Virus record (IMG/VR): IMGVR_UViG_3300048904_000202
Span: 68,007 to 132,006 of that record
Strand: one strand, 5' to 3'
DNA from: a virus
Taxonomy: Duplodnaviria; Heunggongvirae; Uroviricota; Caudoviricetes
DNA: 64,000 nt
Shown: piece after piece, positions 1 to 64,000 of the stretch
Numbering within the stretch: position 1 is the first letter of the stretch
Layout of the letters: the number at the start of each line of letters is the position of its first letter
The notes under the pieces: model-generated
The model's input: only the letters and a program-made list of their open reading frames with translations
What the model was told of the DNA's origin: nothing
Database searches by the model: none
Made by a program: the position numbers and the translations under genes

Positions 1-30
1 CCCGCTGGCTATCCTTTCGAGGATCAGGCG

Positions 31-1221
31 ATGGATCAGATTCGCCGGGTCGCGTCGATGCCGTTCATCCACAAGCACATCGCCGTGATGCCCGACGCCC
101 ATGCCGGCATCGGTTCCACGGTGGGCACGGTGATCGCGACCAAGGGTGCGGTGATCCCGGCGGCCGTGGGCGTCGACATCGGCTGCGGCATGATGGCGAT
201 CAAGACCACGCTTCGGGCAGATCAGCTTCCCGACAACCTCGGGCAGATGCGCGCGGCGATCGAGGCGGCTGTGCCCCATGGGCGTGGTACCCAGCAGCAG
301 ATCAACTCCGGCCGCGATCCCGGCTCGTGGGGCGACATTCCCGAGCAGGTGCGGAAGCGCTGGATCGCCAAGACGCTGCCCAACATGGACTCGCTGTCCA
401 TGCGCTACGACGCGCTGCTCGCCAAGTATCCGAAGCTCAGGATGCACAAGGTCCCGGCTCACCAGTTGGGCACCCTCGGCACCGGCAATCACTTCATCGA
501 AGTTTGCCTCGACGAGAATGACGACGTGTGGCTGATGCTGCACTCGGGCTCGCGCGGCATGGGCAACAAGATCGGCTCATTCTTCATCGAGCAGGCCAAG
601 GAGGACATGGCGCGTCGCCACATGCAGTCCTTCCTTCCCGATGAGGACCTCGCGTTCCTGACCGAGGGTGATCTGCTGTACGACGACTATATGGAGGGTG
701 TCGGGATCGGGCAGGACTTTGCCCGCGAGAACCGTTACGCCATGATGGACGCCGTGGTCGCGGCGCTCAACACGCTGGCCGATCGCAATTACATCCCGCC
801 GTTCGCGCTGACCGAAATGGCGATCAACTGTCATCACAATTACGTGACCAAGGAGTCCCACTTCGGCGAGAACGTGCTGGTTACCCGCAAGGGCGCCGTA
901 CAGGCTCGTGAGGGCACGATGGGGATCATCCCCGGCTCGATGGGTACCGGCAGCTTCATCGTCCGTGGCCTCGGTAACGAACACAGCTTCTGTTCGTGCA
1001 GCCATGGCGCTGGGCGCGTGATGTCGCGGACGCAGGCGAAAAAGATGATTTCGATCCCTGATCACATCATGGCCATGAAGGGCATCGAGGCCCGGCTGGA
1101 TGCCGACATCATTGACGAGAGCCCGGCGGCCTACAAGCCGATCGGTGCGGTGATGGATGCCCAGAGCGATCTTGTCGAGATCGTCGCCCGCCTCCGCCAG
1201 ATCGTGAACGTGAAGGGCTGA
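31..1221 (+). CDS. rtcB: RNA-splicing ligase RtcB (3'-phosphate/5'-hydroxyl ligase)
   Basis: 396-aa ORF; N-terminal MPDAHAGIGSTVG metal-binding signature and overall RtcB-family architecture recognised from the translation. Confidence 0.85.
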   Translation: MDQIRRVASMPFIHKHIAVMPDAHAGIGSTVGTVIATKGAVIPAAVGVDIGCGMMAIKTTLRADQLPDNLGQMRAAIEAAVPHGRGTQQQINSGRDPGSWGDIPEQVRKRWIAKTLPNMDSLSMRYDALLAKYPKLRMHKVPAHQLGTLGTGNHFIEVCLDENDDVWLMLHSGSRGMGNKIGSFFIEQAKEDMARRHMQSFLPDEDLAFLTEGDLLYDDYMEGVGIGQDFARENRYAMMDAVVAALNTLADRNYIPPFALTEMAINCHHNYVTKESHFGENVLVTRKGAVQAREGTMGIIPGSMGTGSFIVRGLGNEHSFCSCSHGAGRVMSRTQAKKMISIPDHIMAMKGIEARLDADIIDESPAAYKPIGAVMDAQSDLVEIVARLRQIVNVKG

Positions 1222-1269
1222 GGCGGGCGGGAATGCCAACTACCATGAGGAGGGAGGTACGGACGAACG

Positions 1270-1701
1270 ATGGAAGTGATTTTGTTCGCCGGTTGGTACA
1301 GCCCAGCGCTGTGCCAGCGGCACCCCGATAAAACATTCGTCTTTGGGGATAACACTCAGCGGTTCGGGATGGGCGGTCAAGCCGTCATCCGCAATGAACC
1401 AAACGCTCTTGGGGTGGCGACCAAGCGCAAACCAGCAATGACCGAGGCAGCGTTCTTCAAGGAAGGTGTCGAGGCTGACATCGACAATGTATTAGCGGAC
1501 CTCGCCAAGGTCTGGGCACAATTGAAAGATGGTGGCACGGTGGTGATCCCGGTCACTACTGACGGAAAGGTGAGCCTAGGGCTCGATCGCGCTCAGCTTC
1601 GAGAGCGTGCACCTTCGGTCTATAAAACGATCGAGATGCATGTCGAAGAGATGGTCGCCAACTACGGCAGTCGCCGGGTCGGGGCGGCTGATGGGCTCTA
1701 A
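1270..1701 (+). CDS. hypothetical protein
   Basis: 143-aa ORF directly downstream of rtcB; stop overlaps next start (ATGGGCTCTAA); no domain recognised. Confidence 0.45.
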   Translation: MEVILFAGWYSPALCQRHPDKTFVFGDNTQRFGMGGQAVIRNEPNALGVATKRKPAMTEAAFFKEGVEADIDNVLADLAKVWAQLKDGGTVVIPVTTDGKVSLGLDRAQLRERAPSVYKTIEMHVEEMVANYGSRRVGAADGL

Positions 1702-2071
1702 GTCACCCCTTACCGTGATGACAGACGATCCCGAAGTCTTGGCGCTCCAAGCCGTGATCAAGGGTCTGCACCATATTGGTGCGAAGAGCCTCCAACCTCG
1801 CCATCTCAAAGTTCTGAGCGCCGTCGAGGTGTGTAAGAAGGGTCTCAAGGTGGAGCCGACGATCACGCAGATCGCGGCCTATGCCGGGCTCGATCCCACC
1901 GAGATTGAGTCCGAGATTGAGATGCTGGTTGAGCGTAGATATCTCATTCAGATCGTGAACACATTCGGTGAATTGAAACTGACCTACAAGATGGGTCCAA
2001 TGGGCGGCACGGCGCTCCGCACCATGCTGGACCGGCGCCGGCCAAGGAAGGAATTGGCGGACGCGCGGTGA
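1691..2071 (+). CDS. putative winged-helix (MarR-like) DNA-binding protein
   Basis: ATG at 1691 overlaps upstream stop; HTH-like segment VEPTITQIAAYAGLDPTEIESEIEMLVERRYL; ORF-track start at 1607 judged too long. Confidence 0.45.
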   Translation: MGSKSPLTVMTDDPEVLALQAVIKGLHHIGAKSLQPRHLKVLSAVEVCKKGLKVEPTITQIAAYAGLDPTEIESEIEMLVERRYLIQIVNTFGELKLTYKMGPMGGTALRTMLDRRRPRKELADAR

Positions 2072-2241
2072 CGGATTCGGTGCCGGCTAACTCCCGGCAC
2101 CGGTGGACATCACTGGTGGACTGATTTGTTCCACATCTCGTGGTCTTTTCGATTGCAATTTGCGACGAACTGGTGTACCATACGTGGCTTCGAGCTTGCG
2201 CTGGGCGCGGCTCCATCTCCACGCCTTATAGGTTCACCTTC

Positions 2242-2601
2242 ATGCTCGTAATTGTGGCAACTGTCGCAAGCGCGCTAGCGCTGCTCAGCGGGCTTCTTGC
2301 CATCGGTAAGGGGCATCACTGGGATTTCAAAACCAAGGACATTTTTTCAGGACGACGCAACGCGGTCCTGTATGTCTGGGTCACCTTCTCCTCGATCTTT
2401 TCGCTGGCGCACCTCGCCCAGCTTTTCACGTACGGCCTCGATTACCACTGGGCCTACCGCTTCGCGGACACCAGCCGGTGGATGATCATCCACACCGGCA
2501 TCGCTCTCCTGCTGATCTCAGCGCATCTGTACATCCTCCGTTCCTTGTCGCGTGAAGGGGCGGGGGACGACTTCCTCTGGGGTCCGAACCGTGTTCGATA
2601 A
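2242..2601 (+). CDS. integral membrane protein
   Basis: 3-4 hydrophobic helices (MLVIVATVASALALLSGLLAIG...); start uncertain (ORF track 2140). Confidence 0.35.
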   Translation: MLVIVATVASALALLSGLLAIGKGHHWDFKTKDIFSGRRNAVLYVWVTFSSIFSLAHLAQLFTYGLDYHWAYRFADTSRWMIIHTGIALLLISAHLYILRSLSREGAGDDFLWGPNRVR

Positions 2602-2995
2602 CTTCTCCAATTCCGAGCTTGGGCATCAGATTTGGGTCGCCACCGGCGGCGCGATGCTGGTTCTTCTCCAGTCGATCCTTTCGGGCACCCGCCGTGTGTG
2701 GTGGCGTCTTATGCTGTCCTGCGTCCTTGGCGCGGGCGGTTCGCTGCTGGCTGGGAGCATCTTCACCGGCTCGAAGTACGTCTACGTCTTCTGTGGCGTC
2801 GCGGCGATCATGAGCGAGAACATCATCTTCGGCCTGTTCAACGCGTCGGAAGAGTTCAAGGCGGCGCCAATCAAGGTGTTCGCCGATCTGTGGCGCATCA
2901 TCATGCCGTCGTTTGGTAAGGGCATCGATCGTCCGTCAGGACTTGGCACTCATCGGGGTGATGGCGAACCCGCTTCGGACGACGCTGCCGGGTAA
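2591..2995 (+). CDS. membrane protein, possibly holin-like
   Basis: Three predicted TM helices plus charged C-tail; GTG 2591 or ATG 2654 are the plausible starts. Confidence 0.35.
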   Translation: MFDNFSNSELGHQIWVATGGAMLVLLQSILSGTRRVWWRLMLSCVLGAGGSLLAGSIFTGSKYVYVFCGVAAIMSENIIFGLFNASEEFKAAPIKVFADLWRIIMPSFGKGIDRPSGLGTHRGDGEPASDDAAG

Positions 2996-3116
2996 CAAGT
3001 TTCATCCTGTTATGGTACATGAGAACGCCTCGGCAGTGATGCCGGGGCGTTTTTCTATTGACAAATCTTAGGGTCGAGTCCAATGGTCCACGAGAGATCA
3101 TCAACAAGGAGGACGA

Positions 3117-3320
3117 ATGGCCCGCGATTCTAAACATGCCCTGAACCGAATAATCGTTTCTCGAATGGGTAACGCCGCCACGCTGGTGATCGCGGGAGCC
3201 AGTATCGTGGACGGCCTGATCGGTATCGTGTCCGTTGGCTTTCTGCTGGGCGGTCTCCGCCATTCGGCTTCGCTCTGGGCAGCGCGGCGCGTCTACAAGC
3301 AAAGCACGCCCGATGTCTGA
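3117..3320 (+). CDS. small membrane protein
   Basis: 67 aa, strong RBS AAGGAGG 7 nt upstream; hydrophobic core; stop overlaps next start (ATGTCTGA). Confidence 0.5.
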   Translation: MARDSKHALNRIIVSRMGNAATLVIAGASIVDGLIGIVSVGFLLGGLRHSASLWAARRVYKQSTPDV

Positions 3321-3963
3321 ACGCTTCTTGATCGCCGACACTCATTTCACACAGGCGTCGATGTGTGCGTTCGCTCGCGACGATGGATCGCCGCTGCGCC
3401 CGTGGGGCCGGCCGGTGCCCGGTTGGAAAACGATGAGCGCGGAAGAGCGGGCGGATTTGCTACCTGAGTTCGAGCGTCGCGCGGCCGAAATGGACGAGGC
3501 AATGGTCGAGAACTGGAATCGAGTCGTCGGTCCAAAAGACAAGGTCGAGCATCTCGGAGACGTTGTAACCGCTCGCCGGCATCTTCCTATTTTGGGACGC
3601 CTGAACGGTAAAAAGCGCTTGCGTCTCGGAAACCACGATCCCTTCCTCAAGGACTACGGTAGGTATTTCGACGAGGTGTCCGCTTATAAAATTATGGACG
3701 ACCTCGTACTAACCCATATTCCAATCCACGAAGACTCTCTTAAAGAGAGGTGGAGGGCATGCGTTCATGGTCATCTTCACGATGGTCGTGTTATGACGTA
3801 CGCACCGGGGGTGAGGGGATCATACGATATGGCTAAGGAGGAAACGGCTGCTTCTGTGCATCCTCGCTACCTCTGCGTGTCGGTGGAACACATTGACTAC
3901 ACGCCCATTTCGCTCGACGACGTGTACGCCCGCATTGCATTGCAGCAGGAGACATTGGGTTGA
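3312..3963 (+). CDS. calcineurin-like metallophosphoesterase (lambda PPase-like)
   Basis: Motifs DTHF, LGDV, GNHD, THIP, HGHLH in canonical order; ATG 3312 overlaps upstream stop. Confidence 0.75.
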
Positions 3964-4421
3964 CGACGACGACGACGAGACGGAAAACGCCAGCGGATGA
4001 TGTTCGTGCTTTTCGAGCCCGGCATGGTCTGACCCAAGCGGCCCTGAACCGCTTGCTGGGGTTCGTATCCAACGACGCTGCGGTGGGGCGTTGGGAGCGC
4101 GTTGGGGCGCCTTACTATGCGACGCTTCTGTTCAAGCTTGTCGACGAACACGGGATCGGCTTGATGAAGGAGATCGCCGAGAAGGGTGATTGGGCGACAC
4201 CGCGTCACGAGGTCCAGAAGTTCCGAGAGCGTCACAAGCTCACGGGGGAGCAACTGGACCGTCTGTTCGGACTCTATTCGAGAGGACGCGCGACGCGACG
4301 TTGGGAAGACCCTTTAGAGCGTGGCGCTCCGAGCTACATCACGATAATGATGGCTTATTGCACCAAGTACGGATGTGATTCGCTCATGTCCGAACTTGAC
4401 GCTTCGACGGGCCGGCGATAG
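3960..4421 (+). CDS. tandem helix-turn-helix protein
   Basis: Two internal repeats FRARHGLTQAALNRLLG / FRERHKLTGEQLDRLFG resembling XRE-type HTH; TTG start overlapping upstream stop. Confidence 0.5.
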   Translation: MTTTTTRRKTPADDVRAFRARHGLTQAALNRLLGFVSNDAAVGRWERVGAPYYATLLFKLVDEHGIGLMKEIAEKGDWATPRHEVQKFRERHKLTGEQLDRLFGLYSRGRATRRWEDPLERGAPSYITIMMAYCTKYGCDSLMSELDASTGRR

Positions 4422-4473
4422 CCTCCGTCGAAGGTGACGCTGGTCTCCTGCGTCCCCTTTCGGAAAGCAGGCC

Positions 4474-4518
4474 TCGGCCCGGCTCGTGAGAAGGCTGGAC
4501 CGGGGCCTGTGATTTTCC
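4474..4518 (+). terminator. putative intrinsic terminator at a convergent gene junction
   Basis: GC-rich imperfect hairpin GGCCCGG...CCGGGGCC followed by TGTGATTTTCC; further hairpins CAACCTCCAGAGGTTG and GTTGA-N10-TCAAC follow between convergent genes. Confidence 0.35.
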
Positions 4519-4554
4519 GACAACCTCCAGAGGTTGATTCCACTGAGTCAACCG

Positions 4555-5347
4555 TCAACGGTTGTCGAAGGCTACGATCATGTTCTGCACCATCTCGCGA
4601 TGATAGGGCGCATCGCTGCACCCGTAGTCCGGCAGACGCCCGACGAGATCGGTATCCCAGTCCAGACCCCATTCGCGCCGATAGGCTACTTCCAGTTCGT
4701 CCCACTTGATGTCCGAAAATAGGGTCGAGAGAACAACGAACAGCCGGCGGACGGCGCCGTAGTTGGCATGGTTCGGATCATCGAAGACTCTCTTCACCGG
4801 AACAGCCTCCGGAAAATCGGTAGGGTGGTGACGTACCACCAGAGCTTGATGTTGTTGACGAAGCTATCCACGCGGGATTCCTTTCGTTCAGGAGAAGGTA
4901 GGGAATGGAGATCGCGCATCTCTCGATCGAGCCTGTGGAAGTGTCCGAGCAGTTCGATGAGATCGCGGCGCTGGACGACACAGCGATCGGCCGGCGCGCC
5001 TCTGGTGCCTTGCTCAGCAGCCTCGTGAAGGCGCTCCAGTACGCGGTGGAACATCAGACCTCGCCTTCGCTCCGGAGCCACACTGACATCGGCGCGAGGC
5101 CGTTGCCGACGATCAGCGTGCGGAACGCGATTGGCCGGCCGGTTTCCAGCATCACCATCATCTCGGAACGCTCCTCATCGGTCAGCGTCCACTCAGCCAT
5201 GAAGCACGGATAGATCACCTCGCCCGAAGGCAGGTCATCACGCATCACGCGGGCAGCCGGCTCGACCAGCATATCGCCAGTGGCGCCGACGCGACGTACT
5301 GTCAGAGTACCGCAATCCTCGTCCGACCAACCGGCCGGCTTGCCCAT
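4555..5347 (-). pseudogene. possible frameshift-disrupted gene
   Basis: Three consecutive minus-strand ORFs (5054-5347, 4794-5081, 4555-4839) overlap by 28 and 46 nt in different frames, each with protein-like composition. Confidence 0.3.
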
Positions 5348-5559
5348 GGGGAATAGTGATTCGGCGCATCGGGGTGAGCGCCGATGTCAGACGGAAGCAT
5401 TGGGGACCTCGTAAGCTGGAACGACCTCGATACCGGGGAAGAGCTTCTTCCACCGCTTGAGGGCGCGGGGACCGGGCGCGAACAGCTTGTACGGGCCGGG
5501 ATTCGGTTTGGAGGGGATCGTCGCGATGAACCGCCTCAGATCGTGGATCGTGAGGTCCA

Positions 5560-5901
5560 TCACAGCAGCACCGGCCGGCGGCGCGGCCGTTTGTCCTCAG
5601 GCTCGCGTGGCGGCTCCGGGATGAACTCGACGAAGCCGTCGTCGATCATCCACTCATCGGTGCGGTGGTGGCGACGGATGCGGACCCCGCTGGCGGAGCC
5701 CATCTTGCGAAGCTCCTCGAATTGCCGGTGCGTCATCTTGTAGATCGGCGGTGGCGCGGGCTCGCAAATGAACTGCCTGCGCCATTCGTCGGGTGACATC
5801 CGCTCCCGTGCCTCGCTGGCAGTGATGAGCTTGTCGTACCCGCCGAACCATCGCGCCGCAGCAGCGATCTTGGCCTGCTCCTCTCTGGTCGTGATGATCA
5901 C
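5560..5901 (-). CDS. hypothetical protein
   Basis: 113-aa ORF; ATGA overlap with upstream gene; a 58-aa ORF (about 5387-5560) follows with a TGATG overlap. Confidence 0.45.
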   Translation of the reverse strand: MIITTREEQAKIAAAARWFGGYDKLITASEARERMSPDEWRRQFICEPAPPPIYKMTHRQFEELRKMGSASGVRIRRHHRTDEWMIDDGFVEFIPEPPREPEDKRPRRRPVLL

Positions 5902-6146
5902 TGCGGCACCATGGGAGTGATCTCATCGAGCGCGCCGGGGATGCCGAGGAACCCGTAGACGAACTGGAACACCGGGCGGCGCGGTTCGATCGTCGCGCTC
6001 GGGTCCATGACGCAGGTCTGGATTTCCTTGGCGAGGCTTTCGATCCGCTGCATGGTCACCTTCACCTCGACGTTCTCGACGAGGTGCGGGACGCCATTGA
6101 ACATGACGATCGTGCCGGGCGTGGCGCGGAAAGGTTCGACGCTCAC
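5898..6146 (-). CDS. hypothetical protein
   Basis: GTG start overlapping upstream stop (GTGA); ORF-track start at 6236 would overlap neighbour. Confidence 0.4.
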   Translation of the reverse strand: MSVEPFRATPGTIVMFNGVPHLVENVEVKVTMQRIESLAKEIQTCVMDPSATIEPRRPVFQFVYGFLGIPGALDEITPMVPQ

Positions 6147-6496
6147 TGCTCGATCCTCTTCACACGCGCCGCCAGCAGCGGCTTGACGCGCTCGATGCGG
6201 GCGATCGTATCGGCCTTGGTCGGCGCAAACTTCCATGCGGCGAACCCGGTCAGCGCCAGCAGCGTGGCGTCAACAACCTCATACTGGCGATTGATCTGGT
6301 AGGTAGGGGTCGACTTGCGCTCGGCCAGATCATCCGCCGTCGCGGCGATGCAGGACGAGAGGTAGATTAGGTTGGTCTCCTGTGTGTCGATCTGGTTGGC
6401 GAGATCGAGGAGTTCGTTGGTGCGTCGACCGCTCAACCCGCTGGTCTCCCTTTCGAGAGTGACGGCAAGCTGGCGGAGTTTGGCTGCGAGGCTCAA
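6143..6496 (-). CDS. hypothetical protein
   Basis: 117-aa ORF with 4-nt overlaps at both ends. Confidence 0.45.
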   Translation of the reverse strand: MSLAAKLRQLAVTLERETSGLSGRRTNELLDLANQIDTQETNLIYLSSCIAATADDLAERKSTPTYQINRQYEVVDATLLALTGFAAWKFAPTKADTIARIERVKPLLAARVKRIEQ

Positions 6497-7050
6497 AGCG
6501 CGATCCTTTCGATCGGACGCGGGTCCATCTGGAAATCCCGTTCGCCCCAGACGGCGCGCGGTCGGTGGATGGGCGCGGTGTCGTTGTTGAAGAGGTACTG
6601 CGTCGTCGGCGGTGTCCGGCTTGGACAGGCGATCAGCTTGACCTCGAAGTCGGTAGAACAGCGGATGACTCTACGACCGAAACGAGCGTTCTCATGTTCC
6701 GCCGAGAAGTCCTCGATCCACCAAAGACCACCACGCCACTCGACTGTCGTCCCGGCGACCCCGCGACGCTCCAGCATCAGTTGATGAAGCGATCGGAACT
6801 TAGTGTCGTCGATGAACACCTGAACCGTTGCGACTCGCTCGATGCGGCGCGCGGTGTGCCGTTCACTGATCTCGAACTCGCCGACCGCCGTAACCAGATC
6901 GGTGAGGGACATGCTCCGTCCGTCCGCGAGCGCCCAATCGCCGACCACAAGCTTCGCGATCTTCATCTCCGCGTCGTAATAGCGGCCGAGCAGCGCCTTC
7001 ATCTCCTCGCGATGGCGGCGGCGCTTGTTGCGTCCGTAGCGGCTGCTCAC
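6493..7050 (-). CDS. hypothetical protein
   Basis: 185-aa ORF, ATGA overlaps both sides. Confidence 0.5.
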   Translation of the reverse strand: MSSRYGRNKRRRHREEMKALLGRYYDAEMKIAKLVVGDWALADGRSMSLTDLVTAVGEFEISERHTARRIERVATVQVFIDDTKFRSLHQLMLERRGVAGTTVEWRGGLWWIEDFSAEHENARFGRRVIRCSTDFEVKLIACPSRTPPTTQYLFNNDTAPIHRPRAVWGERDFQMDPRPIERIAL

Positions 7051-7568
7051 AGAACGTCGCCCGGCCGGCGAAGCCCAGAGAGGTAAGGCCCGCCGGTATA
7101 GTAGCGCGACGCATCGATCGCCTGCTCACGGCGGCGGCGCTTCATCTCAATCTTGTCCATTGCGTTCTGGAACCGGGGCGGGAGCGATACGACGATCGGG
7201 CCATCCTCGCGGCCCCACATGATCGGCGTCTGAATGGAGATGAGCGCGCCGAGCGCCTTGAGTGCTTCGATCAGCTTCACATCCTGATCGGTCAGCATGG
7301 CGTCGGCATCGCGGAGCATCCGGTTGATGTCGTCGATCGACATGGTCTTTTGCGTGCCGTCCGTCTTGGTCACTGTCCCGGCGAACATCGTCTTGTCGCA
7401 ATCGCTGGTCAGTTCGATCTTGTCGCCAAGCTCGAACCCTTCGACGCGACCGATCGGGAACTCGGCGGGGATCGTGCGGTAGGGCTCAGAAAGCCTCTTG
7501 ACGAGATCAAGAAAAGCGTCCGGCTCCGGCACTTGCGACTCGACAAATGGGTCATTTTCGGGTATCAT
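7047..7568 (-). CDS. hypothetical phage-like protein
   Basis: Start revised to ATG (MIPENDPFVE) downstream of promoter motif B; ORF-track start at 7763 would read through the promoter. Confidence 0.5.
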   Translation of the reverse strand: MIPENDPFVESQVPEPDAFLDLVKRLSEPYRTIPAEFPIGRVEGFELGDKIELTSDCDKTMFAGTVTKTDGTQKTMSIDDINRMLRDADAMLTDQDVKLIEALKALGALISIQTPIMWGREDGPIVVSLPPRFQNAMDKIEMKRRRREQAIDASRYYTGGPYLSGLRRPGDVL

Positions 7569-7602
7569 TATGGCTCTACATCGGGGTCTAAGATGATGAT
7601 CC

Positions 7603-7641
7603 CTGCTAGCACCTGCTGAACGAAAGTCAAGCGAAACTAAC
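7603..7641 (-). promoter_or_regulatory. motif-B promoter (GTTAGTTTCGCTTGACT-N16-TAGCAG) for the 7568-5387 operon
   Basis: Reverse complement carries the same GTTAGTTTCGCTTGAC element seen at 30.6, 31.1, 32.6 and 59.7 kb. Confidence 0.4.
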
Positions 7642-7890
7642 CCCGAATGGGGTGCAAATGGGGTGCAAATCCGGCTTTGTTCTGGGTAGCGGCAGGGGTT
7701 TTCAGGAGAGAAACCGAGGGGAGAAGGGCCTTTTAGGCCAAAAACACTGCCTCCCGAAGGCAAGAGCCGTCAAAGTGAATCACTCCAGCGGCTCTCAAAA
7801 TTGGCGGTTTTCTGCGGGTTTCAGGAGAGGTGCTTCTGAGGCCTGTCTTACTGCACCCCAAATGGGGTGCAAATGGGGTGCAACATTTAG
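7641..7890. repeat. att-like region with nested direct repeats (candidate integrase arm-type sites)
   Basis: Two copies of CCCCRAATGGGGTGCAAATGGGGTGCAA (7641-7676, 7855-7890) bracket two copies of GGGTTT(T)CAGGAGAG (7696-7712, 7816-7830); gene-free, abuts integrase 3' end. Confidence 0.5.
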
Positions 7891-9296
7891 GCCGCTTTGA
7901 GGTGCTTCACCGCGTCCTCGGCGGTCTTTTTCGTTTTGGCGCGCCGGGCATTCCGGGCAGCGTTGATCTGTTTGCGGCGCTTCTCGGCCGCAGCTTCGCG
8001 CTCTTCGGCCGTCATGCCCTGTGCCACGTTGAGACGGGTGAAGTGATCCGGCTGTACGTCGAGGCCGGCTCGCTCGACGATTGTCAGCTTGCCTTTCTCG
8101 CCATTCGCGACGGCGAACTTGGCGCACCACGCGTCGGCCGCCGCATTCACTTCGTCCCAGATATCGGTCAGACCTGCCTTCACCGATGCCATCTTCTTGG
8201 GGTTGTAGTGCTTGTAGATCGCGCTGGTTGAGTTCTCGCCGATATGCCCCATGAGGCGGCTGATCTGCGTCTCGTCGCACTCGTTCCATTCCAACATCGA
8301 CGCTACCGTGTGACGGATCGTCTTCGGCACCACGTCCGGTCCGAAGCCGAGAACCTCGCGCATCGTGTTCCAACGGGTGGTCAGGCGCTTGAACCGATTG
8401 CCGTCCTCATCTTTGACCCACGGGCCGGTCCAGCCCTCCATCAGGGCGCTGATGCCGGAGATCGCCGGCACGACGGGGTTGCGCTTCTTCGTGAGCGGGG
8501 CGTCCTTGGGCTGGAGATCGAGCAGATCGAACTCAGGCTTGAACTGATCCTCGACGATGAACTTGAGCGCCGCCTCCGGGCGCATCGCCGTTGCGAGTTG
8601 GAGCAGGATGAAGTGCCAAAGCGGTTCGTCCGAGCGTGCAAACCCGATCATCGCTGAAAGCTCGGCCATGGACAGGACTCGGTCGCGGCGCTTTGGCTTG
8701 ATCTTGCTCGTGAGCTTCTTGCCCGGACCGGGAGCGATAGTGGCGCGCTTCTCTTCAACCGCGTGGTTCAACGCCGCCATGATGATCTGGATATTCTTCT
8801 TGAGCGAGGCGTCGGCCAGCCCTGCGGAAGAGTTGCTGTACTCCTTGCCCTTCCAGACGATCGAGTAGCTGTGCGGCTTCGAGCGCCACCGATGCCAACG
8901 CGCCCATACAGCCGGCGTCAGTTCGGTGAACTTGCAGGCGATACCTGCTTCATCCTGTTTGAGAAACGCGATGAAGGAACGCAGGATCGAGGAGATCGCG
9001 CCAGTTTCCTGTTCGTCGATCGTTTCGCACCCATGCTCATCGTAATAGCGAAGCAGTTCGACGACGACCGATACCTCGGCGTCGTTGTTCTTGGGTGCGT
9101 GCGCGTTGATCCGCGTTAGATGCGCCTCAATGACCTGCTTGGCTTCGGCTACATCCCGGCAACGAGTGCTTCGATACCGATTGCGTCGTTTGTCGGGGTC
9201 GTACCACGCGATCTGCCAGATGTCGGGGGACGCGCCGTCGTCTCGCTTGTCGAGCCAGTAGTCTCCGACGATATGGGGGCTGTCTTCTCGTGCCAC
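7887..9296 (-). CDS. int: tyrosine-type site-specific integrase (P4-like)
   Basis: 469 aa; N-terminal arm-binding-like segment (YWLDKR...WQIAWYD), R..HxxR block (IRHTVASML), catalytic Tyr context YKHYNP; GTG start with GAGGAGA RBS. Confidence 0.9.
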   Translation of the reverse strand: MAREDSPHIVGDYWLDKRDDGASPDIWQIAWYDPDKRRNRYRSTRCRDVAEAKQVIEAHLTRINAHAPKNNDAEVSVVVELLRYYDEHGCETIDEQETGAISSILRSFIAFLKQDEAGIACKFTELTPAVWARWHRWRSKPHSYSIVWKGKEYSNSSAGLADASLKKNIQIIMAALNHAVEEKRATIAPGPGKKLTSKIKPKRRDRVLSMAELSAMIGFARSDEPLWHFILLQLATAMRPEAALKFIVEDQFKPEFDLLDLQPKDAPLTKKRNPVVPAISGISALMEGWTGPWVKDEDGNRFKRLTTRWNTMREVLGFGPDVVPKTIRHTVASMLEWNECDETQISRLMGHIGENSTSAIYKHYNPKKMASVKAGLTDIWDEVNAAADAWCAKFAVANGEKGKLTIVERAGLDVQPDHFTRLNVAQGMTAEEREAAAEKRRKQINAARNARRAKTKKTAEDAVKHLKAA

Positions 9297-9448
9297 TTGC
9301 GTTTCATCTCCTCATTTACAGCCGTCGAGAGGAGTTCCAGTAGCCCAAGCTCGACCAACATCTTGATCTCGGCGTTGCCGATGTTGGTGCCGCCTTCATT
9401 GCGGAGGGCGCGGCGAATCTTCTTCTCGATGTCGGCGTAGGTGTGCAT
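9149..9448 (-). CDS. possible small leaderless ORF upstream of int
   Basis: ATG sits right after TTGACA-N17-TAGTCA promoter; only the first ~50 codons lie outside int, the rest overlaps int in another frame. Confidence 0.25.
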   Translation of the reverse strand: MHTYADIEKKIRRALRNEGGTNIGNAEIKMLVELGLLELLSTAVNEEMKRKWHEKTAPISSETTGSTSETTARPPTSGRSRGTTPTNDAIGIEALVAGM

Positions 9449-9496
9449 ACACTCTGACTAACTCATCAGGGTGCAGGTGTCAACTCTGCCTCAACA

Positions 9497-9808
9497 CTAG
9501 GTCCGAGATAGCGACCGGCGACCACGCCCGGTCGCCTGTGCATAGTCGGGCGTGATGCCGTACTCGGCGAGGACACGCTGGAGCCTGCGGGTGGTAGTCA
9601 GACCAACCGGACCGAGATACCCATCGGCGCTGCCGAGGTTCTGGGACAGCAGAATATCCACCGCGATCACCAGCCGCTTCTCACGGCCAGCGGGAAGGGC
9701 GTCGATCGCCGCTTGGCTCTCCCGCGCGATCCGATCGAGATCGTTGTCGCGCTTCTGGCTCTCAACGCGGATTTCCTCGGCAATGATGTCGCCTTCTTCG
9801 TATTCCAT
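9497..9808 (-). CDS. hypothetical protein
   Basis: 103-aa ORF; TGATG overlap with an upstream 48-aa ORF (about 9809-9955). Confidence 0.45.
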   Translation of the reverse strand: MEYEEGDIIAEEIRVESQKRDNDLDRIARESQAAIDALPAGREKRLVIAVDILLSQNLGSADGYLGPVGLTTTRRLQRVLAEYGITPDYAQATGRGRRSLSRT

Positions 9809-9950
9809 CAGGCGGCGTCCTCCCAGCCTTGGGCGATGCGGCGAAGTTCATCTGCGATCTCCTTGTGGCTCAACACCTCCAGCGCGCTATTGCACGCCAG
9901 ATCGACTTCCTCGCCGAGCTTGATGACGGCCTCTGCGTAGCTCGTGTCCA

Positions 9951-10148
9951 TCACGTGCTTCCCAACAGCGCATCAGTGGACATCGCTTCGATCTCATCGA
10001 TCTTTCGGGCGCGGACGATCTCGGCGGCAAAGTACAAAAGCGCTTCCGCCGGCACATCGATAGATGCTCCGTTGCGGCTGATCGTAATGATTCCGGTGGC
10101 GTCGCTGTTGCCCGCGAAGCTTGTATCTTCAAGGTTCCATGTCTTCAC
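9951..10148 (-). CDS. hypothetical protein
   Basis: 65-aa ORF, 4-nt overlap with upstream gene. Confidence 0.4.
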   Translation of the reverse strand: MKTWNLEDTSFAGNSDATGIITISRNGASIDVPAEALLYFAAEIVRARKIDEIEAMSTDALLGST

Positions 10149-10435
10149 AAGGCCATCTCCGCCGTGATGTCTCCGTAGCGCTCACTGATGGCCTTCACGA
10201 CCTTCCAGTTGAATGAATCCCAGCGTTTCGGGTGGATATTACGCGACTGACCGGTGCGGAGGTGAACCTGCCGGAACGTGGTCTCGCCCGGTGCGCGGTC
10301 CTCCTTATCCTTCTTGATCAGATTTATCGCGCTGTCGCCATCCGCCGGCCAGCATTCATCGAAGCGGAGCATGTCGAGTGGGAAGTCGCCACGACCCTCG
10401 ACGGTGAAGTCGGTCATATCAGCGCGGGGCGTCAT
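10145..10435 (-). CDS. hypothetical protein
   Basis: 96-aa ORF, ATGA overlap. Confidence 0.45.
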   Translation of the reverse strand: MTPRADMTDFTVEGRGDFPLDMLRFDECWPADGDSAINLIKKDKEDRAPGETTFRQVHLRTGQSRNIHPKRWDSFNWKVVKAISERYGDITAEMAL

Positions 10436-10968
10436 GCGACTGCCGGCGTGTAGCCGGCCTCCTCTGCTTCATCAGCACGGTCGCGGGCGAAGCTTAGCGC
10501 GTCCGAGCGCTCCTTGAAGCCGCCACGGACGAAACCCTGCCCGAGGAACACCGCGTGGGTACCATCGGCCTGCTCCTGCACGCTGTAGCCCTGCGCTTCG
10601 ATCAGTCGGGTAGCGGCGCGGTCGAGTTCGGCGCGAGCGGTCGAGACCTGCTGCTGACGCTTCTTATCGGCAGCCGCTGCGATCTCCGCCTTGCGAGCTT
10701 CGATGTCCTTCTGTCGCTGCTCTTCGGAATCGAACGCGGTGATCGAAAAGCGCACGTAGTGACTGTCCTCGCCGCCCTGATAGCTGTCGATGAACTTCAC
10801 GTGGATGTTCTGGTCGAACAATTCCCAGCTATCGAAATACCAATCGGTGGACAACGGTTCGCCGGTCTCCTCCGCGAACGCGCGGGCGAAGGTGGCGATC
10901 TCTTCGTCGAGCGCTTCCCGCTGGCGCCAGTGGCCCCAGATTTCCTGCGACTTGAGGATACCCATTAT
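10432..10968 (-). CDS. hypothetical protein
   Basis: Start revised to MGILKSQ (TAATGG overlap); acidic 178-aa protein. Confidence 0.5.
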   Translation of the reverse strand: MMGILKSQEIWGHWRQREALDEEIATFARAFAEETGEPLSTDWYFDSWELFDQNIHVKFIDSYQGGEDSHYVRFSITAFDSEEQRQKDIEARKAEIAAAADKKRQQQVSTARAELDRAATRLIEAQGYSVQEQADGTHAVFLGQGFVRGGFKERSDALSFARDRADEAEEAGYTPAVA

Positions 10969-11384
10969 GCGGTCTCCCGCGCGGCGGCGGCGATGTCGAA
11001 GACGCGCTTGAAGCGCTCCTTGATCTCGTCGTAGCTCTTGCCGCCGCTGATCATCGCACGGGCTTCCGCGCCGAGCGCCGGATCGACGCCAGTCAGGTCT
11101 TCGGCGAGGGCGCGAGCGAGATGGCGTTCCGGGATCGCGCCGGGGATATTCCAGCCCATCATCGAGCCGATCTCCATCGCCATACGCTCGGCGGTCGAGA
11201 CGCCAAGCTTCTGGTTGAGCCGCCAGACTTGATTGTCGATGGTCTCGTTCGGGAGCGCCGGCCACTTGTCGAGGTCGGCCGGGTAGTACCCGGTCTCGCC
11301 ATCCTTGATCACGATCAGCGTGCCCTCGGACGGATGCTTGGCAAAGCAGATTTCCGGAAGCGGCTTGTATTTGGGCTCAGTCAT
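10965..11384 (-). CDS. hypothetical protein
   Basis: 139-aa ORF starting immediately after GAATCAGGGAGACACAGACG leader. Confidence 0.55.
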   Translation of the reverse strand: MTEPKYKPLPEICFAKHPSEGTLIVIKDGETGYYPADLDKWPALPNETIDNQVWRLNQKLGVSTAERMAMEIGSMMGWNIPGAIPERHLARALAEDLTGVDPALGAEARAMISGGKSYDEIKERFKRVFDIAAAARETA

Positions 11385-11787
11385 CGTCTGTGTCTCCCTG
11401 ATTCGTTTGCAATAAAGCCCACGTAGGACGAATCTTTTGGTCAGTCAACAGGGAAATCCACTTTTCCAAGCGAGCGACGATCTTAGCGTGCCCTTTCTCT
11501 GCTTCGCCCCACGTCTCGTAGCGGTCGAGCAGGAGCAGGTGTTCTCCTTCCGCGTTCTGAATCGAGACCTCGCGACCGTCGTCCTCGTGGAAAACCATCG
11601 TCTCGTACAGACGCGGCGCCCGGCCGATGGCATGATCGATGCCGAGGAATACGGTAGAGACCCAGAAGCCATAATCGAGATCAGTACGAGCGACCTTGCG
11701 GTCGGCGGTTTCAAACCAACGCGCCCACGCCATTAGGTCGTCCTCAGGGATAGCAAGCTTTCCCATGAGGATGTATTGGCCGGTCAT
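11377..11787 (-). CDS. hypothetical protein
   Basis: 136-aa ORF; its 3' end is encoded by the promoter cassette. Confidence 0.5.
   Translation of the reverse strand: MTGQYILMGKLAIPEDDLMAWARWFETADRKVARTDLDYGFWVSTVFLGIDHAIGRAPRLYETMVFHEDDGREVSIQNAEGEHLLLLDRYETWGEAEKGHAKIVARLEKWISLLTDQKIRPTWALLQTNQGDTDDD
11385..11450 (-). promoter_or_regulatory. conserved promoter-leader cassette (TTGACT-N17-TACGTG ... GAATCAGGGAGACAC)
   Basis: rc reads GTTGACTGACCAAAAGATTCGTCCTACGTG...ACGAATCAGGGAGACACAGACGATG; overlaps the last 25 codons of the upstream gene. Confidence 0.5.
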
Positions 11788-11954
11788 TCGGCTGTCCTGA
11801 TCTCAATCTTGACGTGTCGGCGAGGCTTTGGGCCGGTGATCTGACCGATACGTTGCTTACTAATACCGTACTCTTTGGCGAGGGATACCAACGACTCACC
11901 GGCGGCGCGACGTGTCTTGATTGTTTCGTTTCTGGCTCGGGTGTCTGACATCAG
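11784..11954 (-). CDS. small HTH protein (56 aa)
   Basis: Below ORF-track cutoff; TGATG and ATGA overlaps with neighbours; LVSLAKEYGISKQRIGQI resembles a resolvase/sigma-r4-type HTH. Confidence 0.35.
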   Translation of the reverse strand: MMSDTRARNETIKTRRAAGESLVSLAKEYGISKQRIGQITGPKPRRHVKIEIRTAE

Positions 11955-12397
11955 TGCGTCCGGGTGTTCGGGTCCAGCTTGCGCTTCGCCATACCTACAC
12001 GCAGCCGGGCTTTGATCTCCTTAACCAGCGGGAGATTGTTGATCTCGATCTGGGCGGCGCGGATCGACTTCGCTTCGAGCGGGAACATCTCGGTGCGGGT
12101 TCCGCCGGACTCGCGAGTCGCCTTGATCCAAAAGTACGGCATCTTGGTGATGCCGTGGAGGGCGAGCGCCGTCGCGGCGACGAGTGGGAAGTTATGAGTG
12201 ATGATGCCCTCGACGATGGTCGCCTGTAACGCTCCGATCGCGCCTGACGGCATGGTCAGGATCGCGGAGAACTGCGCCATCACCGCGTCCTTGTGTAGCG
12301 CCTTGTCATCGACGATGAAGAACCCCTGAAACTCATCGAGGTGCGGTAGCACTACGGCGCCGTAGCCGATGGTGTTGGGCGGGATGTCTCCCATCAT
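11951..12397 (-). CDS. hypothetical protein
   Basis: 148-aa ORF, overlaps both neighbours by 4 nt. Confidence 0.5.
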   Translation of the reverse strand: MMGDIPPNTIGYGAVVLPHLDEFQGFFIVDDKALHKDAVMAQFSAILTMPSGAIGALQATIVEGIITHNFPLVAATALALHGITKMPYFWIKATRESGGTRTEMFPLEAKSIRAAQIEINNLPLVKEIKARLRVGMAKRKLDPNTRTH

Positions 12398-12759
12398 CTG
12401 ACTCCGTATTTTTCGAATCGCTCAATGTACCGGTCTAATAGGTCCCTAGTGTATTGCTCGCGCCTTGCAGGCCAGTCTACTCCATTAGGATTGGCTGGTT
12501 TTTCAATCAATCGTTGGATCGCTGTGCGCAGAGCGCCAATCTCAGTGTTAAGACGATGACGGTGATGGTGTTCCGCCTTCCATGCGACCGCCTTATCGCG
12601 ATGATGGGACGGATTCTTGGCCTTATAGTCTCGTTGCCTCTCTTGCATCGTTATGACGTGTTGAGCGCCAATCTGCGCCATCCATTCGAGGTCGGACAGG
12701 CTGGTGCGATCCTTGAGAGCGGCGAGTACCTCTTCGGCCGCACGACGTTTGCCTTTCAT
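12394..12759 (-). CDS. hypothetical protein
   Basis: 121-aa His/Arg-rich ORF. Confidence 0.5.
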   Translation of the reverse strand: MKGKRRAAEEVLAALKDRTSLSDLEWMAQIGAQHVITMQERQRDYKAKNPSHHRDKAVAWKAEHHHRHRLNTEIGALRTAIQRLIEKPANPNGVDWPARREQYTRDLLDRYIERFEKYGVR

Positions 12760-13121
12760 TCAGCATCGTCCAGCGGTTCCGGGCGATGGTCGGGCTTGTT
12801 CTCGTCGATTGTATCCGTATCGTCGTAGACGTGCCAGACCGCATCTTCCTGAGTGTATTGGACATCCTTTAGGCGCGATCCGAGCTTCGTGTATTCGAGC
12901 CGCGCGATCCGCACCTCTCCCGTCACGTCGACCGGAACCACCATGCGGGCGAAATCGACCGCTTCGGCGAAGGTACGGAAGTCTCCCGTCTTCTGGAACT
13001 GGTGTTCCTCCACATAATCGAACAGGGCTTCGCCTTCCTTCCAACCACGCTTCGCCGCGAGCGCGTATCCGTCCGCTTCTGGGTTCCACGAGACGACGTA
13101 GGGGTTAAGCGGCCGGCTCAT
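12756..13121 (-). CDS. hypothetical protein
   Basis: Start revised to MSRPLNPYVV (ATGA overlap). Confidence 0.45.
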   Translation of the reverse strand: MSRPLNPYVVSWNPEADGYALAAKRGWKEGEALFDYVEEHQFQKTGDFRTFAEAVDFARMVVPVDVTGEVRIARLEYTKLGSRLKDVQYTQEDAVWHVYDDTDTIDENKPDHRPEPLDDAE

Positions 13122-13499
13122 AGCGGGACGTTCCATCCCTTGCGCTCGAACTGCCACGCATCCGCCGTGAAGTCGGTGGTATAGGCGACCTTATTCCTCT
13201 TGAAAGCCCACACCGGGCCGCCACCGGTGCGGAAGGTGTTGGCGATCTCCGTTGCCGGCATTTCACGGTAGAACCCGATACGAATCAGGATCGTTCGACA
13301 CGCGTCGATCATTCGCCGGTCGCGGTTGTCCTCGGCGGCCCGCTCGACATCAAACAGCACCGACAGCATGTCCCAAGTGTGCCCCTCATCGTTCTCGAAC
13401 TCGATGTCGAGTTGGTATTCGAGTTCCTGTATCAGGAACTCGGGGGCTTCGGACTGGATGAGCGCGATGGCGTCTTGGCGAGTGATGATCTCAGGCAAC
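13118..13499 (-). CDS. hypothetical protein
   Basis: Start revised to TTG overlapping upstream stop. Confidence 0.4.
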
Positions 13500-13703
13500 G
13501 ACTTCGACCTTCTCCTCGGGATGGAAGAGTTCGAAGCTGCGCCCGCCAGCAAACACCACCAATCTGGCACACCTATCCGCGTGTCCGGGAAGCGCCATTC
13601 GCCATTTCCGTGTAACCTTGTTCGCGGTGACGCATACCGGGCCGCCGCCATCTAGCTTGATGCGCTGACCCACCTTCACGTCCTTGGCGGCGACCATTGT
13701 CAT
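13491..13703 (-). CDS. hypothetical protein
   Basis: 70-aa ORF, ATGA overlap. Confidence 0.45.
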   Translation of the reverse strand: MTMVAAKDVKVGQRIKLDGGGPVCVTANKVTRKWRMALPGHADRCARLVVFAGGRSFELFHPEEKVEVVA

Positions 13704-14143
13704 TAGGCCAGCACCTTCACGTCGGCGCGATATCCGCCTTCGCGCGTCCAGAGTGGAACGTTGCTGCCCTCGCCATAGCCTTCGATAAAGTGCATCCTGC
13801 CGGCGTTCACGTAGACCGTAACGTTGCCGAAAAGGTCGCGATTCGAGTCACCACGCCAGCGGATATAGAAGTCGAAGATGCCGCGTCCATTCGGGTCGAG
13901 TTCGACGCCGGCACGAAAGTCCGACCAAAAGCCATAGTCGTGCAGATCGGTGTCGTTGAAGTCGTCGGCATGGTTGGTAACCAGCGCCGCGTTGATCGAC
14001 GTAGGCTTACTGGTGTCCTCGATGTTGCACCGGATGCCGGGCTCCAACAGAATGCTGTTGAAGGGAGGACCTGAGTCACCGCCCTCGTGCAAGGCGCACA
14101 TCTTGATGATCTCGATCTGCTCAGGCGTGGGCTTGAACTTCAT
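13703..14143 (-). CDS. hypothetical protein
   Basis: 146-aa ORF beginning right after CGACAGGGAGACACAAC leader. Confidence 0.55.
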   Translation of the reverse strand: MKFKPTPEQIEIIKMCALHEGGDSGPPFNSILLEPGIRCNIEDTSKPTSINAALVTNHADDFNDTDLHDYGFWSDFRAGVELDPNGRGIFDFYIRWRGDSNRDLFGNVTVYVNAGRMHFIEGYGEGSNVPLWTREGGYRADVKVLA

Positions 14144-14208
14144 GTTGTGTCTCCCTGTCGTTGCTGACGCGAATCATCTAGGACAAATCTTATGGTCTTG
14201 TCAAGTGG
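14144..14208 (-). promoter_or_regulatory. conserved promoter-leader cassette
   Basis: rc: CTTGACAAGACCATAAGATTTGTCCTAGATGATTCGCGTCAGCAACGACAGGGAGACACAACATG in a 65-nt intergenic spacer. Confidence 0.5.
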
Positions 14209-14430
14209 TCATACGCCTTGCTTGATAAGCTCGGCCAGACGCTTTTCTCCGGCAGGGAGAATGTAAGCGGAACCGATTTGCCAACCGGTCAAGCCCCGTT
14301 TTTGGAGGTAACAATACTGGCTGTAGAACGGCTTGTGTCTGAACGGTTGCTTCGCCATCTGGAGCAAGCGGCGCTCCCGGAGCGGGGACATGGCCGTAGT
14401 GCGGTATTCATCCTCTTCGACCGGTCTCAC
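14209..14430 (-). CDS. small conserved protein, paralog of 26961-27187
   Basis: 73 aa; shares RERRLLQxAK...YSQYxxLQxxGLTGWQIGxAYILPAGExRLAxLIxQGV with the 27.0-kb copy. Confidence 0.5.
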   Translation of the reverse strand: MRPVEEDEYRTTAMSPLRERRLLQMAKQPFRHKPFYSQYCYLQKRGLTGWQIGSAYILPAGEKRLAELIKQGV

Positions 14431-14636
14431 ACATCGTCTCCTTTGGATTCGTCAGCAGGTAATCCAGCCGAAGCCATGAGGCGCGAGACAAGGCTATTGA
14501 AGCGCTCCTTCTCCCAAGCAGCGTATGCCACAGGATCAGCGATATTAACGCCGTCCTCGGCTGCCTCGCGGCGGCGTTCGCGCTTGATCTTGGCGAGTTG
14601 TCGGGCGCGGCCGATGCTACCGTTCATGCCCATCAC
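14427..14636 (-). CDS. hypothetical protein
   Basis: 69-aa ORF, 4-nt overlaps. Confidence 0.45.
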   Translation of the reverse strand: MMGMNGSIGRARQLAKIKRERRREAAEDGVNIADPVAYAAWEKERFNSLVSRLMASAGLPADESKGDDV

Positions 14637-14876
14637 TCGTCTCCATCCGACCTTGGTTTCGGCATAGAACCATCGAACGATTGCTCAAAAACACGTGCCC
14701 GAGAAAGATGCGGTACGTATGAATGTTGATCTCGACCAACACCGTTTCTCTTGCATGATCCACCCTTCGGCGCTCCGCATTTCGGGCACGCGACGCTCGC
14801 GATGATCATGGCGTAACCCTCGTCCACATTGGTCCCGAATCGTCGAGCCAGCCGGGTTCTGAAATCATTCATCGCT
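14633..14876 (-). CDS. small zinc-ribbon protein
   Basis: Start revised to MNDFRTRL (ATGAATGA overlap); CPKCGAPKGGSC motif. Confidence 0.45.
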
Positions 14877-15157
14877 ATCGTCGTCCATAATGTCCTCGTC
14901 GAGATCGTCCTTCCATGCCTCGTCGGCCTGATATCTCGCCCGTGCCTGCCGGCGGCGCAAGTCGCGATGATCGTCGGCGCGGCGCTCGGCTTGCCGCGTC
15001 CGTATCTCGCGATCGTACCAGCCGGCATCGACCGGCTTGGGGAGGGGACGAGGCGTCGCTTTGGCGGCCGGACGCTTCTGGCAGCACGCCGGGCTAGCGA
15101 AGAGGAAGACGGAGGCCGTGGCGAGTGATGCGGCGATGAAGAAGGCGCGGCTCATGC
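14865..15157 (-). CDS. secreted small protein
   Basis: Start revised to MSRAFFIAASLATASVFLFASPACC (signal peptide) with ATGA overlap. Confidence 0.45.
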
Positions 15158-15511
15158 TGCCACCGCCTCCTCGATCTTGCGCCAGCGTTCGAGCTTGGCA
15201 TCCTCGGGAGGGACATGTGAGGTCGCGACCGACGCCGAGATGGTGACGTAATCGCTCGGCCCGTATCCGGTCGGGTGACCGATGCAGGTGAAGCGATAGT
15301 CGAAACCATCGGGCATGACGCCGTGGGCGAGTTGCGCTTTGACGCGCTCGACCCAGCGGCCGTAGGTCTCGATCAGGACGGTGAGATAGGTGCCGTTGCG
15401 CCATTGGATCGTGATGTCCACCGGCACCTCGGGCAGCGCCTGCTTGATCGCGAACGACAATGACGACAGCGCGCCATGGATCGCGAGCATCGGGATTTCG
15501 GAATTTTTCAT
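15152..15511 (-). CDS. hypothetical protein
   Basis: Start revised to MKNSEIPML preceded by AAAAGGAGG RBS. Confidence 0.5.
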   Translation of the reverse strand: MKNSEIPMLAIHGALSSLSFAIKQALPEVPVDITIQWRNGTYLTVLIETYGRWVERVKAQLAHGVMPDGFDYRFTCIGHPTGYGPSDYVTISASVATSHVPPEDAKLERWRKIEEAVAA

Positions 15512-15513
15512 GG

Positions 15514-16779
15514 TCACGCTGCCTCCTTTTCCTGAGTGATGATCTTCTCCAGCTTGCACCGATTCAAGCGCGTCTCCTTGACGCCCTTGTACTCGGCATG
15601 GTCCTTGACGGTCCCGACCAGTTTGACCCGATCGCCGCGACCGATCCCCTCGACGTTGACGCCGCCGGCCGAGGTCATCCACGACAGCTTCTCGCCCTTG
15701 TCGGTGAAGAAGGTGTAGACCGAGCAATCTCCGAAACGATCGGCCGGCAGTGCGCGGATAAAATCCACGACCGCCTCGACAGTGATGCGCTCGCCGGGTT
15801 TGCCGACATGCTGCGACGCCGGGCGGTCGGTGCCTTCCTTGGCGCGCCGCTCCGCCTCCAGCTTGCGGCCCAGAGCCCGCTCGTATGCCGGCACCGCAGA
15901 GCAGACATAGCCCATGCGGTTCGCCTTCACGTCGGTCGCCGCGAGGAAAAGCTTGAGATTGTGGAGGTAGTCGGACGGGCCGGGGACAAGCGTCTCTCCC
16001 CACGCGATCACCGCGTCGGCTCGCTCGTAGTGCTTCTGCTCATTGGCACGAAGCTCCGCAACCAGCGCGTTGTAGCGAGCCCGCTCATCCTTCGTGAATC
16101 CTACCTGATTGGTGGCGTACAGAAGAGCGACACGACCCTGCGTGGTGTCGCCGAAGTCGTGTCCGCCGCTCTTTGGAGCCCAGCCCCAAAGGTCGATCGC
16201 CGCAGAGGTCGCGGCCAGAAGCTCGCGAGGGATGCGCCACCAGTCACGGTAGGACGAAAAGCCCCAGCCGTCGTCCTTTTCGCCGTTGTTGTCGAGGCTC
16301 TTGGCCCACTGGAAAATCCACAGCGCCTTCTCGGGCGTGTCGATCCCTAGATAGTCGCGCAGGCAGGTGCGGCCGACGATGACCATTTTATCGTCCTCGC
16401 GGACGATGAAGCCATGGGCGCGGTCGCGGGCCGTATTGCAATGCTCGCAGGTGCCGGCCCAAGCTCGGCCGAGTTCGCCCACCGAGTCGTCGATGCCGGG
16501 CACCTTGTCCACGATCACACCGCCGGCCTCGCGAGTCAGGCGCGCCATCAGCGTGTGGTTGCCCACGCGCGGAGCTTCGCCTTCGACGGTCACGTCGATG
16601 AACCACTCGGTGTACTTCTTCTTCTCGCCGAAGAAGTTGATGGTCTCGCGCTCCTCGCCGCGCGGTTCCGCGAACGAGTAGGTGATGACGTGACCATAGC
16701 CGGCCGCCTTCTTGACCAGCTTGTCCAGCTTGGCCTTGGCAGCTTCCTCGTAGTCGGCCCTGATCGTAATCGTGGTCAT
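15514..16779 (-). CDS. hypothetical protein (421 aa)
   Basis: Long ORF starting directly after GAATCAGGGAGACACGCT leader. Confidence 0.6.
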   Translation of the reverse strand: MTTITIRADYEEAAKAKLDKLVKKAAGYGHVITYSFAEPRGEERETINFFGEKKKYTEWFIDVTVEGEAPRVGNHTLMARLTREAGGVIVDKVPGIDDSVGELGRAWAGTCEHCNTARDRAHGFIVREDDKMVIVGRTCLRDYLGIDTPEKALWIFQWAKSLDNNGEKDDGWGFSSYRDWWRIPRELLAATSAAIDLWGWAPKSGGHDFGDTTQGRVALLYATNQVGFTKDERARYNALVAELRANEQKHYERADAVIAWGETLVPGPSDYLHNLKLFLAATDVKANRMGYVCSAVPAYERALGRKLEAERRAKEGTDRPASQHVGKPGERITVEAVVDFIRALPADRFGDCSVYTFFTDKGEKLSWMTSAGGVNVEGIGRGDRVKLVGTVKDHAEYKGVKETRLNRCKLEKIITQEKEAA

Positions 16780-16861
16780 AGCGTGTCTCCCTGATTCGCT
16801 CGTTGCGACTCAGGTAGGACAAATCTTAGGTAGTGTCAACCGTTCACGTGTTCGACCGCCT
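16780..16861 (-). promoter_or_regulatory. conserved promoter-leader cassette
   Basis: rc: GTTGACACTACCTAAGATTTGTCCTACCTGAGTCGCAACGAGCGAATCAGGGAGACACGCTATG. Confidence 0.5.
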
Positions 16862-17065
16862 TTAGACGGCCTTTGGCCTTGGGTCGCCGCTGAGAATTAC
16901 GAACGGGTCATGGGTGCCGCTGCTGTTCAGTTCGTAAGCCACTTCCATAACCTCGTAGCTATTACCGTCGGCTAGATATACGATTTCCCGCACACGTGGT
17001 ACAGCAGGCGCGTGCATATCGCCGATCCATGAGTGTCCTTGCCGCATCAATTTAATCGCTATCAT
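16862..17065 (-). CDS. hypothetical protein
   Basis: 67-aa ORF between promoter cassette and an AT-rich spacer (17066-17147). Confidence 0.4.
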   Translation of the reverse strand: MIAIKLMRQGHSWIGDMHAPAVPRVREIVYLADGNSYEVMEVAYELNSSGTHDPFVILSGDPRPKAV

Positions 17066-17147
17066 GCTGCCCTCATTTATTATTTAAGCTCGTTTAGTAC
17101 ACATGTCCCTAAAGAGGTCAACGCGATTACATCAAATGGCGTAGCGT

Positions 17148-17912
17148 TTACCCGAACTTCCAGTGACGATGTTCATAATTGGCCTTGGCGATCTGTCCAA
17201 TGCGAGAGGCTGAAACGCCGGCATGACGGGCAACTTCCTCGACTGGCACGTTGTCGACATACACCATGCGAGCGATGAGAACATCCCGGCGAAAATTGTC
17301 GGCATAGGCTCCTCGCTTAGCCGGCGGGAGGATCGGCAGGTTGGATTTTATGGCCTTCTTCACCTTGGTCACGACAGTTTTTACGGTTGGCGGCGCAGGG
17401 CTCCGGTTCGCCTCGATGCGCTTCTTGTTGAGATCGCGTCGGTATAGCCGCTGCGCCTGTCCACCGGACGCATTCAGGAGAATGTGTAGCTTGTGATGAG
17501 GTACGCCCGTCTCTTCAATCAACTTTTCGATATCGCGCAAGACGACGTATCTCTTGGCGATCTCTTTGCGGCGGAGTGACGACAACCGGGTGAGCTTCGG
17601 AGGGGTAGGGGTAGGGGGCTCCGCCATCATCGAAGCGTTTGTTTCCGTCGTTTCGGCGACGATGTGCGGCGGCGAGTTTGGTGCTTCCGGTATCTCTCGG
17701 ATGATGCGCCGCAGTCGGGCGCCGACGTTTCGTCGTGTATGTCCGTTCATCCGGGTGGTCATTGCGTAATGAAAGGTCTTCTCAGCATCGTGAAGCCGGA
17801 AGGTTACTGTCTGGTGGCCGGCGCCGTCGCGTCCTCGATCGAGAACCTTGGCACCTGAGGAATACAGGATGCCCATAATCTCGGCTTCAAGTTCTCGCGC
17901 TGCTACGCTCAC
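17148..17912 (-). CDS. DNA-binding protein with C-terminal sigma-70 region-4-like HTH
   Basis: GTG start with GGAGG RBS; C-terminus VLIARMVYVDNVPVEEVARHAGVSASRIGQIAKA resembles sigma region 4 / LuxR HTH. Confidence 0.55.
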   Translation of the reverse strand: MSVAARELEAEIMGILYSSGAKVLDRGRDGAGHQTVTFRLHDAEKTFHYAMTTRMNGHTRRNVGARLRRIIREIPEAPNSPPHIVAETTETNASMMAEPPTPTPPKLTRLSSLRRKEIAKRYVVLRDIEKLIEETGVPHHKLHILLNASGGQAQRLYRRDLNKKRIEANRSPAPPTVKTVVTKVKKAIKSNLPILPPAKRGAYADNFRRDVLIARMVYVDNVPVEEVARHAGVSASRIGQIAKANYEHRHWKFG

Positions 17913-17916
17913 CCAA

Positions 17917-18234
17917 TTACCTCCTCTCGTTCGAATCCTGTTCCCGACGCTCGCGCATCCTGCGTTCTCGGCCGGTCTCAGGTCGCGGATTGTTCTCTAA
18001 TGGACGATCCCACGGCGGAGCAACTGGTGGAAGTTCGCTCCAAGGAGTCCGTTCGCCAGTGAGGATGGCAATCATTTCCAGCCGTGTCTTCTCATAATCT
18101 GGTTCGACTTGGAGAGCCGTCACGGCGGCTTCCCTAATCGCTCTCGCGACGCGTCCCCGGCTGGACGCCTGATCGTCTCCGAAGGAGGAGATGACCGCCT
18201 CCTCCAAGACTTCTCCGACAATCGACCGGGTCAT
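17917..18234 (-). CDS. hypothetical protein
   Basis: 105-aa ORF, ATGA overlap. Confidence 0.45.
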   Translation of the reverse strand: MTRSIVGEVLEEAVISSFGDDQASSRGRVARAIREAAVTALQVEPDYEKTRLEMIAILTGERTPWSELPPVAPPWDRPLENNPRPETGRERRMRERREQDSNERR

Positions 18235-18452
18235 AATTTCAAGTGTTCCCCGTTACAGGCCTTGGTCAACCAGAGCGCTCCGATGACCGGTGGGTGTTGA
18301 TGCCATGGTTCTCCACAGACCTCGCACAAACAGTTCTGATCTGTCCGCCTACACTCACAAGCATCGAACCTGATGCGGTCTTCCTCCGACAGCAGATGAT
18401 AGGCATTGCCATTATGGTCATGCTGTTGTCGGAGGTCGAAAGGTATCATCAA
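18231..18452 (-). CDS. Cys-rich small protein
   Basis: 73 aa with CECRRTDQNCLCEVCGEPWHQH cluster; ATGA overlap with nadV. Confidence 0.45.
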   Translation of the reverse strand: MMIPFDLRQQHDHNGNAYHLLSEEDRIRFDACECRRTDQNCLCEVCGEPWHQHPPVIGALWLTKACNGEHLKL

Positions 18453-19945
18453 GCCGGCGTCGCCGGTTGTGACCGCCAGAAGCGGGCGGCCTCGCGGACC
18501 TGCTCGAAGGTAGGCGGGTTCACCAACTCGCCGTTCTCAAAGCTGGTCTGCAACCAATCCCGCTCGCCGGACTGGAGTTCGTCCGGATGGATCGTGACAA
18601 ACGTCTCGTACGGCTCCGGAAAATGGTCAACCGTCCGGCGGACGACCGCGAAACGGCCGGCCTTTGACCGCTTGGACGGATCGGTAGCGACTTCCTTGCG
18701 GATCGCGAAGACGTCGCCGTCGATCGTCACCTCCGATGCCTTCAAGGCGAAGCGATGCGTATCGCGCTCGACCTCGTGCATCATCAAACCGCCACCGGAG
18801 CCGAACACGAGATTGTCGACCGACCACTTACGATAAGCGACGCGCTGGAGAATGCGGCGAAGGGACTCTTCGTTGATCCCGTCGCCTTGAATTAGCCGCA
18901 CGTAAGCCGGCAGTACGCGGTAACCCTTCTCGTTCATCATCCAGCCGGTGTGCTTACCGATCAGATCGAGACAGTGACCGACGTTGTCGACTGGATCGCC
19001 CGAGTCTGGCCGCAAAACCAGCGACATGTTCGAGTCGATCAGCTTCTCCCGTAGACCACAACCGCCCTTGTTCTGCGGCGTCAGCCACATGTTGATCGCG
19101 TTGTCCTGATCGTAGGTATCGATCACAACCGAGACCGGATAGCGACCGCCGAGCGGATTAACCTCTTGGCCGAACTGCTCGATGATGTGTTCGAAGAACG
19201 CCTGCTCGTTGTCCTTGCCCCACGACGTAGTCACCGAGTGTTCCGACGCCGGGATCGAATATCCGAGCATCGCGTCGGTGCGATAAGTGTGCTGGCCGAA
19301 CAGGATACCCATAAGGTTATCGGTCACTTGGAAGTTGACCAGATGAGCCATACCGGAGACCGCTGCGTCCTCAGTGGTGCGGCAACCGCGTGCCGAGAAG
19401 TCGACGACCTTGAACTCGGCCGTACCTTCGGTGCCGGTTTCGGCCAGATACCGCTCGATCAGCCGCCACCAGCGCATGCCACGCGTCGCGATCGTGGTGG
19501 GCATCCAGCAGCGCATGAGGAGCGTTTCGACCGTGATGCACAGGCCGGCGCAGTCCGGATCGAGCGACTCGACCGTCGCTAGGACCGTGCCCTGTGGAAC
19601 GACGACGCCTTCCGGAAGCTGCTTGACGCGCATCGGCAGCTTTCCGCCATGACGTTCCCAGACGATCATAGCCGTATCGGCATCGAACGGCACGCCGTGT
19701 GCCGGCAGGAACTTGGCGGCGTGGTTGATGAATTTCGGCGTCCAAAGCTGGGTCAGGAAGTACCGAAGCGTGTAGGTATTGCCGAACCACATGACTTCAT
19801 TGAACTCACCACCCTTCCGGGCTTCGAGATAGCCGTACTCTGCGGTCAGGCCGGGATGTTGGAACTTCCAGTGGGACGCCTTGTAGGTGTCCTTGTTCAT
19901 GATCGGCTGCGTCAGAAGCTCGCCGATATTATCAATATATTCCAT
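18449..19945 (-). CDS. nadV: nicotinamide phosphoribosyltransferase (NadV/NAMPT)
   Basis: 498 aa; N-terminal NKDTYKASHWKFQ (DSYK-type motif) and NAMPT-like length; AAGGGAG RBS. Confidence 0.85.
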   Translation of the reverse strand: MEYIDNIGELLTQPIMNKDTYKASHWKFQHPGLTAEYGYLEARKGGEFNEVMWFGNTYTLRYFLTQLWTPKFINHAAKFLPAHGVPFDADTAMIVWERHGGKLPMRVKQLPEGVVVPQGTVLATVESLDPDCAGLCITVETLLMRCWMPTTIATRGMRWWRLIERYLAETGTEGTAEFKVVDFSARGCRTTEDAAVSGMAHLVNFQVTDNLMGILFGQHTYRTDAMLGYSIPASEHSVTTSWGKDNEQAFFEHIIEQFGQEVNPLGGRYPVSVVIDTYDQDNAINMWLTPQNKGGCGLREKLIDSNMSLVLRPDSGDPVDNVGHCLDLIGKHTGWMMNEKGYRVLPAYVRLIQGDGINEESLRRILQRVAYRKWSVDNLVFGSGGGLMMHEVERDTHRFALKASEVTIDGDVFAIRKEVATDPSKRSKAGRFAVVRRTVDHFPEPYETFVTIHPDELQSGERDWLQTSFENGELVNPPTFEQVREAARFWRSQPATPA

Positions 19946-19957
19946 GTCGGCTCCCTT

Positions 19958-21047
19958 CTAAATGGTCAGATCGCGGAACGAGTTCAGGTAGAACTCGAAC
20001 GGATTGTAATGATCCTCGAACAGCATCGAGCGGACCACCTCGTCGGTATTCCACCACCGTGCCTGCCGGGCATCGTCGGCGCCCTTCACGATAGGACGCG
20101 GCAGCGATGCCGGGATCAGCAGGCCGAACGCCATCGAGAAGGTGACTTCGCGGTTCGAGCGCCACGGGTTGTCCAGCATCTTCTCGCCGCGTATCCACGA
20201 CGCGAGCGTGTCGCGGGTGATGAAGTCGTTGTGTTCGACGATGCCGGTTTCCTGATCGACCTCGTCGAGCGCCGCGTCGAGGAAGGTCTGGTAGGCGCGC
20301 TTGTGTCCGCCGGGCGATGCCCAGAGACCCTTGCCGGGCATACGATCGCGCTGCACGAGGCAGACGGCGCCGGCATGGAACATCCACATGTCAGCACACG
20401 GGAACTGCTGCGGATCGCCGGTGTAGGGATTGGGCTGGAACTCGGTCAGATAGTTTTTCATGAACTTGTACTCGTCGCGCATGAGCGCGAACTGAGCCGT
20501 GTTCACCCACTGGCGCAGGAACAGATAGGTGCCCTGCGGAATGATCTGGACCTCCGAGCGGTAGATGCACTCGACCGCCGCTGCTGGGTCCCCGGCGTCG
20601 TAGATCGTGTTGCGGATGTCGGTGGCCGAGACCAGAGAATCGGTCGCACCGGTGACAGCCTGCGTCGAGACCGAATCCCAGCCTCGGAATAGCTTGAGGT
20701 AGTAGGACGATCCGTCCTTGGAGAAGCCGACCAGCGCAATGCGGGGCTCGTGATCGAACGACAGGCGCTTGGCCTGCTCGGTCACGACCTTCTGCACGTC
20801 GCGCACCCAGAGCAGGTCGTTGGCGCGGTCCTCGATCCCGAAGATGAATACGCGATCGTTCTCGGCCGGCGTGAGCGACGCTCGGATCATCTGGCTCACC
20901 TCGTCGAAGGTGTGCGGGTTCTTGAAGTGTGGCGCTTCGTTGACCGATCCGATGGTCACGAATGTATATTGTGCCGCGACCAAGCCGGCGCGGATGTTAG
21001 CGATATGAGCGCTGGTGGGTGGCCGCATCCGGCCTGCGAAAACGCAG
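19958..21047 (-). CDS. nadM: bifunctional NMN adenylyltransferase / Nudix hydrolase (NadM-Nudix-like)
   Basis: TTG start after CTAGGGAGACACAAC; N-terminal GRMRPPTSAHIANI resembles the GRFQPFHxGH nucleotidyltransferase motif; C-terminal degenerate Nudix box GGHKRAYQTFLDAALDEVDQETGI. Confidence 0.7.
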
Positions 21048-21069
21048 ATATCGTGCAAGTTGTGTCTCC

Positions 21070-21531
21070 CTAGTTGTTGGCGATGATGTTCACTTCGATG
21101 CCGAAGCTCTCTTCGAACTTTTTGGCGAGTTCGCGGAGCGTCTTTCGGGCATCGTTCTCGTTGCCGCCAGCAGGTCCAAGCTGGATGTAGGAGGCAACCC
21201 ACGAGGTATTCTCGATGCATACACGGAGGATCGCCTTTTCCAGATTGGTCAAGGGCTCCGCCAGCGTCAGCATGTAGACCATTTCACAAAGGCCCGTGGA
21301 TGCCTCCATGATCGCCTCGCGATTCCAGCCTTCCTTTAGGAGGATCGCTAGCGGGTCTGTCGGGTCTTCCGGCTCGCGCTCCGGGAGATCGCTAATTTGT
21401 GCAAGGCCCCACATCATGGCCTCAAGTTCTTTGGTCTGGAGGCGCAGCCTCGCGTGATTCTCGGTCATATGCACTCCTAAGTTGAGTGCGAGTAGCAGCG
21501 CCCAGCCATTTTTGCTAGTGGGAATGAGCAT
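21070..21531 (-). CDS. hypothetical protein
   Basis: 153-aa ORF; stop TAG overlaps the nadM leader; a 56-aa ORF (about 21534-21704) lies upstream. Confidence 0.45.
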   Translation of the reverse strand: MLIPTSKNGWALLLALNLGVHMTENHARLRLQTKELEAMMWGLAQISDLPEREPEDPTDPLAILLKEGWNREAIMEASTGLCEMVYMLTLAEPLTNLEKAILRVCIENTSWVASYIQLGPAGGNENDARKTLRELAKKFEESFGIEVNIIANN

Positions 21532-21703
21532 TGACAGAAAAGAAGCTAAATCTCGATCGGCTCGCCGGTGAGCATGACATCGATGATTTCGGCGTCCTCG
21601 GAGGAATAGCCGACATGCGGCAGAACTTCCTCGATAAGGAGCTTGGCTGTCTCATCATCCTCTGCTTCCACCTCGTAGCGGACCATGACCTCGAAGGTTT
21701 TCA

Positions 21704-22036
21704 TCAAACCGCCACCACGCGATAGAAGTCGAAATCGTCGTAGAGGTAGTTCATCGAGAACCGAACCTCGTCGAGGTCGGCGTCGACCATCTCAAGATCG
21801 TCAACCTTGTTCTCGATGTCGTGCTTAATGTCATTCTCTTCCGGCTTGGTCAGGCCGGCGAGCCATGCACGAGTCTTTGTGACGATCGCGGTACGTTCGC
21901 GCTCGATGTCCTCCTCGGAGGTCGTGTTGTCGAACTCGCCGATCGCGGAGGCGTGGGCGGCGATACGGATTTCGTACTTCCACCGGTGGCCGTTGGCGGC
22001 GACGCCGGCCAGTGCTGCGGCTCCCATCGGCATCAG
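21704..22036 (-). CDS. hypothetical protein
   Basis: Start revised to MPMGAAAL (TGATG overlap); ORF-track start lies beyond the promoter cassette. Confidence 0.4.
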   Translation of the reverse strand: MMPMGAAALAGVAANGHRWKYEIRIAAHASAIGEFDNTTSEEDIERERTAIVTKTRAWLAGLTKPEENDIKHDIENKVDDLEMVDADLDEVRFSMNYLYDDFDFYRVVAV

Positions 22037-22284
22037 TGACACGCTCCTGCATAGTTGCCAGAGGTAATCATCTCGCCGATGTCTCCCGCCAGCACAAGAC
22101 CGGTGGTTTCGTCGGTGAGCGTTCCGCCCGCTTTGGCGATAACGCCCTTGAGCGCCTCGATCACCATATCGCCGCCGAAGTCGGACGAAAGTTCGGCGAT
22201 CGTCTGATCGCCCGCCCTGTTCGTTTTCACCAGCGAACGGACACCGCCGTCTACACGGATGAGGAATTTGCCTTTGAAGTACAT
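22033..22284 (-). CDS. hypothetical protein
   Basis: 83-aa ORF beginning right after GAATCGGGAGACGCAGCGAC leader. Confidence 0.5.
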   Translation of the reverse strand: MYFKGKFLIRVDGGVRSLVKTNRAGDQTIAELSSDFGGDMVIEALKGVIAKAGGTLTDETTGLVLAGDIGEMITSGNYAGACH

Positions 22285-22365
22285 GTCGCTGCGTCTCCCG
22301 ATTCGTTTTCGTCGAGTCCGTGTAGGACAAATGTTCGAGTCGGGTCAACGGATTTTTAAGTCCAC
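22285..22365 (-). promoter_or_regulatory. conserved promoter-leader cassette
   Basis: rc: CGTTGACCCGACTCGAACATTTGTCCTACACGG...ACGAATCGGGAGACGCAGCGACATG. Confidence 0.45.
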
Positions 22366-22382
22366 AATGGGTACTTATGGGC

Positions 22383-22802
22383 TTATCCCCACTTCTCCTT
22401 GAAATCATCGTGCAGCTTGGTCTCGCTGCGATTTGCCCGCCGGTGAGACCAGACGCCGGCCGCAATAAAACCGGCGGCGAGGAAAGGGACGAAGATGGCC
22501 CGATGGCCGATGTTCGCCGGGTTGGCGAGCAAGGAGATAACGTTGCCGGCGACTAGCAGGCCGCCGACCATGAACAGCATCATCGAGAACGGGCGATCGG
22601 CGGCGCCTTCCGACGCTTTCTTCGCATCGGCTCGATAGGCGAAGGCTGTATAGAACCCAGCGGAGAACGCTTTGATCGTGTCGTCGTTATCGGGGAACTC
22701 TCCCGCCGCGATCCGACGTTTGAGTTCACGTACACCCGCCGTGCGACGCTCTGCGTCCATGCGCTCGGCCAGTTTTTCGAAATAGCCCTTCTTCTCAGTC
22801 AT
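22383..22802 (-). CDS. membrane protein
   Basis: 139 aa with two C-terminal TM helices. Confidence 0.5.
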   Translation of the reverse strand: MTEKKGYFEKLAERMDAERRTAGVRELKRRIAAGEFPDNDDTIKAFSAGFYTAFAYRADAKKASEGAADRPFSMMLFMVGGLLVAGNVISLLANPANIGHRAIFVPFLAAGFIAAGVWSHRRANRSETKLHDDFKEKWG

Positions 22803-23136
22803 AATACTCCTTTCTCACTGCGTCACCCAGCGGGTGGAGTTGCCAGTATTCGTCCGCGCCGATCTCGCGCCACGGCATGCCGTAGTGGGCTGCGATCGGT
22901 GGCATGATATGTTCGAGCAGTGCCTTCTTCTTGTCGCGCCAAATGAAACCGGTCTGAACCGCGAGCGATCCATCGAGCCCGAAGATGTCATAACCGATGT
23001 CGTAGGCGATCTGCGTCAACGGGCTAACGTGGTGACCGAGCGGTACCTTAACGAAGCCTTCCCCGCGCCGCTTGGGAACGAGGATGTTGACCTCGTAAGT
23101 ATCCGGACGCGCCAATACCAATAGTTCTTTCATCAA
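22795..23136 (-). CDS. hypothetical protein
   Basis: 113-aa ORF, TGATGATG overlap with the 772-aa gene. Confidence 0.5.
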   Translation of the reverse strand: MMKELLVLARPDTYEVNILVPKRRGEGFVKVPLGHHVSPLTQIAYDIGYDIFGLDGSLAVQTGFIWRDKKKALLEHIMPPIAAHYGMPWREIGADEYWQLHPLGDAVRKEYYD

Positions 23137-25451
23137 CGCCGCCGGTGCTTTTGATCGATACCGTCCTCGTCGTACTCAGCCCAATTCGAGTGATCGGCGA
23201 AACTTCGATTACCGTGGCCGCCGGTCCGGATGACCCAACCAGTCGAACGAGCGTCTGACATGTCTGGTAGCTCAGGCGCGGTCAGCCGGTTGCGGATGCG
23301 CGCGAGCGCCCGCTTCGACAGCGCGACCCGGACGCCGAAGTCCAACTGGTGCCATGGATTCTGGAGCCGCCATTCGAGCGGATCGATCCGATCGAGGATC
23401 GAGTTGCCGGTATAGGCGTCATCCATGCCGGGGTTCCACATGCGCAGAAACAGTGGCAACTCATCCACCGGTACGCCGGTAATCTCGGCCAAGTCTTCGG
23501 GACAGCCGGGACGGACCTGCAAGGCGTAAGTCGATCGGGTGTCGTCGAAGTAGCAGAGGTATGCACCGCCGCGCGATTGCGTCCAGCCGTTGCTCAAGGT
23601 GATCTGCGAGTCGGACATGTAGCCCCATTCGTACAAGCGATCGGTGCCCTTCTCCTTGGTCCACGCCTCGATGTCGATTAGGCGCGAGAAAGTATAGCGG
23701 TCCCAGCCGGTCCAGATTTTGTGAGCGTCCACATTTTTTTCGCCGAACCAGTCCTCGCCAGTCTCGATATTGGCGTCGAAGGCACGCGTGCCGGCGGGGC
23801 GCTTGTGTTCGATATGCTCGCCCTCGGGAAAGCAAGCATAACGCAGCACGTTGTCGATGTTCGCTTCGACGCGCTCGCGGTACCATTTGAGGATGCCGGG
23901 ACGCTCGCGTACGAACTCATCATCGGCGGCGCGCTGGATGCCTCGGGCAAAGTTCGATCGAGCGATGAACTTGCGATCCGCGTCGATCTGCTCGCGGGTG
24001 CCGAAGTTGGTCGCGTTCACCGCATCCACTGGATAGGCACGGACACCTTCCGGGAGCTTTATGCCGAAGGTCGTGTTGACGCCTTTCTCCGTGGCCGGAA
24101 GGTGCGAGATCGCGTTGTCAGTACGGACGGGGACATCCTTGCGGCCCCACGTCTCGCCCTTCTCGACCGGCTTGCTCAAGAGGTAGGGCTTTTCGGTCGC
24201 CACGCCGCCATGGGCGAGTAGGTTCAGGGCCTGCTCGGGCACGAGGTGACCGTAGCGCTCCTCCAGCCACTTGTTGCGGCCGAAATTGTGCTTCTGGTTG
24301 CCATATGGCTTGCCCACATCCTTCTCGGTCAGCGCACCGGTACGAACGTCGTCCACGGCTAGCGGCGCGAGGCGTAGCGGCTCATATCCGGTAATCGGCA
24401 GATTGGCGTTGACGGCCGCCGAGAGGAGGACGTTCTGGTCCTCCAGTCGAAGCATCTCGGTGGTGTAAGAAAGCTGGCGCTGTGGGAACGGCTGGTTCCA
24501 ATACTTTTCGACCAGCAAGTCAAACACCTGAACCAGCCACGCCGCCGTGACGATCTCCAACTCGCCAAGCTTGGCAAACTCGAAGAACTCCGGCTGGTGT
24601 CCGACCAGACCCTTCTCGTGGCTCTGGCGGTACTTGTCGTGATACGGATCGCCCTTCTCATTGTAGCCGATGTTGAGCTTGTCGTAGGGAAACCAGTTCT
24701 TGCCCACGCGCCGACTATGCTCACGATCCGGGCGGCGCGACATCTGCCGGGCGAACGGATGCGTGTATTCTGGCACGTCGGTGATCAGCAGCAGGTTGCC
24801 GCCGTTCCGCAGCGCGATGGCGAAATAGCTCTGGAGTTCGTCGGGGTCGCGGACAAGGTTCAGCGACATGCCACTCGGCATCGAACAGGCGTGTTCAACG
24901 AGGCTGTTGACGTTCCAGTACGAATACATGACCGGGTTGTAGAGCGGACGCACCTCGGGAGGATCAATCTCGCCGGTGAGGAACTGATCAGTCCGCATCC
25001 GGTCGGCCGACTTGAGCGCGTCATTGCGGACCTGCGCGACGTAGGCGTCCTTGCTCAGGAACTCTCCGATCGCGTCGCCGTCACATCCGATATGGACCAG
25101 CGCCTTGCGAAGCTGCTCGCGGTAGGTGTCTGCCGCTTCGAGGATCGTCACGTCTTTGATGAGCTTCTTGAACTCACGGACCTTCGAGATGTAGTCGAAG
25201 ACGTAATCCTCGTCGGCGTCGATCTCGGCGATCGACATCGTGGCCTTCTTGAAATACCACGACGAGATGTCGGCCAGCAGCAGGTAGGCGGTGACCAGAG
25301 TTGGGTCGAGTGTCATCGACTCCTTGATCTCGTCGTTCGCCTGCTGGAGGTTGCGCTTTCCCCAATCGTAGCTCTCGGAGTTCGGGTCCATGCCGATCAA
25401 CTCGAACCACAGGGTGATAGCCCTGTTAAAATGTTCTGCCGAGGTGATCAT
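23133..25451 (-). CDS. large ORFan protein (772 aa)
   Basis: Longest ORF in the window; no Walker or other motif recognised; preceded by a variant promoter-leader. Confidence 0.65.
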   Translation of the reverse strand: MITSAEHFNRAITLWFELIGMDPNSESYDWGKRNLQQANDEIKESMTLDPTLVTAYLLLADISSWYFKKATMSIAEIDADEDYVFDYISKVREFKKLIKDVTILEAADTYREQLRKALVHIGCDGDAIGEFLSKDAYVAQVRNDALKSADRMRTDQFLTGEIDPPEVRPLYNPVMYSYWNVNSLVEHACSMPSGMSLNLVRDPDELQSYFAIALRNGGNLLLITDVPEYTHPFARQMSRRPDREHSRRVGKNWFPYDKLNIGYNEKGDPYHDKYRQSHEKGLVGHQPEFFEFAKLGELEIVTAAWLVQVFDLLVEKYWNQPFPQRQLSYTTEMLRLEDQNVLLSAAVNANLPITGYEPLRLAPLAVDDVRTGALTEKDVGKPYGNQKHNFGRNKWLEERYGHLVPEQALNLLAHGGVATEKPYLLSKPVEKGETWGRKDVPVRTDNAISHLPATEKGVNTTFGIKLPEGVRAYPVDAVNATNFGTREQIDADRKFIARSNFARGIQRAADDEFVRERPGILKWYRERVEANIDNVLRYACFPEGEHIEHKRPAGTRAFDANIETGEDWFGEKNVDAHKIWTGWDRYTFSRLIDIEAWTKEKGTDRLYEWGYMSDSQITLSNGWTQSRGGAYLCYFDDTRSTYALQVRPGCPEDLAEITGVPVDELPLFLRMWNPGMDDAYTGNSILDRIDPLEWRLQNPWHQLDFGVRVALSKRALARIRNRLTAPELPDMSDARSTGWVIRTGGHGNRSFADHSNWAEYDEDGIDQKHRRR

Positions 25452-25530
25452 GCTGTCTCCGAGTCTCCCTGTGAGTGTTGATTTTGACTAGGCGTTAGCT
25501 GCATTGGTGTCAAGGAGCACTAACCTGCGC
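25452..25530 (-). promoter_or_regulatory. variant promoter-leader (TTGACA-N17-TAGTCA ... ACAGGGAGACTCGGAGACAGC)
   Basis: rc: CCTTGACACCAATGCAGCTAACGCCTAGTCAAAATCAACACTCACAGGGAGACTCGGAGACAGCATG. Confidence 0.4.
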
Positions 25531-25660
25531 TTGTAGGCAACCGCCTCGCGCTTGGTGCCATAATCGGGCGACAAGATCGAGCGATTGGCGATGGCGTTGT
25601 CGTACACCACCCAGCGGCCGGCGCTGTTGCGGGCGACGTGCATACCGTGTGACCTACCCA

Positions 25661-25894
25661 TCAGCCGTGTCCCAGATTCTTGAGATCGAACAGCGAGACA
25701 CCGTAGGTCTCGTAGACGTGATCGCACAGATCGTCCTTGGCCGCGCGGAACTTGTCCCACAGCGGCTTGTCGGCTGCCTTGAGCGCTTCGTATTCCGCGC
25801 CGGGCGTCCGGCACTTGTTCATGGCCGTCACGTTGTCGATGAACGCCTGATGGGCGGCGCGGACGTTCTGTACCGCCTGCTTTCCGTCGATCAC
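25661..25894 (-). CDS. hypothetical protein
   Basis: GTG start overlapping upstream stop (GTGA); a 57-aa ORF (about 25488-25661) follows. Confidence 0.35.
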   Translation of the reverse strand: MIDGKQAVQNVRAAHQAFIDNVTAMNKCRTPGAEYEALKAADKPLWDKFRAAKDDLCDHVYETYGVSLFDLKNLGHG

Positions 25895-26196
25895 CAGCGT
25901 CCTCCCTGCCGCCAGAACTCGAAGTTCTCGGGGAATGAGCGACCACCGGGGCACGGCCGGCCGCCAGCCTGCGTTGCGACCATCCACGCCTTGAACGCCG
26001 GATAGTCACGATGCTCGCGGGCACGCTGCTCGATCTTGTTGCGCTCGGTCGCGGCGAGCCAGTCGCGGAAGCCCTCGGCCTCGACCATCAGACGGACACA
26101 GCCTTGCCGGTAGACCTGATAGGCGGCGAACGCCGGATGTTCATTGTCACCCGGACGGATCGCGCCATGTATCGGCGGTAGTGCGGCGGCGGACAT
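25891..26196 (-). CDS. hypothetical protein
   Basis: Start revised to MSAAALPPIHG right after GGGAGACACGATTTGGAT leader. Confidence 0.45.
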   Translation of the reverse strand: MSAAALPPIHGAIRPGDNEHPAFAAYQVYRQGCVRLMVEAEGFRDWLAATERNKIEQRAREHRDYPAFKAWMVATQAGGRPCPGGRSFPENFEFWRQGGRW

Positions 26197-26275
26197 ATCC
26201 AAATCGTGTCTCCCTGATTCGTTGCGTGCGAATCGTCTAGGACGAATCTTTGGGCTTGTCAACTGACCACCTTGT
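26197..26275 (-). promoter_or_regulatory. conserved promoter-leader cassette with GATTCG/CGAATC hairpin
   Basis: rc: GTTGACAAGCCCAAAGATTCGTCCTAGACGATTCGCACGCAACGAATCAGGGAGACACGATTTGGATATG. Confidence 0.5.
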
Positions 26276-26445
26276 AGAAAGACCGGCCGGCACCTTTTTA
26301 GGGCACCAACCGGTCCTCTCATTCGTTCTACACGCAGCACAGCAACTACAGGAGTTATCATGCTGGTTGAAATGGTCGCAGGCGGGCTCGCCGCTCAAGG
26401 GTTTCGCGATATGTTGATCGCTTTGGCGCGTATTCTCCTGCGTGT

Positions 26446-26640
26446 CTAAATCTCGGAAAGCAGCTTCTGCATGTCGGTCGGGACATCCTCTGTCACCGTG
26501 TCGCCGTTCAACAGGTTGAGGTTTCTTGCCACCTGCTGAGCCTCGTCGTCCAAATCATGGGAACTCACCTCGATCGGCTTTGCCTGACCAAGCGTGTACA
26601 CCACCACAAATTTGCCGTCGATCGGCGTCACAAAATACAT
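26446..26640 (-). CDS. hypothetical protein
   Basis: 64 aa with strong RBS GGAGGACTGA. Confidence 0.5.
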   Translation of the reverse strand: MYFVTPIDGKFVVVYTLGQAKPIEVSSHDLDDEAQQVARNLNLLNGDTVTEDVPTDMQKLLSEI

Positions 26641-26706
26641 TCAGTCCTCCAGTGTCCGGCACCAAATGCACTAACACAACGGAGGTTCCGAGTTAAGTAG
26701 GAATAA

Positions 26707-26964
26707 CTAAGCCGCCTCCCGGCTCTCGGCGAAGGACATCTCGTCGATAAGCTCGACATCAGCTTCGGTCTCCAGCCAAGCGCGAGCGCCGCAGCGGAGT
26801 TGTGAGCCGTCATAGATAAACCGGCTTGGGCCGTTAATCGTCACCTCTCGGGCGTATCGGCTAGGGCCGCCCCGTCCGTCGCGGACGATATAGACTGGAC
26901 GGTTGCCGCCGTCCTTGGCGTTCATAGCGACGTTCTGCTTGTTGACGTGGATGATGGTGGTCAT
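26707..26964 (-). CDS. hypothetical protein
   Basis: Start revised to MTTIIHVNKQN (ATGA overlap). Confidence 0.45.
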   Translation of the reverse strand: MTTIIHVNKQNVAMNAKDGGNRPVYIVRDGRGGPSRYAREVTINGPSRFIYDGSQLRCGARAWLETEADVELIDEMSFAESREAA

Positions 26965-27187
26965 ACGCCTTGCTCGATCAGCGCGGCCAGACGCTCCTCT
27001 CCGGCCGGCAGGATGTAGGCGGTACCGATCTGCCACCCGGTCAAGCCTTCACGCTGGAGGTGGTAATATTGGCTGTAGAGCGCCTTGTGGTTGGCCGGAA
27101 GCTTCGCCAGTTGCAGCAGGCGACGCTCCCGGAGCAGAGACATGCGGGTGATCCGGTGGGTGTCAGGATCGCGATCGATCGGACTCA
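26961..27187 (-). CDS. small conserved protein, paralog of 14209-14430
   Basis: GTG start in GTGA overlap with the zinc-ribbon gene; about 80 percent nt identity to the 14.2-kb copy. Confidence 0.45.
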
Positions 27188-27343
27188 CCGTGCGTTTCCC
27201 TTGTACGGTCGCGTCTTGGTCCGCGAACATTTGCTACGTTTGCCGGTCGGCCACAGGCCGATCTTGTTGATCTTCCCACACCGTGCGCAAACTACCTTGT
27301 TCGCTCGCAGCGGTAGTATCTGGGCATGGAAGACGTGATTCAT
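27184..27343 (-). CDS. small zinc-ribbon protein (52 aa)
   Basis: Below ORF cutoff; ATGA overlap with AAA+ stop; CARCGKINK...KCSRTK motif. Confidence 0.4.
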
Positions 27344-28566
27344 GCCGCGAGCAGCATCTGGCGCATCTCGGCACCCGACATCGACACGTCGGTCGAGACG
27401 GCGAAATTGCTCGGGTCCTTCCCGAAGAGGGCCGCCATGCGCTGAAACTCCGAAAAGCCGAGGTCGCGCAACTCGATCGCCATATCGAAACGGCCCGGCC
27501 GGCGGAGCGCTTCGTCGAGGCGCTCGGGATGGTTCGTTGTCGCGATCGTCATGAGGCCGTCAGGCGCGATCAGGCCGTCGAGGATGTTGAGCATCGCCGA
27601 GAGCGTCACCGGCTTCTTGGGGCCGTCAGGTCCTTCTTCGCCTGTCGGGGCAGGGTTTTGCGCCGGCACGTTCCGATTGGTGTTCGCGCCGGCCGCGTCG
27701 AAGTCCTCCAGCACGAGAAGCTTTTTGTTCCAGTCCTGCCCATTCGCGACGAGATCGGTAAGCACCTGATCGCTGTCCACCGAACCGAGGTTCAGATAGT
27801 AGATCGAGCGGCCGAGGGCGGACGCCAGCGCGTGAATGAGAGACGATTTACCATTGCCCGGCGGTCCGTAGAGCAGCACGCCGATGCGGTGAGGAAGACC
27901 GAGGCGGTGGTTCTCTTCACGCTTGGTCGAGAACTCCGCGAGGCGGTTGAGGATCATATTCGCCGCGTCGTCTGCGGTGAATATGGTATCCATGCTCCGC
28001 AAGGGCAGCTTGCCGGCGCGATTCCACCACGAGCCCGAGTTGATGTAGAGCGGGACGGAGGTAAACTCTTCGTCCGAGGTACCCGCCATGCGCTTCACGT
28101 CCTCGGCGAAAGCCTCGACCACCCTCTTCGATCGTGTGAAGAACGTGACCTCGGTGTGTTCCTTGAACTTCGAGGTGTTGTCCGCTTCCTCGCGCTGGCG
28201 ATGTACCAACACGAGATGGCGGCGATAGAAACCGATGTGCGTACCATAGCCGACAGCAAGGCCGTGGTGCTTGGTCTGGTAATCTTCTTCGATCGAGTCC
28301 CACTTCTCCTCGGCCGAATAGTTGAAGTTGCGAGCGGTCTTCTGCCACACGACATTCTTCGTCACGTAGCGGACCACGGCGTCATAGTCCGGAAGGTCGT
28401 TGTTCCAACGGACCTCTACCGTGACGCACTTCTTGAGGAAGCCCCAGAGCTTCATCGGTACCGACCGCATCAGGTAAGTCGCGGTGGTCGCCGGCCCGGC
28501 GACGAGGGCCGCCTGCATGATCTGGTTGTGCTGGACCATGCTGGACAGAGAGGCGAACAGGCTCAT
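27340..28566 (-). CDS. BCS1-like AAA+ ATPase
   Basis: Walker A LLYGPPGNGKSSLIHALA, Walker B LLVLEDFDA, sensor region SAMLNILDG, TTNHPERLDEALRRPGRFD; about 190-aa N-terminal BCS1_N-like domain; start revised to MSLFASL. Confidence 0.8.
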   Translation of the reverse strand: MSLFASLSSMVQHNQIMQAALVAGPATTATYLMRSVPMKLWGFLKKCVTVEVRWNNDLPDYDAVVRYVTKNVVWQKTARNFNYSAEEKWDSIEEDYQTKHHGLAVGYGTHIGFYRRHLVLVHRQREEADNTSKFKEHTEVTFFTRSKRVVEAFAEDVKRMAGTSDEEFTSVPLYINSGSWWNRAGKLPLRSMDTIFTADDAANMILNRLAEFSTKREENHRLGLPHRIGVLLYGPPGNGKSSLIHALASALGRSIYYLNLGSVDSDQVLTDLVANGQDWNKKLLVLEDFDAAGANTNRNVPAQNPAPTGEEGPDGPKKPVTLSAMLNILDGLIAPDGLMTIATTNHPERLDEALRRPGRFDMAIELRDLGFSEFQRMAALFGKDPSNFAVSTDVSMSGAEMRQMLLAA

Positions 28567-28568
28567 GG

Positions 28569-28790
28569 TCAGTCCTTGATGCTCAGGGTGATCTCGCGGG
28601 GTGTGCCCGTGAAGCCGCCATTCGACGCTGCGTTCGAGGCGGCCGAGCGGGTGTTTAATATGCGTGCACCTTCGAGCGTATCGCTCAGCGATACGCGGGC
28701 GGTGTAGGCTCCCGGACTGGTCGCCTTGCGGGTCGAGACGAACTTGCCGTCGTCGGTCTGAAATACAAAATGAGCCAAGATCAGCCCCAC
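28569..28790 (-). CDS. hypothetical protein
   Basis: 73 aa, GTG start overlapping upstream stop. Confidence 0.35.
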   Translation of the reverse strand: MGLILAHFVFQTDDGKFVSTRKATSPGAYTARVSLSDTLEGARILNTRSAASNAASNGGFTGTPREITLSIKD

Positions 28791-29285
28791 TTGATGAGAT
28801 TGTTGATTGGATCGAGGTCGAGCGGGAAGAACTCGCGTTGGGTGGCGATCTTCTTCTTTTCAACCAGTTTGCGGCACTTGCGGGCGCAGTCCGTGGTTCC
28901 TACGAAACCTTCGAACACCGCCAGAACATCCGCCTCGAAATCGAGCAGCATGGCCTCGTTTCGCATGGCACCGGCGGCCTCACCGTAGCGGTCCCAATCT
29001 GCGAAATAACGCCGCCAAGGGACGCTGTTATCCACCGCCCATTCGAGGGCGAATGTATCAACGCCGCGAGCGCATCCGGCACCGAGTTCGACGATCGGGC
29101 CGAACCTCTCGCCGAAGTGAATCGAGTCAAGATGACCGTTGACGTACCCTCGGTCCTTGATTTCCCGGCCACCGGTGACAGCTATGCGAAAACCTACTGG
29201 GTCCGGAAAGGAAGCAGGTAGCGACCTCCCGACCTGCAAGATATTCTCCAGATCGTAGAAGCTCAGCGGCTTGAGTTTCACCGCG
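28781..29285 (-). CDS. SLOG-fold (DprA/DUF2493-like) protein
   Basis: GTG start in GTGA overlap; motifs AVTGGREIKD and GAGCARGVDTFALEWAV resemble DprA/LOG-like Rossmann proteins. Confidence 0.55.
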
Positions 29286-29448
29286 TCACCACGTGGAGTA
29301 GGTCGAGCAAGATGCAGGTCCCGATGAATCCAGCAATCGTCAGCACCAAAATGGTCGCGACAATCGTCACCGGATCGCGCGGAGGCCATCCACCGGGGTC
29401 GGCCGAGCGGCCGGCGACCACAGCCAGCGTTGTGAGTGCGGGGTTCAT
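29283..29448 (-). CDS. small membrane protein (55 aa)
   Basis: Below ORF cutoff; fills the gap 29286-29449; two hydrophobic helices. Confidence 0.35.
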
Positions 29449-29449
29449 C

Positions 29450-29998
29450 CTACTTCTCGATGAGGGTAAGAGGACCGGCCACGCCGTCCTTTATTGACGC
29501 GAAGGTGTCGCTTTCGATCACGGCGATGCCATTGAAGCCGCGCCCGGTGTAAACCGGCCATCCCTTGTAGGTGTACGCCCAGCGCTCGCCTGTGGTGGTG
29601 CGTCCCTTGTCGGGGCAAATATACTCGTCGTCGAGGCGATCGAACTCGCGTTCGGACATGAGAATGACGACCGTCTTCTTCGAACCCTTGGACGGTAGCA
29701 ATCGATCGACTCGATGCGTGGCCGAGGACAGGACCTCGATTTGCTCACACGCCTGCAACCAAGAAGCTGTGCGGCGCTTGGCTTCATTGGCCGCCTTCTG
29801 CTCCGCAAACCAGAGCTTGCGGAGCAGGTGGGCGATGCCGCGCGGATGGAGACCGAACAGCGTCCGGCTCAGCCACGTCGGCTTCTTCTCGATCTGGCGC
29901 GCGACAACGGCCACGTCCACGCTGTTAAACGGCATCGTAGCGGTGTTGTGGCTTGGGCCGGTGTCGGCCAGATCAGAGAGATCGGGAAGGGGCATCAG
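29450..29998 (-). CDS. hypothetical protein
   Basis: Start revised to MPLPDLSDL (TGATG overlap). Confidence 0.5.
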   Translation of the reverse strand: MMPLPDLSDLADTGPSHNTATMPFNSVDVAVVARQIEKKPTWLSRTLFGLHPRGIAHLLRKLWFAEQKAANEAKRRTASWLQACEQIEVLSSATHRVDRLLPSKGSKKTVVILMSEREFDRLDDEYICPDKGRTTTGERWAYTYKGWPVYTGRGFNGIAVIESDTFASIKDGVAGPLTLIEK

Positions 29999-30291
29999 TT
30001 GGCTCGCGAAGTGAAGAGGATGCTCGCCGCCAGAACGGCGCTGATGAAAATCGCGGCGCGGATGAGCCACGGATAGAACCGTTGCCAAATCTGCTGCTTC
30101 TGCCGCTGGCGACCGACCATCAACTCGTAGAGCATGGCCTGATTTTCGAAGGTCGTATGAAGCGTGCCAGAGATTTCGAAGGAGCCCTTCTCCAACGAAA
30201 CCTTGGGGAGGATTCTGACGGCTGGATTCGTGATCTCCAGCTTGAGCGTCTTCAACTCGTAAACCTGTCCGTCGATGACCATGTCAGGCAT
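29995..30291 (-). CDS. membrane-anchored protein (C-terminal TM)
   Basis: 98 aa ending in WLIRAAIFISAVLAASILF. Confidence 0.5.
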   Translation of the reverse strand: MPDMVIDGQVYELKTLKLEITNPAVRILPKVSLEKGSFEISGTLHTTFENQAMLYELMVGRQRQKQQIWQRFYPWLIRAAIFISAVLAASILFTSRAN

Positions 30292-30568
30292 AGGTCACCG
30301 TCCGTTCGGCGCGGGCGAAGCGTGGTTGCTGCTGATCAGCCCCGATCATTTCCAGCCACTCAGAAAGAGGGCGATTGAAAGTCAGGTCGGGGTAACCGAC
30401 CGGGGAATAATCCACGGTCGGATCAGCATCCGCCTCACGCATCGTGATCTTTGTGACCTCGTAGAATTTCCCCGAGGCAACGTGCTTCCACGCGGTGCCT
30501 ACATAGAGCCCGGTGAGAAGACGGTTGCGCTGGGAGAGTTCTTCGAGAGAGGGGCGTTCGGCCGCCAT
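30284..30568 (-). CDS. hypothetical protein
   Basis: 94 aa, preceded by a motif-B promoter and ACGGAGACGAGAAC leader. Confidence 0.5.
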   Translation of the reverse strand: MAAERPSLEELSQRNRLLTGLYVGTAWKHVASGKFYEVTKITMREADADPTVDYSPVGYPDLTFNRPLSEWLEMIGADQQQPRFARAERTVTYA

Positions 30569-30635
30569 GTTCTCGTCTCCGTGTTGTCAGTTTAACTCGG
30601 CTGAAATAGCCTCAAAGTCAAGCGAAACTAACACT
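30569..30635 (-). promoter_or_regulatory. motif-B promoter (GTTAGTTTCGCTTGACT)
   Basis: rc: GTTAGTTTCGCTTGACTTTGAGGCTATTTCAGCCGAGTTAAACTGACAACACGGAGACGAGAACATG. Confidence 0.4.
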
Positions 30636-31145
30636 TCAACCCAAATAGATGGCGCGCTCGTGTTGGCGCCGATCGACGAGGCCGGCCTTGCCATGATTGG
30701 TCCACCGCAAGAACTCGTCGGCGGCTGCCTTATAGTTGCCGGCGCGGTGGTATTTCAGGAGCGTAGAGGTTTCTTCGGCGTGGAGCCCGCAGTTGAACGC
30801 GAAGCTGACAAGGGCATCGAACTGGTTCTGCGAGGTGGGTGCACCACCTGCGATAAGGTGTTCGACACCATGCTCGAAGAACGCGACATTGGCCGCGAAA
30901 AGCTGCTCGGCGATGGCGAGGGTGATGACCGTCTTCGGGCCGACATCTCGTCCCGTATGCCCCCATCCAATGGTCCAAACTCCTTCGGAGTCCAGATACG
31001 CCGTGAGGGCCGGCTGACCGTGCGGAAGAAGGACGGTATGGCCGTTGACCATCTTGCCGCCGGTCTCGAAACCCTTGAGGTAGAGGGTCATCGTTTGGGT
31101 GATATGCATGGCAGTTATGATTAACCATGACCGCCAGAAAGTCAA
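30636..31145 (-). CDS. phage lysozyme (glycoside hydrolase family 24 endolysin)
   Basis: GH24 signature ...FETGGK...TIGWGHTG...; true start probably ATG near 31107 downstream of motif-B promoter TTGACT-N16-TAATCA (31146-31165). Confidence 0.8.
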   Translation of the reverse strand: MTFWRSWLIITAMHITQTMTLYLKGFETGGKMVNGHTVLLPHGQPALTAYLDSEGVWTIGWGHTGRDVGPKTVITLAIAEQLFAANVAFFEHGVEHLIAGGAPTSQNQFDALVSFAFNCGLHAEETSTLLKYHRAGNYKAAADEFLRWTNHGKAGLVDRRQHERAIYLG

Positions 31146-31151
31146 GCGAAA

Positions 31152-31424
31152 CTAACTCTTTGGGAAGCTAGGTGGCTTCGGCAAGGTAGGCTCCGGCTTA
31201 TCCGGGTCAGGCGTCAGGCGACACTTGCCAGAGCAGTGCGGGACCGGCTGTTCCTTACTCGACTGCAACATGCATTTCCCCGGCGGACAAATCGCACTGA
31301 GTGGCGGTTCACGCCTCTCCATCTTGCCGAACGTCCGAACCGGAGTCGGGGAATTGATGCGGATGGAAAGCGTGGGCTTGCTGGGAAGACCGCCTTTTGG
31401 ATTGTAACTGGCACCGTAGGTCAT
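31152..31424 (-). CDS. proline-rich small protein
   Basis: 90 aa with GGAGAG RBS; Cys/Pro-rich; no signal peptide. Confidence 0.4.
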   Translation of the reverse strand: MTYGASYNPKGGLPSKPTLSIRINSPTPVRTFGKMERREPPLSAICPPGKCMLQSSKEQPVPHCSGKCRLTPDPDKPEPTLPKPPSFPKS

Positions 31425-31447
31425 CGTACTCTCCGGAGGTGCAAAGG

Positions 31448-31476
31448 CCCGGCCCGAGAAGTTCTCGGGCCGGGTG
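31448..31476. other. perfect 14-bp inverted repeat (CCCGGCCCGAGAAC/GTTCTCGGGCCGGG) hairpin
   Basis: Lies right after the SPFH gene stop; not followed by a U-run. Confidence 0.5.
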
Positions 31477-31481
31477 ACTGA

Positions 31482-32303
31482 TCAGTTGACCTTGATGAAG
31501 GGAACCTGACCGCCGCCGGTGTACTGCGGTAGCACACCGTTCCACTTCTCGATCGCGCGCTGCTGGAGGATTTCCGGGTTGGTGCGGAGCGCTTCGCCCT
31601 CGATCTGCGTCGCCTTGGCGTCGGCCTCCGCCTTGGCAACCTTGGCGCGACCGTCTGCTTCGACAGTGGCGACGTTGGCCTGCGCGGCGAGCGCCTGCTG
31701 TTCGTTGGCGATCTTGGCGTTGATCTGACTGAGGATAGATTGCGGGATACGGATCGCTGACGCCCAGTAAAGCTGCTCGATGTGCAGGCCGAGCGGCTCG
31801 AAATAACGTCGCACGTCGCCGAGCGCGCCGTTGATCAGGTTGGTCTTCTGCGGGCCGTAAATCTGCTCGACCGTCATGCGGCTTGCGCGCTCGGCGAGCG
31901 CGGAGCGGACAGCGTTGCGAACCGGGCCGGCGATGATACCTGCCATGTCGGTGCGATACTTCTGGAACAGGATCGGCGCCTTGGTGGGATCGACGCGGTA
32001 GGCGACCGAAACGTCACCGTCGACCGTGAGGCCGGACTGGTCCTGAAACTGGAAGCTCTCGTCGGCATCCTTGCCTTCGGACTTCGTCGCGGTCCACGCA
32101 TAGGTGTTGGTGAACACCGGGTATTCGTAGATCGTGGTGCCGAGCATGGTGAAATAGGTGCCGACCGGGAGCGCGGTGTTCGAGACGCCGGCACTGGAAC
32201 CATATTGCTCAACCTTGACGCCGACATGTCCGGGCGTGACGCGCGAGCAGGCACCGAGCGCCATCGCGGCGACCAGTCCCAAGATGAGGGTAACCTTCTT
32301 CAT
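31482..32303 (-). CDS. SPFH/band-7 (HflC/stomatin-like) lipoprotein
   Basis: Start revised to MKKVTLILGLVAAMALGAC (lipobox LGAC); SPFH core plus C-terminal Ala/Glu-rich coiled coil; ATGA overlap with upstream gene. Confidence 0.75.
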   Translation of the reverse strand: MKKVTLILGLVAAMALGACSRVTPGHVGVKVEQYGSSAGVSNTALPVGTYFTMLGTTIYEYPVFTNTYAWTATKSEGKDADESFQFQDQSGLTVDGDVSVAYRVDPTKAPILFQKYRTDMAGIIAGPVRNAVRSALAERASRMTVEQIYGPQKTNLINGALGDVRRYFEPLGLHIEQLYWASAIRIPQSILSQINAKIANEQQALAAQANVATVEADGRAKVAKAEADAKATQIEGEALRTNPEILQQRAIEKWNGVLPQYTGGGQVPFIKVN

Positions 32304-32533
32304 TTCTTCTTGTCTCCTGTCATTTTTGCCAGCCGGTACAATTTTCGAGCGGCGGTGAAGGTGAGGGCGGGGAGCATGACCGTGAGCGCGATTGCCGCGA
32401 TCAGCGCCCCGTCGTTGTGGAGGTTTGCCAACGCCGGCACCGCGACCCCGATCACGAACACGGTTGCCACCGCGAGCAGGGCGGATAGGCCCCACAGTGC
32501 CAATAGCCGCGAATCGTCATTCATACTGGTCAT
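32300..32533 (-). CDS. small two-TM membrane protein (holin-like or SPFH partner)
   Basis: 77 aa, two hydrophobic helices, basic C-tail; ACGGAGAAATG RBS downstream of a motif-B promoter (32534-32590). Confidence 0.5.
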   Translation of the reverse strand: MTSMNDDSRLLALWGLSALLAVATVFVIGVAVPALANLHNDGALIAAIALTVMLPALTFTAARKLYRLAKMTGDKKK

Positions 32534-32741
32534 TTCTCCGTTGATGGTGCATCGAAACTAACGCTGACAGTCAAAAGGTCAAGCGAAACCTATCTCGCTG
32601 GTTGGTATTCCCAATAGTCTCCGCCGTAAGCTCCAACACGGCGACGCTCGACCGTTTCGAGCCAGATCATGGTGACCTTGTTGTCGGCCCAGCGATCCCA
32701 AACCGGATACCACGCGAACCATCGGTGCCATTCGTACTGCC

Positions 32742-33125
32742 TCAAGCAGACCACCCAGCCGGCGCCGAGCGAAGTTCGATGCCGAACGCGTAATGCTTGT
32801 ATCCGATGCTGATCAGCCCGATCTTGATCTTGGCGAAGCGGAAGTGCCAGCCCGGCGGCGTAGAGCTTTTCAAGCCGTCGTCCGCCACGTTGATGATCGT
32901 GAGCAGGCCGAGGATGTTCCAGACGCGGACCTTGGACCATTCCGTCGTGGTCTGGTTCCAGTGATGGCGGATGCCAATGAACCGTCCCATGTCGCGCGGA
33001 AATGTCCGCCAGTGACCGGCGAGACCATCCTTGGTGTCCCATCGATAGAAGAGGTTGGGAACCTTGATTTCGAAGCCGTCACGATGACCGCGATCGGACA
33101 CCTCACGCGTGAAGCGAGCGAGCAT
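32742..33125 (-). CDS. hypothetical protein
   Basis: Start revised to MLARFTREV with strong RBS GGAAGGGAGA; a Trp-rich about 51-aa ORF may follow (32590-32745). Confidence 0.45.
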   Translation of the reverse strand: MLARFTREVSDRGHRDGFEIKVPNLFYRWDTKDGLAGHWRTFPRDMGRFIGIRHHWNQTTTEWSKVRVWNILGLLTIINVADDGLKSSTPPGWHFRFAKIKIGLISIGYKHYAFGIELRSAPAGWSA

Positions 33126-33141
33126 ATTATCTCCCTTCCTA

Positions 33142-33375
33142 TCAGTCCTGACGATATTCATCGTCGAGTTCGGTGGCGTCGTCCTTGGTCTGGTCGCGGA
33201 TAAACCCATCAACCAGTTTCTGAGCGGCATGGACGCCCTCGTCGGCAGACTTCCAGATCGCCTCTTGCGCCTTGTGAGCAGCACTTGTTTCCACGAGCTT
33301 GCGGGCCTCCCGCAACTCGACCGCCTTGGCTTCGGTCAGGGCCGTCAATAGCCCGGTAAGACGTGCGTGATCCAT
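33142..33375 (-). CDS. hypothetical protein
   Basis: Start revised to MDHARLTGLL (TGATG overlap). Confidence 0.35.
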   Translation of the reverse strand: MDHARLTGLLTALTEAKAVELREARKLVETSAAHKAQEAIWKSADEGVHAAQKLVDGFIRDQTKDDATELDDEYRQD

Positions 33376-33692
33376 CAATCCACCGTGATGGTGCGCGGGT
33401 TGATATCGAGCGAGATTAACCACTCGCGGCACGCCTCGACGCTCTCGAAGCCGTCGAAATTGATCTCGCGAGGATCATCCTGCTCCAACACGTCGTCCTC
33501 GTCTTCCGGCTCGTAGCCGTTGTCGTTGAGCGAGCCGCCAAACTTGTACTCGTCGTCCGCTTCGGACGAGATGTGGGCGCCATAAATGGCGGGCGGACGG
33601 CCGAACTTGTTCATGAACATGTTGTCGATCTCGGAGAAATCGGTACCCGGCTGGGCGATCTGTTCGCCAAAGGCGTTGCTGCGAAAAGGCAT
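33375..33692 (-). CDS. acidic hypothetical protein
   Basis: 105-aa Asp/Glu-rich ORF. Confidence 0.45.
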   Translation of the reverse strand: MPFRSNAFGEQIAQPGTDFSEIDNMFMNKFGRPPAIYGAHISSEADDEYKFGGSLNDNGYEPEDEDDVLEQDDPREINFDGFESVEACREWLISLDINPRTITVD

Positions 33693-33704
33693 GAGAGGCG
33701 AGTC

Positions 33705-34019
33705 CTATCTGTTGGCGATGATCGCGGTGATGATGTTGCGCTTATGGGCACCTTGGTGGTGCTTCACGTCGATGAACCGGAAGTCCGGTACCAGATCGTG
33801 GCGCAGCACGAAGGCTGCCTCAGCGAGATCGCCGAGCGGTTTGAGCGTGATCACCGCACGCAGCAACGGGAACTCGGCCGCGCCGGTATCCGCGAGTTCG
33901 ATTGTCACGGTGTCGGCATCTTGTAGGCTCTTCTTGAGAGCGGATTGAACGAGAACCAACGTGTTGATCGCGGCGCCCATATCGTTGAGGCGCTGTTCGA
34001 ATTTCAATACGCTTGCCAT
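33705..34019 (-). CDS. hypothetical protein
   Basis: 104 aa starting right after GAATCGGGAGACACAAAC leader. Confidence 0.55.
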   Translation of the reverse strand: MASVLKFEQRLNDMGAAINTLVLVQSALKKSLQDADTVTIELADTGAAEFPLLRAVITLKPLGDLAEAAFVLRHDLVPDFRFIDVKHHQGAHKRNIITAIIANR

Positions 34020-34090
34020 GTTTGTGTCTCCCGATTCGTTGATGATGTGTTCGTGTAGGACGAGTCTTATGGTCCGTCAATGCGTACCAA
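34020..34090 (-). promoter_or_regulatory. conserved promoter-leader cassette
   Basis: rc: CATTGACGGACCATAAGACTCGTCCTACACG...CAACGAATCGGGAGACACAAACATG. Confidence 0.5.
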
Positions 34091-34405
34091 GTGGTCATCC
34101 ACAATTGAAAATGCGCCCCGTCCACCGATGATGCTGGCATACACTTCGTCCGCCAGTTCAGGGCGTCGGGCGATGGCGCGACCGGTTTCGTTGATCTGAT
34201 AGTATGGCGCATTGTCGTAAAGCGGTGAGATCGCGGTCGCCCGGATCAATTTGTTGAAGGTGATCCGATGGACGCGGCGGATACCGAAATAGACCATAAT
34301 CCCGTCGACCAATAGAAGGTTGCCATCATCGTCGTCGGAATCGTCCGGCGTTGCTGCCATGTCCTGCAATAGCCGGATCGCGGTGGGAGATAGGACGCTC
34401 ATCAA
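34067..34405 (-). CDS. hypothetical protein
   Basis: 112-aa ORF; 3' end overlaps the promoter cassette. Confidence 0.45.
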   Translation of the reverse strand: MMSVLSPTAIRLLQDMAATPDDSDDDDGNLLLVDGIMVYFGIRRVHRITFNKLIRATAISPLYDNAPYYQINETGRAIARRPELADEVYASIIGGRGAFSIVDDHLVRIDGP

Positions 34406-34734
34406 TAGAGCAGCATCAGGCCAATGTTGTGGCCGATGTCCTGAGCTTGGTGAACGCGGTCGATGTGCGACACGCCGGGGATGTTGATGAAGTGACCGCG
34501 CTGGGGATCGTAGCCGATGCGGTATCCCTTCGCCCGGATCATGGCCATCTTCTCGCTGGTGAGTGGGCTATAGCCGCGTCCCTGCGCCACCCAGAACGAC
34601 CGGGTGCGAATGTAGGGTTTGCCCGTCACGAGCCGGCGCTGTTGGTCGTAACGGTTCACCCAGAAGCCAAGGAAGGCGATCGGTGCGATCACCATGGAGG
34701 GGAACGACAGAACGGTGAGGATTTGCCAGATCAA
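34402..34734 (-). CDS. membrane protein
   Basis: 110 aa with N-terminal TM helices. Confidence 0.5.
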   Translation of the reverse strand: MIWQILTVLSFPSMVIAPIAFLGFWVNRYDQQRRLVTGKPYIRTRSFWVAQGRGYSPLTSEKMAMIRAKGYRIGYDPQRGHFINIPGVSHIDRVHQAQDIGHNIGLMLLY

Positions 34735-35186
34735 GCGTTCAACTCCTCCGCCCGCGTCTCCAGCATCTCGTCGATCTTCCGCAGGAACGGCTTGTCGCCA
34801 TATTGAATAGCGTGTTCGATGTTGGTCAGCGCCATGGTGCCCTCGATCGAGCGCGCCGCCGCCGACATCGCGACGCAGCGCTTACAGTCGCCGGGCTCGG
34901 GAGCGGACTGCCAGTCGGGCTCGACCACCTTGGCCTTCTTCCTCGGTTCCCGCACAAGCTCGACGTGATTGTCGTCACCGAGATCGGTCACCGGATATGC
35001 TTGCTCATCGGCGGCCACTGCGGCGATGCCGGCGATCTGGGCGAACAGGTCGTTGAAGCGCTCCATGAGCGCGTCCTTGTCGGTCGCCCACTCGACGGTC
35101 TCGAAGTTCTTGTCGAGCGCTTTGGCGTCGGCCTGCGTGCCTGCAAGCTGCGGTCCGAGTGGGGTTTGGCAGAGGTAGAATTTCAT
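34731..35186 (-). CDS. hypothetical protein
   Basis: 151-aa ORF, ATGA overlap. Confidence 0.5.
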   Translation of the reverse strand: MKFYLCQTPLGPQLAGTQADAKALDKNFETVEWATDKDALMERFNDLFAQIAGIAAVAADEQAYPVTDLGDDNHVELVREPRKKAKVVEPDWQSAPEPGDCKRCVAMSAAARSIEGTMALTNIEHAIQYGDKPFLRKIDEMLETRAEELNA

Positions 35187-35692
35187 CCTTCCTGCCCCGG
35201 AAACGGCAGGTCGGAGCCGGCGTACTGTTCCTCGCCGTCGTGTAGATCAGGCTCCTCGTCCGGCTCTCGCAGACCGTGAGCGACCTCCCAATCATGGATG
35301 CGATTGGAAACCGCGACCTCAGCCTGATAGCGATGCTCGAAGCCGCGCTGGACGAAGGTGCCATCTGCTGCAAGGATGGCCCACTCGGACGTGCCTGCGG
35401 CCTTGTTCTCGATATATACCACCTTCTCTTCCGGGGCGACGAAAGCATCACCATTGTCATGGATGCGCTCGAAGTTGACGCGATCCGCGTGAAAGGTTGG
35501 CGTAGGGTCCATGCTGAACAGCATGTCTGGGTACTTGGCAGCGAATGCCTCGGCCTTGATGCAAGCTTCGCGGATGGTCGGCGCGCGAAGCTCGATCTGG
35601 GCGTCGTCATCGGCCATGTCACAGGAGACGTTAACGCGCCACATCGGATCGGTGCCGGCGGTCAGCGCGTCGCAGTCGTCTTTGTATGTCAT
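35183..35692 (-). CDS. hypothetical protein
   Basis: Start revised to MTYKDDCDALT after GAATCAGGGAGACGCGCTATC leader; upstream promoter (35693-35765) is a motif-B-like variant. Confidence 0.5.
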   Translation of the reverse strand: MTYKDDCDALTAGTDPMWRVNVSCDMADDDAQIELRAPTIREACIKAEAFAAKYPDMLFSMDPTPTFHADRVNFERIHDNGDAFVAPEEKVVYIENKAAGTSEWAILAADGTFVQRGFEHRYQAEVAVSNRIHDWEVAHGLREPDEEPDLHDGEEQYAGSDLPFPGQEG

Positions 35693-35764
35693 GATAGCGC
35701 GTCTCCCTGATTCGCTGTGATGATTATGCCTAGCCTCAAGCGAAATGAGTGTCAAGCTAGACTG

Positions 35765-36043
35765 TCACTCCGATCCCCAGATGAACACGGCACCGGACGC
35801 AACGACAATGGGCTCGGCTTCGAGATCGAGAGCGAGCTTGGTGCGAAAGACGCGCCAGTCGTCGATGTCGTCCTCGTTGATGATCGCCAGAGGACAGTCG
35901 TCGAGTCGGTAGCGAGCCCACATCGGACCAGCCTCCCGGATCACGATCGCGCGGGCTTCCTCGACGCTCGCCGCCATGACGATTATGTCACCGCTGGCGT
36001 AGCGCTTGAGGGCATTGACCCGGTTCCACTGATAGAGCTTCAT
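35765..36043 (-). CDS. hypothetical protein
   Basis: 92-aa ORF. Confidence 0.45.
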   Translation of the reverse strand: MKLYQWNRVNALKRYASGDIIVMAASVEEARAIVIREAGPMWARYRLDDCPLAIINEDDIDDWRVFRTKLALDLEAEPIVVASGAVFIWGSE

Positions 36044-36327
36044 GCCGGCACCTTTGAGAACTCACCGGGGCGATCGACGCGGTACATCGTGAAGCGTCCT
36101 GTCGCGAGTAGCTTCTGCCACTCCGTCTCACCATCCTCCGGCGTGTTGCCAAGGGACTCGAAGACGTTGATGTCAGCCCAGCGCACCGGCCGGCCGGCGA
36201 CATCGGCCGCGATCGATTTGATCATCGGCAGGATGTCCTTGCGCCAGCGCATCGGTTCGACGCGGACCACGATGACATCCGGCGTGTCCTCTACCGACAG
36301 GTTCATTGTGATGTGCTTGAGTTCCAT
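36040..36327 (-). CDS. hypothetical protein
   Basis: 95-aa ORF, ATGA overlap. Confidence 0.45.
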   Translation of the reverse strand: MELKHITMNLSVEDTPDVIVVRVEPMRWRKDILPMIKSIAADVAGRPVRWADINVFESLGNTPEDGETEWQKLLATGRFTMYRVDRPGEFSKVPA

Positions 36328-36719
36328 CAGACCTTGCCCTCCAGATCAGGAGCGAGGCCGGCAAGGTGATAACCGCGCTGGACGTGGCCGGGGTAGAAGC
36401 GCATCCACACCTTCGACCACACACCGGCGGCGGTCGCCGTCTGGCACTGGTAGATCGCTTGCCGATCGCCGAAGCGATCATAACCAACCACGATGTGCTG
36501 GATGCGGGCAAGGACTGGCTGGCCGCTGCGTTCAACCCATATCACCTCGGTCGGTTGATACGGTAATGCCTCACGCCATTCACGGATCGAGTGCTTGTCC
36601 CCCGGAGCGGCCAAAGCGTCCTCCGGCCCGACTCGATCCCACGTATAGCGGTGTGGGGCGACGGATGCGGGATCAACCTTCTCCTCGATCCAGTTCTTGA
36701 CGGCGCGGGAGTTGCCCAT
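36327..36719 (-). CDS. hypothetical protein
   Basis: 130-aa ORF. Confidence 0.5.
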   Translation of the reverse strand: MGNSRAVKNWIEEKVDPASVAPHRYTWDRVGPEDALAAPGDKHSIREWREALPYQPTEVIWVERSGQPVLARIQHIVVGYDRFGDRQAIYQCQTATAAGVWSKVWMRFYPGHVQRGYHLAGLAPDLEGKV

Positions 36720-36913
36720 CAGGCGGCTGCCTTCGCCTTATTGGCAGCGTTCGCAGCATCGGCGCTCTTGGCGAGGCGCATCAGTTCCGCCTCGGCGATG
36801 CGCTGTCCCTCCGGCGTGCCGTCGCGGATGGCGGCGATCAGCGCGGGCATGATCGCCGCCCACGTCGGAGTCATGTCGATCATACCGACCTTGGTCTTTT
36901 CGGTTACTGCCAT
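36719..36913 (-). CDS. hypothetical protein
   Basis: 64 aa with RBS GGGAGGAAAACC. Confidence 0.5.
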   Translation of the reverse strand: MAVTEKTKVGMIDMTPTWAAIMPALIAAIRDGTPEGQRIAEAELMRLAKSADAANAANKAKAAA

Positions 36914-36925
36914 GGTTTTCCTCCC

Positions 36926-37199
36926 TCAGACGTAGTTGTTGCGGATGAGATAGTCGCTCGCATCGACGCTGCGAGCGAACTCGCGGATCGCGCCGGTCAA
37001 GTGACCAGCCTTCGAGCGGACGTTGACGTAGAAGAGTGTGCGCCCCTCCCGGACCAGTTCGCCGATCAGAGGCTCGGCCTCCTTCATCAAGCGCTCTAGC
37101 TTGTCCATGTAGCGGTCCTCGGCGGCGTTGCGACGCTTCTCGCGGTAAGCCCGCTGGCGCTCGCCGTCTGGATCGTTGTCGAACATGCCCACCATGTGT
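36926..37199 (-). CDS. hypothetical protein
   Basis: Start revised to MVGMFDNDPDG right after GGGAGACAC; preceded by promoter cassette 37200-37262. Confidence 0.45.
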
Positions 37200-37263
37200 C
37201 TCCCGAGTCGTTGCCGATGACGAATCACTAGGATAAATCATTAGGTCCGTCAATAGTCAATTA

Positions 37264-37485
37264 TCACGTCTCTTCTCGTACCATCGCGTCGATAGCCCAC
37301 CTGATACAGGCATATACCTGATCCACCGATTCCAAGCCCAATTCCTTGACCACATCTGTGGGCGAATACCCAGCAGCGAGCCGCGACAGCACCGTCGTCA
37401 CTTCAATTCTGTGGCCGGTTACGGTTGGGCGACATCCACAGATGCCATCGTGTCGACCGACGAGAGGACGTGGCGCGCGGGACAT
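37264..37485 (-). CDS. DUF433-like (antitoxin-type) small protein
   Basis: 73 aa; GHRIEVTTVLSRLAAGYSPTDVVKELGLESVDQVYACIRWA fits the DUF433 pattern (G.RI.V..VL..L..G.S.EEI...YP.L..E.I..AL.YA); start revised. Confidence 0.45.
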   Translation of the reverse strand: MSRAPRPLVGRHDGICGCRPTVTGHRIEVTTVLSRLAAGYSPTDVVKELGLESVDQVYACIRWAIDAMVREET

Positions 37486-37489
37486 CGCG

Positions 37490-37747
37490 TCAGTTGTCCA
37501 GTCGCTCGAACCTATAGCCGGCGGTGTGGTGTTCGCTCGCCGCTGCCGTGGTGATGTAGCGATCGGCCCACTCGCCGCCGCCGGCCTTCGCCAGATCGAC
37601 CGGGCCACCCATCTTCTTCGCCAGCCGGCCGGCGTGTGCTTTGGCCTGCGAGGTCTCCTCGAAGTCCTTGGTGGTGATGTTGGCGCGCTCCAGCGTGGTG
37701 CCGTCGCCGGCACCGTTACCATAATCGTGAAACTCGAACAGTCGCAT
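37490..37747 (-). CDS. hypothetical protein
   Basis: Start revised to MRLFEFHDYG with RBS AAGGAGGAA. Confidence 0.45.
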   Translation of the reverse strand: MRLFEFHDYGNGAGDGTTLERANITTKDFEETSQAKAHAGRLAKKMGGPVDLAKAGGGEWADRYITTAAASEHHTAGYRFERLDN

Positions 37748-37761
37748 GGTTTCCTCCTTTC

Positions 37762-38706
37762 TCAGTGGGGCCGAGGGCCGCCGGCCAGCACATAGCTGAC
37801 TTTCTTGGGCTCGTTGTTGTAGATCGTCGCCGACGAGAACATGTGGGTGATCTCGCCGCGATATTCCCACGGCAGATTGACGATGACGACATCGAAATCG
37901 CCGGTGCCCCGGATGTTGCGGGGAAGATCATAGTCGCCGACTTGCGGCCGGACCAGCGTCTTGCCGTCGATGTTGGCCTTGGCCCAAGTCCGAATTTCAT
38001 CGGCGAACGCCTTTGCCTTGGCGTCCCTATTCTCGATCCACTTGCGCCAGCCGGCTTCACCGATCTCCTCATAGGTGCCGGGCCGAGGCTCGGAGGGCTG
38101 GTAGAAAATGATCGAGAGTTTGCCCGGCTTGGCGTCGCGCGCGGCCTTGATCTTGGCGCGCTCCTCGGCTGCTGCGGCTTCGAGCGGATCGTAAGCCTTG
38201 GCAAGGCCCCGTTCCCTACCCGTGACCGGCGTGTCGATGCCGACGATCGTCCCAAGTTTCCAATTATCGACGCGGAACTGGAAGTGACTGACGAGTCCGT
38301 TGTTCCAACGAATGTCCGCTTCCACGTTGGAAATCTTGCTATTCAGCACTTGGGACCATTTGCGGTCCTGCGGCGTGTACTCGACCAACTTATCACCGGC
38401 CGGGCGGTGGTTGGCGTCGTACTGCTTTTCCATGCGGAAAAGCTTGATCACTTCTCCGGCTTTGAGGGCGCGGAGATATTCGACATCCTTGGCGATCTGT
38501 TCGTGCAGGTCCGCGATGATTTTGTCGGTCAGGGTGTGTTCGTACTCGAACGGCTTGTGGTCATAGCCGGCGCAGTTGCCGTGCGTGTAACCATCTCCGG
38601 GGCGCTGGTAGCCGTGGAGGACCATGAGCTTATCCGCACCAACCTTGAACTCGCCGAAGCAGGCTTGGCAGGTGCCGATATAGTCTTCCGTCGTTTTACG
38701 CTGCAT
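37762..38706 (-). CDS. hypothetical protein (about 315 aa)
   Basis: Start revised to MQRKTTEDY right after GAATCAGGGAGACAACAC leader. Confidence 0.55.
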   Translation of the reverse strand: MQRKTTEDYIGTCQACFGEFKVGADKLMVLHGYQRPGDGYTHGNCAGYDHKPFEYEHTLTDKIIADLHEQIAKDVEYLRALKAGEVIKLFRMEKQYDANHRPAGDKLVEYTPQDRKWSQVLNSKISNVEADIRWNNGLVSHFQFRVDNWKLGTIVGIDTPVTGRERGLAKAYDPLEAAAAEERAKIKAARDAKPGKLSIIFYQPSEPRPGTYEEIGEAGWRKWIENRDAKAKAFADEIRTWAKANIDGKTLVRPQVGDYDLPRNIRGTGDFDVVIVNLPWEYRGEITHMFSSATIYNNEPKKVSYVLAGGPRPH

Positions 38707-38775
38707 GTGTTGTCTCCCTGATTCGCTGTCTATGCGAATCAGGTAGGACAAATCTTTGGGTTCGTCAACAGTTCT
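38707..38775 (-). promoter_or_regulatory. conserved promoter-leader cassette with GATTCG/CGAATC hairpin
   Basis: rc: GTTGACGAACCCAAAGATTTGTCCTACCTGATTCGCATAGACAGCGAATCAGGGAGACAACACATG. Confidence 0.5.
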
Positions 38776-38815
38776 TTTTGCGTATCCGGCGCCGGCTGCT
38801 GTTTACCTTAACGTG

Positions 38816-38992
38816 ATCACCACCACCAGCGGCGCGGACGGATGATGTCTCCTACCACGCACGCCAAGAGGAACACACCGACGAGAGCCCACGGGGTCAC
38901 CGTGACAGCGAACCACACGACGAAGTTAAGCACCAAAAGACCCGCCACGACAAGCACGGCGAGTCCGATAACCATGAAACAGCCTTGGATCA
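38816..38992 (-). CDS. small two-TM membrane protein (58 aa)
   Basis: Below ORF cutoff; ATGA overlap with the thioredoxin stop. Confidence 0.35.
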
Positions 38993-39322
38993 TGACGCTT
39001 TTCCGAGCGCATCGGTGACGAACTGCTCGAAATATTCATCCGACATGGTGCCGGCGCGGCTGGCGAGCGGGACGCCGAGGTCGAAGAACATCAACGTAGG
39101 CGTTCCCTTGATCTGGTACTCGCGCGTCATCTTCGGGCACTTCTCCACATCGATCTCCGCGTAATCGTATCGCCGGCCGGCCTCCTGCTCGATCGCGTCG
39201 TCGATCAGCGGATAGAGCGCGTGACTCGGGCCGCAGAATGACGATGTGAAAAGAACAAGCAGCGGCTTGTCACGACTGGTGAGGACCGACGCGAAATTGT
39301 CGTCGTTGAGATCGATGCTCAT
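38990..39322 (-). CDS. thioredoxin-fold protein with monothiol CGPS motif
   Basis: Thioredoxin-like layout (LVLFTSSFCGPSHALYPLID ... KGTPTLMFF) with the second Cys replaced by Ser. Confidence 0.7.
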   Translation of the reverse strand: MSIDLNDDNFASVLTSRDKPLLVLFTSSFCGPSHALYPLIDDAIEQEAGRRYDYAEIDVEKCPKMTREYQIKGTPTLMFFDLGVPLASRAGTMSDEYFEQFVTDALGKAS

Positions 39323-39624
39323 GCGGTAGCCTTCGCTTTGTCATTGGTCATCGCATCCATCCTCTGATAGAGAAGGTTGTCGATCGCTCTATCCAGCGCG
39401 TCGCGATGATCTCGCGCCCAAGACTGGATGACGTTGCGTTCTAGCGGTGCCTTCTGCCAATTCAACTCGGTGAGGCAGCAGAACAATAATTCTTCGCGCT
39501 TCTTGCCGTAGACAGCAATGTTGTACGCATCGATAGCTTTTTCGCGATCGTCTCCGAGCGAGCGAGTGGATACTCCGCCGTCCGTGTAGACAGACATCAT
39601 GCGGAAGAGGCTGGTCGAAGTCAT
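39319..39624 (-). CDS. hypothetical protein
   Basis: 101-aa ORF, ATGA overlap. Confidence 0.45.
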   Translation of the reverse strand: MTSTSLFRMMSVYTDGGVSTRSLGDDREKAIDAYNIAVYGKKREELLFCCLTELNWQKAPLERNVIQSWARDHRDALDRAIDNLLYQRMDAMTNDKAKATA

Positions 39625-40012
39625 CGGACCGTACCTGTTGTGGTTGTGATGACAACACCACCATTCTCGATCAGCGCCTTGGTCGCGTCAGAGAGTTCGA
39701 AAAGATCGCTCGCAGCGTCCACGTCTTCGGGATAGCCAGCGGCGCTGGGACCCTTGTGGGCGCGTTCATTGGCTTCCCAGCCCGCGCGGAATGCCTCGTT
39801 ACAGGCGTCCTCGATCGCAGCGGTGAGGAGGTCTTTGTTGACGATCCAATCCGTTCCGTCACCAATCGGAATGAGCAGGCACGAGCCCAATTCGATCGCA
39901 AAAACCGTCTGACCTTCGATCATGGTCAAGCACGTCTGATCCAAACCGGCCTCTTCGAGCGTCGCCGAGATGTTCAGGTAGGATGCCATCGGGATGGCAA
40001 TGACCATGTTAT
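39621..40012 (-). CDS. hypothetical protein
   Basis: Start revised to MDNMVIAIP; ORF-track start would overlap neighbour. Confidence 0.45.
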
Positions 40013-40350
40013 CCATCGGTCGGCTCCACGGCGTCGGGGTGCGTGTTGGCGGTGATATAATCCCGCGCCTTTGGCGACGCCCTGACGATATCGTCGTAGC
40101 GAATCTTGGTCGGTACGCCGCCGGTGCCCCAACCGAACCATGTCTGAAATGGTGCCACAGGAAGGTTGGCGCCAAACTGATTCTGGGCGTAATCACCAAT
40201 GATGCGACAATCCTCCTTGGACTGTCCGTAGCTGACAACGTCCACGACGCCGTCGTCGCGCACGCCGACCATGATCATGGCGCGATAGCGATGCTTCTTG
40301 GCGACCGTGCGGAGGGCGTTGACCGACAGCAGTGTGGACGTGTCCGTCAT
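40009..40350 (-). CDS. hypothetical protein
   Basis: 113-aa ORF. Confidence 0.45.
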   Translation of the reverse strand: MTDTSTLLSVNALRTVAKKHRYRAMIMVGVRDDGVVDVVSYGQSKEDCRIIGDYAQNQFGANLPVAPFQTWFGWGTGGVPTKIRYDDIVRASPKARDYITANTHPDAVEPTDG

Positions 40351-40598
40351 CAGATGTTGTCCGGTCGCTCGCCGGGCTGCGGCGCAACGTCGCGACGGGC
40401 CGCCTTGAGAGCCTGACGGGTGAGGTGCGGCAAACGGCCGCCGTGGATGCCGAGGAACGCACCTTCGTCCAGCCCCATACCGACGACTAAACCGCCGAAG
40501 ATACCGTCTGCGATGATGGCGGCTTCGCTCTCGGGGATGCCGTGCTTTGCGGCTTCTTCCGCGATGGCCGCGACCGCGTCGCGAGGGGAGGTGATCAT
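40350..40598 (-). CDS. hypothetical protein
   Basis: 82-aa ORF. Confidence 0.4.
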   Translation of the reverse strand: MITSPRDAVAAIAEEAAKHGIPESEAAIIADGIFGGLVVGMGLDEGAFLGIHGGRLPHLTRQALKAARRDVAPQPGERPDNI

Positions 40599-40721
40599 CT
40601 AAATCCTTTCAGTCGTACACGAAAATTAGGGAGGAGGCGGTGAGATAGATCAACGCCATGACAGCGAGCATGCTCCCGATCGCCAACGGCCGCTGCCGGC
40701 AGAGGCCGATCGCGGCATCCA

Positions 40722-40880
40722 TCAGGGACGGAGTGCTTCGGGACAAAGGAAGCCGCTGAGGCATTGTTTGCACTTGCTGCTGTCATGCGCCGGCTTAGGA
40801 CGCCGACGCACAAGGCTGATGAAGATGGCGACGCCTGAGGCGAGACCAGCGAGAATGATGAGGCCGATGATTACGCTCAT
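40722..40880 (-). CDS. small membrane protein with Cys-rich tail
   Basis: Start revised to MSVIIGLIILAGL (ATGA overlap); tail CKQCLSGFLC. Confidence 0.35.
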   Translation of the reverse strand: MSVIIGLIILAGLASGVAIFISLVRRRPKPAHDSSKCKQCLSGFLCPEALRP

Positions 40881-41296
40881 GCTGTGGGCTCCCGGACGAC
40901 ATTTACTGAGGAAGGCGAGAAGCGCTTCCGATCGTTGAGCGCCGCCAAATAAACCCACACTGTGGGTGAGGCACCGGTCAATTCGATCTTTGAAATTTGC
41001 CCGTATTGATTTGGATATGCGTAATGGGTCGGCGAAATCCGAACGCGATCACCTTCGTTGAGCTTCCCGACGAGTTCCCACTGGCGTGCATGTTCGTCGG
41101 GGCTCGCGTCGGTATTGATCAGAGACTTCTTGAGCTTCAAGACATGAAACGTCGCGCCCGGCGTTTTCTTTGCCAGTCGTTCAGCTTCCTTTTCGGCATT
41201 GTACCGCGACGTGTGCCGGAAGGTAGGCGCTCGGCCCCCTTCTCGAATCACATAGTACGACGGCTTCTCTTCACCGTAGACAGTCTCGATCGGCAC
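40877..41296 (-). CDS. hypothetical protein
   Basis: Start revised to GTG after ACGAATCGCTGGGGGTAAC leader; ORF-track N-terminus is actually promoter sequence (TTGACG-N10-AATCGTCCTACAA at 41297-41362). Confidence 0.45.
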   Translation of the reverse strand: MPIETVYGEEKPSYYVIREGGRAPTFRHTSRYNAEKEAERLAKKTPGATFHVLKLKKSLINTDASPDEHARQWELVGKLNEGDRVRISPTHYAYPNQYGQISKIELTGASPTVWVYLAALNDRKRFSPSSVNVVREPTA

Positions 41297-41574
41297 GTTA
41301 CCCCCAGCGATTCGTTTCGTTGTCGTTTTGTAGGACGATTCCGCAGGTAACGTCAAGCGAGACTCAACATAGACAGAAAATGTGTCAGGGATAGTCGGCT
41401 ATGCGGCTCTTATCGCCTTCTTTTCGGTCTTAGCCTCTCCGCCTCTTGCCGGCGCGACGCAACAGCGCCTTCTCATGTCGCCGGGTGTGGCGGTTGATGA
41501 TCACGTCCGCTGGCTCTTGTTCCTTCTGTGGTGCGTCAAAATAGTCGGCAAGGTTAGCCGACACGATCGAGGTA

Positions 41575-42237
41575 TCATCCACGATTAGTCCTCCCGGCGC
41601 GTCGGCGCGCAGCGCGGTTGTTGGTCGGCTTTACCGGTGGTTGGTAATCGGCCGGTACCTCGATCTTGGGTGCCCGTTCTAGCGCCCGGTCGATCGCAGT
41701 CACCGCCGCGTCTAGGAACTTCGCCGGCCGTCCAGTCAGTGCGGGGAAATGATAGTCCACGACCTTCCAGCGATCCTCGAAGCCGTAGCTTTCGATGTCC
41801 ATAACCACCGCCTTGGCCTTCTTACCTGCCAAGGTTGGATAAAGTGTGTTGTGGACGGTCATTGGAACTGCCGCCAAGGTCGTGAGCGTTCGCGCCTCAG
41901 CGTCTGCGAAATCGGTGAAGATCGGCTGGTGATAGCGAGGATGACTCGGCCACCCTCTGATCGGCGTGACGAACTCGCCCTTGTCCATCCACGCCTTCAT
42001 CATCTCGATCGTGCGCTTCTGGTAGTCGGTCAGGTCGAAACCGGTGACCAGCGACGCGAACTCAGCGATATCATGCTTGGAGGCTTTCGGGTCGGGTTCG
42101 CATTTGCTCAACGACTTCGCGTGATCCGCGACAGAAAGAGGTCTCTCCGTCCACATAGGGCCAATGGACTCAGGGTCCAGCACCACCTTGGTGTCACCGG
42201 GCAGTCTCTTGGCTTCATCGAACGATAGGTAGTTCAC
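41575..42237 (-). CDS. hypothetical protein
   Basis: 220-aa ORF. Confidence 0.5.
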   Translation of the reverse strand: MNYLSFDEAKRLPGDTKVVLDPESIGPMWTERPLSVADHAKSLSKCEPDPKASKHDIAEFASLVTGFDLTDYQKRTIEMMKAWMDKGEFVTPIRGWPSHPRYHQPIFTDFADAEARTLTTLAAVPMTVHNTLYPTLAGKKAKAVVMDIESYGFEDRWKVVDYHFPALTGRPAKFLDAAVTAIDRALERAPKIEVPADYQPPVKPTNNRAARRRAGRTNRG

Positions 42238-42485
42238 GCGTAGACGACCTTCGTGTCGATCGTCTGGCCGACGCAGAACTTCACGCCGGGGAAGCGCGCC
42301 GCCAGCGCCTCGGCCATCTTGCCGGCATATTCGGCGGTGTCCTCGGAGAGGGGCGTGATGGCGTTGCTGATCTCGACCATTCTGCGCTGGATCACGTCAC
42401 GCTTCTTGGGCGGGATCGCGGCGATCTGCACCGGCGACATTTCGGCCTCGGGCGGAACGGCGAAAATGAAATAGACGTTACGCAC
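42234..42485 (-). CDS. hypothetical protein
   Basis: 83-aa ORF. Confidence 0.45.
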   Translation of the reverse strand: MRNVYFIFAVPPEAEMSPVQIAAIPPKKRDVIQRRMVEISNAITPLSEDTAEYAGKMAEALAARFPGVKFCVGQTIDTKVVYA

Positions 42486-43005
42486 CGGAGGGTTGTCCTT
42501 TGTCGATCTTGCGAGCTACCGCGCTAGCGGCGAGAGTAGTGCTTGCGATGTCGCGTAAACGTCCCGGAGACGATGCACAAAGATGGCAGAGACAGTCCGA
42601 GTGAGGCGCGTTAATGCGTCTACCAATGGATATCTGCACCAAACCTTCCCTCAACACAGTTTCGCTCGAAGACGGTGTCAGCGGAGTTGCGGACAACCAT
42701 TCTTCACGTGCTACGACTTCGGCCCAAAGCTGTTTGATGACTTCCCGAACGTCGTCTGGCACGCCGTCCCGGTTGGCGTGGAATGCTGCTTGTTCGAGCG
42801 CCCATTCTTCCGGCGAGTCTGGGATCGTCGCCTTGCTCGCTCTCATCACCCCAAGAGTCGCCGCGCTAAGCTCGGCATACTCTTCCTCGGTGATCGCGAG
42901 CCATCCCTTACCGAGCAGCTTGGCGCCCTCAGCAGTATTGACCGTGAACGGCGTCTCGTCGGTGAAGTGGTAGCGCGACGGATGCTCTGCGGTGCTGGTG
43001 GTCAC
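42478..43005 (-). CDS. hypothetical protein
   Basis: 175-aa ORF. Confidence 0.5.
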   Translation of the reverse strand: MTTSTAEHPSRYHFTDETPFTVNTAEGAKLLGKGWLAITEEEYAELSAATLGVMRASKATIPDSPEEWALEQAAFHANRDGVPDDVREVIKQLWAEVVAREEWLSATPLTPSSSETVLREGLVQISIGRRINAPHSDCLCHLCASSPGRLRDIASTTLAASAVARKIDKGQPSGA

Positions 43006-43286
43006 TGGACGGTCTGCCGATTGAGCCAGTCATAAAACTCCGGCCATTCGGCGGCGGCGTCGCCCTGATCCCAAGCGCGGAGAAACTCAACGGCGTTGGC
43101 GCTATCGTGGTCGGGGTTGACGTACAGCAGCCACTTGACCGCTTGCGCGGCCGTTCCGTGGTCGCCGGCAGGGCGGCCGGTTTTCGCGATCGGCTTACCC
43201 TTTGGTGCGTTCGTTTCAGTGTGCATTAGAATTGAATCCATATTTTGGACGGTCCTCCGACCGTCTGTTGGGTGAGCGTGGCGCAT
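43002..43286 (-). CDS. hypothetical protein
   Basis: 94-aa ORF. Confidence 0.4.
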   Translation of the reverse strand: MRHAHPTDGRRTVQNMDSILMHTETNAPKGKPIAKTGRPAGDHGTAAQAVKWLLYVNPDHDSANAVEFLRAWDQGDAAAEWPEFYDWLNRQTVQ

Positions 43287-44266
43287 CCGTCATTCGCACG
43301 CAGCCACTTGAGGGCGTCGATTTTCGGGATACCTGCGGTGGCACAAGCGGCGATCAAATCAGAGAGCCACATCCCACTAACATCCTGATCGAACAACTGG
43401 TCGATCACGTCGTCTACGGTCTTTTCAGGGAGATGAGAGATGCCTACAAAATTCACCTTGTTGTCGTAGAAGATCGCAACACCTGTTCGATCCTTACCGC
43501 CGGGGTCTATACCGACGACAATCCTACTTCGCTTAGAGATACCATGATGGATCGCGGATGATCCCAAGCCGCCACGGTGGATGAGTTTGGCTTTAGGAAG
43601 GGGTGGGACCACCGCCGGGGTAGGTGATGCGACCGGGGCCGTGACCTTGATGCGATCGTGCTTCGATACCTCGTAGCAGCGACAGTACCTACAATATTCC
43701 GGATTGGTGTGGTGGCACAGTTCGCCCGTGTTTCCATTGATCCGAACCGTGGGCTGCTCGACATACCAGAAGATATTGATCATGTCGGATCGACCGGCTG
43801 GAACTTCACATGCCGGGCTTACACCATCAACGGTCTTATAAGCTCCGATCGGATCGTAGGCACGATCGCGGCGATCAACGGTGAAGTGAGTCACCGAGTT
43901 CATTCCGTCCGATTTATAGATCGAGCGGAACTCGGAGAGCATGGCCTGTTTGTTGTTACCGCACCGCGAAGCGATAGTATCGAACTCGAAGCGCGCCATG
44001 GTGGACATGCTGGTCAGGACACGCAGGGGTTCGGTCGGCGGGAAGAAGCTCAGGCGGCGAGGAGGCTTGGGCAGAGCGCGCCAGATCAGGCGACCGGAAG
44101 CCAACATACCGCTACCCAGCGCAGCGAGGAGCATCGTCGTCACACTCATTGAGGCCGGCGCATGAGTGGCAAGCCAGATCGTCGTCACCATGAAGATGAT
44201 GACCGTTGTCAGTATCCAACGATCGAACCGATCGAAGTTCCGGAAGCCGGTCATCTCGGTGTTCAC
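43226..44266 (-). CDS. membrane protein with C-terminal RuvC-like (GIDPG) segment
   Basis: Two N-terminal TM helices, central Cys cluster (CHHTNPEYCRYCRC), then RIVVGIDPGGKDRTGVAIF resembling RuvC/YqgF motif I. Confidence 0.5.
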   Translation of the reverse strand: MNTEMTGFRNFDRFDRWILTTVIIFMVTTIWLATHAPASMSVTTMLLAALGSGMLASGRLIWRALPKPPRRLSFFPPTEPLRVLTSMSTMARFEFDTIASRCGNNKQAMLSEFRSIYKSDGMNSVTHFTVDRRDRAYDPIGAYKTVDGVSPACEVPAGRSDMINIFWYVEQPTVRINGNTGELCHHTNPEYCRYCRCYEVSKHDRIKVTAPVASPTPAVVPPLPKAKLIHRGGLGSSAIHHGISKRSRIVVGIDPGGKDRTGVAIFYDNKVNFVGISHLPEKTVDDVIDQLFDQDVSGMWLSDLIAACATAGIPKIDALKWLRANDGCATLTQQTVGGPSKIWIQF

Positions 44267-44478
44267 GTGCGGCCCCGCAGTAGGTGAGCCTCTACGAAGT
44301 CCACGACCTCACCAGTCTCGTCGTCCTTACCACGCCACGAGAACTCGTCGCTACCACAAGGACATACGAGCCTTTCGCCGTTTTCGAGTTGGCCGAACTC
44401 GGCGTCCATGTCGACGACCCGATCGCAGCGATTGCAGACGACAATCGACAGGACGCAATCGTTATCGGGCTCGGACAT
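44263..44478 (-). CDS. zinc-ribbon protein
   Basis: 71 aa with CNRCDRV...CPCGSDEF. Confidence 0.45.
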   Translation of the reverse strand: MSEPDNDCVLSIVVCNRCDRVVDMDAEFGQLENGERLVCPCGSDEFSWRGKDDETGEVVDFVEAHLLRGRT

Positions 44479-44535
44479 TGGCGATTGGGCTCCTGATTCG
44501 GTATCTAGTCTGGCTAGAGAATCAGGCCATACATG

Positions 44536-44961
44536 TCAACTCTTACTAACGTCCTTCGAGGATTTCGCGTGTTCGTCGAGCAACGCCTTGACGCAGGCTG
44601 CCCGCGTGTACGCGCTCTTCCAACGGCCGGGGTTCTGGGCAGTCTCATAGCGCCATTCAGGTGTCTTGCCCTGCCGGCGCCACGCAACGACACGGCCACC
44701 GATGTTCGGGCCTTGGAGCGTCGGGAAATGGCTGTAGACCGACCCAATGCGCCGATCATCTACCAGTACGTCGTAGCGATTGAGGCCGGGCTGGTGGTAG
44801 GCACCGTATTCGACTTTCTTGAGAACGGGCTCTGGCATTTCGGCTGCTGTGTCTTCAACCACTTCCAGCACGTCTCCGCACTTGCTGCATTTGTCGTATG
44901 GAGCGTCTCGCCAAGAGGACGCCGTGATCCGGATATAGGTATGATCGCAGATCATGGTCAT
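44536..44961 (-). CDS. hypothetical Cys-containing protein
   Basis: 141 aa; CDHTY...CSKCGDV. Confidence 0.45.
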   Translation of the reverse strand: MTMICDHTYIRITASSWRDAPYDKCSKCGDVLEVVEDTAAEMPEPVLKKVEYGAYHQPGLNRYDVLVDDRRIGSVYSHFPTLQGPNIGGRVVAWRRQGKTPEWRYETAQNPGRWKSAYTRAACVKALLDEHAKSSKDVSKS

Positions 44962-45211
44962 GCTCTCCCTTCCATGATCGCGCGGTAGCGATCCGATTTC
45001 TTGTACTCGTCTTCGTCGAAAACGGGTTCGGGTGGGACGTCCATACGGTCGCAGACCTTTTCGTAGGTCGCCTGCATTTCGTCGAACAGATCGCGGTAGC
45101 TCGGATCGAGCTTTGCCAATTGGTACATGACCTGTCGACAGCCCTTCGCGGACTGGTAAGCACCGGCTGCCTCGCAGGCGACATGCGTGGTCATTTCGTC
45201 AAGACGCATCA
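44958..45211 (-). CDS. hypothetical protein
   Basis: Start revised to MRLDEMTTHV (TGATG overlap). Confidence 0.4.
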
Positions 45212-45433
45212 GGCCGGGACCTGCATCGCCATACGACCGGCCGGCGTCCAGACGACGAAAGCGTCCTTGATCTTCTCGAAGCCACAGCGTCCATCGGCGC
45301 GCTTCATGAAGCCGTTCTCGATCGCCCACAGGATCGTAGGATGACGGGGTTCTTTCGGCTCGAAGTCCTTACCCTCCATCTGCTCAAAAGCTCGCCGCAG
45401 GATGCGGAGGTGCTTTTCGGTCTCGATGCTCAC
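45209..45433 (-). CDS. hypothetical protein
   Basis: GTG start in GTGA overlap; 74 aa. Confidence 0.4.
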   Translation of the reverse strand: MSIETEKHLRILRRAFEQMEGKDFEPKEPRHPTILWAIENGFMKRADGRCGFEKIKDAFVVWTPAGRMAMQVPA

Positions 45434-45663
45434 TGGCGAAGCGCCTCCAGCATGGCGACTTTCTCGGCCTCCAGCTTGTTGGTATCGATGTCGAAGTGCT
45501 TGGCGATCAGCTTGTCCCGGTTGTGATAGGATGGGTAAAGCATGTCGCCCTCGTAGCGCGCGATGACATATCCGTTGGCGCTCAGCCATTCGATAAAGTC
45601 GCCGACGATCTGGTTCGCGCCGCCGAGTGCCTTGATCTTCTCGTGTTCGGGATACTCAGCCAT
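45430..45663 (-). CDS. hypothetical protein
   Basis: 77 aa with perfect RBS AAGGAGGT. Confidence 0.55.
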   Translation of the reverse strand: MAEYPEHEKIKALGGANQIVGDFIEWLSANGYVIARYEGDMLYPSYHNRDKLIAKHFDIDTNKLEAEKVAMLEALRQ

Positions 45664-45776
45664 GGTCCGATACCTCCTTGATCAAGCCACGCTCTTTGAG
45701 CGCTGCAATGGCACGCTTGACACGCTCCGGGCTGATATCGAGTTCCTGCGCCAAGCGATTGATTTCCGCGTCGCGA

Positions 45777-46475
45777 TCATTCGCCATCCTTCGGACCCTC
45801 CAGTTCGAGCGGCATCACCGCACCGGGACCCGACAGGGTAGCTATGCCGGCGCGATGGATGACGCCGTTCATGTAGCCGTGGATTTCGGCCTTGGCCTTC
45901 TCGGTCGTCTCTTCGAGGTGTTCGTCGAATTGTTTGGTGATGAACGGAATCGTGGACGCGAGCTTGGCGCGTGCGACACGGTTCTGCTCCCTCAACTGCG
46001 CCGCCTTGCCCTTGGGCAGGCCGAGGCTCTCGATCATCGCATCAAGTTCATCGAGAGCTTGCAGAGACTCGGCAGCCGACTTCTTCATCTCGTCCGAGAA
46101 TTGGTCGGCGCGCGCGACGGGGTCCGGCAGGCCGGGAATGAGCTTACCGTTGAAGTGTTGGAGAGTGCACGCCACGCCAGAGCCAACGTTTGGTGCGGAG
46201 ACGAACGTTGCCCACTGCGCCTCGGATAATGCCACCTCGATCAGTTCTTCCTTGCCGTAGTACCAGTCATTCGACAGGTTGCGATGAAGCTCGCTGCGGC
46301 GGATGCTGATCGTCATGAAGGCGTTATGACCGAAGTCGCTACCGTACAGGTTGGTGCGGCCAGACACTCGCGACGCCCCGATCTGGCAAAACGCGGGATG
46401 CCGCGTCACCGACTCGTCCAAGCGGCCGGGACCGATTTCGGTCGTGGTGATGGGCTCTTCGATGTGGCGTGCCAC
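45777..46475 (-). CDS. hypothetical protein (232 aa)
   Basis: GTG start right after CAGCAGGGAGACACATTAA leader. Confidence 0.5.
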   Translation of the reverse strand: MARHIEEPITTTEIGPGRLDESVTRHPAFCQIGASRVSGRTNLYGSDFGHNAFMTISIRRSELHRNLSNDWYYGKEELIEVALSEAQWATFVSAPNVGSGVACTLQHFNGKLIPGLPDPVARADQFSDEMKKSAAESLQALDELDAMIESLGLPKGKAAQLREQNRVARAKLASTIPFITKQFDEHLEETTEKAKAEIHGYMNGVIHRAGIATLSGPGAVMPLELEGPKDGE

Positions 46476-46560
46476 TTAATGTGTCTCCCTGCTGACGGCT
46501 AATCAGCCGTGATTCGTTTAAGATGAGAATCGTGTAGGACGAATCTTATGGTTCGTCAAG
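46476..46560 (-). promoter_or_regulatory. conserved promoter-leader cassette with two hairpins
   Basis: rc: GCTTGACGAACCATAAGATTCGTCCTACACGATTCTCATCTTAAACGAATCACGGCTGATTAGCCGTCAGCAGGGAGACACATTAAGTG. Confidence 0.5.
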
Positions 46561-46777
46561 CGATCTCGTTGCCGTTTTTGTCGATCGTGACTTTACCGTT
46601 CGAGGTCCATTCTCGGGAACCCTCGACGTACACCTTGTGGTAGGTGCGGTTGATCGCGCGTTCCGAAACGTTGCGATCATCGTTCGGGTCCGCACGATTG
46701 AGCATGTTGTAGCCCATCGCATCATGGCTTCGGCAATAGAAACGCGCCGTCTTGTTGTGTTTGATCGACCACGCCAT
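46556..46777 (-). CDS. hypothetical protein
   Basis: 73-aa ORF. Confidence 0.4.
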   Translation of the reverse strand: MAWSIKHNKTARFYCRSHDAMGYNMLNRADPNDDRNVSERAINRTYHKVYVEGSREWTSNGKVTIDKNGNEIA

Positions 46778-46847
46778 GAAGTCGTGGCCGACGACATCGT
46801 CGTTCGGGTGCGTCTGGGCGTGATATCGGGCGGGAGATTGCTATGCA

Positions 46848-47255
46848 TTAGCGCACTCCTTTCACGGCGCGACGCGGCGCTTTTCCAAGCATCCGCTGGA
46901 GCGACAGGCTTTGCGGCTTCTGCCGGCCGCGCGGCCAGCCGAAGTGAGGTTCGATGACCTCGTGAAACATCTTGTCGACATCAGGTGGTGGAAGAGGTTT
47001 GGAGGCCTCTCGGGCATCCATCTGCTCGCGGGTCTCGAACTGGTCGTGACCACATTCCGGCTTCCACCGGTAGGTCCAGTCGCGCAGGTTGATCGGGTCC
47101 TGCCCGATGTCGCGAGCGCAGTCGACGCAATACCAGCTATGCGAGCCGTGATTGTAGTACAGTGCCGGCTCGGCCTGACACCGCTGGCGGTTGCACGCAC
47201 CGCCCTCGTGGCCCTTGTTGGGCTTGTCCGGGCCATTGTAGTCGCCATAGGCCAT
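46848..47255 (-). CDS. Cys-rich (putative zinc-binding) protein
   Basis: 135 aa; CNRQRC...CVDC...C. Confidence 0.45.
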   Translation of the reverse strand: MAYGDYNGPDKPNKGHEGGACNRQRCQAEPALYYNHGSHSWYCVDCARDIGQDPINLRDWTYRWKPECGHDQFETREQMDAREASKPLPPPDVDKMFHEVIEPHFGWPRGRQKPQSLSLQRMLGKAPRRAVKGVR

Positions 47256-47653
47256 CAGCGGGCTCCCGAAAGGGCGAGGCGGCGGCGCGTCGTGATGTTG
47301 TCGGCCAGCCGGCGGGCGCGCTCGCGGTGATGCTCGGTCACGGTCGTGTGATAGTCGTCGATGTCCATGATCTCGAAGGCGATGTCTTCGATCTCTTCGT
47401 CCGAGAAGCCCGGCGCGACAATCTCGTCGGCGATCCGATCGACCAGCGCCTGCTCCTGCTCATTTGACAGGCCGACGTTTAGACCGATCGTGATCTTGGC
47501 GACGCAGATGCCATTCACACCGTCCACGGCACGGCTGTAGATGAACGCGGTTGGTTGCGTCCGCGAGTCCGTGACGCCGGAGCGTGTGAAACGTAGCGGC
47601 CGGGTCAGATCGAACTCGACCGAAGCCTTGCTGTTGGGGTTCACTTCCATCAC
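47255..47653 (-). CDS. hypothetical protein
   Basis: 132-aa ORF. Confidence 0.45.
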   Translation of the reverse strand: MMEVNPNSKASVEFDLTRPLRFTRSGVTDSRTQPTAFIYSRAVDGVNGICVAKITIGLNVGLSNEQEQALVDRIADEIVAPGFSDEEIEDIAFEIMDIDDYHTTVTEHHRERARRLADNITTRRRLALSGAR

Positions 47654-47868
47654 CGTATCACCACTACCGCAAGGGCACCTGCCGGCGCGTCACCAGCGAT
47701 GAGGCGACCGTTCTCTCGAACGAACCGCTTCTCGACCGATACCGTCGTGTCGAAAAGCTCGCCGACGAAATCGGAACGCACTGTTCCGACGACCATGTCA
47801 GCGGGCATCTTTTGAAGAGCGGCGATCAAGGCGCCCACATTAGCGATGGGCATCAGCCGCGCCCCCAT
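47650..47868 (-). CDS. hypothetical protein
   Basis: 72-aa ORF. Confidence 0.4.
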   Translation of the reverse strand: MGARLMPIANVGALIAALQKMPADMVVGTVRSDFVGELFDTTVSVEKRFVRENGRLIAGDAPAGALAVVVIR

Positions 47869-48230
47869 TGACGCAGGAGAAAGTCGCGGTGACCCTTGAC
47901 CTGTTCCACGAATTGATCGGGATCGAGACCGTCGCGGTCGACGAGGTCGAAGATCAGCTTGAGCGTGTCGATCGCCGCCTTGCCCTGAAAGATCGTCAGC
48001 ATCTCCGCGTTGAACGGGATCGGGTTCTCGACGCGGGCGGGCGCACCGGCTTCCAGCGACAGCTTTACCTCGTCCACCGTGGGGAACACCTCGCCGAACA
48101 CCTTCGAGCCTTTGGGCTGATACTGGAACCCTCCGAACACGGTGCTGATCGTGCCGACAACCTTGTTGTCGAGCTTGACGCGGATGCCTCCCAAAAAGTC
48201 TTCGTAGGTGATCAAAATGTGTCTCCCTGT
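47853..48230 (-). CDS. hypothetical protein
   Basis: TTG start 6 nt after GGGAGA in CAACAGGGAGACACATT leader. Confidence 0.45.
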   Translation of the reverse strand, partial: TGRHILITYEDFLGGIRVKLDNKVVGTISTVFGGFQYQPKGSKVFGEVFPTVDEVKLSLEAGAPARVENPIPFNAEMLTIFQGKAAIDTLKLIFDLVDRDGLDPDQFVEQVKGHRDFLLRQWGRG

Positions 48231-48300
48231 TGACGACCGCTGGCCGTGATTCGTTCCTGATGTGACTCGTCTAGGACGAATCTTAGGTATCGTCAAGCGG
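48231..48300 (-). promoter_or_regulatory. conserved promoter-leader cassette
   Basis: rc: CCGCTTGACGATACCTAAGATTCGTCCTAGACGAGTCACATCAGGAACGAATCACGG...CAACAGGGAGACACATTTTG. Confidence 0.5.
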
Positions 48301-48685
48301 CCTTTTTCATCTGCCGCAAATAGTCCGCCGCGTAGCCTCGCATGATCTTCCGTTCCGCCTCAAGAAGCTCTTCTTCTCGGCGAGCCCGCGCCAGACGCAT
48401 GGCCTGTCGCTCCATGTGTTTCAACGTCAGGGTGGCTGGCACCGTCGCCGAGAAGTTTGCGATAATGTTGCCGAGGCCGCCGAAGAACGTGTCACGCATG
48501 TCGTAGACCATAAACTCGATTCGGGTCGGTGAATGGATCACAACGTCATAGGCGAACCACGTCAACTCGGCCGGCTTATTCGCAAGGAAAACACCTCGAA
48601 AGTCATAGGAACTGCTTGTGAAGTGAGGTGTCTCTTCCGCGTAGAGGGTGAAGGGGAATAGCTGTTGGGGTTTGCTCCTGCTCAT
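48293..48685 (-). CDS. hypothetical protein
   Basis: 130-aa ORF. Confidence 0.45.
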   Translation of the reverse strand: MSRSKPQQLFPFTLYAEETPHFTSSSYDFRGVFLANKPAELTWFAYDVVIHSPTRIEFMVYDMRDTFFGGLGNIIANFSATVPATLTLKHMERQAMRLARARREEELLEAERKIMRGYAADYLRQMKKAA

Positions 48686-49404
48686 ACATCCTCCTTCGCT
48701 TTGATCTCGGCGATCAGCGCCGCTCCCCGCTGCTCCATAAAAGCCTTCGCTTTCGCTCGCGTTCCGGTCTGTTGTTCCAGCCGATCGGCGAGCTTGCGCA
48801 GGTTGTCGTAGCGGCGTTGCATGGCCGGTGGCATCTGCGAATACATGGACGGCACGGGTGCCTTCTCGTCGCGCAGAGGCTTGTCGAAGTGCAGGCTATA
48901 GACCTGATTGAAGGCGACAAACATGTCGCCGACGAACCGCTCCAGCGCGTGAGCCCATACCGGGTCGATCTTCCCGGCCGGGGCGCGGAACATCATCGCG
49001 ACGCCATAGGCACCCTCGAACGTGTCGAGGAGATAGTTGTCGAGTTGGTGGTAGCCGTAGTCGCTCCGGCCGCCGTACTTGCACAACAGGTCGATATGCT
49101 CGGCGCGATATAGGCGCTCGCGGCGCTCCAGTTCGTTCTCGATCCGAATCGTGCGTGCGAAGTCGTCGTCGCGGTTCCACTCCGCATCCATCCGCGCCAG
49201 ATCGGAGATGTTGATCGGACCATCGAAGTCCTTGGTGAGCTTGTGTGCTGGGACGACACAGCCCTTGCGGTTCCACACGTAGTTCGTGCCGCTGTCGGTG
49301 AAGATGCTGTACAGCGCGACCGGCCGCGACGGATAGAGCGTCGGGTAGGTCAGCATCATCTCACGGACCAGCACGTCCACCTTGTTCAGAGGTGCGTCGT
49401 TCAC
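48682..49404 (-). CDS. hypothetical protein (about 240 aa)
   Basis: GTG start in GTGA overlap with upstream 79-aa gene; ORF-track version (364 aa) reads through that gene and the promoter. Confidence 0.45.
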   Translation of the reverse strand: MNDAPLNKVDVLVREMMLTYPTLYPSRPVALYSIFTDSGTNYVWNRKGCVVPAHKLTKDFDGPINISDLARMDAEWNRDDDFARTIRIENELERRERLYRAEHIDLLCKYGGRSDYGYHQLDNYLLDTFEGAYGVAMMFRAPAGKIDPVWAHALERFVGDMFVAFNQVYSLHFDKPLRDEKAPVPSMYSQMPPAMQRRYDNLRKLADRLEQQTGTRAKAKAFMEQRGAALIAEIKAKEDV

Positions 49405-49640
49405 AGGCCATGCTCCCCACGGACGCGCTTGCCGAACGAGATGCCGTCCGCGATCCACATGCGAGGGCGTTGATCTTTTAGGTAGGCGCACATGACGCTC
49501 TCGTTCTCGTACACCAGCCGCTTGTTGTCCTCGGTGAGGAGCGGCGTGTTGTCGAAGATGTAGTAGTGATAACCCTCGCCGCGATACAGCGTGACCAGCG
49601 GTTCGACCTTCTGGATGCGGGCGTTGATCTCGTTGAGCGT
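49401..49640 (-). CDS. hypothetical protein
   Basis: 79 aa starting right after GAATCAGGGAGACACCAC leader. Confidence 0.45.
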   Translation of the reverse strand, partial: TLNEINARIQKVEPLVTLYRGEGYHYYIFDNTPLLTEDNKRLVYENESVMCAYLKDQRPRMWIADGISFGKRVRGEHGL

Positions 49641-49710
49641 CATGTGGTGTCTCCCTGATTCGTCCTGATGCGAATCGTCTAGGACAAATCTTAGGGTGCG
49701 TCAAGCGTCT
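49641..49710 (-). promoter_or_regulatory. conserved promoter-leader cassette with GATTCG/CGAATC hairpin
   Basis: rc: GACGCTTGACGCACCCTAAGATTTGTCCTAGACGATTCGCATCAGGACGAATCAGGGAGACACCACATG. Confidence 0.5.
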
Positions 49711-49886
49711 TTCTTCGTCGGTCGTGGGATCACCACGTCCGCCGGAATGATGCGTTCGTGCCGGGAGACGAAGCAAGCCTTTTCATGGGTGTCCCATGTC
49801 TCCTTGGAGATAAAGGACTTGTTGCAGAACTGGCACCAGTAACTACGACCGCCCATTGTACCGCCGGCCATAGCGATCGGAATCAA
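49701..49886 (-). CDS. small zinc-finger-like protein
   Basis: 61 aa; CQFCNKSF...HEKAC. Confidence 0.35.
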   Translation of the reverse strand: MIPIAMAGGTMGGRSYWCQFCNKSFISKETWDTHEKACFVSRHERIIPADVVIPRPTKKDA

Positions 49887-50067
49887 ATCGACGCAGATCG
49901 AGGCCGCGACGGCGCAGACGCGATGCGATGACCGAGCAGCGCTTGGGCTCCATGGCGAGCGCGGCAGCGGCGCGGTGGATGCTGTCGTGCTTGTTGAACT
50001 CTTCCGCGAAGGTGGTCGGGATGAAGGTGCGGCCGTCGTCGGCGTGATAGATGGAGGGCTGGGGCAT
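49843..50067 (-). CDS. hypothetical protein
   Basis: 74-aa ORF. Confidence 0.35.
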   Translation of the reverse strand: MPQPSIYHADDGRTFIPTTFAEEFNKHDSIHRAAAALAMEPKRCSVIASRLRRRGLDLRRFDSDRYGRRYNGRS

Positions 50068-50080
50068 TTTTTACTCCGGA

Positions 50081-50458
50081 TTAAATGAGGCCGAGCGCGG
50101 CTTTGGTCGAGGTGAGGTACCGGTCACGCTGCTTGGGTTCGAGACTAGACCACCAGACTTTGATGTGGTCGCCATGCGTGGAGCCGTTGAAGGCGTAGGC
50201 CAATTCCATGGTGGCCTGTTCGAGGTCGATCGTCTTCATGTTGGCGAAGAGCGCAGCCAGCTTTCCGTACTCGGTGTCTTCCGGCTTGGTCCACGCATAG
50301 AGATCGGCACGAGGCGGATCGCAATCGCCCTGTCTCAGAGACTTGGCTTCGGCCATCTGGCGTGACATGTTCGAGTAGGACTGAGCTTGCGCATTGAGGC
50401 CATCGACGATCGCGTCGCGGCGACGGGTGGTCAGGCTTTCGGTGATGAAGATGGGCAT
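50081..50458 (-). CDS. hypothetical protein
   Basis: 125-aa ORF. Confidence 0.45.
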   Translation of the reverse strand: MPIFITESLTTRRRDAIVDGLNAQAQSYSNMSRQMAEAKSLRQGDCDPPRADLYAWTKPEDTEYGKLAALFANMKTIDLEQATMELAYAFNGSTHGDHIKVWWSSLEPKQRDRYLTSTKAALGLI

Positions 50459-50459
50459 A

Positions 50460-50681
50460 TTATTTCCAATCTGATGCGATGCCGGCGACCGGGCGGCCGT
50501 AGGCGTCTTCCTTGATGCCGGGGCGCGGACCGTCCTTTGGGAAGTCGATCCAGTTCGGGTCGTCGATGCTGCCGAACCCGTTGACGTTGACCTGCGGCAC
50601 CGGGTCGTTTCGCACTGGGATGCGAACGCAGGTGAAAGGCGGTTCGGTCCCGATCTGGAGCCATGCGTTGGTGAGGATCAT
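50460..50681 (-). CDS. hypothetical protein
   Basis: 73-aa ORF. Confidence 0.4.
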   Translation of the reverse strand: MILTNAWLQIGTEPPFTCVRIPVRNDPVPQVNVNGFGSIDDPNWIDFPKDGPRPGIKEDAYGRPVAGIASDWK

Positions 50682-50682
50682 G

Positions 50683-50973
50683 TCAGAGCCACTTCGTCTT
50701 ATGGGCGAAGCCCTCCGCTACGGGAGGCAGTCCGGCCGCGACATTTTTCCGGCAACGTTTGCAGTTACCCTCCGTGCCGGGCGCGCCACGGAAGATGGAA
50801 AAGGCCTCGCCGTCAGAGCGGTTCCACCCATATCCGCACATGGGGAGGAGGCTTCCGTCCTCCATCATCGCGTAGGTGTGGCTGGCGCGTTGCATGCCAT
50901 AAGCCGATGCGTTGCGGCAGGAGCCGGAGCGATAACCGACGACGCCGGGCGGGTATGTGATAGTATCGGTCAT
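50683..50973 (-). CDS. Cys-rich small protein
   Basis: Start revised to MTDTITYPPG; CKRCRKN motif. Confidence 0.4.
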   Translation of the reverse strand: MTDTITYPPGVVGYRSGSCRNASAYGMQRASHTYAMMEDGSLLPMCGYGWNRSDGEAFSIFRGAPGTEGNCKRCRKNVAAGLPPVAEGFAHKTKWL

Positions 50974-51278
50974 TCGACAGCCTCGATCTTGCAACGCATC
51001 CAGTGGTTCTTGAGAGCGCGGTAGGAGCCGGCATCGAGCGCCACGACTTGTTCCCACTCGCCGTCATGGCCGATCAGCACGTCGGCCTGATGTTCTTTGA
51101 TCTCACCGTTGACTTCGACCCGGCCGGCGAGAGACGCACGGAGCAAGACGAGTTCGACACCGACGCGTCCGCGCTCGAAGAAGACAGGCTCGCAGAAGTG
51201 AGCGCGGTTCTTGCTGTCGTGCCGGATCAGGCGGAGGCCGATCGCGTCGGCGTGGAGGTGATCGCCGGTGATGCTCAT
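50970..51278 (-). CDS. hypothetical protein
   Basis: Start revised to MSITGDHLHA (ATGA overlap). Confidence 0.4.
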   Translation of the reverse strand: MSITGDHLHADAIGLRLIRHDSKNRAHFCEPVFFERGRVGVELVLLRASLAGRVEVNGEIKEHQADVLIGHDGEWEQVVALDAGSYRALKNHWMRCKIEAVE

Positions 51279-51544
51279 GCGATCAGTCCTGCGTCGGTGA
51301 GCCACGTCTTCCATGCCCGCTGTACGGCACGGCGCGCGCCTGCCTTGCTGGACACGAGTCCGTGGCCCTTGGTGTGCCATTTGGTTGAGACGCCTCGGAC
51401 ATTGTACGCCCAGCCCGAGCCGTCGCTGCGTTCGACAATGCTCGCGATCGAGACCTCGCCGAGGAACGCGGTGGAGCAGTTGAGCCCACCGCCGCTGATA
51501 TATTCATCGTCCCAGCGCAGCCGCAGGTTGGCGGGAATGCTCAT
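51275..51544 (-). CDS. hypothetical protein
   Basis: 89-aa ORF. Confidence 0.4.
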   Translation of the reverse strand: MSIPANLRLRWDDEYISGGGLNCSTAFLGEVSIASIVERSDGSGWAYNVRGVSTKWHTKGHGLVSSKAGARRAVQRAWKTWLTDAGLIA

Positions 51545-52311
51545 GGTGCGCTGTCTCCGGTCGGATTGGGGACGAACCGGCCGCCCATGCGACGCGCTTG
51601 CGTGTCGGCGGCTTGGGTGATGTGAGGCGCCACAGTGGCTATGGACAGAGCTTCGAGCCGGTTAGCTACCGCGTCCATGAATTGACTGTATTCCGGGTCG
51701 AGATTGTCTCGCGCTTGCATCCGGCATTGTGCCGCAAGGTCCTGCGTCTCGTATTGGTCGAAGCGACCACCGGGCGTCCGCTTCTCATCGCTCGGTGTGC
51801 CGTCGGTTGTCATACCCCGGTGCGGATAGGCCGGCAGCAGGAGATGGATGATCCGGTCGGCGGCGCGGCGGCTGATCTGCGCCATGTGGCTACCGCTCGT
51901 GCTGTTCGCGTCCTTGATGAAATCGAGACCGGCTTGCAGGACGACGCGCTTGATCTGTTCGGTTGCCCAATGCTCGCGTTCGCGGGTGTCGATCTGCGGC
52001 TTGAGGGATGTCATCTTGGCAATGATGTCCTTGGCGAAATAGCTGGCGTTCACGGACGACATGACCCTGCCCAAGTAGGCGAGTGATGCATCTTGCACCG
52101 CGTCCGTGATGTGCCCGTCGAGGTCCACGATCGTGTCCTCGCGCTCCTGTAACGCCCGGCCGAGTTTGATCGCGGCGAGCGGTCCCTGAACGAACGGGCT
52201 GGTATCATAGACACCGTCGAGGATATCGGCGCGCGGACAGGCGCTGGGTGGCAGCGGGCCATGCTTAGCGACATGCTCGCGGGCGCGCTTGAAGTCAGGG
52301 TCGATGCTCAT
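51541..52311 (-). CDS. hypothetical protein (256 aa)
   Basis: Long ORF, 4-nt overlaps. Confidence 0.5.
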   Translation of the reverse strand: MSIDPDFKRAREHVAKHGPLPPSACPRADILDGVYDTSPFVQGPLAAIKLGRALQEREDTIVDLDGHITDAVQDASLAYLGRVMSSVNASYFAKDIIAKMTSLKPQIDTREREHWATEQIKRVVLQAGLDFIKDANSTSGSHMAQISRRAADRIIHLLLPAYPHRGMTTDGTPSDEKRTPGGRFDQYETQDLAAQCRMQARDNLDPEYSQFMDAVANRLEALSIATVAPHITQAADTQARRMGGRFVPNPTGDSAP

Positions 52312-52694
52312 GCGGTCCTCGGAAAGTCGTAGTTAGGGCGGTGGTCGTCACCCCACGACACGGAACTGACCAGTCGGCCATCCGGCTCGTAAGAGTGGCG
52401 GGCGAAGAAGTATCGGATGTTCACATGCCAATGCGGGTAGGATTCGCTCGGCGTCTGGATCAGGATCGAGACATATGGGTCACCCCAACGAGCGGCCTCG
52501 TCCTCGGCGAACCGATGGGCGTAAGCATTGCAGTCAAAAAGACCTTGGAACGACCACTTGTTCTCGACCCATTCATTGTGGGTATTGTGAGCCAGTACCC
52601 AGACGGCCGTGTGATCAAAGGGCTGCGGTACGCCTAGGAACGGCGGTAGTTGCGGAAGCGCCCGATCATAGCCGGGCAAAGTTGTTAGACTCAC
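52308..52694 (-). CDS. hypothetical protein
   Basis: 128-aa ORF. Confidence 0.45.
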   Translation of the reverse strand: MSLTTLPGYDRALPQLPPFLGVPQPFDHTAVWVLAHNTHNEWVENKWSFQGLFDCNAYAHRFAEDEAARWGDPYVSILIQTPSESYPHWHVNIRYFFARHSYEPDGRLVSSVSWGDDHRPNYDFPRTA

Positions 52695-53182
52695 GCGGCG
52701 TACTCAGTTGCGTATTCCGACGATCTCCACCACGCGAGCGGCGACTTGAAAGCGTTATAGCGTTCGAAGAGGATGTCTTCGGGGATACGATGGTCCTCGG
52801 GACGTGTCCGGTTACGCTCCGCCAGCAAGGGAAGAGGGCGGTCGAACACCACCAACCGAACAGGCAAGTTCAAGCGCTCGGCATAAGAGATGAACGGCGC
52901 GACTGCCGGCTGATCTATTCCGGTATCGGTGACCGCCCAAGAAGGCTCCGGCCAATAGAACAACGCGTTGAGCATTGCTTGTGTCACGACGGCGCTGCAC
53001 TCCGCACGATCGAACTCGCTGGCGTGATAAGCCTTCCGTGATCCGAACAGACACTCGCGAAAGCGGTCACGTTCCAAGCGCAGTGTGGACGCCGCAAGGT
53101 TGGCGTCGGCCCATGTTGACTTACCGGCGCCGGGGCAGCCGATCGTGATCGTCAGGCCGTTGTAGCGATCACCGTGGATCAT
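52691..53182 (-). CDS. polynucleotide 5'-kinase (T4 Pnk kinase-domain-like, no phosphatase domain)
   Basis: LTITIGCPGAGKSTWADAN nearly identical to T4 Pnk P-loop (ILTIGCPGSGKSTWAREF), followed by RLERDRFRE and conserved downstream blocks; ends after about 160 aa. Confidence 0.75.
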   Translation of the reverse strand: MIHGDRYNGLTITIGCPGAGKSTWADANLAASTLRLERDRFRECLFGSRKAYHASEFDRAECSAVVTQAMLNALFYWPEPSWAVTDTGIDQPAVAPFISYAERLNLPVRLVVFDRPLPLLAERNRTRPEDHRIPEDILFERYNAFKSPLAWWRSSEYATEYAA

Positions 53183-53326
53183 GACGGTCCTCATAGATCG
53201 AGTTGGCGGGACGGATCACCCAGCCGAACATGTTGGCGAGTTGGCGGCGCATCCATGGGGTCGATTCACGTGATGTGGCGGCGACGACTTGGTCCCACGA
53301 GGAGCCTTGGGATTTGGCAGTGATGG

Positions 53327-53620
53327 TCATGCCGCGAGTTCCCGCAGGTATGTGATGACCGCTGGGTTTCCTTTCCCACCGAACCGATCGTTTTCTTCGT
53401 AGATCATCCGACGAACATGTCGCGGTATCTCAGTATCGTTGGCAGTGGCGACATTGAGTTCCTTCATGATGCGACCCATGGCGCAGAAACAAACAGCTTC
53501 GGGCGAGGAGCTAGTAACGCGTTCACCTAGAGCGTTCGCGGCCAGATAGCCGGCGATGTGCTTGTCCGGATTGGCTTCCAGCCAGTCGGCGGCCCGGAGA
53601 ATAGCTTCCTTGTTCATGCC
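53327..53620 (-). CDS. paralog family member P5 (MNKEAIxRAADWLEANPDK...CFCAxGRI...YLRELAA)
   Basis: 97 aa; start ATGAACAAGGAAGC in ATGA overlap with P4 stop; a 57-aa ORF fills 53197-53330. Confidence 0.55.
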   Translation of the reverse strand, partial: GMNKEAILRAADWLEANPDKHIAGYLAANALGERVTSSSPEAVCFCAMGRIMKELNVATANDTEIPRHVRRMIYEENDRFGGKGNPAVITYLRELAA

Positions 53621-53955
53621 GCGAGCCTCCGCAGGTGCGCGACGACCGCCGGGTTTCCATTCGGCCACACGTTATTAGTCGGAATCAAATCGCGATCGTT
53701 GACGCGCCAGATATCCATGGATTGCTCTTTATCGAGCCCCACCGCGCGGTTGATGGTGTCGTAGCTTCTCGTACCGGGCGGTGAATCCACATTGGCTTCC
53801 AGAGCAATTCTCCCGAGGGCGCAAAAGCATTCCGCCAATGGTGATGTAGGTGAACACCGCTGACCAAGGACATCGATCGCCAGCGATCCGGCGATGTGCT
53901 TGTCCGGATTGGCTTCCAGCCAGTCGGCGGCGCGGAGGATAGCTTCCTTGTTCAT
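53614..53955 (-). CDS. paralog family member P4
   Basis: 113 aa; ORF-track start (54129) extends into the upstream gene, so start revised to MNKEAILRAADW. Confidence 0.55.
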   Translation of the reverse strand: MNKEAILRAADWLEANPDKHIAGSLAIDVLGQRCSPTSPLAECFCALGRIALEANVDSPPGTRSYDTINRAVGLDKEQSMDIWRVNDRDLIPTNNVWPNGNPAVVAHLRRLAA

Positions 53956-54704
53956 ACGAAATACGGTGTCCTGTCCTTGAACCCGTTGAGTGCCTTGGTC
54001 TCGCGAATGTATTCGTAGAGCTTGGCAAGTAGGTCCGGGTCGTGTTGGCGAGGATCGATGCGCGCGGTGAGGATCGCGTCGATCGCTTCGATGTTCTGGG
54101 CGGCGAGTTCGTCCCTGCCGCAAAAGCAATCGGGGATGCGGGCATATTCCTCTGCGACCGCCGGCACCTCAAAGAGGCGGCAGAGTTCTAGAATTTCGGT
54201 CTTCGAGAAGACATTGATCGGCTGGACCGACACGCTCTTGGCGAGTGCGGTATAGGTTCCCAACGCCTTCTCGGTGTTGTTCATTGTCCCTACGACCCAG
54301 AAGTTCTCACCGGGGTCGCGCACCGTGACCTTGACGCTACCGAACTCATCGACCGCGACGTGGTTTAGCGCCCGCAGGTGCAAGTCAGCCCAGCGCTGTG
54401 GGTCGAAGTTCCCGCCGAGTGGCGACAGACATTCTACCTTGGCGGACGGGCAATGCCGCGCCAGCCACCACAGAATGTTGGCCTCGAACCAAGTGGGCTT
54501 ACGCCGTTGGTGATCCGCATAGTGGATGCCCCAGACGCGATCGGCGATTCCCATAATCTCCGCCGCCTCATAGACGAGAGTGAAGGCGATGATGCTGTCG
54601 GTGCCGGACAGGCCCATGAGGAGGCCGGGGACCGGGGTCTGCGACATTCGCATTTTCGCGACGAGACGATCCCGCGCGCGGAGGAATTTGTCAGCGACGC
54701 TCAT
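53952..54704 (-). CDS. NadE-like PP-loop ATP pyrophosphatase (NH3-dependent NAD+ synthetase-like)
   Basis: LLMGLSGTDSIIAF matches NadE LVLGISGGQDS; later VVGTMNNTEKALGTYT matches NadE VVGTDHAAEAITGFFT; start revised to MSVADKF (ATGA overlap with P3). Confidence 0.55.
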   Translation of the reverse strand: MSVADKFLRARDRLVAKMRMSQTPVPGLLMGLSGTDSIIAFTLVYEAAEIMGIADRVWGIHYADHQRRKPTWFEANILWWLARHCPSAKVECLSPLGGNFDPQRWADLHLRALNHVAVDEFGSVKVTVRDPGENFWVVGTMNNTEKALGTYTALAKSVSVQPINVFSKTEILELCRLFEVPAVAEEYARIPDCFCGRDELAAQNIEAIDAILTARIDPRQHDPDLLAKLYEYIRETKALNGFKDRTPYFV

Positions 54705-55078
54705 GCCGCGAGCTTCCGCAGGTACGGGATCACATCCGGATTGCCGCGCCATAGCGGCTTCTCGGCGGTCTCCATGGTGTCCACGTCATAACGTTCATTG
54801 ATCGCATCATTGAGCTTGACGATCGCGGCGAACTGCGTGCCGTCGAGGCCGGAGATGTGGTAGAACCACCGGCGGTTGTCGCGATCGACGCCGTGCATGG
54901 AAGTCGGGGCCTCGCCACACTCCTTGGCAATGCGACCGATGGCGCAGAAGCACTCGGCGTCAGGGTGGTTGGGACCAACATAGTCACCGGCGGCGTTGGC
55001 CGCGTAGAAGGCGGCCATGTGCTTGTCGGGGTTCGCTTCCAGCCAGTCGGCGGCGCGGCGGATAGCTTCCTTGTTCAT
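54701..55078 (-). CDS. paralog family member P3
   Basis: 125 aa; shared N-terminus MNKEAIRRAADWLEANPDKH, CFCAIGRI, C-terminus YLRKLAA. Confidence 0.55.
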   Translation of the reverse strand: MNKEAIRRAADWLEANPDKHMAAFYAANAAGDYVGPNHPDAECFCAIGRIAKECGEAPTSMHGVDRDNRRWFYHISGLDGTQFAAIVKLNDAINERYDVDTMETAEKPLWRGNPDVIPYLRKLAA

Positions 55079-55410
55079 GCGAGTAATTCCCTGAGGGTGG
55101 CGGCCATGTATCGGGCGGCGGTTTTTGGCGGCATCGCCTCGACGACGGCGTCGTTGATCTCGGTCAGCCTATCCAAAGTCTCGAAGGACAGGCCGGTGAC
55201 GCGAGGAAACAGTTCTTGGGGCCGGTGTGCGACTGTCGCCTTGACGCCAGTCTCGTGAATCAATCGACCTACCGTGCAAAAACACACGGCGAGGCTTCCG
55301 GTCGGTCCTGTCCTGCGGCCCTCCGCAGTGCGGGCGAAATCACCGGCAAGCAGCTTGTCGGGGTTACGCTCGATCCAGTCGGCGGCGCGGCGGATTGCTT
55401 CGACGTTCAC
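55075..55410 (-). CDS. paralog family member P2 (most diverged)
   Basis: 111 aa; GTG start in GTGA overlap; MNVEAIRRAADWIERNPDK...CFCTVGRL...LRELLA. Confidence 0.55.
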   Translation of the reverse strand: MNVEAIRRAADWIERNPDKLLAGDFARTAEGRRTGPTGSLAVCFCTVGRLIHETGVKATVAHRPQELFPRVTGLSFETLDRLTEINDAVVEAMPPKTAARYMAATLRELLA

Positions 55411-55685
55411 GCGGTCACCTTGGCATTGTCGAGGAGGGCGATCATGTTCCGAAGCGCCATGGCATGGCGTTCGAAATAGCCCAGTCGGAGCATATTGAAG
55501 TCCCGCTCCCGGATGTAGAATCCGACACTAGACGAGAAGGCACTCCGCTCTGCTATGGCGATAATGTTGTTCGCCATCTGCGTGTGGGCGCGGCTGTTAC
55601 GTCCCTTGTCTTCGGCGTCGGTAAGCATCTGCTCCAACGCCTCACGGTCGTTCGCGGCGTAATCTCTGGGATCATAATATTTCAC
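55407..55685 (-). CDS. hypothetical protein
   Basis: GTG start in GTGA overlap with upstream stop; ORF-track start overlaps neighbour by 100 nt. Confidence 0.4.
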   Translation of the reverse strand: MKYYDPRDYAANDREALEQMLTDAEDKGRNSRAHTQMANNIIAIAERSAFSSSVGFYIRERDFNMLRLGYFERHAMALRNMIALLDNAKVTA

Positions 55686-56074
55686 GCCGCGAGCCTTTCC
55701 TTGATGTGTGAGGCGTAGACCGCTTTGCCCCGGATGCGACCGCGCGCCGCCGGGTGGACGATCTGGATATGCGGTGTCGCCCACCGGCGAAGATGTGCGG
55801 CGACCTTCTCGCCCATCGCGACAACCGTCCAGCCGGCGCGGTGTGCCTGATCGACGACATCGCCGCTGCGGACGCGCGGCAGTTCGATCGCGTCAGGGTG
55901 GTCGCCGAACAGGTTGAAGAATTGGACACACGTCGTGTCGGTCGGATCGATCCCGAGCGGCTTGAGCGCGTCGAAGAGTTGTTTGGCTGCCAGACCGCCG
56001 TCCTGCCACGTGATGTTCTTGGCGTGGGCGGTTGGGGAGGGCTTCTCTCCTACGAAGAAGTATCGCTGGGTCAT
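55682..56074 (-). CDS. small protein with UDG-superfamily-like motifs
   Basis: 130 aa; FFVGEKPS (cf. GE[AG]PG) and IVHPAARG (cf. HPAA/HPSP); ends ...KERLAA like the paralog family. Confidence 0.4.
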   Translation of the reverse strand: MTQRYFFVGEKPSPTAHAKNITWQDGGLAAKQLFDALKPLGIDPTDTTCVQFFNLFGDHPDAIELPRVRSGDVVDQAHRAGWTVVAMGEKVAAHLRRWATPHIQIVHPAARGRIRGKAVYASHIKERLAA

Positions 56075-56385
56075 GCCGCGAGTTTCCGCAGATACGTGAT
56101 GACGGTCGTCTTGCTGCTGGCAGTGTCGTTCATGGACCAGATGTCCGAGGACTGGTCAAAGGTCAGACCGGCAGCCTTCTGGATAGGCTCATAGCCGCTG
56201 ATGCGGGGGATCACATGGACGCCGGCTTCCTTCGCAATGCGGCCGAGCGCGCAGAAACATGTCGCTCGTGAAGATGTCGGCGAGACGGGAGTTCCGAGGT
56301 CCGTAGTCGCTAGGTCCCCTGTGATATGCTTGTCGGGATTTGCTTCCAGCCAGTCGGCAGCGCGGAGAATGGCGTCACGGTTCAA
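56071..56385 (-). CDS. paralog family member P1
   Basis: 104 aa; TTG start in TTGA overlap; MNRDAILRAADWLEANPDKH...CFCALGRI...YLRKLAA. Confidence 0.55.
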   Translation of the reverse strand: MNRDAILRAADWLEANPDKHITGDLATTDLGTPVSPTSSRATCFCALGRIAKEAGVHVIPRISGYEPIQKAAGLTFDQSSDIWSMNDTASSKTTVITYLRKLAA

Positions 56386-56738
56386 AGGTGGCTCCCTTCG
56401 TTAAGATCATTGAGGAGGCTGGCGAACTTCTCCGCCCAGCGCAGGCCGCGAAGGGTGGGTTCGAACCGGGCGACAATACCGTTACCGGGCAAGAAGTGCG
56501 GGTCGAGGATGCGCCGCGAACGCGGGTCCCATTCGGTCACCAACACCTTCTTGCCCTCGAAGTTGGTGCAACCGGGGTAGCTGATCATCGACACGAACAG
56601 GTCGCCGACTGGCTTAACCGTCTCGACGACGAAGTTGTCCGGCGTCGGTGCAGGTCCGGGCTGGTTGGCCGGCGGGTCCCAGATCGTGCGATTGCCGGCG
56701 GCCGAGCGCAGACCAGCGGAAGCGAACAGGCTGCCCAT
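56382..56738 (-). CDS. hypothetical protein
   Basis: 118-aa ORF. Confidence 0.45.
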   Translation of the reverse strand: MGSLFASAGLRSAAGNRTIWDPPANQPGPAPTPDNFVVETVKPVGDLFVSMISYPGCTNFEGKKVLVTEWDPRSRRILDPHFLPGNGIVARFEPTLRGLRWAEKFASLLNDLNEGSHL

Positions 56739-57031
56739 CAGACGAGACTCCTCAGCGAGGTAGCCAGCGCCTCACGCTCCTTGGTGAGGGTGAGGGCCTC
56801 TTGTGCCCTGTTGCTTCCCTGACGGCGGGCCTCACGGGCCCAATCCTCGTGGTCGTTCCATTCCCTGAGGTGACGCCGTTGTTCGTCCCTCGCCGATTCG
56901 ATCAGGCGATCCAGTTCTGCGATCCGCTGTTGGATGCCGGCACGAGCCGCCGCCAACACGTCCGCCGAGAGTCCCGTCCGAGCTACAACAGGGGTGGGAG
57001 CGCTGTTGCGGCGCTTTCTGAGCGGCCACAT
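56738..57031 (-). CDS. hypothetical protein
   Basis: Start revised to MWPLRKRR (TAATG overlap); a 59-aa ORF fills 57031-57210. Confidence 0.4.
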   Translation of the reverse strand: MWPLRKRRNSAPTPVVARTGLSADVLAAARAGIQQRIAELDRLIESARDEQRRHLREWNDHEDWAREARRQGSNRAQEALTLTKEREALATSLRSLV

Positions 57032-57209
57032 TACGCCGGCACCATACCGGGCTGAGCGACGATGATCTCGACGCCGTGGGGCACCGTGATATCCTGTCCG
57101 CGATCGTACTGGCGCTGAGCGTCGGCGCACAGACGGACGCGCTCGAACAGGCCTTCACGGGTGACGGGGTTTGGTCCGGGGAACCGGAGCATGACGTTGC
57201 CGGTACGCA

Positions 57210-57842
57210 TCAGTCACAACCCCGGCACGAGAAGTCGATCGTGCCACGCGCCAGCTTGGTGCCGAGAAGCGCGTCCATCTTGTCCCAGAACTCGTCGTAG
57301 GAGTGGTAGTGATTGATCCACCACGGTTCATCATCGGTGGTTGACCAGCGCATAGCGTCGCTGATCATGTCGTCGTAGGGGACGCCGGCATCGCGAGCGA
57401 AATTGCGCAACCACAACATGGCTTCGAAATGTGCGGATCGGCTGTCAGAGCCGGCAGGCGCGGTTTGTTCGGGTGCCGCAAGCGCTACATCGGACGGTGC
57501 GAATGCCGGATGATCCCAGACGTGGCGCAGCGTTGAAATCTGGCCGGGATTGAGCAGCATGAGGAAGCGCTCGCCCTTGCGGACATTGCACTTGAGGTAC
57601 GGATCGACGACGCCGAGCGCGTGACGAGTGGTCATGCCCGAGTGGCGGTCACCACCATGCGGCGCGGCGACGGCCGTACCGTCTTCGAGCAGACCGATCG
57701 GACAGCCGGGTTTCAGTTCCTCGGCGGCGGTGACGGGCTCGACCGCGATGTGGATCGCGTCGCGCTTGACGGTGTGATCGATGATGCATCCCAGCACGCG
57801 TAGGGCGTCGGTGTCGGGTGTGCGGGTGTCGGCGGATGCCAT
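57210..57842 (-). CDS. hypothetical protein (210 aa)
   Basis: ORF with 1-nt overlaps at both ends. Confidence 0.5.
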   Translation of the reverse strand: MASADTRTPDTDALRVLGCIIDHTVKRDAIHIAVEPVTAAEELKPGCPIGLLEDGTAVAAPHGGDRHSGMTTRHALGVVDPYLKCNVRKGERFLMLLNPGQISTLRHVWDHPAFAPSDVALAAPEQTAPAGSDSRSAHFEAMLWLRNFARDAGVPYDDMISDAMRWSTTDDEPWWINHYHSYDEFWDKMDALLGTKLARGTIDFSCRGCD

Positions 57843-59116
57843 TAAATGCCTCCTTCTTGAGCTATGTCCCAGCGCCGGCCGGCGCGAGGATCGGGTTTCT
57901 TTTCAGGCGGAGCGCCTCGTTGATCATTGGCGCCGCGTTGGTATTTCGCCTTGGACGCTTCGATCAGGTCCTTGGTGTCCTTGAGCATTTTGCGCTTGCC
58001 TATCTGGAAGTGCGGGTGATCGGGCTCGCGGCGGCGCGCCTCTTCCTCGGAGATGAACTCGCGCTTGGGCTTGGCGGCTAGACGTTCGCGCTCGCGCTCC
58101 AGCCACGCGTCGTTCTCGGCGTCGCGGGCCGCCTGCTGCTCACGCAACCGGTTCTCGCGGACCTGCTCCTCGACATCGGGATCGTCCTTGAACGCATCGA
58201 CGATGATCCGCGCGATCCGCGACGAGGCAGGACCGGCGGCCGCCAGTTCGTTACAGGCGTCGATCGCGTGATCGAGACGATTATGGGCGTGGATGCGGTT
58301 GCGCTCACCACGCTCCATCATCGGTTCGCGCGCCTTGCGGTTGAAGATGATATAGGGCGCGGACACCTGTTCCTCGCCCTTAGGCATGAAGCGGACCTCA
58401 TAGTCGCCGGCCCGGTAGTGGACCTCGCCGAGCGCCGGTTTTGGATCAGGCGCGATCTCGTAGAAATAGAGAGCGTCGCGCTCCGCATCATAGATCGAGG
58501 GGTAAATGACGGGCTGGCCGTTATCGTCGATCGCGACATAGAGGCCGCGTTCGTCGAGGATCGTCACCGCGTACTGGTTGACGAGATGTGGGAGATCGCC
58601 CGTCTGGTTGTTTCCACCCCGCGCCGCTCGGCCGCGCCTCTTCGCCTCGTTGGTGATGCAGCGCCAGACCTGCGCGATCGGGTTCGTGCCATCGACACAA
58701 ATCTGAAAGCGACTGGTGTTGAACCCATAGCGCGGCATCCGCTTCTGCGCCTTGGGACCGGGCTTGCCGGCCGTGGGCTTGTTCCTCGATCCCTTGGGCC
58801 GGCCGCGACCGCGCTTGGGGGTTTCGTCAGTGGCCGCAGGAGTCGCGGGATTGCCATAAGTCGATGAGCCAGATGGCGGCGCCTTAGTGGTCTTCGTGAC
58901 ATAGACCGCGAGGGACGCGTCGTTCGCCACAGTATCACGGGTGATCTTCTTCATCCCGCGCCGTGCGGACGCTTCGTCGGCGAAACCACGGATACGGCGT
59001 TCGCTGCCATAGAGCGGCTGGCGGTTGATCGTATGGACCTCGACCCAGTACGGATTCGCACTGGCCGGCACATGCACGAGCCGGTGGAGTCCATCACTGG
59101 TTAGGGGTTCACTCAC
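57842..59116 (-). CDS. AT-hook DNA-binding protein next to the iteron array (candidate replication initiator or regulator)
   Basis: 424 aa; GTG start; PKRGRGRPKGSRNKP AT-hook; first gene of the leftward block, about 200 bp from the iterons. Confidence 0.55.
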   Translation of the reverse strand: MSEPLTSDGLHRLVHVPASANPYWVEVHTINRQPLYGSERRIRGFADEASARRGMKKITRDTVANDASLAVYVTKTTKAPPSGSSTYGNPATPAATDETPKRGRGRPKGSRNKPTAGKPGPKAQKRMPRYGFNTSRFQICVDGTNPIAQVWRCITNEAKRRGRAARGGNNQTGDLPHLVNQYAVTILDERGLYVAIDDNGQPVIYPSIYDAERDALYFYEIAPDPKPALGEVHYRAGDYEVRFMPKGEEQVSAPYIIFNRKAREPMMERGERNRIHAHNRLDHAIDACNELAAAGPASSRIARIIVDAFKDDPDVEEQVRENRLREQQAARDAENDAWLERERERLAAKPKREFISEEEARRREPDHPHFQIGKRKMLKDTKDLIEASKAKYQRGANDQRGAPPEKKPDPRAGRRWDIAQEGGI

Positions 59117-59149
59117 GATTGCGACTCACGGCTCCGATGTTGATGGAGA

Positions 59150-59185
59150 CTAACTATCCATGATTCGGTGATGCGTCAAGCTGCA
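59150..59185 (-). promoter_or_regulatory. leftward promoter TTGACG-N17-TAGTTA
   Basis: rc: GCTTGACGCATCACCGAATCATGGATAGTTAGTC upstream of the AT-hook gene. Confidence 0.4.
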
Positions 59186-59324
59186 TGTGAAACCGGGTTC
59201 GGGTCGAGAATGCCTGAAATGCGCGCTCGCCGGGATCATCACTCGCTGGGTGGCAGGTTATCCATTTTTATCACAACAGGTCGGCCGCGAATTGAGGTTC
59301 CGATATGCCGGGTTGCCATGGTGC

Positions 59325-59434
59325 CGTGATGACATGAGGCCGTGATGGTCAGTTGCGCGTGATGATGATGGCCGTGATGGCGCGTTGGGCGTGATGATTT
59401 GTGGAAATGAAGGGGTAAATAGTGGGGCGTGATG
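59325..59434. repeat. iteron array: six copies of (G/C)CGTGATG(A/G) at 15-17 bp spacing (candidate origin of replication or operator array)
   Basis: CGTGATG begins at 59325, 59341, 59358, 59373, 59390 and 59428; located in the gene-free divergent region. Confidence 0.6.
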
Positions 59435-59589
59435 GGTTGGGTGGGATGCAAAAACCGCAGAAATCCGCCATTTTCTAGCTTTTTCCGGGCTTTCTTACAC
59501 CGCGCTCCAACTTTTCCTTTTCCATTGCATCAGTCCGCCGGTGAATTGGGGTAGCGGTTACCGGTGCCCTGTGCGGTCAGCGAGGCCCT

Positions 59590-59660
59590 GATGTGGGTAC
59601 TTCTCTATTCTACTTTCTTTTATAAAAGAGATAAATATATACACATACACACAAGACTGG
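59590..59660. other. AT-rich block (possible DNA-unwinding element)
   Basis: TTCTCTATTCTACTTTCTTTTATAAAAGAGATAAATATATACACATACACACAAG inside a genome that is otherwise over 60 percent GC. Confidence 0.45.
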
Positions 59661-59744
59661 AGCGAGACCGGCCGCAGAGCTAGGGTTCCGCTCCGAACCT
59701 GTTTATTATCCCGACACCATATCGCAGAGAAAAGCCGGAACGAG

Positions 59745-59830
59745 CCGATTTCGCTTGATCCGAGGGCGTTAGTCTGGCTAACCATTGGTCCATCGAGACT
59801 AACAGTCAGCCTCGATCAACACTCAGGATC
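59745..59830 (+). promoter_or_regulatory. rightward motif-B-like promoter for the plus-strand operon
   Basis: GATTTCGCTTGATCC (plus strand) matches the TTTCGCTTGAC core of motif B; about 90 nt upstream of the first plus gene. Confidence 0.35.
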
Positions 59831-59841
59831 ACATCACGGCT

Positions 59842-60183
59842 ATGGATCAGCACGGCTACATTCTCAAGGGCAACAGCAAGACGGCGCCCACTGACTACAT
59901 CCCCTCCCTCATCGGTGTCGACGAAACACAGACCAACGCCAGCCGGGGCGACCCCTATTTCGAACGGGTAGACATCGCCGATCGCCGGATCAGCAGTCTG
60001 TCGGTTTCGCGCTGGGTCAGCTACGATAGCTTGCCGCTCGAATACCGCGATCCGATCCTCGCCGTCCAGTCACCGCACGGCGCCTATTACATCCCGGCCA
60101 GCGAGCTTCACGAGATCGCCGCGTTCCACCACGATGATGACACCATCGAGATGCTGGCGGCGCTCAAGGTGCTGCCCCGGTGA
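59842..60183 (+). CDS. hypothetical protein
   Basis: 113-aa ORF, first gene of the rightward block. Confidence 0.45.
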   Translation: MDQHGYILKGNSKTAPTDYIPSLIGVDETQTNASRGDPYFERVDIADRRISSLSVSRWVSYDSLPLEYRDPILAVQSPHGAYYIPASELHEIAAFHHDDDTIEMLAALKVLPR

Positions 60184-60500
60184 CCATCCCGGCCGAAGAA
60201 ATGCTTCGGGTCGCAACCGAGGCGAACATCCTCAAGATCATGGGTGAGCGGCAAATCCGCTCGCTGACGATCGATTATATCCCGGCGCGTGGGCAGATCA
60301 TCGTCCCTCGATTGGATGAAGATGACGACAGCCTCACCGCGCCGCGCCCGACCATCTATCCGCTGACCTATCACCTCGAAGACGCTGTGTTCGGCGTCGT
60401 CCTGTATGTGGCCCTGACCTGTCAGGGGAAGGTCATCGTCAATCCGTTCCCGTTCGATAGTTGGGAACACTTGGCGACGTGCGGCATCGTCAAACGCTGA
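60180..60500 (+). CDS. hypothetical protein
   Basis: GTG start in GTGA overlap. Confidence 0.45.
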   Translation: MTIPAEEMLRVATEANILKIMGERQIRSLTIDYIPARGQIIVPRLDEDDDSLTAPRPTIYPLTYHLEDAVFGVVLYVALTCQGKVIVNPFPFDSWEHLATCGIVKR

Positions 60501-60510
60501 GAGGACCCCT

Positions 60511-60819
60511 ATGGCGAACGAGAACATCGCCGAGCGCGAGGAACGCCGAAACACCTTCTATCGCATCGGCGGCTTCCGCCATTTCCGCGAGGTCAGGGTG
60601 CCGTTGCTGCGTCGCTACATCGACGCGGACCACAATGTCATGGAGTTTGAGCCGATCTATCCGGACCAGCCGGAATATCACGGTTACGCGCCATTCGACT
60701 TTCGTCTCGCGTTCTTGACCGTCGAGAGCGACGTGTTGGCGTGCGTGGTATCGGGCGGCTTGGTCATCGTCGATCCATGGTTGTGGGAAGGGTACGACAA
60801 CCTTCCGTTCCATCGCTGA
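60511..60819 (+). CDS. hypothetical protein
   Basis: 102 aa with RBS GAGAGGA. Confidence 0.5.
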   Translation: MANENIAEREERRNTFYRIGGFRHFREVRVPLLRRYIDADHNVMEFEPIYPDQPEYHGYAPFDFRLAFLTVESDVLACVVSGGLVIVDPWLWEGYDNLPFHR

Positions 60820-61259
60820 TGTTTAGCTTTCCGGTCACAGTACCGTTCCGCGATCCGGAAGGTGTGTTTCCCGTGGACCTATCGATTTGCGTCGACAATG
60901 TCCTCAAGGTTACCCCTCTTGACAAAGATCATAGTTTTGGTGTAGAGTCTGACACACTCTACTCCTGCCTGCCGTCCTGCGAGATACTTTTCGAGGACGG
61001 CCGCAAACTCCCGGTCATGGAAACGGCGGCGACGATCAATCGCTACCTCGACCTGTACCGGCAGATCGAGAGCTTCTACACAGCGCCGGCCACGCCCGCT
61101 CGAAGTTCAGCACAAGGCATCCGCTCCCAGCATTTGCGAACCGAACGGCCTGACGCCGTGCGGGTCCACCCGCTGACCGGAGCGACGGAGGGAGTAGTCG
61201 TCCCTCTCTTTGGCCGAACCTCCCCATGCGCTTCATCGGAGGCATCGACCCCGGACTAA
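60819..61259 (+). CDS. hypothetical protein
   Basis: Start revised to MFSFPVTVPF (TGATG overlap). Confidence 0.4.
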   Translation: MFSFPVTVPFRDPEGVFPVDLSICVDNVLKVTPLDKDHSFGVESDTLYSCLPSCEILFEDGRKLPVMETAATINRYLDLYRQIESFYTAPATPARSSAQGIRSQHLRTERPDAVRVHPLTGATEGVVVPLFGRTSPCASSEASTPD

Positions 61260-61795
61260 CCGGGGCGCTCGCCGTCCTCGATTTCGACCTAGCCTGCCTG
61301 CACCTCTGGGACACCCCGACTGTCTCGGTGCAGGTAGGCGACAAGGTACGCAAACGCGTTGACCCTATCGCCTGTGCCGAGGCGGTAGGGCGTTTCCCAT
61401 TGGACTCCTCGCTGATCGAGAATGTCCACTCAACACCGAACGACGGTCACGCCGGTGCCTTCACCTTTGGCAAGGCGACCGGGATCATGATCGGTGTCTT
61501 TGCCGGGCTCGACTTCCCGCTCGGCAGCGTCGCTCCCGCAAAGTGGAAAATGGCGATGCAGGTTCCGGCCGACAAAGGCGATGCCATGCGTCGAGCCTCA
61601 GAAATGTTCCCGCGCTGTACCAAGGCTTGGGCACGCAAAATGGACAACGGTCGCGCCGAGGCGGCCATCATCGCGCTCTTCCACGCGATCTCGCTGGGTC
61701 TCCAACCCACCCGCCCGTTCGACCTCGGTCTCGTGAACGGGAAACCCTTCATCTCCTCCCCACCGAAAGCGCCCCGTCGTGCCCGAACTCACTAA
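61226..61795 (+). CDS. RuvC-like Holliday junction resolvase (phage-type)
   Basis: MRFIGGIDPGLTGALAVL matches RuvC motif I (GIDPG..G.A); 189 aa; sits just before the terminase genes. Confidence 0.75.
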   Translation: MRFIGGIDPGLTGALAVLDFDLACLHLWDTPTVSVQVGDKVRKRVDPIACAEAVGRFPLDSSLIENVHSTPNDGHAGAFTFGKATGIMIGVFAGLDFPLGSVAPAKWKMAMQVPADKGDAMRRASEMFPRCTKAWARKMDNGRAEAAIIALFHAISLGLQPTRPFDLGLVNGKPFISSPPKAPRRARTH

Positions 61796-62324
61796 CCGTC
61801 GTCAGGAACTGTTTGCCCGTCATCTCGGCGAAGGCGACCACACCATGACGCAGGCGCTGGCCTACGAACTGGCCGGTTACACACCGTCAGCCTCGAACGC
61901 GAGCGTCTTGGCCAACAAGCCGGAGATCGCGGAGCGCATCAAGGAAATCCGCGCCGAGAAGGAACGTCGTGAACTGGAGTTCCGCGTCCGCCTCCACGAA
62001 GCCGGTCTCGACGAGAAAGACCCCGAGACAGCCAAGCGCGTCGTGATCGAATGGAACGACAATGTCGTTCGCGACATGCTGTCCGAGAACGCCCGGCTCG
62101 CACAGGTTGCGGGACAGTTTCAGGCAGCCAAGGAGTCGATCAAGCTGATCGGCGACAGCCTCGGTACCTTCGATAAGGCGACCGCCGCCGACAACAAGAA
62201 ACTCCCGGCGCCGGCCGGCAGCCCGCTTCAAGTCAGTTTCAATCTCAACGGCGCGCTCGAAGGCGCTGCCGCGTCCGTCGAAGAACCGGCCGACGACAAT
62301 CCGCTGGCTCCCCGAAAGAAGTAA
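61779..62324 (+). CDS. terminase small subunit
   Basis: N-terminal LTNRRQELFARHLGEGDHTMTQALAYELAGYTPSASNASVLANKPEI fits the TerS HTH-type N-domain; GTG start overlapping ruvC-like stop. Confidence 0.7.
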   Translation: MPELTNRRQELFARHLGEGDHTMTQALAYELAGYTPSASNASVLANKPEIAERIKEIRAEKERRELEFRVRLHEAGLDEKDPETAKRVVIEWNDNVVRDMLSENARLAQVAGQFQAAKESIKLIGDSLGTFDKATAADNKKLPAPAGSPLQVSFNLNGALEGAAASVEEPADDNPLAPRKK

Positions 62325-62327
62325 CTC

Positions 62328-64000
62328 GTGTCCGAGACAGCAGAACAGAAAAAGGACCGACTGCGTACCAGTGAAAAGCTCCTCAAGGCGCTTTCCGCTG
62401 AGGTAGAAGAATGCCTCGATCGTGGAAAGCCCATGTCCGAGAAGGCGTACAAGCAGTTGGTCGCGATCAGCGGCACGACAAACTTGGACGGCCAGATGCT
62501 CGCGCTGGACCATTTCATGGAAGAGACCGAGCGCGAACTTACCGAGGTTTGGACCGGTCTGGCGAAGAACTCATACCACCACTTCTACGAGTGGATGGCG
62601 CGAAACGAAGGCGACGACGAGGAAGGCTACACCATGTCGCCGCACCAGCGGCTGATCGGTGATCTGCTCATGTCGTCGGCGTCGAAGGAGACCATGCGGT
62701 TCATGCTCTCCATGCCGCCGGGCCACTGCAAGTCGACCCATTCCTCGCACCACTTCCCTGCGTGGTGGATCGGCCGCAACCCGCGCCGCATCTTCCTGCA
62801 AGCCGGCCACAGTCAGGACTTCGTGTCGAACGAGCTTGGCGCCAAGGTCAAGTCGATCATCGACAGCGAGGATTACACCGCCGTCTTCCCGACGATCAAA
62901 GTCCGCTCCGACATGCGAGCCAAGGACTATTGGGGGCTCACCAACAAGAAGGGCAAGTACGTCGCCAAGGGCGCGGGGCAGGGCATTTCTGGCTTCCGTG
63001 GTCACTATGGAATGGTCGACGATCCCTACGCCAGCCGCGAACACGCTGAAAGCGCCACGATCCGCGAGAAGGTGTTCAAGTGGTATTCAGACGATTTTAG
63101 CACCCGACTTCTGCCGGGCTCGCCGCTGGGAATTATTATGACCCGGTGGCACTCTGATGACCTCTGCGGACGTATTACAGATCGCGAAGCAAAAGAACTT
63201 TTGGAGGCCCAAGAAAAGGCGCAAAAACTTCTCCTCGAAAATATCGCGGAAAACGAGCCGCTTAGGGGCCGTTACCGTTTCGAGATAATTAATCTCCCGG
63301 CGATCTGCGAAGACGAGGACGATGTTCTAGGCCGCGCGGTTGGCGAACCTTTGTGGCCCGAGGTGTTCAATCTCGATGCTCTGACAAATCTTCGAGCAGA
63401 CATGACGGGGCCGTCGTGGAACTCCCTCTATCAGGGAACGCCCATCGACATCTCCGGCGGCGTCGTCGCGGGCGACTGGTTCAAGCGCTACACGAAGCTG
63501 CCCGGCACGATGGAAGGCAACGCGCCGACCAACCAAATCCGGCGCACGACGGTGTCGGTCGACGCGGCCAACACGGCGAAGGAACGTAGCGACTACACGG
63601 TCATCACGGTCTGGATCGAGGACATGGTGAAGAACCACTACCTCGTCGATGTGGTCCGCAAGCAGATCGAGCTTCCCGAACTGACGACCGAAATCGCTCG
63701 CGTCTGCAAACGCTACAACGCCGACGCGCTGCTGGTCGAAGCCAAGGGTAACGGTCTCGCCTACATCCAGTCGAAGCGCGATGGCGGAGCCCCGGCGCCG
63801 ATCATCTCGATCGAGGTGGGGCAGGCGTCGAAGCAGTTCCGTTTCGACGAAGTGTCGCCGATGATCGAGGGTGGTCAGGTCTATTTGCCCGAGCGCGCCT
63901 CGTGGCTGCCGGACTATGAGAAGGAACTGATCGGCTTCCCGAACGCGAAGTACGACGACCAAGTCGACTCGACCTCGCAGTACCTGAAATGGGCCAAGGG
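62328..64000 (+). CDS. terminase large subunit (partial, continues beyond window end)
   Basis: Open frame without a stop to position 64000, hence absent from the ORF track; Walker A-like LSMPPGHCKST, later TDDP/nuclease-region-like blocks; GTG 62328 sits in frame 3 nt after the TerS stop, or ATG 62433. Confidence 0.8.
   Translation, partial: MSETAEQKKDRLRTSEKLLKALSAEVEECLDRGKPMSEKAYKQLVAISGTTNLDGQMLALDHFMEETERELTEVWTGLAKNSYHHFYEWMARNEGDDEEGYTMSPHQRLIGDLLMSSASKETMRFMLSMPPGHCKSTHSSHHFPAWWIGRNPRRIFLQAGHSQDFVSNELGAKVKSIIDSEDYTAVFPTIKVRSDMRAKDYWGLTNKKGKYVAKGAGQGISGFRGHYGMVDDPYASREHAESATIREKVFKWYSDDFSTRLLPGSPLGIIMTRWHSDDLCGRITDREAKELLEAQEKAQKLLLENIAENEPLRGRYRFEIINLPAICEDEDDVLGRAVGEPLWPEVFNLDALTNLRADMTGPSWNSLYQGTPIDISGGVVAGDWFKRYTKLPGTMEGNAPTNQIRRTTVSVDAANTAKERSDYTVITVWIEDMVKNHYLVDVVRKQIELPELTTEIARVCKRYNADALLVEAKGNGLAYIQSKRDGGAPAPIISIEVGQASKQFRFDEVSPMIEGGQVYLPERASWLPDYEKELIGFPNAKYDDQVDSTSQYLKWAK

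What the first reader, a model, noticed from the sequence alone, without database searches (positions are those of the whole stretch)
7603..7890. att-like repeat architecture next to the integrase, and phage-type promoter on the far side
The gene-free 250 bp at the integrase 3' end holds a nested direct-repeat set: R1 (GGGGTGCAAATGGGGTGCAA, itself a tandem 11-mer) at 7645-7672 and 7859-7886, and R2 (GGGTTTTCAGGAGAG) at 7696-7712 and 7816-7830. An A/T-tract element GGCCTTTTAGGCCAAAAA lies at the centre. This resembles arm-type integrase binding sites flanking a core. However, the minus-strand operon on the far side (7568-5387) is driven by the same motif-B promoter used inside the prophage (7603-7641), and no tRNA is present. 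Either the integrase is internal to the phage-derived region, or two phage-like elements abut here.
Basis: seen in the sequence. Interest (0 to 1): 0.6.

Follow-up and report, generated by a model that had tools for sequence, protein, structure and literature searches.

The report
Phage attachment site splitting tRNA-Pro
The repeat-rich gap next to the integrase is the attachment site (attP) of a large Sphingomonas phage; it recombines with the anticodon stem-loop of the host tRNA-Pro(CGG) gene, but unlike its relatives it carries too little of the tRNA to rebuild the gene after integration.

Summary
The repeats are real. The 11-mer ATGGGGTGCAA occurs only four times in 64 kb, as two tandem pairs at 7647-7668 and 7862-7883.

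The region is an attP. A second metagenome contig (L001) is 100% identical to the window from 9842 down to 7747. It then continues into the 3' half of a tRNA-Pro(CGG) gene and 87 kb of Sphingomonas chromosome.

The 16 bp ending at that breakpoint (7747-7762) equal the anticodon stem-loop of the sphingomonad tRNA-Pro(CGG). They lie at the centre of the R1 pair.

Two relatives show the same layout with different 11-mer words: Sphingobium phage Lacusarx and a metagenomic phage (L138). In each, a tandem 11-mer follows the int stop codon and a tRNA fragment starts at the anticodon loop. Where the far arm is visible (Lacusarx), a second tandem 11-mer follows, then a GTTAGTTT..TTGAC promoter.

The integrase model has an N-terminal fold like the lambda Int arm-binding domain.

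The whole window is phage DNA, so it shows the unintegrated form.

This attP lacks the tRNA 3' half, so an in-silico attL contains no tRNA. That fits 'tRNA-dependent lysogeny' (actinophages, 2024). The compensating phage tRNA and the attL junction could not be examined.

Verdict: a new member of a known kind, of moderate interest.

The parts
7887..9296 (-). int: tyrosine integrase, 469 aa, lambda-type three-domain layout
7851..7883 (.). P-arm R1 sites: two tandem 11-mers (7862-7872, 7873-7883) plus one inverted imperfect copy (7851-7861); putative arm-type Int sites
   Evidence: They start 3 bp after the int stop codon. A tandem 11-mer of a different word sits in the same place in L138 (TGCGGTACCAT x2) and Lacusarx (ACCTGCTGGAC, ACCTGCTGGCC).
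7816..7829 (.). R2, P-arm copy (int-sense CTCTCCTGAAACCC)
   Evidence: Weak alone. A second nested repeat pair also exists in Lacusarx and L138.
7763..7795 (-). Imperfect 16-bp inverted repeat directly abutting the core on the P side; forms the main hairpin of the int 3' UTR
   Evidence: I2. RNA fold -31.3 kcal/mol, z -2.4.
7747..7762 (-). Common core: int-sense TGCC-TTCGGGA-GGCAG, equal to the anticodon stem-loop of tRNA-Pro(CGG). The probable 7-bp overlap is the anticodon loop, 7752-7758. The prophage/host breakpoint is 7746|7747.
   Evidence: L001 is identical to the window down to 7747 and then continues as the tRNA 3' half. The core matches the typical sphingomonad tRNA-Pro(CGG) 16/16. 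Eleven other genomes have foreign DNA joined at this same loop.
7727..7746 (-). P'-proximal segment: T-run (int-sense GTGTTTTT) plus a GGCC-TAAAA-GGCC hairpin. It occupies the place where relatives carry the tRNA T-arm and acceptor. With the core hairpin it forms a terminator-like end for int.
   Evidence: Terminator-like site 7763->7747 plus TGTTTTT. Alignment with L138 and Lacusarx. RNA fold.
7697..7710 (.). R2, P'-arm copy (int-sense CTCTCCTGAAAACC)
7640..7668 (.). P'-arm R1 sites: two tandem 11-mers (7647-7657, 7658-7668); putative arm-type Int sites
   Evidence: The Lacusarx equivalent (ATTTGCTGGCC, ATTTGCTGGAC) lies in the same position, directly upstream of the GTTAGTTT..TTGAC promoter.
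7603..7641 (-). Phage 'motif-B' promoter: GTTAGTTTCGC-TTGACT (-35 at 7630-7625), 16-17 nt spacer, GCTAGCAG. It drives the operon that starts at 7568.
   Evidence: Homologous GTTAGTTTGGATTGACA in Lacusarx.
7047..7568 (-). First gene of the P'-side operon (173 aa, no known family)
   Evidence: Called as a gene on six contigs; the one shown (L005) has the int-attP-gene order.

Best explanation
Window 7569-7886 is the attP of a Lacusarx-like Sphingomonas phage, assembled here in its unintegrated form. Int (7887-9296) is a lambda-type heterobivalent tyrosine integrase.

Inferred mechanism: the core-binding and catalytic domains of Int act on the 16-bp core at 7747-7762. This core copies the anticodon stem-loop of the host tRNA-Pro(CGG) gene. 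The stem halves would serve as the inverted core-type sites and the 7-nt loop as the overlap where strands are exchanged. The N-terminal domain would bind the tandem 11-mers ATGGGGTGCAA, centred about 117 bp (P arm) and 97 bp (P' arm) from the loop. That would fold the arms into an intasome. R2 and the 7763-7795 inverted repeat are candidate sites for accessory or bending proteins.

Shown: one prophage/host junction exactly at the end of the core; the conserved architecture in relatives; and the arm-binding-type fold.

Inferred: which protein binds R1 and R2, and the exact cleavage positions.

A further inference follows from the fact that attP shares only 16 bp with the tRNA and carries no T-arm or acceptor. 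Integration should leave a truncated tRNA-Pro(CGG) at attL. The lysogen would then rely on other tRNA-Pro species or on a phage-borne tRNA-Pro.
For: Junction: L001 (JGI contig Ga0496121_0000375, 91.8 kb) positions 1-2096 are 100% identical to window 9842..7747. It then reads GGGCCGGAGGTTCGAATCCTCTTTCCCCGACCA, followed by about 105 nt, MacB/FtsX genes and about 87 kb of further host DNA.

[quoted passage not shown] In many Sphingomonas genomes the gene sits directly after the same FNR gene.

The core matches the tRNA anticodon arm 16/16.

The attP form is found identically in an independent assembly, L005.

The R1 11-mer occurs only at this locus.

The architecture is conserved with different words in Lacusarx (tRNA-Arg(CCG) 3' half) and L138 (tRNA-Pro(CGG) 3' half). 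The distance from the P-arm repeat to the loop is 117.5 bp in the window, 117.5 bp in L138 and 107.5 bp in Lacusarx.

The Int N-domain model matches the lambda Int DBD-P'2 DNA complex and the HPI arm-binding domain; these rank 2 and 5 of 48,164 chains.

The catalytic residues are invariant.

The other motif-B promoters carry no R1, so R1 is not a promoter element.

ARAGORN finds no tRNA in the in-silico attL but does find one in the attB control.
Against: Only one of the two junctions was found; attL was never observed.

The nine closest uninfected relatives of the host (93-94% DNA identity) carry a different tRNA-Pro(cgg) allele at this locus. The actual attB of the lysogen's lineage is therefore inferred from other Sphingomonas genomes.

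No Xis/RDF gene and no IHF consensus site were identified.

R2 is not significant on its own.

Lacusarx gave no lysogens in a laboratory test (PMC5648845).

Binding of Int to R1 is not demonstrated.
Confidence: 0.85

Rival explanations
1. R1 and R2 are operators for a phage transcription regulator that controls the motif-B promoter at 7603-7641 and int termination. Only the 16-bp core serves integration.
For: R1a ends one base from the GTTAGTTT..TTGAC promoter, in both the window and Lacusarx. Repeated sites 215 bp apart could support looping. No binding data exist.
Against: The other exact motif-B promoters (30617-30632, 31141-31156) have no R1, and the 11-mer occurs nowhere else in the 64 kb. 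R1b is not next to a promoter; it lies directly after the int stop codon. The 11-mer word changes together with the Int lineage. Int has an arm-binding-type N-domain that needs such sites. The two roles are not mutually exclusive.
Confidence: 0.08
2. The site is a self-recombination (multimer-resolution, Xer/Cre-like) site for a recombinase of a non-integrating phage, as the Lacusarx annotation 'XerC/XerS' implies.
For: Lacusarx annotates the homologue as XerS/XerC and found no lysogens.
Against: A host junction exists at the core. Homologues lie in chromosomes next to tRNA fragments (L137; one search lists chromosomal homologues). The core is a tRNA fragment in all three phages. Xer and Cre sites are simple about-30-bp sites without arm repeats, and their enzymes lack an arm-binding domain (established knowledge).
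Confidence: 0.04
3. The junction contig L001 is an assembly chimera, and the repeats are iterons of a replication origin or another structural element.
For: 11-bp phased direct repeats flanking an A/T tract resemble iteron origins. Only one junction contig was seen, and it ends 546 bp upstream of int.
Against: The shared sequence between phage and tRNA is only 16 bp, shorter than assembler k-mers (inference). The join falls exactly at the end of that identity and continues in register as a tRNA. Relatives carry tRNA fragments at the same place.
Confidence: 0.03

Closest known systems
Phage lambda-type attP/Int (heterobivalent tyrosine integrases; lambda, HP1, L5, P2)
   Same: int lies adjacent to attP. 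A short core is shared with attB. Repeated arm-type sites unrelated to the core lie on both arms, tandem at about one helical turn as for lambda P'1-P'3 (established knowledge). The N-terminal three-strand-plus-helix domain resembles lambda Int 1-64.
   Different: The core lies in a tRNA anticodon stem-loop. The arm sites in the two arms are in direct orientation. No IHF consensus or Xis was recognised. Int sequence similarity to solved integrases is confined to the catalytic domain.
tRNA-dependent lysogeny (Guerrero-Bustamante & Hatfull, mBio 2024, PMC10865867): mycobacteriophage Fionnbharth versus Boilgate
   Same: A tyrosine Int with arm-type sites. attB overlaps a tRNA gene. The common core is short (10 bp there, 16 bp here), so no tRNA is rebuilt. 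A close relative has a long core that does rebuild it (Boilgate there; L138 and Lacusarx here).
   Different: The host is a proteobacterium and the phage is at least 164 kb. The compensating phage tRNA of the same isotype was not seen: there is no tRNA in the 64-kb window, and only the relative Lacusarx is known to encode tRNA-Pro(cgg). Essentiality of the host tRNA is unknown.
Sphingobium phage Lacusarx (KY629563), int LAV_00128 and the gene-free stretch 86607-86989
   Same: Int is 52% identical. The gene order is the same (+ strand tRNA/rtcB/sigA module, then minus-strand genes, attP, int, NAD-salvage genes). The layout is the same: tandem 11-mer, tRNA fragment, tandem 11-mer, GTTAGTTT..TTGAC promoter.
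   Different: Lacusarx carries the full 3' half of tRNA-Arg(CCG) (anticodon loop to CCA), uses different 11-mers, and was reported as virulent. Its attP is not annotated or described.
Integration into the anticodon-loop sublocation of tRNA genes, including rhizobiophage 16-3 and other elements at tRNA-Pro(CGG) (from memory: Williams 2002; Semsey et al. 2002; not checked here)
   Same: The same target gene class. Eleven of 120 genomic tRNA-Pro(CGG) loci show foreign DNA joined at the anticodon loop.
   Different: Those elements normally carry the tRNA 3' part and regenerate the gene (for example the intact copy plus displaced half in Sphingobium naphthae, L029/L077). This attP does not.

Membership tests
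lambda-type heterobivalent tyrosine integrase / attP | Tyrosine-recombinase catalytic domain with conserved R..K..(H)xxR..H/W..Y | tested here: met
   R239, K271, R328, H351 and Y361 are invariant in 47 homologues. PHROG_1 integrase, E 2.2e-25. Foldseek matches the Tn1549, XerA and Brujita integrases. K325 stands where the first His of HxxR is usual.
lambda-type heterobivalent tyrosine integrase / attP | [quoted passage not shown] | tested here: met
lambda-type heterobivalent tyrosine integrase / attP | Core shared with attB, with the prophage/host junction inside or at the edge of it | tested here: met
   The L001 breakpoint is at 7746/7747, at the end of a 16/16 match to tRNA-Pro(CGG). Only the int-proximal junction was seen.
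lambda-type heterobivalent tyrosine integrase / attP | Repeated arm-type sites on both arms, different from the core sequence | tested here: met
   There are 2 + 2 tandem 11-mers plus one inverted copy, unique to the locus. The pattern is conserved with other words in Lacusarx; in L138 only the P-arm pair is visible. Protein binding was not tested.
lambda-type heterobivalent tyrosine integrase / attP | Accessory factors (IHF-type bends, Xis/RDF) with sites in the arms | tested here: inconclusive
   No WATCAANNNNTTR site within one mismatch. No Pfam or PHROG family for the neighbouring small genes. R2 and the 7763-7795 inverted repeat are candidates only.
canonical tRNA-gene integration (target regenerated by the element) | attP carries the tRNA segment from the crossover to the 3' end, so that attL holds an intact tRNA | tested here: not met
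   The window P' arm has no T-arm or acceptor. ARAGORN finds no tRNA in the in-silico attL but finds tRNA-Pro(cgg) in the attB control. The relatives L138 and Lacusarx do carry it.
tRNA-dependent lysogeny (PMC10865867) | attB overlaps a host tRNA gene and the common core is too short to rebuild it | tested here: met
   The core is 16 bp. The in-silico attL has no tRNA. A real attL was not recovered.
tRNA-dependent lysogeny (PMC10865867) | [quoted passage not shown] | not testable with these tools
   There is no tRNA in the 64-kb window. By synteny with Lacusarx, the tRNA array should lie upstream of rtcB, outside the window. Lacusarx encodes tRNA-Pro(cgg) LAV_00082. The rest of the 164-kb contig could not be fetched.
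tRNA-dependent lysogeny (PMC10865867) | The disrupted host tRNA is needed (single copy), so that the phage tRNA is required for viable lysogens | not tested
   Only one genome contig appears twice among the 80 of 120 matching stretches whose contig names one search printed, and its second hit is a displaced half. This hints at a single copy. The lysogen's genome was not available.

The most novel reading that the evidence does not exclude
A Lacusarx-type Sphingomonas phage of at least 164 kb, a group so far described as virulent, lysogenises by splitting the host's tRNA-Pro(CGG) gene without rebuilding it. A tRNA-Pro(CGG) from its own tRNA array then keeps the lysogen alive. This would be tRNA-dependent lysogeny outside the Actinobacteria. 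It would give a lysogeny-related role to the large tRNA arrays of big alphaproteobacterial phages. The replaced tRNA-Pro allele in uninfected sister strains would then be a host escape from this attB.
Probability: 0.3. Interest if true: 0.65.

Novelty: new member of a known kind. Interest (0 to 1): 0.45.

Why it matters
It turns a guess into a mapped attP, with core, breakpoint and arm sites, for a phage group whose only isolate (Lacusarx) was called virulent and whose recombinase was annotated as Xer-like. It shows that this group integrates, or recently did, into tRNA anticodon loops. It reveals an unannotated attP in Lacusarx. It also supplies a natural pair, a relative that rebuilds the tRNA and a phage that cannot. 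That pair makes the proposal that tRNA-dependent lysogeny exists outside actinophages directly testable, and the test needs only the rest of the contig. The Int/attP pair is also a candidate integration tool for sphingomonads.

Tried and rejected
- Exact scans for the 22-nt R1 word: none in viral contigs. Three metagenome hits (L002-L004) are unrelated loci that happen to carry the same tandem word.
- Int protein in viral contigs: no relative.
- Hunt for attL: look-ups of the first P'-side gene returned only attP-form contigs. Look-ups of the host FNR and MacB neighbours returned nine uninfected contigs, all with a different tRNA-Pro(cgg) allele.
- Look-up of RtcB, to reach the presumed tRNA array left of the window, failed; the product is not on record.
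- tblastn of Int against 120 genomic tRNA-Pro(CGG) loci: only distant integrases. The other elements at this hotspot therefore use other integrases, or their int lies at the far end.
- IHF consensus: none.
- Whether the sister strains' alternative tRNA allele is phage-derived: it is no closer to the Lacusarx tRNA-Pro than the typical allele is.
- Rejected: iteron origin, Xer-type resolution site, and pure promoter element (see the rival explanations).

Full report
**1. Observation**

The gene-free stretch 7569-7886 lies between the stop codon of a minus-strand tyrosine integrase gene (7887-9296) and the start of the next minus-strand operon (7568 downwards).

- R1: the repeat finder reports a 29-nt direct repeat at 7640-7668 and 7855-7883, 28/29 identical. 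Each copy contains two tandem copies of ATGGGGTGCAA.
- Allowing one mismatch, that 11-mer occurs four times in the whole 64 kb, all here. The chance expectation is 0.77, and 0 of 100 shuffles reach four.
- A fifth, inverted copy with two mismatches abuts the int-proximal pair at 7861->7851.
- R2 (7697-7710 and 7816-7829) exists but is not significant on its own, since 11 of 100 shuffles give two matches.
- The promoter motif is real. GTTAGTTTCGCTTGAC occurs exactly at 7626-7641, 30617-30632 and 31141-31156, all on the minus strand. Five further matches have two mismatches (one on a + strand gene's antisense), and several sites are followed at 17-18 nt by a TAGNCA-like -10.

**2. What the window is**

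- No tRNA gene and no Rfam family is present.
- Almost all genes from about 3.4 to 59 kb are small and on the minus strand.
- Recognisable products are RtcB (31-1221), NAMPT (18449-19945), NMNAT/Nudix (19958-21220), NAD synthetase (53952-54752), a Holliday-junction resolvase and a small terminase subunit (61226-62324).
- The only isolated phage with a similar integrase is Sphingobium phage Lacusarx (130 kb). Identity is 65% at the DNA level and 52% at the protein level.
- Gene order around int matches Lacusarx, and the functional content matches its paper.
- The exact Int sequence is on JGI contigs of up to 164,476 bp.
- The window is therefore phage DNA on both sides of the finding.

**3. The decisive evidence: a junction with a host chromosome**

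The same Int is also encoded on a 91.8-kb contig, L001.

- L001 positions 1-2096 are 100% identical to window 9842..7747.
- At that point the window continues ...GGGAGGCAG|TGTTTTTGGCCTAAAAGGCCC.
- L001 instead continues ...GGGAGGCAG|GGGCCGGAGGTTCGAATCCTCTTTCCCCGACCA. About 105 nt follow, then three MacB/FtsX permease genes and about 87 kb more of Sphingomonas DNA.
- The new piece is the 3' half of tRNA-Pro(CGG). The intact gene reads CGGGGAATAGCTCAGCCTGGTAGAGCACTG[C/T]CTTCGGGAGGCAGGGGCCGGAGGTTCGAATCCTCTTTCCCCGACCA.
- Phage and tRNA share exactly TGCC-TTCGGGA-GGCAG, the anticodon stem-loop. This is window 7762..7747 on the minus strand.
- An independent assembly (Logan SRR35925497, L005) carries the attP form, identical over 8.5 kb.
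- Eleven of the 120 genomic loci also have foreign DNA joined at the same anticodon loop, so this is a common integration hotspot.

**4. Comparative test of the arm repeats**

- Lacusarx (L136): the 383-nt gene-free stretch after int LAV_00128 reads as follows. A tandem 11-mer (ACCTGCTGGAC, ACCTGCTGGCC) lies 8 nt after the stop codon. Then comes the 3' half of tRNA-Arg(CCG) from the anticodon loop to CCA; it is not annotated and ARAGORN finds no gene. Then a second tandem 11-mer (ATTTGCTGGCC, ATTTGCTGGAC), followed immediately by GTTAGTTTGGATTGACA.
- Metagenomic phage L138/L139 (Int 56% identical): it has TGCGGTACCAT x2 after the stop codon, then tRNA-Pro(CGG) from the anticodon loop to CCA. 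The sequence that follows is homologous to the Lacusarx P' arm, so this contig is an attP form. It ends before the position where a second tandem 11-mer would lie.
- The centre of the P-arm repeat lies 117.5 bp from the centre of the anticodon loop in the window, 117.5 bp in L138 and 107.5 bp in Lacusarx (computed).
- Each relative also has a second nested repeat pair between R1 and the core. This gives R2 some support.
- L137 (Int 55% identical) shows another chromosomal junction: int, a 3' half of tRNA-Pro(GGG), then a TonB receptor gene.
- The layout is thus conserved while the 11-mer word changes with the Int lineage. This is what arm-type sites that co-evolve with the Int N-domain would look like.

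**5. The integrase**

- R239, K271, R328, H351 and Y361 are invariant in 47 homologues.
- The AF2 model is confident, with pLDDT 91.6.
- The core-binding and catalytic domains match the Tn1549, XerA and Brujita integrases.
- The scores are modest, but the hits are specific.

**6. Mechanism**

- Shown: attP position, the int-proximal junction, the conserved architecture, and an arm-binding-type domain.
- Inferred: Int bridges the R1 sites and the core. The anticodon-stem halves act as core-type sites and the 7-nt loop as the overlap.
- R2, the 7763-7795 inverted repeat and the GGCC hairpin are candidate accessory sites.
- In the phage, the large hairpin, the core hairpin and the T-run also look like the end of the int transcript.
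- R1a ends one base from the promoter of the P' operon, in Lacusarx as well. Int occupancy could therefore affect that promoter. This is speculation.

**7. The unusual point**

- L138 and Lacusarx carry the whole tRNA 3' half. The window phage has unrelated sequence of the same length in its place.
- An in-silico attL (tRNA 5' half + core + P') contains no tRNA by ARAGORN, whereas the attB control does.
- This is the first defining feature of 'tRNA-dependent lysogeny', described for mycobacteriophages in 2024. There a 10-bp core fails to rebuild tRNA-Lys and a phage tRNA complements the loss. The authors suggest the phenomenon may exist outside actinophages (PMC10865867).
- The second defining feature could not be tested. 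The window has no tRNA. By synteny the tRNA array should lie upstream of rtcB, outside the window, and that DNA could not be retrieved.
- Lacusarx does encode tRNA-Pro(cgg) as the first gene of its 24-tRNA array.

**8. Caveats**

- attL was not found.
- The nine closest uninfected relatives of the L001 host (93-94% DNA identity in the MacB region) carry a different tRNA-Pro(cgg) allele and a different flank at the FNR-tRNA-MacB locus. Its anticodon arm matches the phage core at only 10/16 positions.
- The typical allele nevertheless lies directly after the FNR gene in many Sphingomonas genomes. It is therefore the likely ancestral state, retained by the lysogen's lineage.
- Lacusarx produced no lysogens in a laboratory test.

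**9. Verdict**

The object is a lambda-type attP of a large Lacusarx-like Sphingomonas phage that targets the anticodon loop of tRNA-Pro(CGG). It is a new member of a known kind. It has one noteworthy variation, a short core that does not rebuild the tRNA, and this makes tRNA-dependent lysogeny in a proteobacterial phage testable.

Noticed in passing
L127-L135 (e.g. L128 6664-6740; L130 4386-4462): Nine uninfected Sphingomonas contigs share the FNR-tRNA-MacB locus with the lysogen contig. They carry a different tRNA-Pro(cgg) allele (CGGGGCGTGGCGCAGTCTGGTAGCGCACTGGTCTCGGGGTCCAGG...) and a different flank of about 105 nt. Its anticodon arm matches the phage core at only 10/16 positions. This is an attB polymorphism that could block integration.
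   Followed up: partly
L136 2392-2774 (= KY629563 86607-86989): Lacusarx, published as virulent, has an unannotated attP-like region downstream of its 'XerS/XerC' recombinase. It holds the 3' half of tRNA-Arg(CCG) flanked by two tandem 11-mer pairs.
   Followed up: yes
L008, L012, L027, L034, L067, L077, L099, L105, L109, L110, L122: Eleven of 120 genomic tRNA-Pro(CGG) hits are displaced 3' halves, with foreign DNA joined at the anticodon loop. This makes the loop a widely used integration hotspot in Alpha- and Gammaproteobacteria. None has a close homologue of this Int nearby.
   Followed up: partly
window 7887-8090 (Int residues about 400-469): Int and its three closest homologues (P0002-P0004) have an extra C-terminal tail of about 60 aa, rich in K and R. 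It is modelled as one long helix (residues 430-468). The chromosomal homologues of about 405 aa lack it.
   Followed up: no
L137 1103-1179 and about 3040-3092: A 55%-identical int lies between an intact tRNA-Pro(ggg) on the opposite strand and a 3' half of tRNA-Pro(GGG), next to a TonB-dependent receptor gene. It looks like a remnant or rearranged element consisting of little more than int.
   Followed up: no
window 18449-21220 and 53952-54752: The phage carries an NAD salvage and synthesis set: NAMPT, an NMNAT/Nudix fusion and an NAD synthetase. Lacusarx has a similar set. The host locus next to attB encodes an NMN transporter (L128 9207-9857).
   Followed up: no
window 9149-9448 (minus): A 99-aa ORF with gene-like GC3 overlaps the first 148 nt of the int ORF in another frame. 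A TTGACA-N17-TAGTCA promoter-like site lies just upstream (about 9485-9455). It is not called as a gene in L001 or L005. The true int start was not resolved.
   Followed up: no
L002 293-333; L003 65-95: Unrelated metagenome contigs carry the same word in tandem. L002 has TTGCACCCCAT x3 upstream of an ABC sugar permease gene. L003 has GTGCAAATGGG x2-3 near an XRE/ImmA-type gene pair at a contig end. This may be chance, or arm sites of other elements.
   Followed up: no
L001 position 1 (= window 9842): The lysogen contig stops 546 bp upstream of int. This is probably an assembly break where the prophage and free-phage read paths merge. The prophage interior and the attL side are therefore unseen.
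   Followed up: no

Follow-up and report, generated by a model that had tools for sequence, protein, structure and literature searches.

A repeated promoter-leader cassette carrying GANTC sites in the accessory-gene arm of a phiCbK/Lacusarx-like phage

The leftward gene block of this phage is punctuated by a recurring intergenic sequence, raising the question of what the repeat does and whether its inverted GATTCG hexamers act in RNA or in DNA. We identified 12 canonical copies, two divergent promoter variants and one copy reduced to its ribosome site in the 64,000-nt stretch analyzed (the window). All read in the sense direction of the block, on the minus strand (Table 1). Each unit is about 60–90 nt long and consists of a TTGAC -35 element, a spacer of 17–18 nt, a -10 element beginning with TA, a short leader and AGGGAGACAC, and in every copy a start codon follows 2–6 nt past the cassette end. 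The repetition is real and well above chance level. With at most one mismatch, the core TTGAC-N13-YGTCCTA has nine matches compared with 0.29±0.52 in shuffled sequence, and TTGAC-N14-YGTCCTA has three compared with 0.25±0.54. Exact GGGAGACAC occurs 10 times (0.63±0.76 by chance), in all 10 cases on the minus strand and 2–6 nt 5' of an ATG, GTG or TTG. An nhmmer profile of the cassette recovers 11 full copies in the window at E≤5e-12 and none on its plus strand. All 14 positions listed in an initial sequence-only reading, together with its leader-only copy, are present and on the minus strand. However, that reading placed the element in almost every gap larger than 60 nt. On an approximate gene map of 10.9–50.1 kb, a promoter-like repeat is found in about 15 of the 23 gaps of at least 60 nt, so the generalization does not hold. 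Canonical (class I) copies account for only 10 of those roughly 15 gaps; c11448 and c34080 are in gaps shorter than 60 nt.

Table 1. Cassette copies and a related element in the window. Copies are named for the position of the -35 element; SD, Shine-Dalgarno sequence.
Copy	Coordinates	Strand	Class	Promoter, sites and leader	Start codon	Remarks
c49704	49641..49704	minus	canonical	-35 TTGAC 49700-49704; -10 TAGACG 49676-49681; predicted +1 A 49669; GANTC at -5 and +12; GGGAGACAC 49647-49655	ATG 49641-49643	
c48296	48213..48296	minus	canonical	three GANTC sites; additional 20-nt hairpin insert CGGCCAGCGGTCG between CGAATCA and SD	TTG 48213-48215	
c46559	46473..46559	minus	canonical	three GANTC sites; additional hairpin insert CGGCTGATTAGCCG	GTG 46473-46475	gene behind it is a homologue of XM05_168
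c41356	41294..41356	minus	canonical, variant	spacer CGGAATCGTCC; -10 TACAAA; SD GGGGGT	GTG 41294-41296	counted canonical but aberrant in spacer and SD
c38768	38704..38768	minus	canonical	TGATTCG at -5; CGAATCA at +12	ATG 38704-38706	most stable hairpin of the window (-9.8 kcal/mol)
c37253	37193..37253	minus	canonical	spacer AATGATTTATCC; arms GATTCG/CGACTC	ATG 37193-37195	both arms GANTC, non-complementary
c34080	34017..34080	minus	canonical	spacer site GACTCG (GANTC); no 5' arm; CGAATC present	ATG 34017-34019	
c26262	26200..26262	minus	canonical	three exact GATTCG/CGAATC hexamers	TTG 26200-26202	sole copy with three exact hexamers
c22348	22282..22348	minus	canonical	18-nt spacer; leader GGGAGACGC; arms GACTCG/CGAATC	ATG 22282-22284	GANTC retained, pairing broken
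c16839	16777..16839	minus	canonical	arms GAGTCG/CGAATC	ATG 16777-16779	5' of 421-aa phrog_2319 gene
c14204	14141..14204	minus	canonical	18-nt spacer; TGATTCG at -5; no 3' site		-35 begins 4 nt past stop codon of upstream paralogue; duplication boundary
c11448	11382..11448	minus	canonical	spacer GATTCG; CGAATCA; no 5' arm	ATG 11382-11384	
35755	35690..35755	minus	divergent promoter	GCTTGAC-N17-TAGGCA, different spacer; canonical leader GCGAATCAGGGAGACGC	ATG 35690-35692	
25513	25449..25513	minus	divergent promoter	TTGAC-N18-TAGTCA, different spacer; leader CACAGGGAGACTC		precedes 772-aa gene common to Caulobacter/Brevundimonas jumbo phages
	21056..21079	minus	ribosome site only	CAACAACTAGGGAGACACAAC; no promoter	TTG	precedes NMN adenylyltransferase/Nudix gene
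	3055..3085	plus	related inverted element	10-mer AAGATTTGTC forms the -35 (TTGACAAATCTT) of a plus-strand promoter		follows terminator-like hairpin, an arrangement kept in XM05; heads operon containing HTH-repeat ORF 3960-4421

The cassette has sigma-70 geometry and is directly 5' of start codons, bearing out its description as a combined promoter, leader and ribosome site. The -10 elements of the canonical copies (TAGACG and TACACG, three each; TACCTG, two; TAGTGA, TAGATG, TACGTG and TACAAA, one each) always start with TA as claimed, but the proposed TAGnCn form gives way to the consensus TAsnyG. The sequence AAGATTYGTCCTA, at -23 to -11, is identical in 10–12 of the 12 copies at every position other than -17 (C or T, 6:6), and is more invariant than the -35 element. 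The predicted +1 is an A in 10 of the 12, and the transcripts predicted from the cassettes themselves lack structure (76 copies; mean MFE -1.2 kcal/mol, mean z 0.08). Ribosome sites of the GGAGAC type also occur 5' of promoterless genes, and only the extended GGGAGACAC form is specific to the cassette. Terminator-like sites are not enriched, and none is immediately upstream of any cassette; the nearest on the sense strand (41562-41544) precedes c41356 by about 190 nt. Most of the promoters are thus nested in arrays transcribed by read-through, rather than heading independent modules as had been supposed.

The window shares synteny with Erythrobacter phage XM05, at 40–68% amino-acid identity, and is also related to vB_EliS-L02 (L02), Citromicrobium RXM and Sphingobium phage Lacusarx. 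Judged by these relationships, the source is a large phiCbK/Lacusarx-like siphophage whose cultured relatives infect Sphingomonadales. The sequence-only reading had proposed a phage-specific regulon and named absence of the cassette from related phages as counting against it. The cassette is carried by XM05, L02, RXM and Lacusarx, in the matching variable accessory-gene arm, and by several IMG/VR contigs, which supports a regulon of the phage lineage. XM05 has about 13 copies, on one strand only, between 103.8 and 137.3 kb. Lacusarx and L02 are described as virulent or lytic in their papers, and we found no genome contigs with multiple cassette copies. Both results make the prophage or lysogen origin initially envisaged unlikely, and the window is not a prophage match.

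In our reading of the sequence, the GATTCG and CGAATC hexamers are more likely to be GANTC (CcrM) sites in the context preferred by GcrA, YGAKTCK, than hairpin arms, an identity that the hairpin reading overlooked. The window contains 151 GANTC sites where 387±19 are expected, a 2.6-fold depletion, and the observed-to-expected ratio of 0.39 is the lowest of eight comparable patterns. Twenty-nine of these sites are within 14 cassettes that make up 943 bp, or 1.5% of the sequence (13-fold enrichment, binomial p~1e-23), as are 22 of the 61 YGAKTCK matches. Across 76 cassettes of the family, 74 contain at least one GANTC site. Site centers form peaks at -19 (28 copies), at -6 to -2 (47 copies, peaking at -5) and at +8 to +16 (46 copies, peaking at +12). 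The -19 and -5 sites substitute for one another (Fisher p=0.003). Arms that deviate from GATTCG retain GANTC and lose pairing; among eight copies whose arms differ from T/A at the N position, seven are non-complementary yet keep GANTC. Three GATTCG hexamers had been claimed for each cassette, but only c26262 has three exact ones, while five copies have three GANTC sites.

GcrA recognizes the motif TGATTCG/YGAKTCK, and in the Caulobacter promoters that it regulates the sites concentrate near -20 and between +2 and +30; GcrA binds domain 2 of sigma-70 and stimulates open-complex formation (PMC4647560). GcrA and CcrM are broadly conserved across Alphaproteobacteria, and homologues of GcrA are also encoded by phiCbK-like phages (PMC9437464, PMC3556154). 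The explanation that we favor, with modest confidence, is that the cassettes are phage promoters of the host sigma-70 type with GcrA/CcrM-responsive GANTC sites, joined to a strong Shine-Dalgarno sequence by a short CA-rich leader; the responsiveness to GcrA and CcrM is what we infer. RNA polymerase carrying the host primary sigma factor would transcribe the cassettes, giving high expression of the first gene in small modules of the variable accessory-gene arm. Transcription would probably start at the conserved A seven nucleotides past the -10 element, so that the transcript would open with roughly 25 nt of unstructured, CA-rich leader bearing the strong Shine-Dalgarno sequence. The GANTC hexamers near -19, -5 and +12 would be targets of the CcrM methylase, and GcrA positioned on sigma region 2 would use the methylated sites to promote open-complex formation at promoters whose -10 element lacks the usual T at -7. 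The invariant element at -23 to -13 (AAGATTYGTCC) is probably also bound by a lineage-specific factor.

Several observations stand against the GcrA model. Half of the spacer sites are GATTTG and not GANTC, the invariance of -23 to -13 goes far beyond what a 5-bp methylation site needs, and the strongest peak (-5) falls in a zone that is almost free of sites in Caulobacter GcrA promoters. A Pfam survey of the 121 window ORFs detected no GcrA or CcrM-type gene, and tblastn of an approximate GcrA sequence against XM05 gave no match, which is weak evidence. In addition, a published study that searched phage genomes of Alphaproteobacteria using a GcrA matrix reported no positional clustering (PMC9437464).

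We consider it quite unlikely that the inverted hexamers act as an RNA stem-loop, either as a 5' stabilizer of the cassette's own mRNA, as first proposed, or as a structure confined to RNA read through from promoters farther upstream, where it would mask or insulate the ribosome site. There is no covariation in the window, where 63.5% of cells are paired compared with 62.4±1.8 in shuffles, and 190 of 500 shuffles pair as much as the native cassettes. A good GATTCG..CGAATC stem is present in about five of the 12 copies and a usable stem is missing from six or seven. The 5' arm, at -7 to -2, is upstream of the predicted +1 and is therefore missing from the cassette's own transcript if the conserved A is +1; in addition, the window stem excludes the Shine-Dalgarno sequence. 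However, the segment between the final -10 base and the start codon folds with a mean z of -1.2 over 76 copies, there is one compensatory pair (GAGTCG/CGACTC), and the wider family shows, to some extent, copy-specific complementarity at the stem position. In a chimera test the native stability exceeds that of permuted combinations, being reached by 71 of 5000 permutations for all copies and by 3 of 5000 for copies without GATTCG; restricted to the window, the test gives no signal. L02 has non-homologous stems at the same place (CGTCTCC/GGAGACG, CCTTCGT/ACGAAGG and CCTTCTC/GAGAAGG) in which the 3' arm is the Shine-Dalgarno sequence, and RXM likewise has non-homologous stems there. Since terminators are few, read-through RNA should occur. 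The promoters of the T4 genes e, soc and I-TevI, which are late promoters, are located inside a hairpin. The L02 and RXM arrangement is similar, with the 5' arm in the discriminator and the 3' arm over or abutting the Shine-Dalgarno sequence, so that only read-through RNA could fold. Unlike the T4 hairpins, the window stem is off the Shine-Dalgarno sequence and is missing or broken in most copies.

Alternatively, and as a tentative possibility, a phage-encoded DNA-binding protein may act on AAGATTYGTCC as a temporal operator or activator of the whole class, with GANTC incidental. Such a protein fits the promoter reading and might operate alongside GcrA. The invariance of -23 to -11 exceeds the needs of a sigma-70 spacer, in RXM the element forms a perfect 17-bp palindrome (TAGGACAAATTGTCCTA), as is typical of sites bound by HTH dimers, and these phages have further promoter classes with distinct conserved spacers. 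The 10-mer also recurs inverted in the plus-strand promoter at 3055-3085. The operon that begins at this promoter encodes a conserved HTH-repeat protein (3960-4421). Lacusarx 'SigA', which combines HTH repeats with Sigma70_r4, is homologous to this protein in its N-terminal portion. However, the HTH matches of this ORF are below Pfam cut-offs, the left palindrome half is degenerate in the window (cTAAGAtt compared with TAGGACAA), and neither the scarcity of GANTC nor its clustering in cassettes is accounted for. It is somewhat unlikely that the cassettes are chiefly mobile regulatory units like the PeSLs documented in T4-like phages (PMC2839356, PMC4122927), kept as short homology patches for accessory-gene shuffling, with promoter activity as the entry ticket for new genes. 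Compared with XM05, gene order is scrambled in the arm but colinear in the flanks, genes directly 3' of cassettes have no known function, and orthologues can be one or two genes farther from the cassette in one phage than in another. A 200-bp duplication stops exactly at a cassette -35 element, but this boundary is simply a gene end as well. The terminator stem-loop of PeSLs is absent, the copies are merely about 60–80% alike and would be a poor recombination substrate, and a search found no close relative, so that breakpoints could not be mapped. A promoter for a phage-encoded RNA polymerase or sigma factor is very improbable; for example, -17 to -1 could be cctAAGATTYGTCCTA, with the start right after CCTA and the 5' arm inside the RNA. 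The core is highly invariant over 13–16 bp, like the promoters of single-subunit polymerases, and a 'SigA' is annotated in Lacusarx. However, a canonical TTGAC is found at a fixed 17–18 nt from the TA, no RNA polymerase is annotated in XM05, L02, RXM or Lacusarx, and 'SigA' has only region 4, which its window homologue lacks.

The SAS/ESAS of Cluster K mycobacteriophages (Pope et al. 2011) are reportedly near-invariant motifs of 9–13 nt that include the ribosome site and are found a short way 5' of many start codons, in some cases preceded by an inverted repeat, and are said to be uncoupled from promoters. The cassette leader is similarly a near-invariant motif with a ribosome site 5' of many start codons. 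Unlike SAS, only one cassette copy (21056-21079) is promoter-free, and the sequences and hosts are unrelated. PeSLs of T4-type phages (PMC2839356, PMC4122927) are, like the cassette, short composite units in many repeats, in which a strong sigma-70-like early promoter and an inverted repeat lead to a terminal Shine-Dalgarno sequence plus the following gene's start codon; both kinds are concentrated in a variable region rich in small genes of unknown function. However, the PeSL stem (polyG/polyC) is between -35 and -10 or over -10 and is a tested terminator, whereas the inverted hexamers of the cassette follow the -10 element, are not terminator-like and are unsupported as structure in the window. 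The lineage also differs, being a siphophage of Alphaproteobacteria.

Caulobacter GcrA/CcrM sigma-70 promoters (PMC4647560) likewise have GANTC in a YGAKTCK/TGATTCG context near the start, with site classes near -20 and between +2 and +30, and GANTC is depleted genome-wide but retained at promoters, as in the window. Unlike those, the cassette sites are in a phage, belong to a repeated unit with an additional dominant site at -5, have GATTTG in half of the cases at -19, and are putative GcrA/CcrM targets. The CtrA-binding sites of phiCbK-like and other alphaproteobacterial phages, which belong to the same broad clade, similarly place sites for a host cell-cycle regulator in phage promoters; however, their motif is TTAA-N7-TTAA and they cluster in terminal repeats, and the study describing them reported no clustering of GcrA sites (PMC9437464).

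Repeated early-promoter cassettes are already known from PeSLs; what is new here is the wiring to methylation sites. Under the GcrA/CcrM model, the cassette genes would be coupled to the phage DNA's methylation state as well as to a host cell-cycle regulator. The GANTC wiring thus hints that phage gene expression may be tied to the epigenetic cell-cycle system of the host.

We identified a repeated unit of promoter, leader and ribosome site on the minus strand of the window, referred to here as the cassette, with individual copies named by the position of their -35 element. The pattern TTGAC-N13-YGTCCTA occurs nine times against 0.29 expected, and the corresponding N14 form three times against 0.25 expected, in every case on the minus strand. 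Exact matches to GGGAGACAC, which lies in the leader, are likewise all on the minus strand (10 against 0.63 expected), and a profile built from the cassette copies recovers 11 complete ones (E ≤ 5e-12), with no match on the opposite strand. The cassette reported in the sequence-only reading therefore exists, although several of the details given there were idealised.

The -35 element is TTGAC, close to the sigma-70 sequence TTGACA, in all 12 canonical copies and in both divergent promoter variants. It is separated from the TA of the -10 element by 17 nt (nine copies) or 18 nt (three copies), within the 17 ± 1 nt of sigma-70 promoters. Anchored on the -10 element, positions -23 to -11 read AAGATT[C/T]GTCCTA in 10 to 12 of the 12 copies, with C and T at position -17 divided 6:6. 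The -10 consensus is TAsnyG, where T-12 and A-11 are found in every copy and G at -7 in 10 of 12. The Caulobacter promoter consensus GCTANAWC likewise lacks a T at -7. An E. coli-style promoter scan missed every cassette copy. The predicted +1 is an A in 10 of 12 copies. At its 3' end the leader has (A)GGGAGACAC; the start codon, 2–6 nt further on, opens an ORF with coding potential.

In copies 48296 and 46559, CGAATCA and the ribosome site are parted by a 20-nt insert that has a small hairpin of its own, which shows the promoter-proximal and ribosome-site parts to be separable modules. The promoters at 35755 and 25513 have other spacers and the same kind of leader, and at 21056-21079 the ribosome-site module stands alone. 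However, this is the only such case, and the other 14 of the 15 copies come with a promoter, in contrast to the promoter-independent start-associated sequences of Cluster K mycobacteriophages. Neither an ECF-type reading (GGAAC..CGTT) nor a large perfect palindrome over the whole promoter holds across the window copies. The cassette is a real, lineage-conserved promoter, leader and ribosome-site unit of a kind that is ordinary in large phages.

The window (60% G+C) holds nearly all of its genes on the minus strand between about 5 and 59 kb. Of the two gene callers used, the GC3-based one was too noisy and the Markov model missed small genes, so that counts of intergenic gaps are approximate. 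The recognisable genes include those for an SPFH protein, thioredoxin and lysozyme in addition to those tabulated below, and a weak tyrosine-recombinase-like ORF. A recombinase is annotated at a comparable place of the variable arm in relatives (Lacusarx LAV_00128 and RXM_73), and we therefore regard this ORF as a feature of the lineage and not as a sign of integration. A megablast search of INPHARED with 20 kb of the window returned no nucleotide match. At the protein level the inverted window is syntenic with positions 99–145 kb of Erythrobacter phage XM05 (40–68% identity), and a 772-aa ORF of the window has counterparts only in Caulobacter and Brevundimonas jumbo siphophages. The phages related to the window, XM05 among them, are phiCbK-like prolate siphophages of Sphingomonadales. 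Lacusarx, a phage of Sphingobium, and vB_EliS-L02 (L02), a phage of Erythrobacter, are virulent or lytic according to their published descriptions. The 16-mer CGAATCAGGGAGACAC, which occurs several times in the window, gave 99 chance-level matches in 185,579 species genomes, all single and with no contig carrying several, and so offers no pointer to a prophage source. The same scan of IMG/VR returned seven singletons, and a metagenome scan with a window-specific promoter variant 11 unrelated singletons and no close relative.

Coordinates of recognisable genes and ORFs in the window
Feature	Position	Strand	Remarks
RtcB	31-1221	+	
Tyrosine-recombinase-like ORF	7887-9296	-	below Pfam cut-off; PHROG integrase 2e-25
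NAMPT	18449-19945	-	
NMN adenylyltransferase/Nudix	19958-21058	-	
BCS1-like AAA ATPase	27340-28863	-	
43-aa ORF	45656-45787	-	HTH_24 above Pfam cut-off (25 bits); overlaps end of gene 45777-46475

The cassette is found in other phages. TTGAC-N7-AAGATTYGTCCTA occurs in 35 stretches of IMG/VR, among them several large contigs with 4–8 copies each, and these multi-copy contigs share the same leader, GATTCGCATCAACAACGAATCAGGAGACA..ATG. XM05 carries about 13 copies on a single strand, confined to the arm that matches the block in the window. In the 41 kb examined of each, L02 has about 10 copies and Citromicrobium phage RXM four; Lacusarx has at least five. The spacer drifts by lineage, from cctAAGATTYGTCCTA in the window to CCGGAAGATTTGTCCTA in XM05 and CGGAAAAATTGTCCTA in L02, and the spacer element of RXM is a perfect palindrome, TAGGACAAATTGTCCTA. 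The published accounts of these phages that were consulted used only BPROM or do not mention promoters, and the element is undescribed there; a search of the literature for the exact motif sequences gave nothing but unrelated primer matches. Single copies of TTGAC..AAGATTYGTCCTA also occur in low-GC contigs (30–42% G+C) from IMG/VR (L003, L010, L029 and L011) and a metagenome (L150/L152), with a TATAMT-type -10 and no shared leader. These may reflect chance or a wider spread of the spacer element.

Cassette promoters are spaced about 2.7 kb apart, and the genes upstream often end a few nucleotides from the -35 element. Genes of unknown function lie immediately downstream; they have no Pfam match above the curated cut-off, and their PHROGs are of unknown function. 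Gene order is scrambled relative to XM05 inside this arm only, with the flanks colinear; orthologues taken in order along the window lie at 112.4, 111.4, 118.5, 115.1, 121.0, 120.0, 107.1, 125.0, 126.3, 130.7, 131.8 and 128.9 kb of XM05. In either phage one or two extra genes part orthologues from 'their' cassette. Terminator-like sites are not enriched (24 against 16.8 ± 4.1; 17 against 15.3 ± 4.9) and none adjoins a cassette. The proposal that the cassettes divide the block into independently promoted modules fails in the window.

The cassette arm resembles the hyperplastic regions and promoter-early stem-loops (PeSLs) of T4-type phages (PMC2839356, PMC4122927). Like a PeSL, the cassette is a repeated sigma-70-like early promoter ending in a Shine-Dalgarno sequence and start codon, and it lies in a hyperplastic arm beside ORFans. 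However, the GC-rich stem-loop within or over the PeSL promoter, which terminates upstream transcription, is lacking, and no stem forms between the -35 and -10 elements. A gene segment of about 200 bp is duplicated at 14205-14405 and 26957-27157 (76–87% identity). The homology stops at GGCGTATGACCAC, a stop codon plus 4 nt, and is followed by a cassette -35 element in one copy and by the overlapping ATG of the next gene in the other. This boundary at a cassette -35 element is suggestive of cassette-to-cassette recombination.

Both of the cassette's repeated hexamers, GATTCG and CGAATC, contain GANTC, the site that the CcrM methylase of Alphaproteobacteria recognises. GANTC is rare, with 151 sites in the window against 387 ± 19 expected, the strongest depletion among eight comparable patterns. 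Observed-to-expected ratios under a first-order Markov model are 0.39 for the window, 0.57 for XM05, 0.32 for the part of L02 (L040) and 0.31 for the part of RXM (L041), a depletion similar in size to that calculated for Caulobacter from its published 4542 sites. The 943 bp of 14 cassettes nevertheless hold 29 of the 151 sites, a 13-fold enrichment (p about 1e-23). At least one GANTC lies within 40 bp of the predicted start in all 14 window cassettes and in 74 of 76 cassettes of the family.

GcrA is a cofactor that binds sigma-70 domain 2 and stimulates open-complex formation; it prefers TGATTCG, or more broadly YGAKTCK, and at promoters that it regulates the sites lie in a narrow zone centred on -20 and in the stretch between +2 and +30 (PMC4647560). 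Both GcrA and CcrM are reported to be widely conserved in Alphaproteobacteria (PMC9437464). The extended sequence context agrees with this preference, as 22 of the 61 YGAKTCK matches in the window fall inside cassettes: the site 3' of the -10 element reads YGATTCG on the top strand, and the downstream CGAATCA is TGATTCG on the bottom strand. Among 76 distinct cassettes of all phages, site centres peak at -19 (28 copies), -6 to -2 (47) and +8 to +16 (46). The -19 and +12 peaks fit the GcrA positions; however, the largest peak, just downstream of the -10 element, is unlike Caulobacter. Sites at -19 and -5 tend to substitute for each other (odds ratio 0.22, p = 0.003, uncorrected for the relatedness of copies), and every window copy has one or the other.

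These hexamers had been described in the sequence-only reading as the arms of a hairpin. In the window alignment, however, pairing at the six proposed positions occurs in 63.5% of cells, compared with 62.4 ± 1.8% after column shuffling, with 190 of 500 shuffles at or above the observed value, and there is no pairing maintained by covariation as expected of a conserved RNA hairpin. The central pair is present in 4–5 of 12 copies and the stem folds in only about five. Furthermore, the 5' arm spans -7 to -2 and so would be absent from the cassette's own transcript if this starts at the conserved A downstream of it. The cassette's own predicted transcripts, with a mean MFE of -1.2 kcal/mol and a mean z of 0.08 in 76 copies, are unstructured, and extending the folded region back to the -10 element gives a mean z of -1.2. 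Deviant arms remain GANTC (GAGTCG, GAGTCA, GACTCG, CGACTC) and are non-complementary in seven of eight cases, the pattern expected if the methylation site and not the pairing is selected. The hairpin reading does not hold up in the window. In the wider family a permutation test finds native 5'/3' combinations more stable, with 71 of 5000 permutations reaching the native value, and three of 5000 when copies without GATTCG are considered. This is a weak positive signal of copy-specific complementarity in the wider family only, the chimera test restricted to the window being null. L02 has four cassettes with unrelated stems, in which the 5' arm corresponds exactly to the discriminator and the 3' arm to the Shine-Dalgarno sequence. 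They resemble the arrangement at T4 e, soc and I-TevI, in which folding is possible only in read-through RNA. Such RNA should exist, since the block shows no enrichment of terminators on the sense strand. A stem-loop in read-through RNA is kept as a rival mainly for the relatives.

The reading that we infer for the hexamers, as CcrM/GcrA sites in positions characteristic of such promoters, is better supported than either the hairpin or the independent modules. A -10 element without T at -7 should need help with isomerisation, and we suggest a link to GcrA, which is reported to stimulate that step. Several observations limit the GcrA reading: GATTTG is found at half of the -19 sites, the invariance over 11 nt around -19 exceeds what a methylation site needs, and the -5 peak is atypical for Caulobacter. 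Given these limits, the invariant spacer probably binds a lineage-specific factor as well. Among 121 ORFs of the window surveyed with Pfam there was no GcrA and no CcrM-type or other methyltransferase gene, and a regular-expression search for GcrA found no match. A tblastn search with a single GcrA query was also negative for the window, XM05 and the retrieved loci, which for XM05 is weak evidence. The XM05 'DNA methyltransferase' has no Pfam match and differs from CcrM in the order of its motifs, AAGKG preceding NPPY. A published scan of phage genomes with a GcrA matrix reported no clustering, by a measure that is blind to sites spread over 35 kb (PMC9437464).

Two candidates for spacer-binding proteins are an ORF with helix-turn-helix (HTH) repeats at 3960-4421 (plus strand) and the 43-aa HTH ORF inside one cassette module, which may encode a very small DNA-binding protein or part of such a protein. 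The former has a homologue in the N-terminal part of Lacusarx 'SigA'; of the sigma regions this protein has only region 4, added to the HTH-repeat part. At 3020-3085 (plus strand) the inverted cassette 10-mer forms the -35 region of a promoter, TTGACAAATCTTAGGGTCGAGTCCAATGG, which comes after a terminator-like hairpin. This arrangement is kept in XM05 (141853-141870), and the operon that the promoter heads includes ORF 3960-4421. The window has no homologue of the RXM MucR/HTH proteins or of the XM05 'repressor'.

Other repeats and promoters were also observed. A second promoter-like family on the minus strand (7623-7641, 30614-30632, 31138-31156 and 32575-32593) consists of GTTAGTTTCGCTTGACTTT and, some 16 nt further on, TAnnnn. 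Its conserved upstream element is different and it has no GANTC, so that this family may represent a further temporal class. An AT-rich intergenic region (17066-17147, minus strand) contains TTGACC-N19-TAAACG with an uncommon leader, AAATAATAAATGAGGGCAGCATG, and does not resemble the other promoter classes. Positions 53300-56400, a part without cassettes, hold a tandem array of four to five paralogous small minus-strand genes with repeats of 97, 63 and 44 nt (63–84% identity) and overlapping stop/start junctions. In XM05 at 75–97 kb (minus strand of L038 and L036) a different near-identical repeat, aagtgcTTGACCGAATCGGTGGAGTGACCTAGAAACGAATCACCAACCACGGAGACAGACCATG, precedes small genes and contains two GANTC sites and a GGAGACAGAC ribosome site.

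Repeated early-promoter cassettes are known and ordinary in large phages; what this one adds is the proposed link to GANTC and GcrA. As a plain promoter and ribosome-site regulon, the cassette is mainly an aid to annotating gene starts and operon structure in a poorly studied group of marine and freshwater phages, and its copies could serve as strong portable promoters for sphingomonads. It is possible, although we consider it somewhat doubtful, that a whole promoter class is built on CcrM sites in a GcrA-preferred context, through which the phage reads the epigenetic cell-cycle module of its host. Full methylation of the injected DNA and under-methylation of the DNA during replication, or else the amount of GcrA in the infected cell, would then set both the timing and the strength of about a dozen accessory-gene modules. 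The natural variants with or without sites at -19, -5 and +12, about a dozen in the window and 76 family-wide, are a ready-made set for testing how a sigma-70 cofactor responds to the position and methylation of its sites, and XM05 on Erythrobacter sp. JL475 is an isolated system with the same cassette in which the idea is directly testable. If true, this would be the first phage regulon wired to CcrM/GcrA, complementing the CtrA sites of phiCbK-like phages, and would represent a methylation-based timer or host-state sensor of a virulent phage that appears to be conserved in the Lacusarx-like phages of Sphingomonadales.
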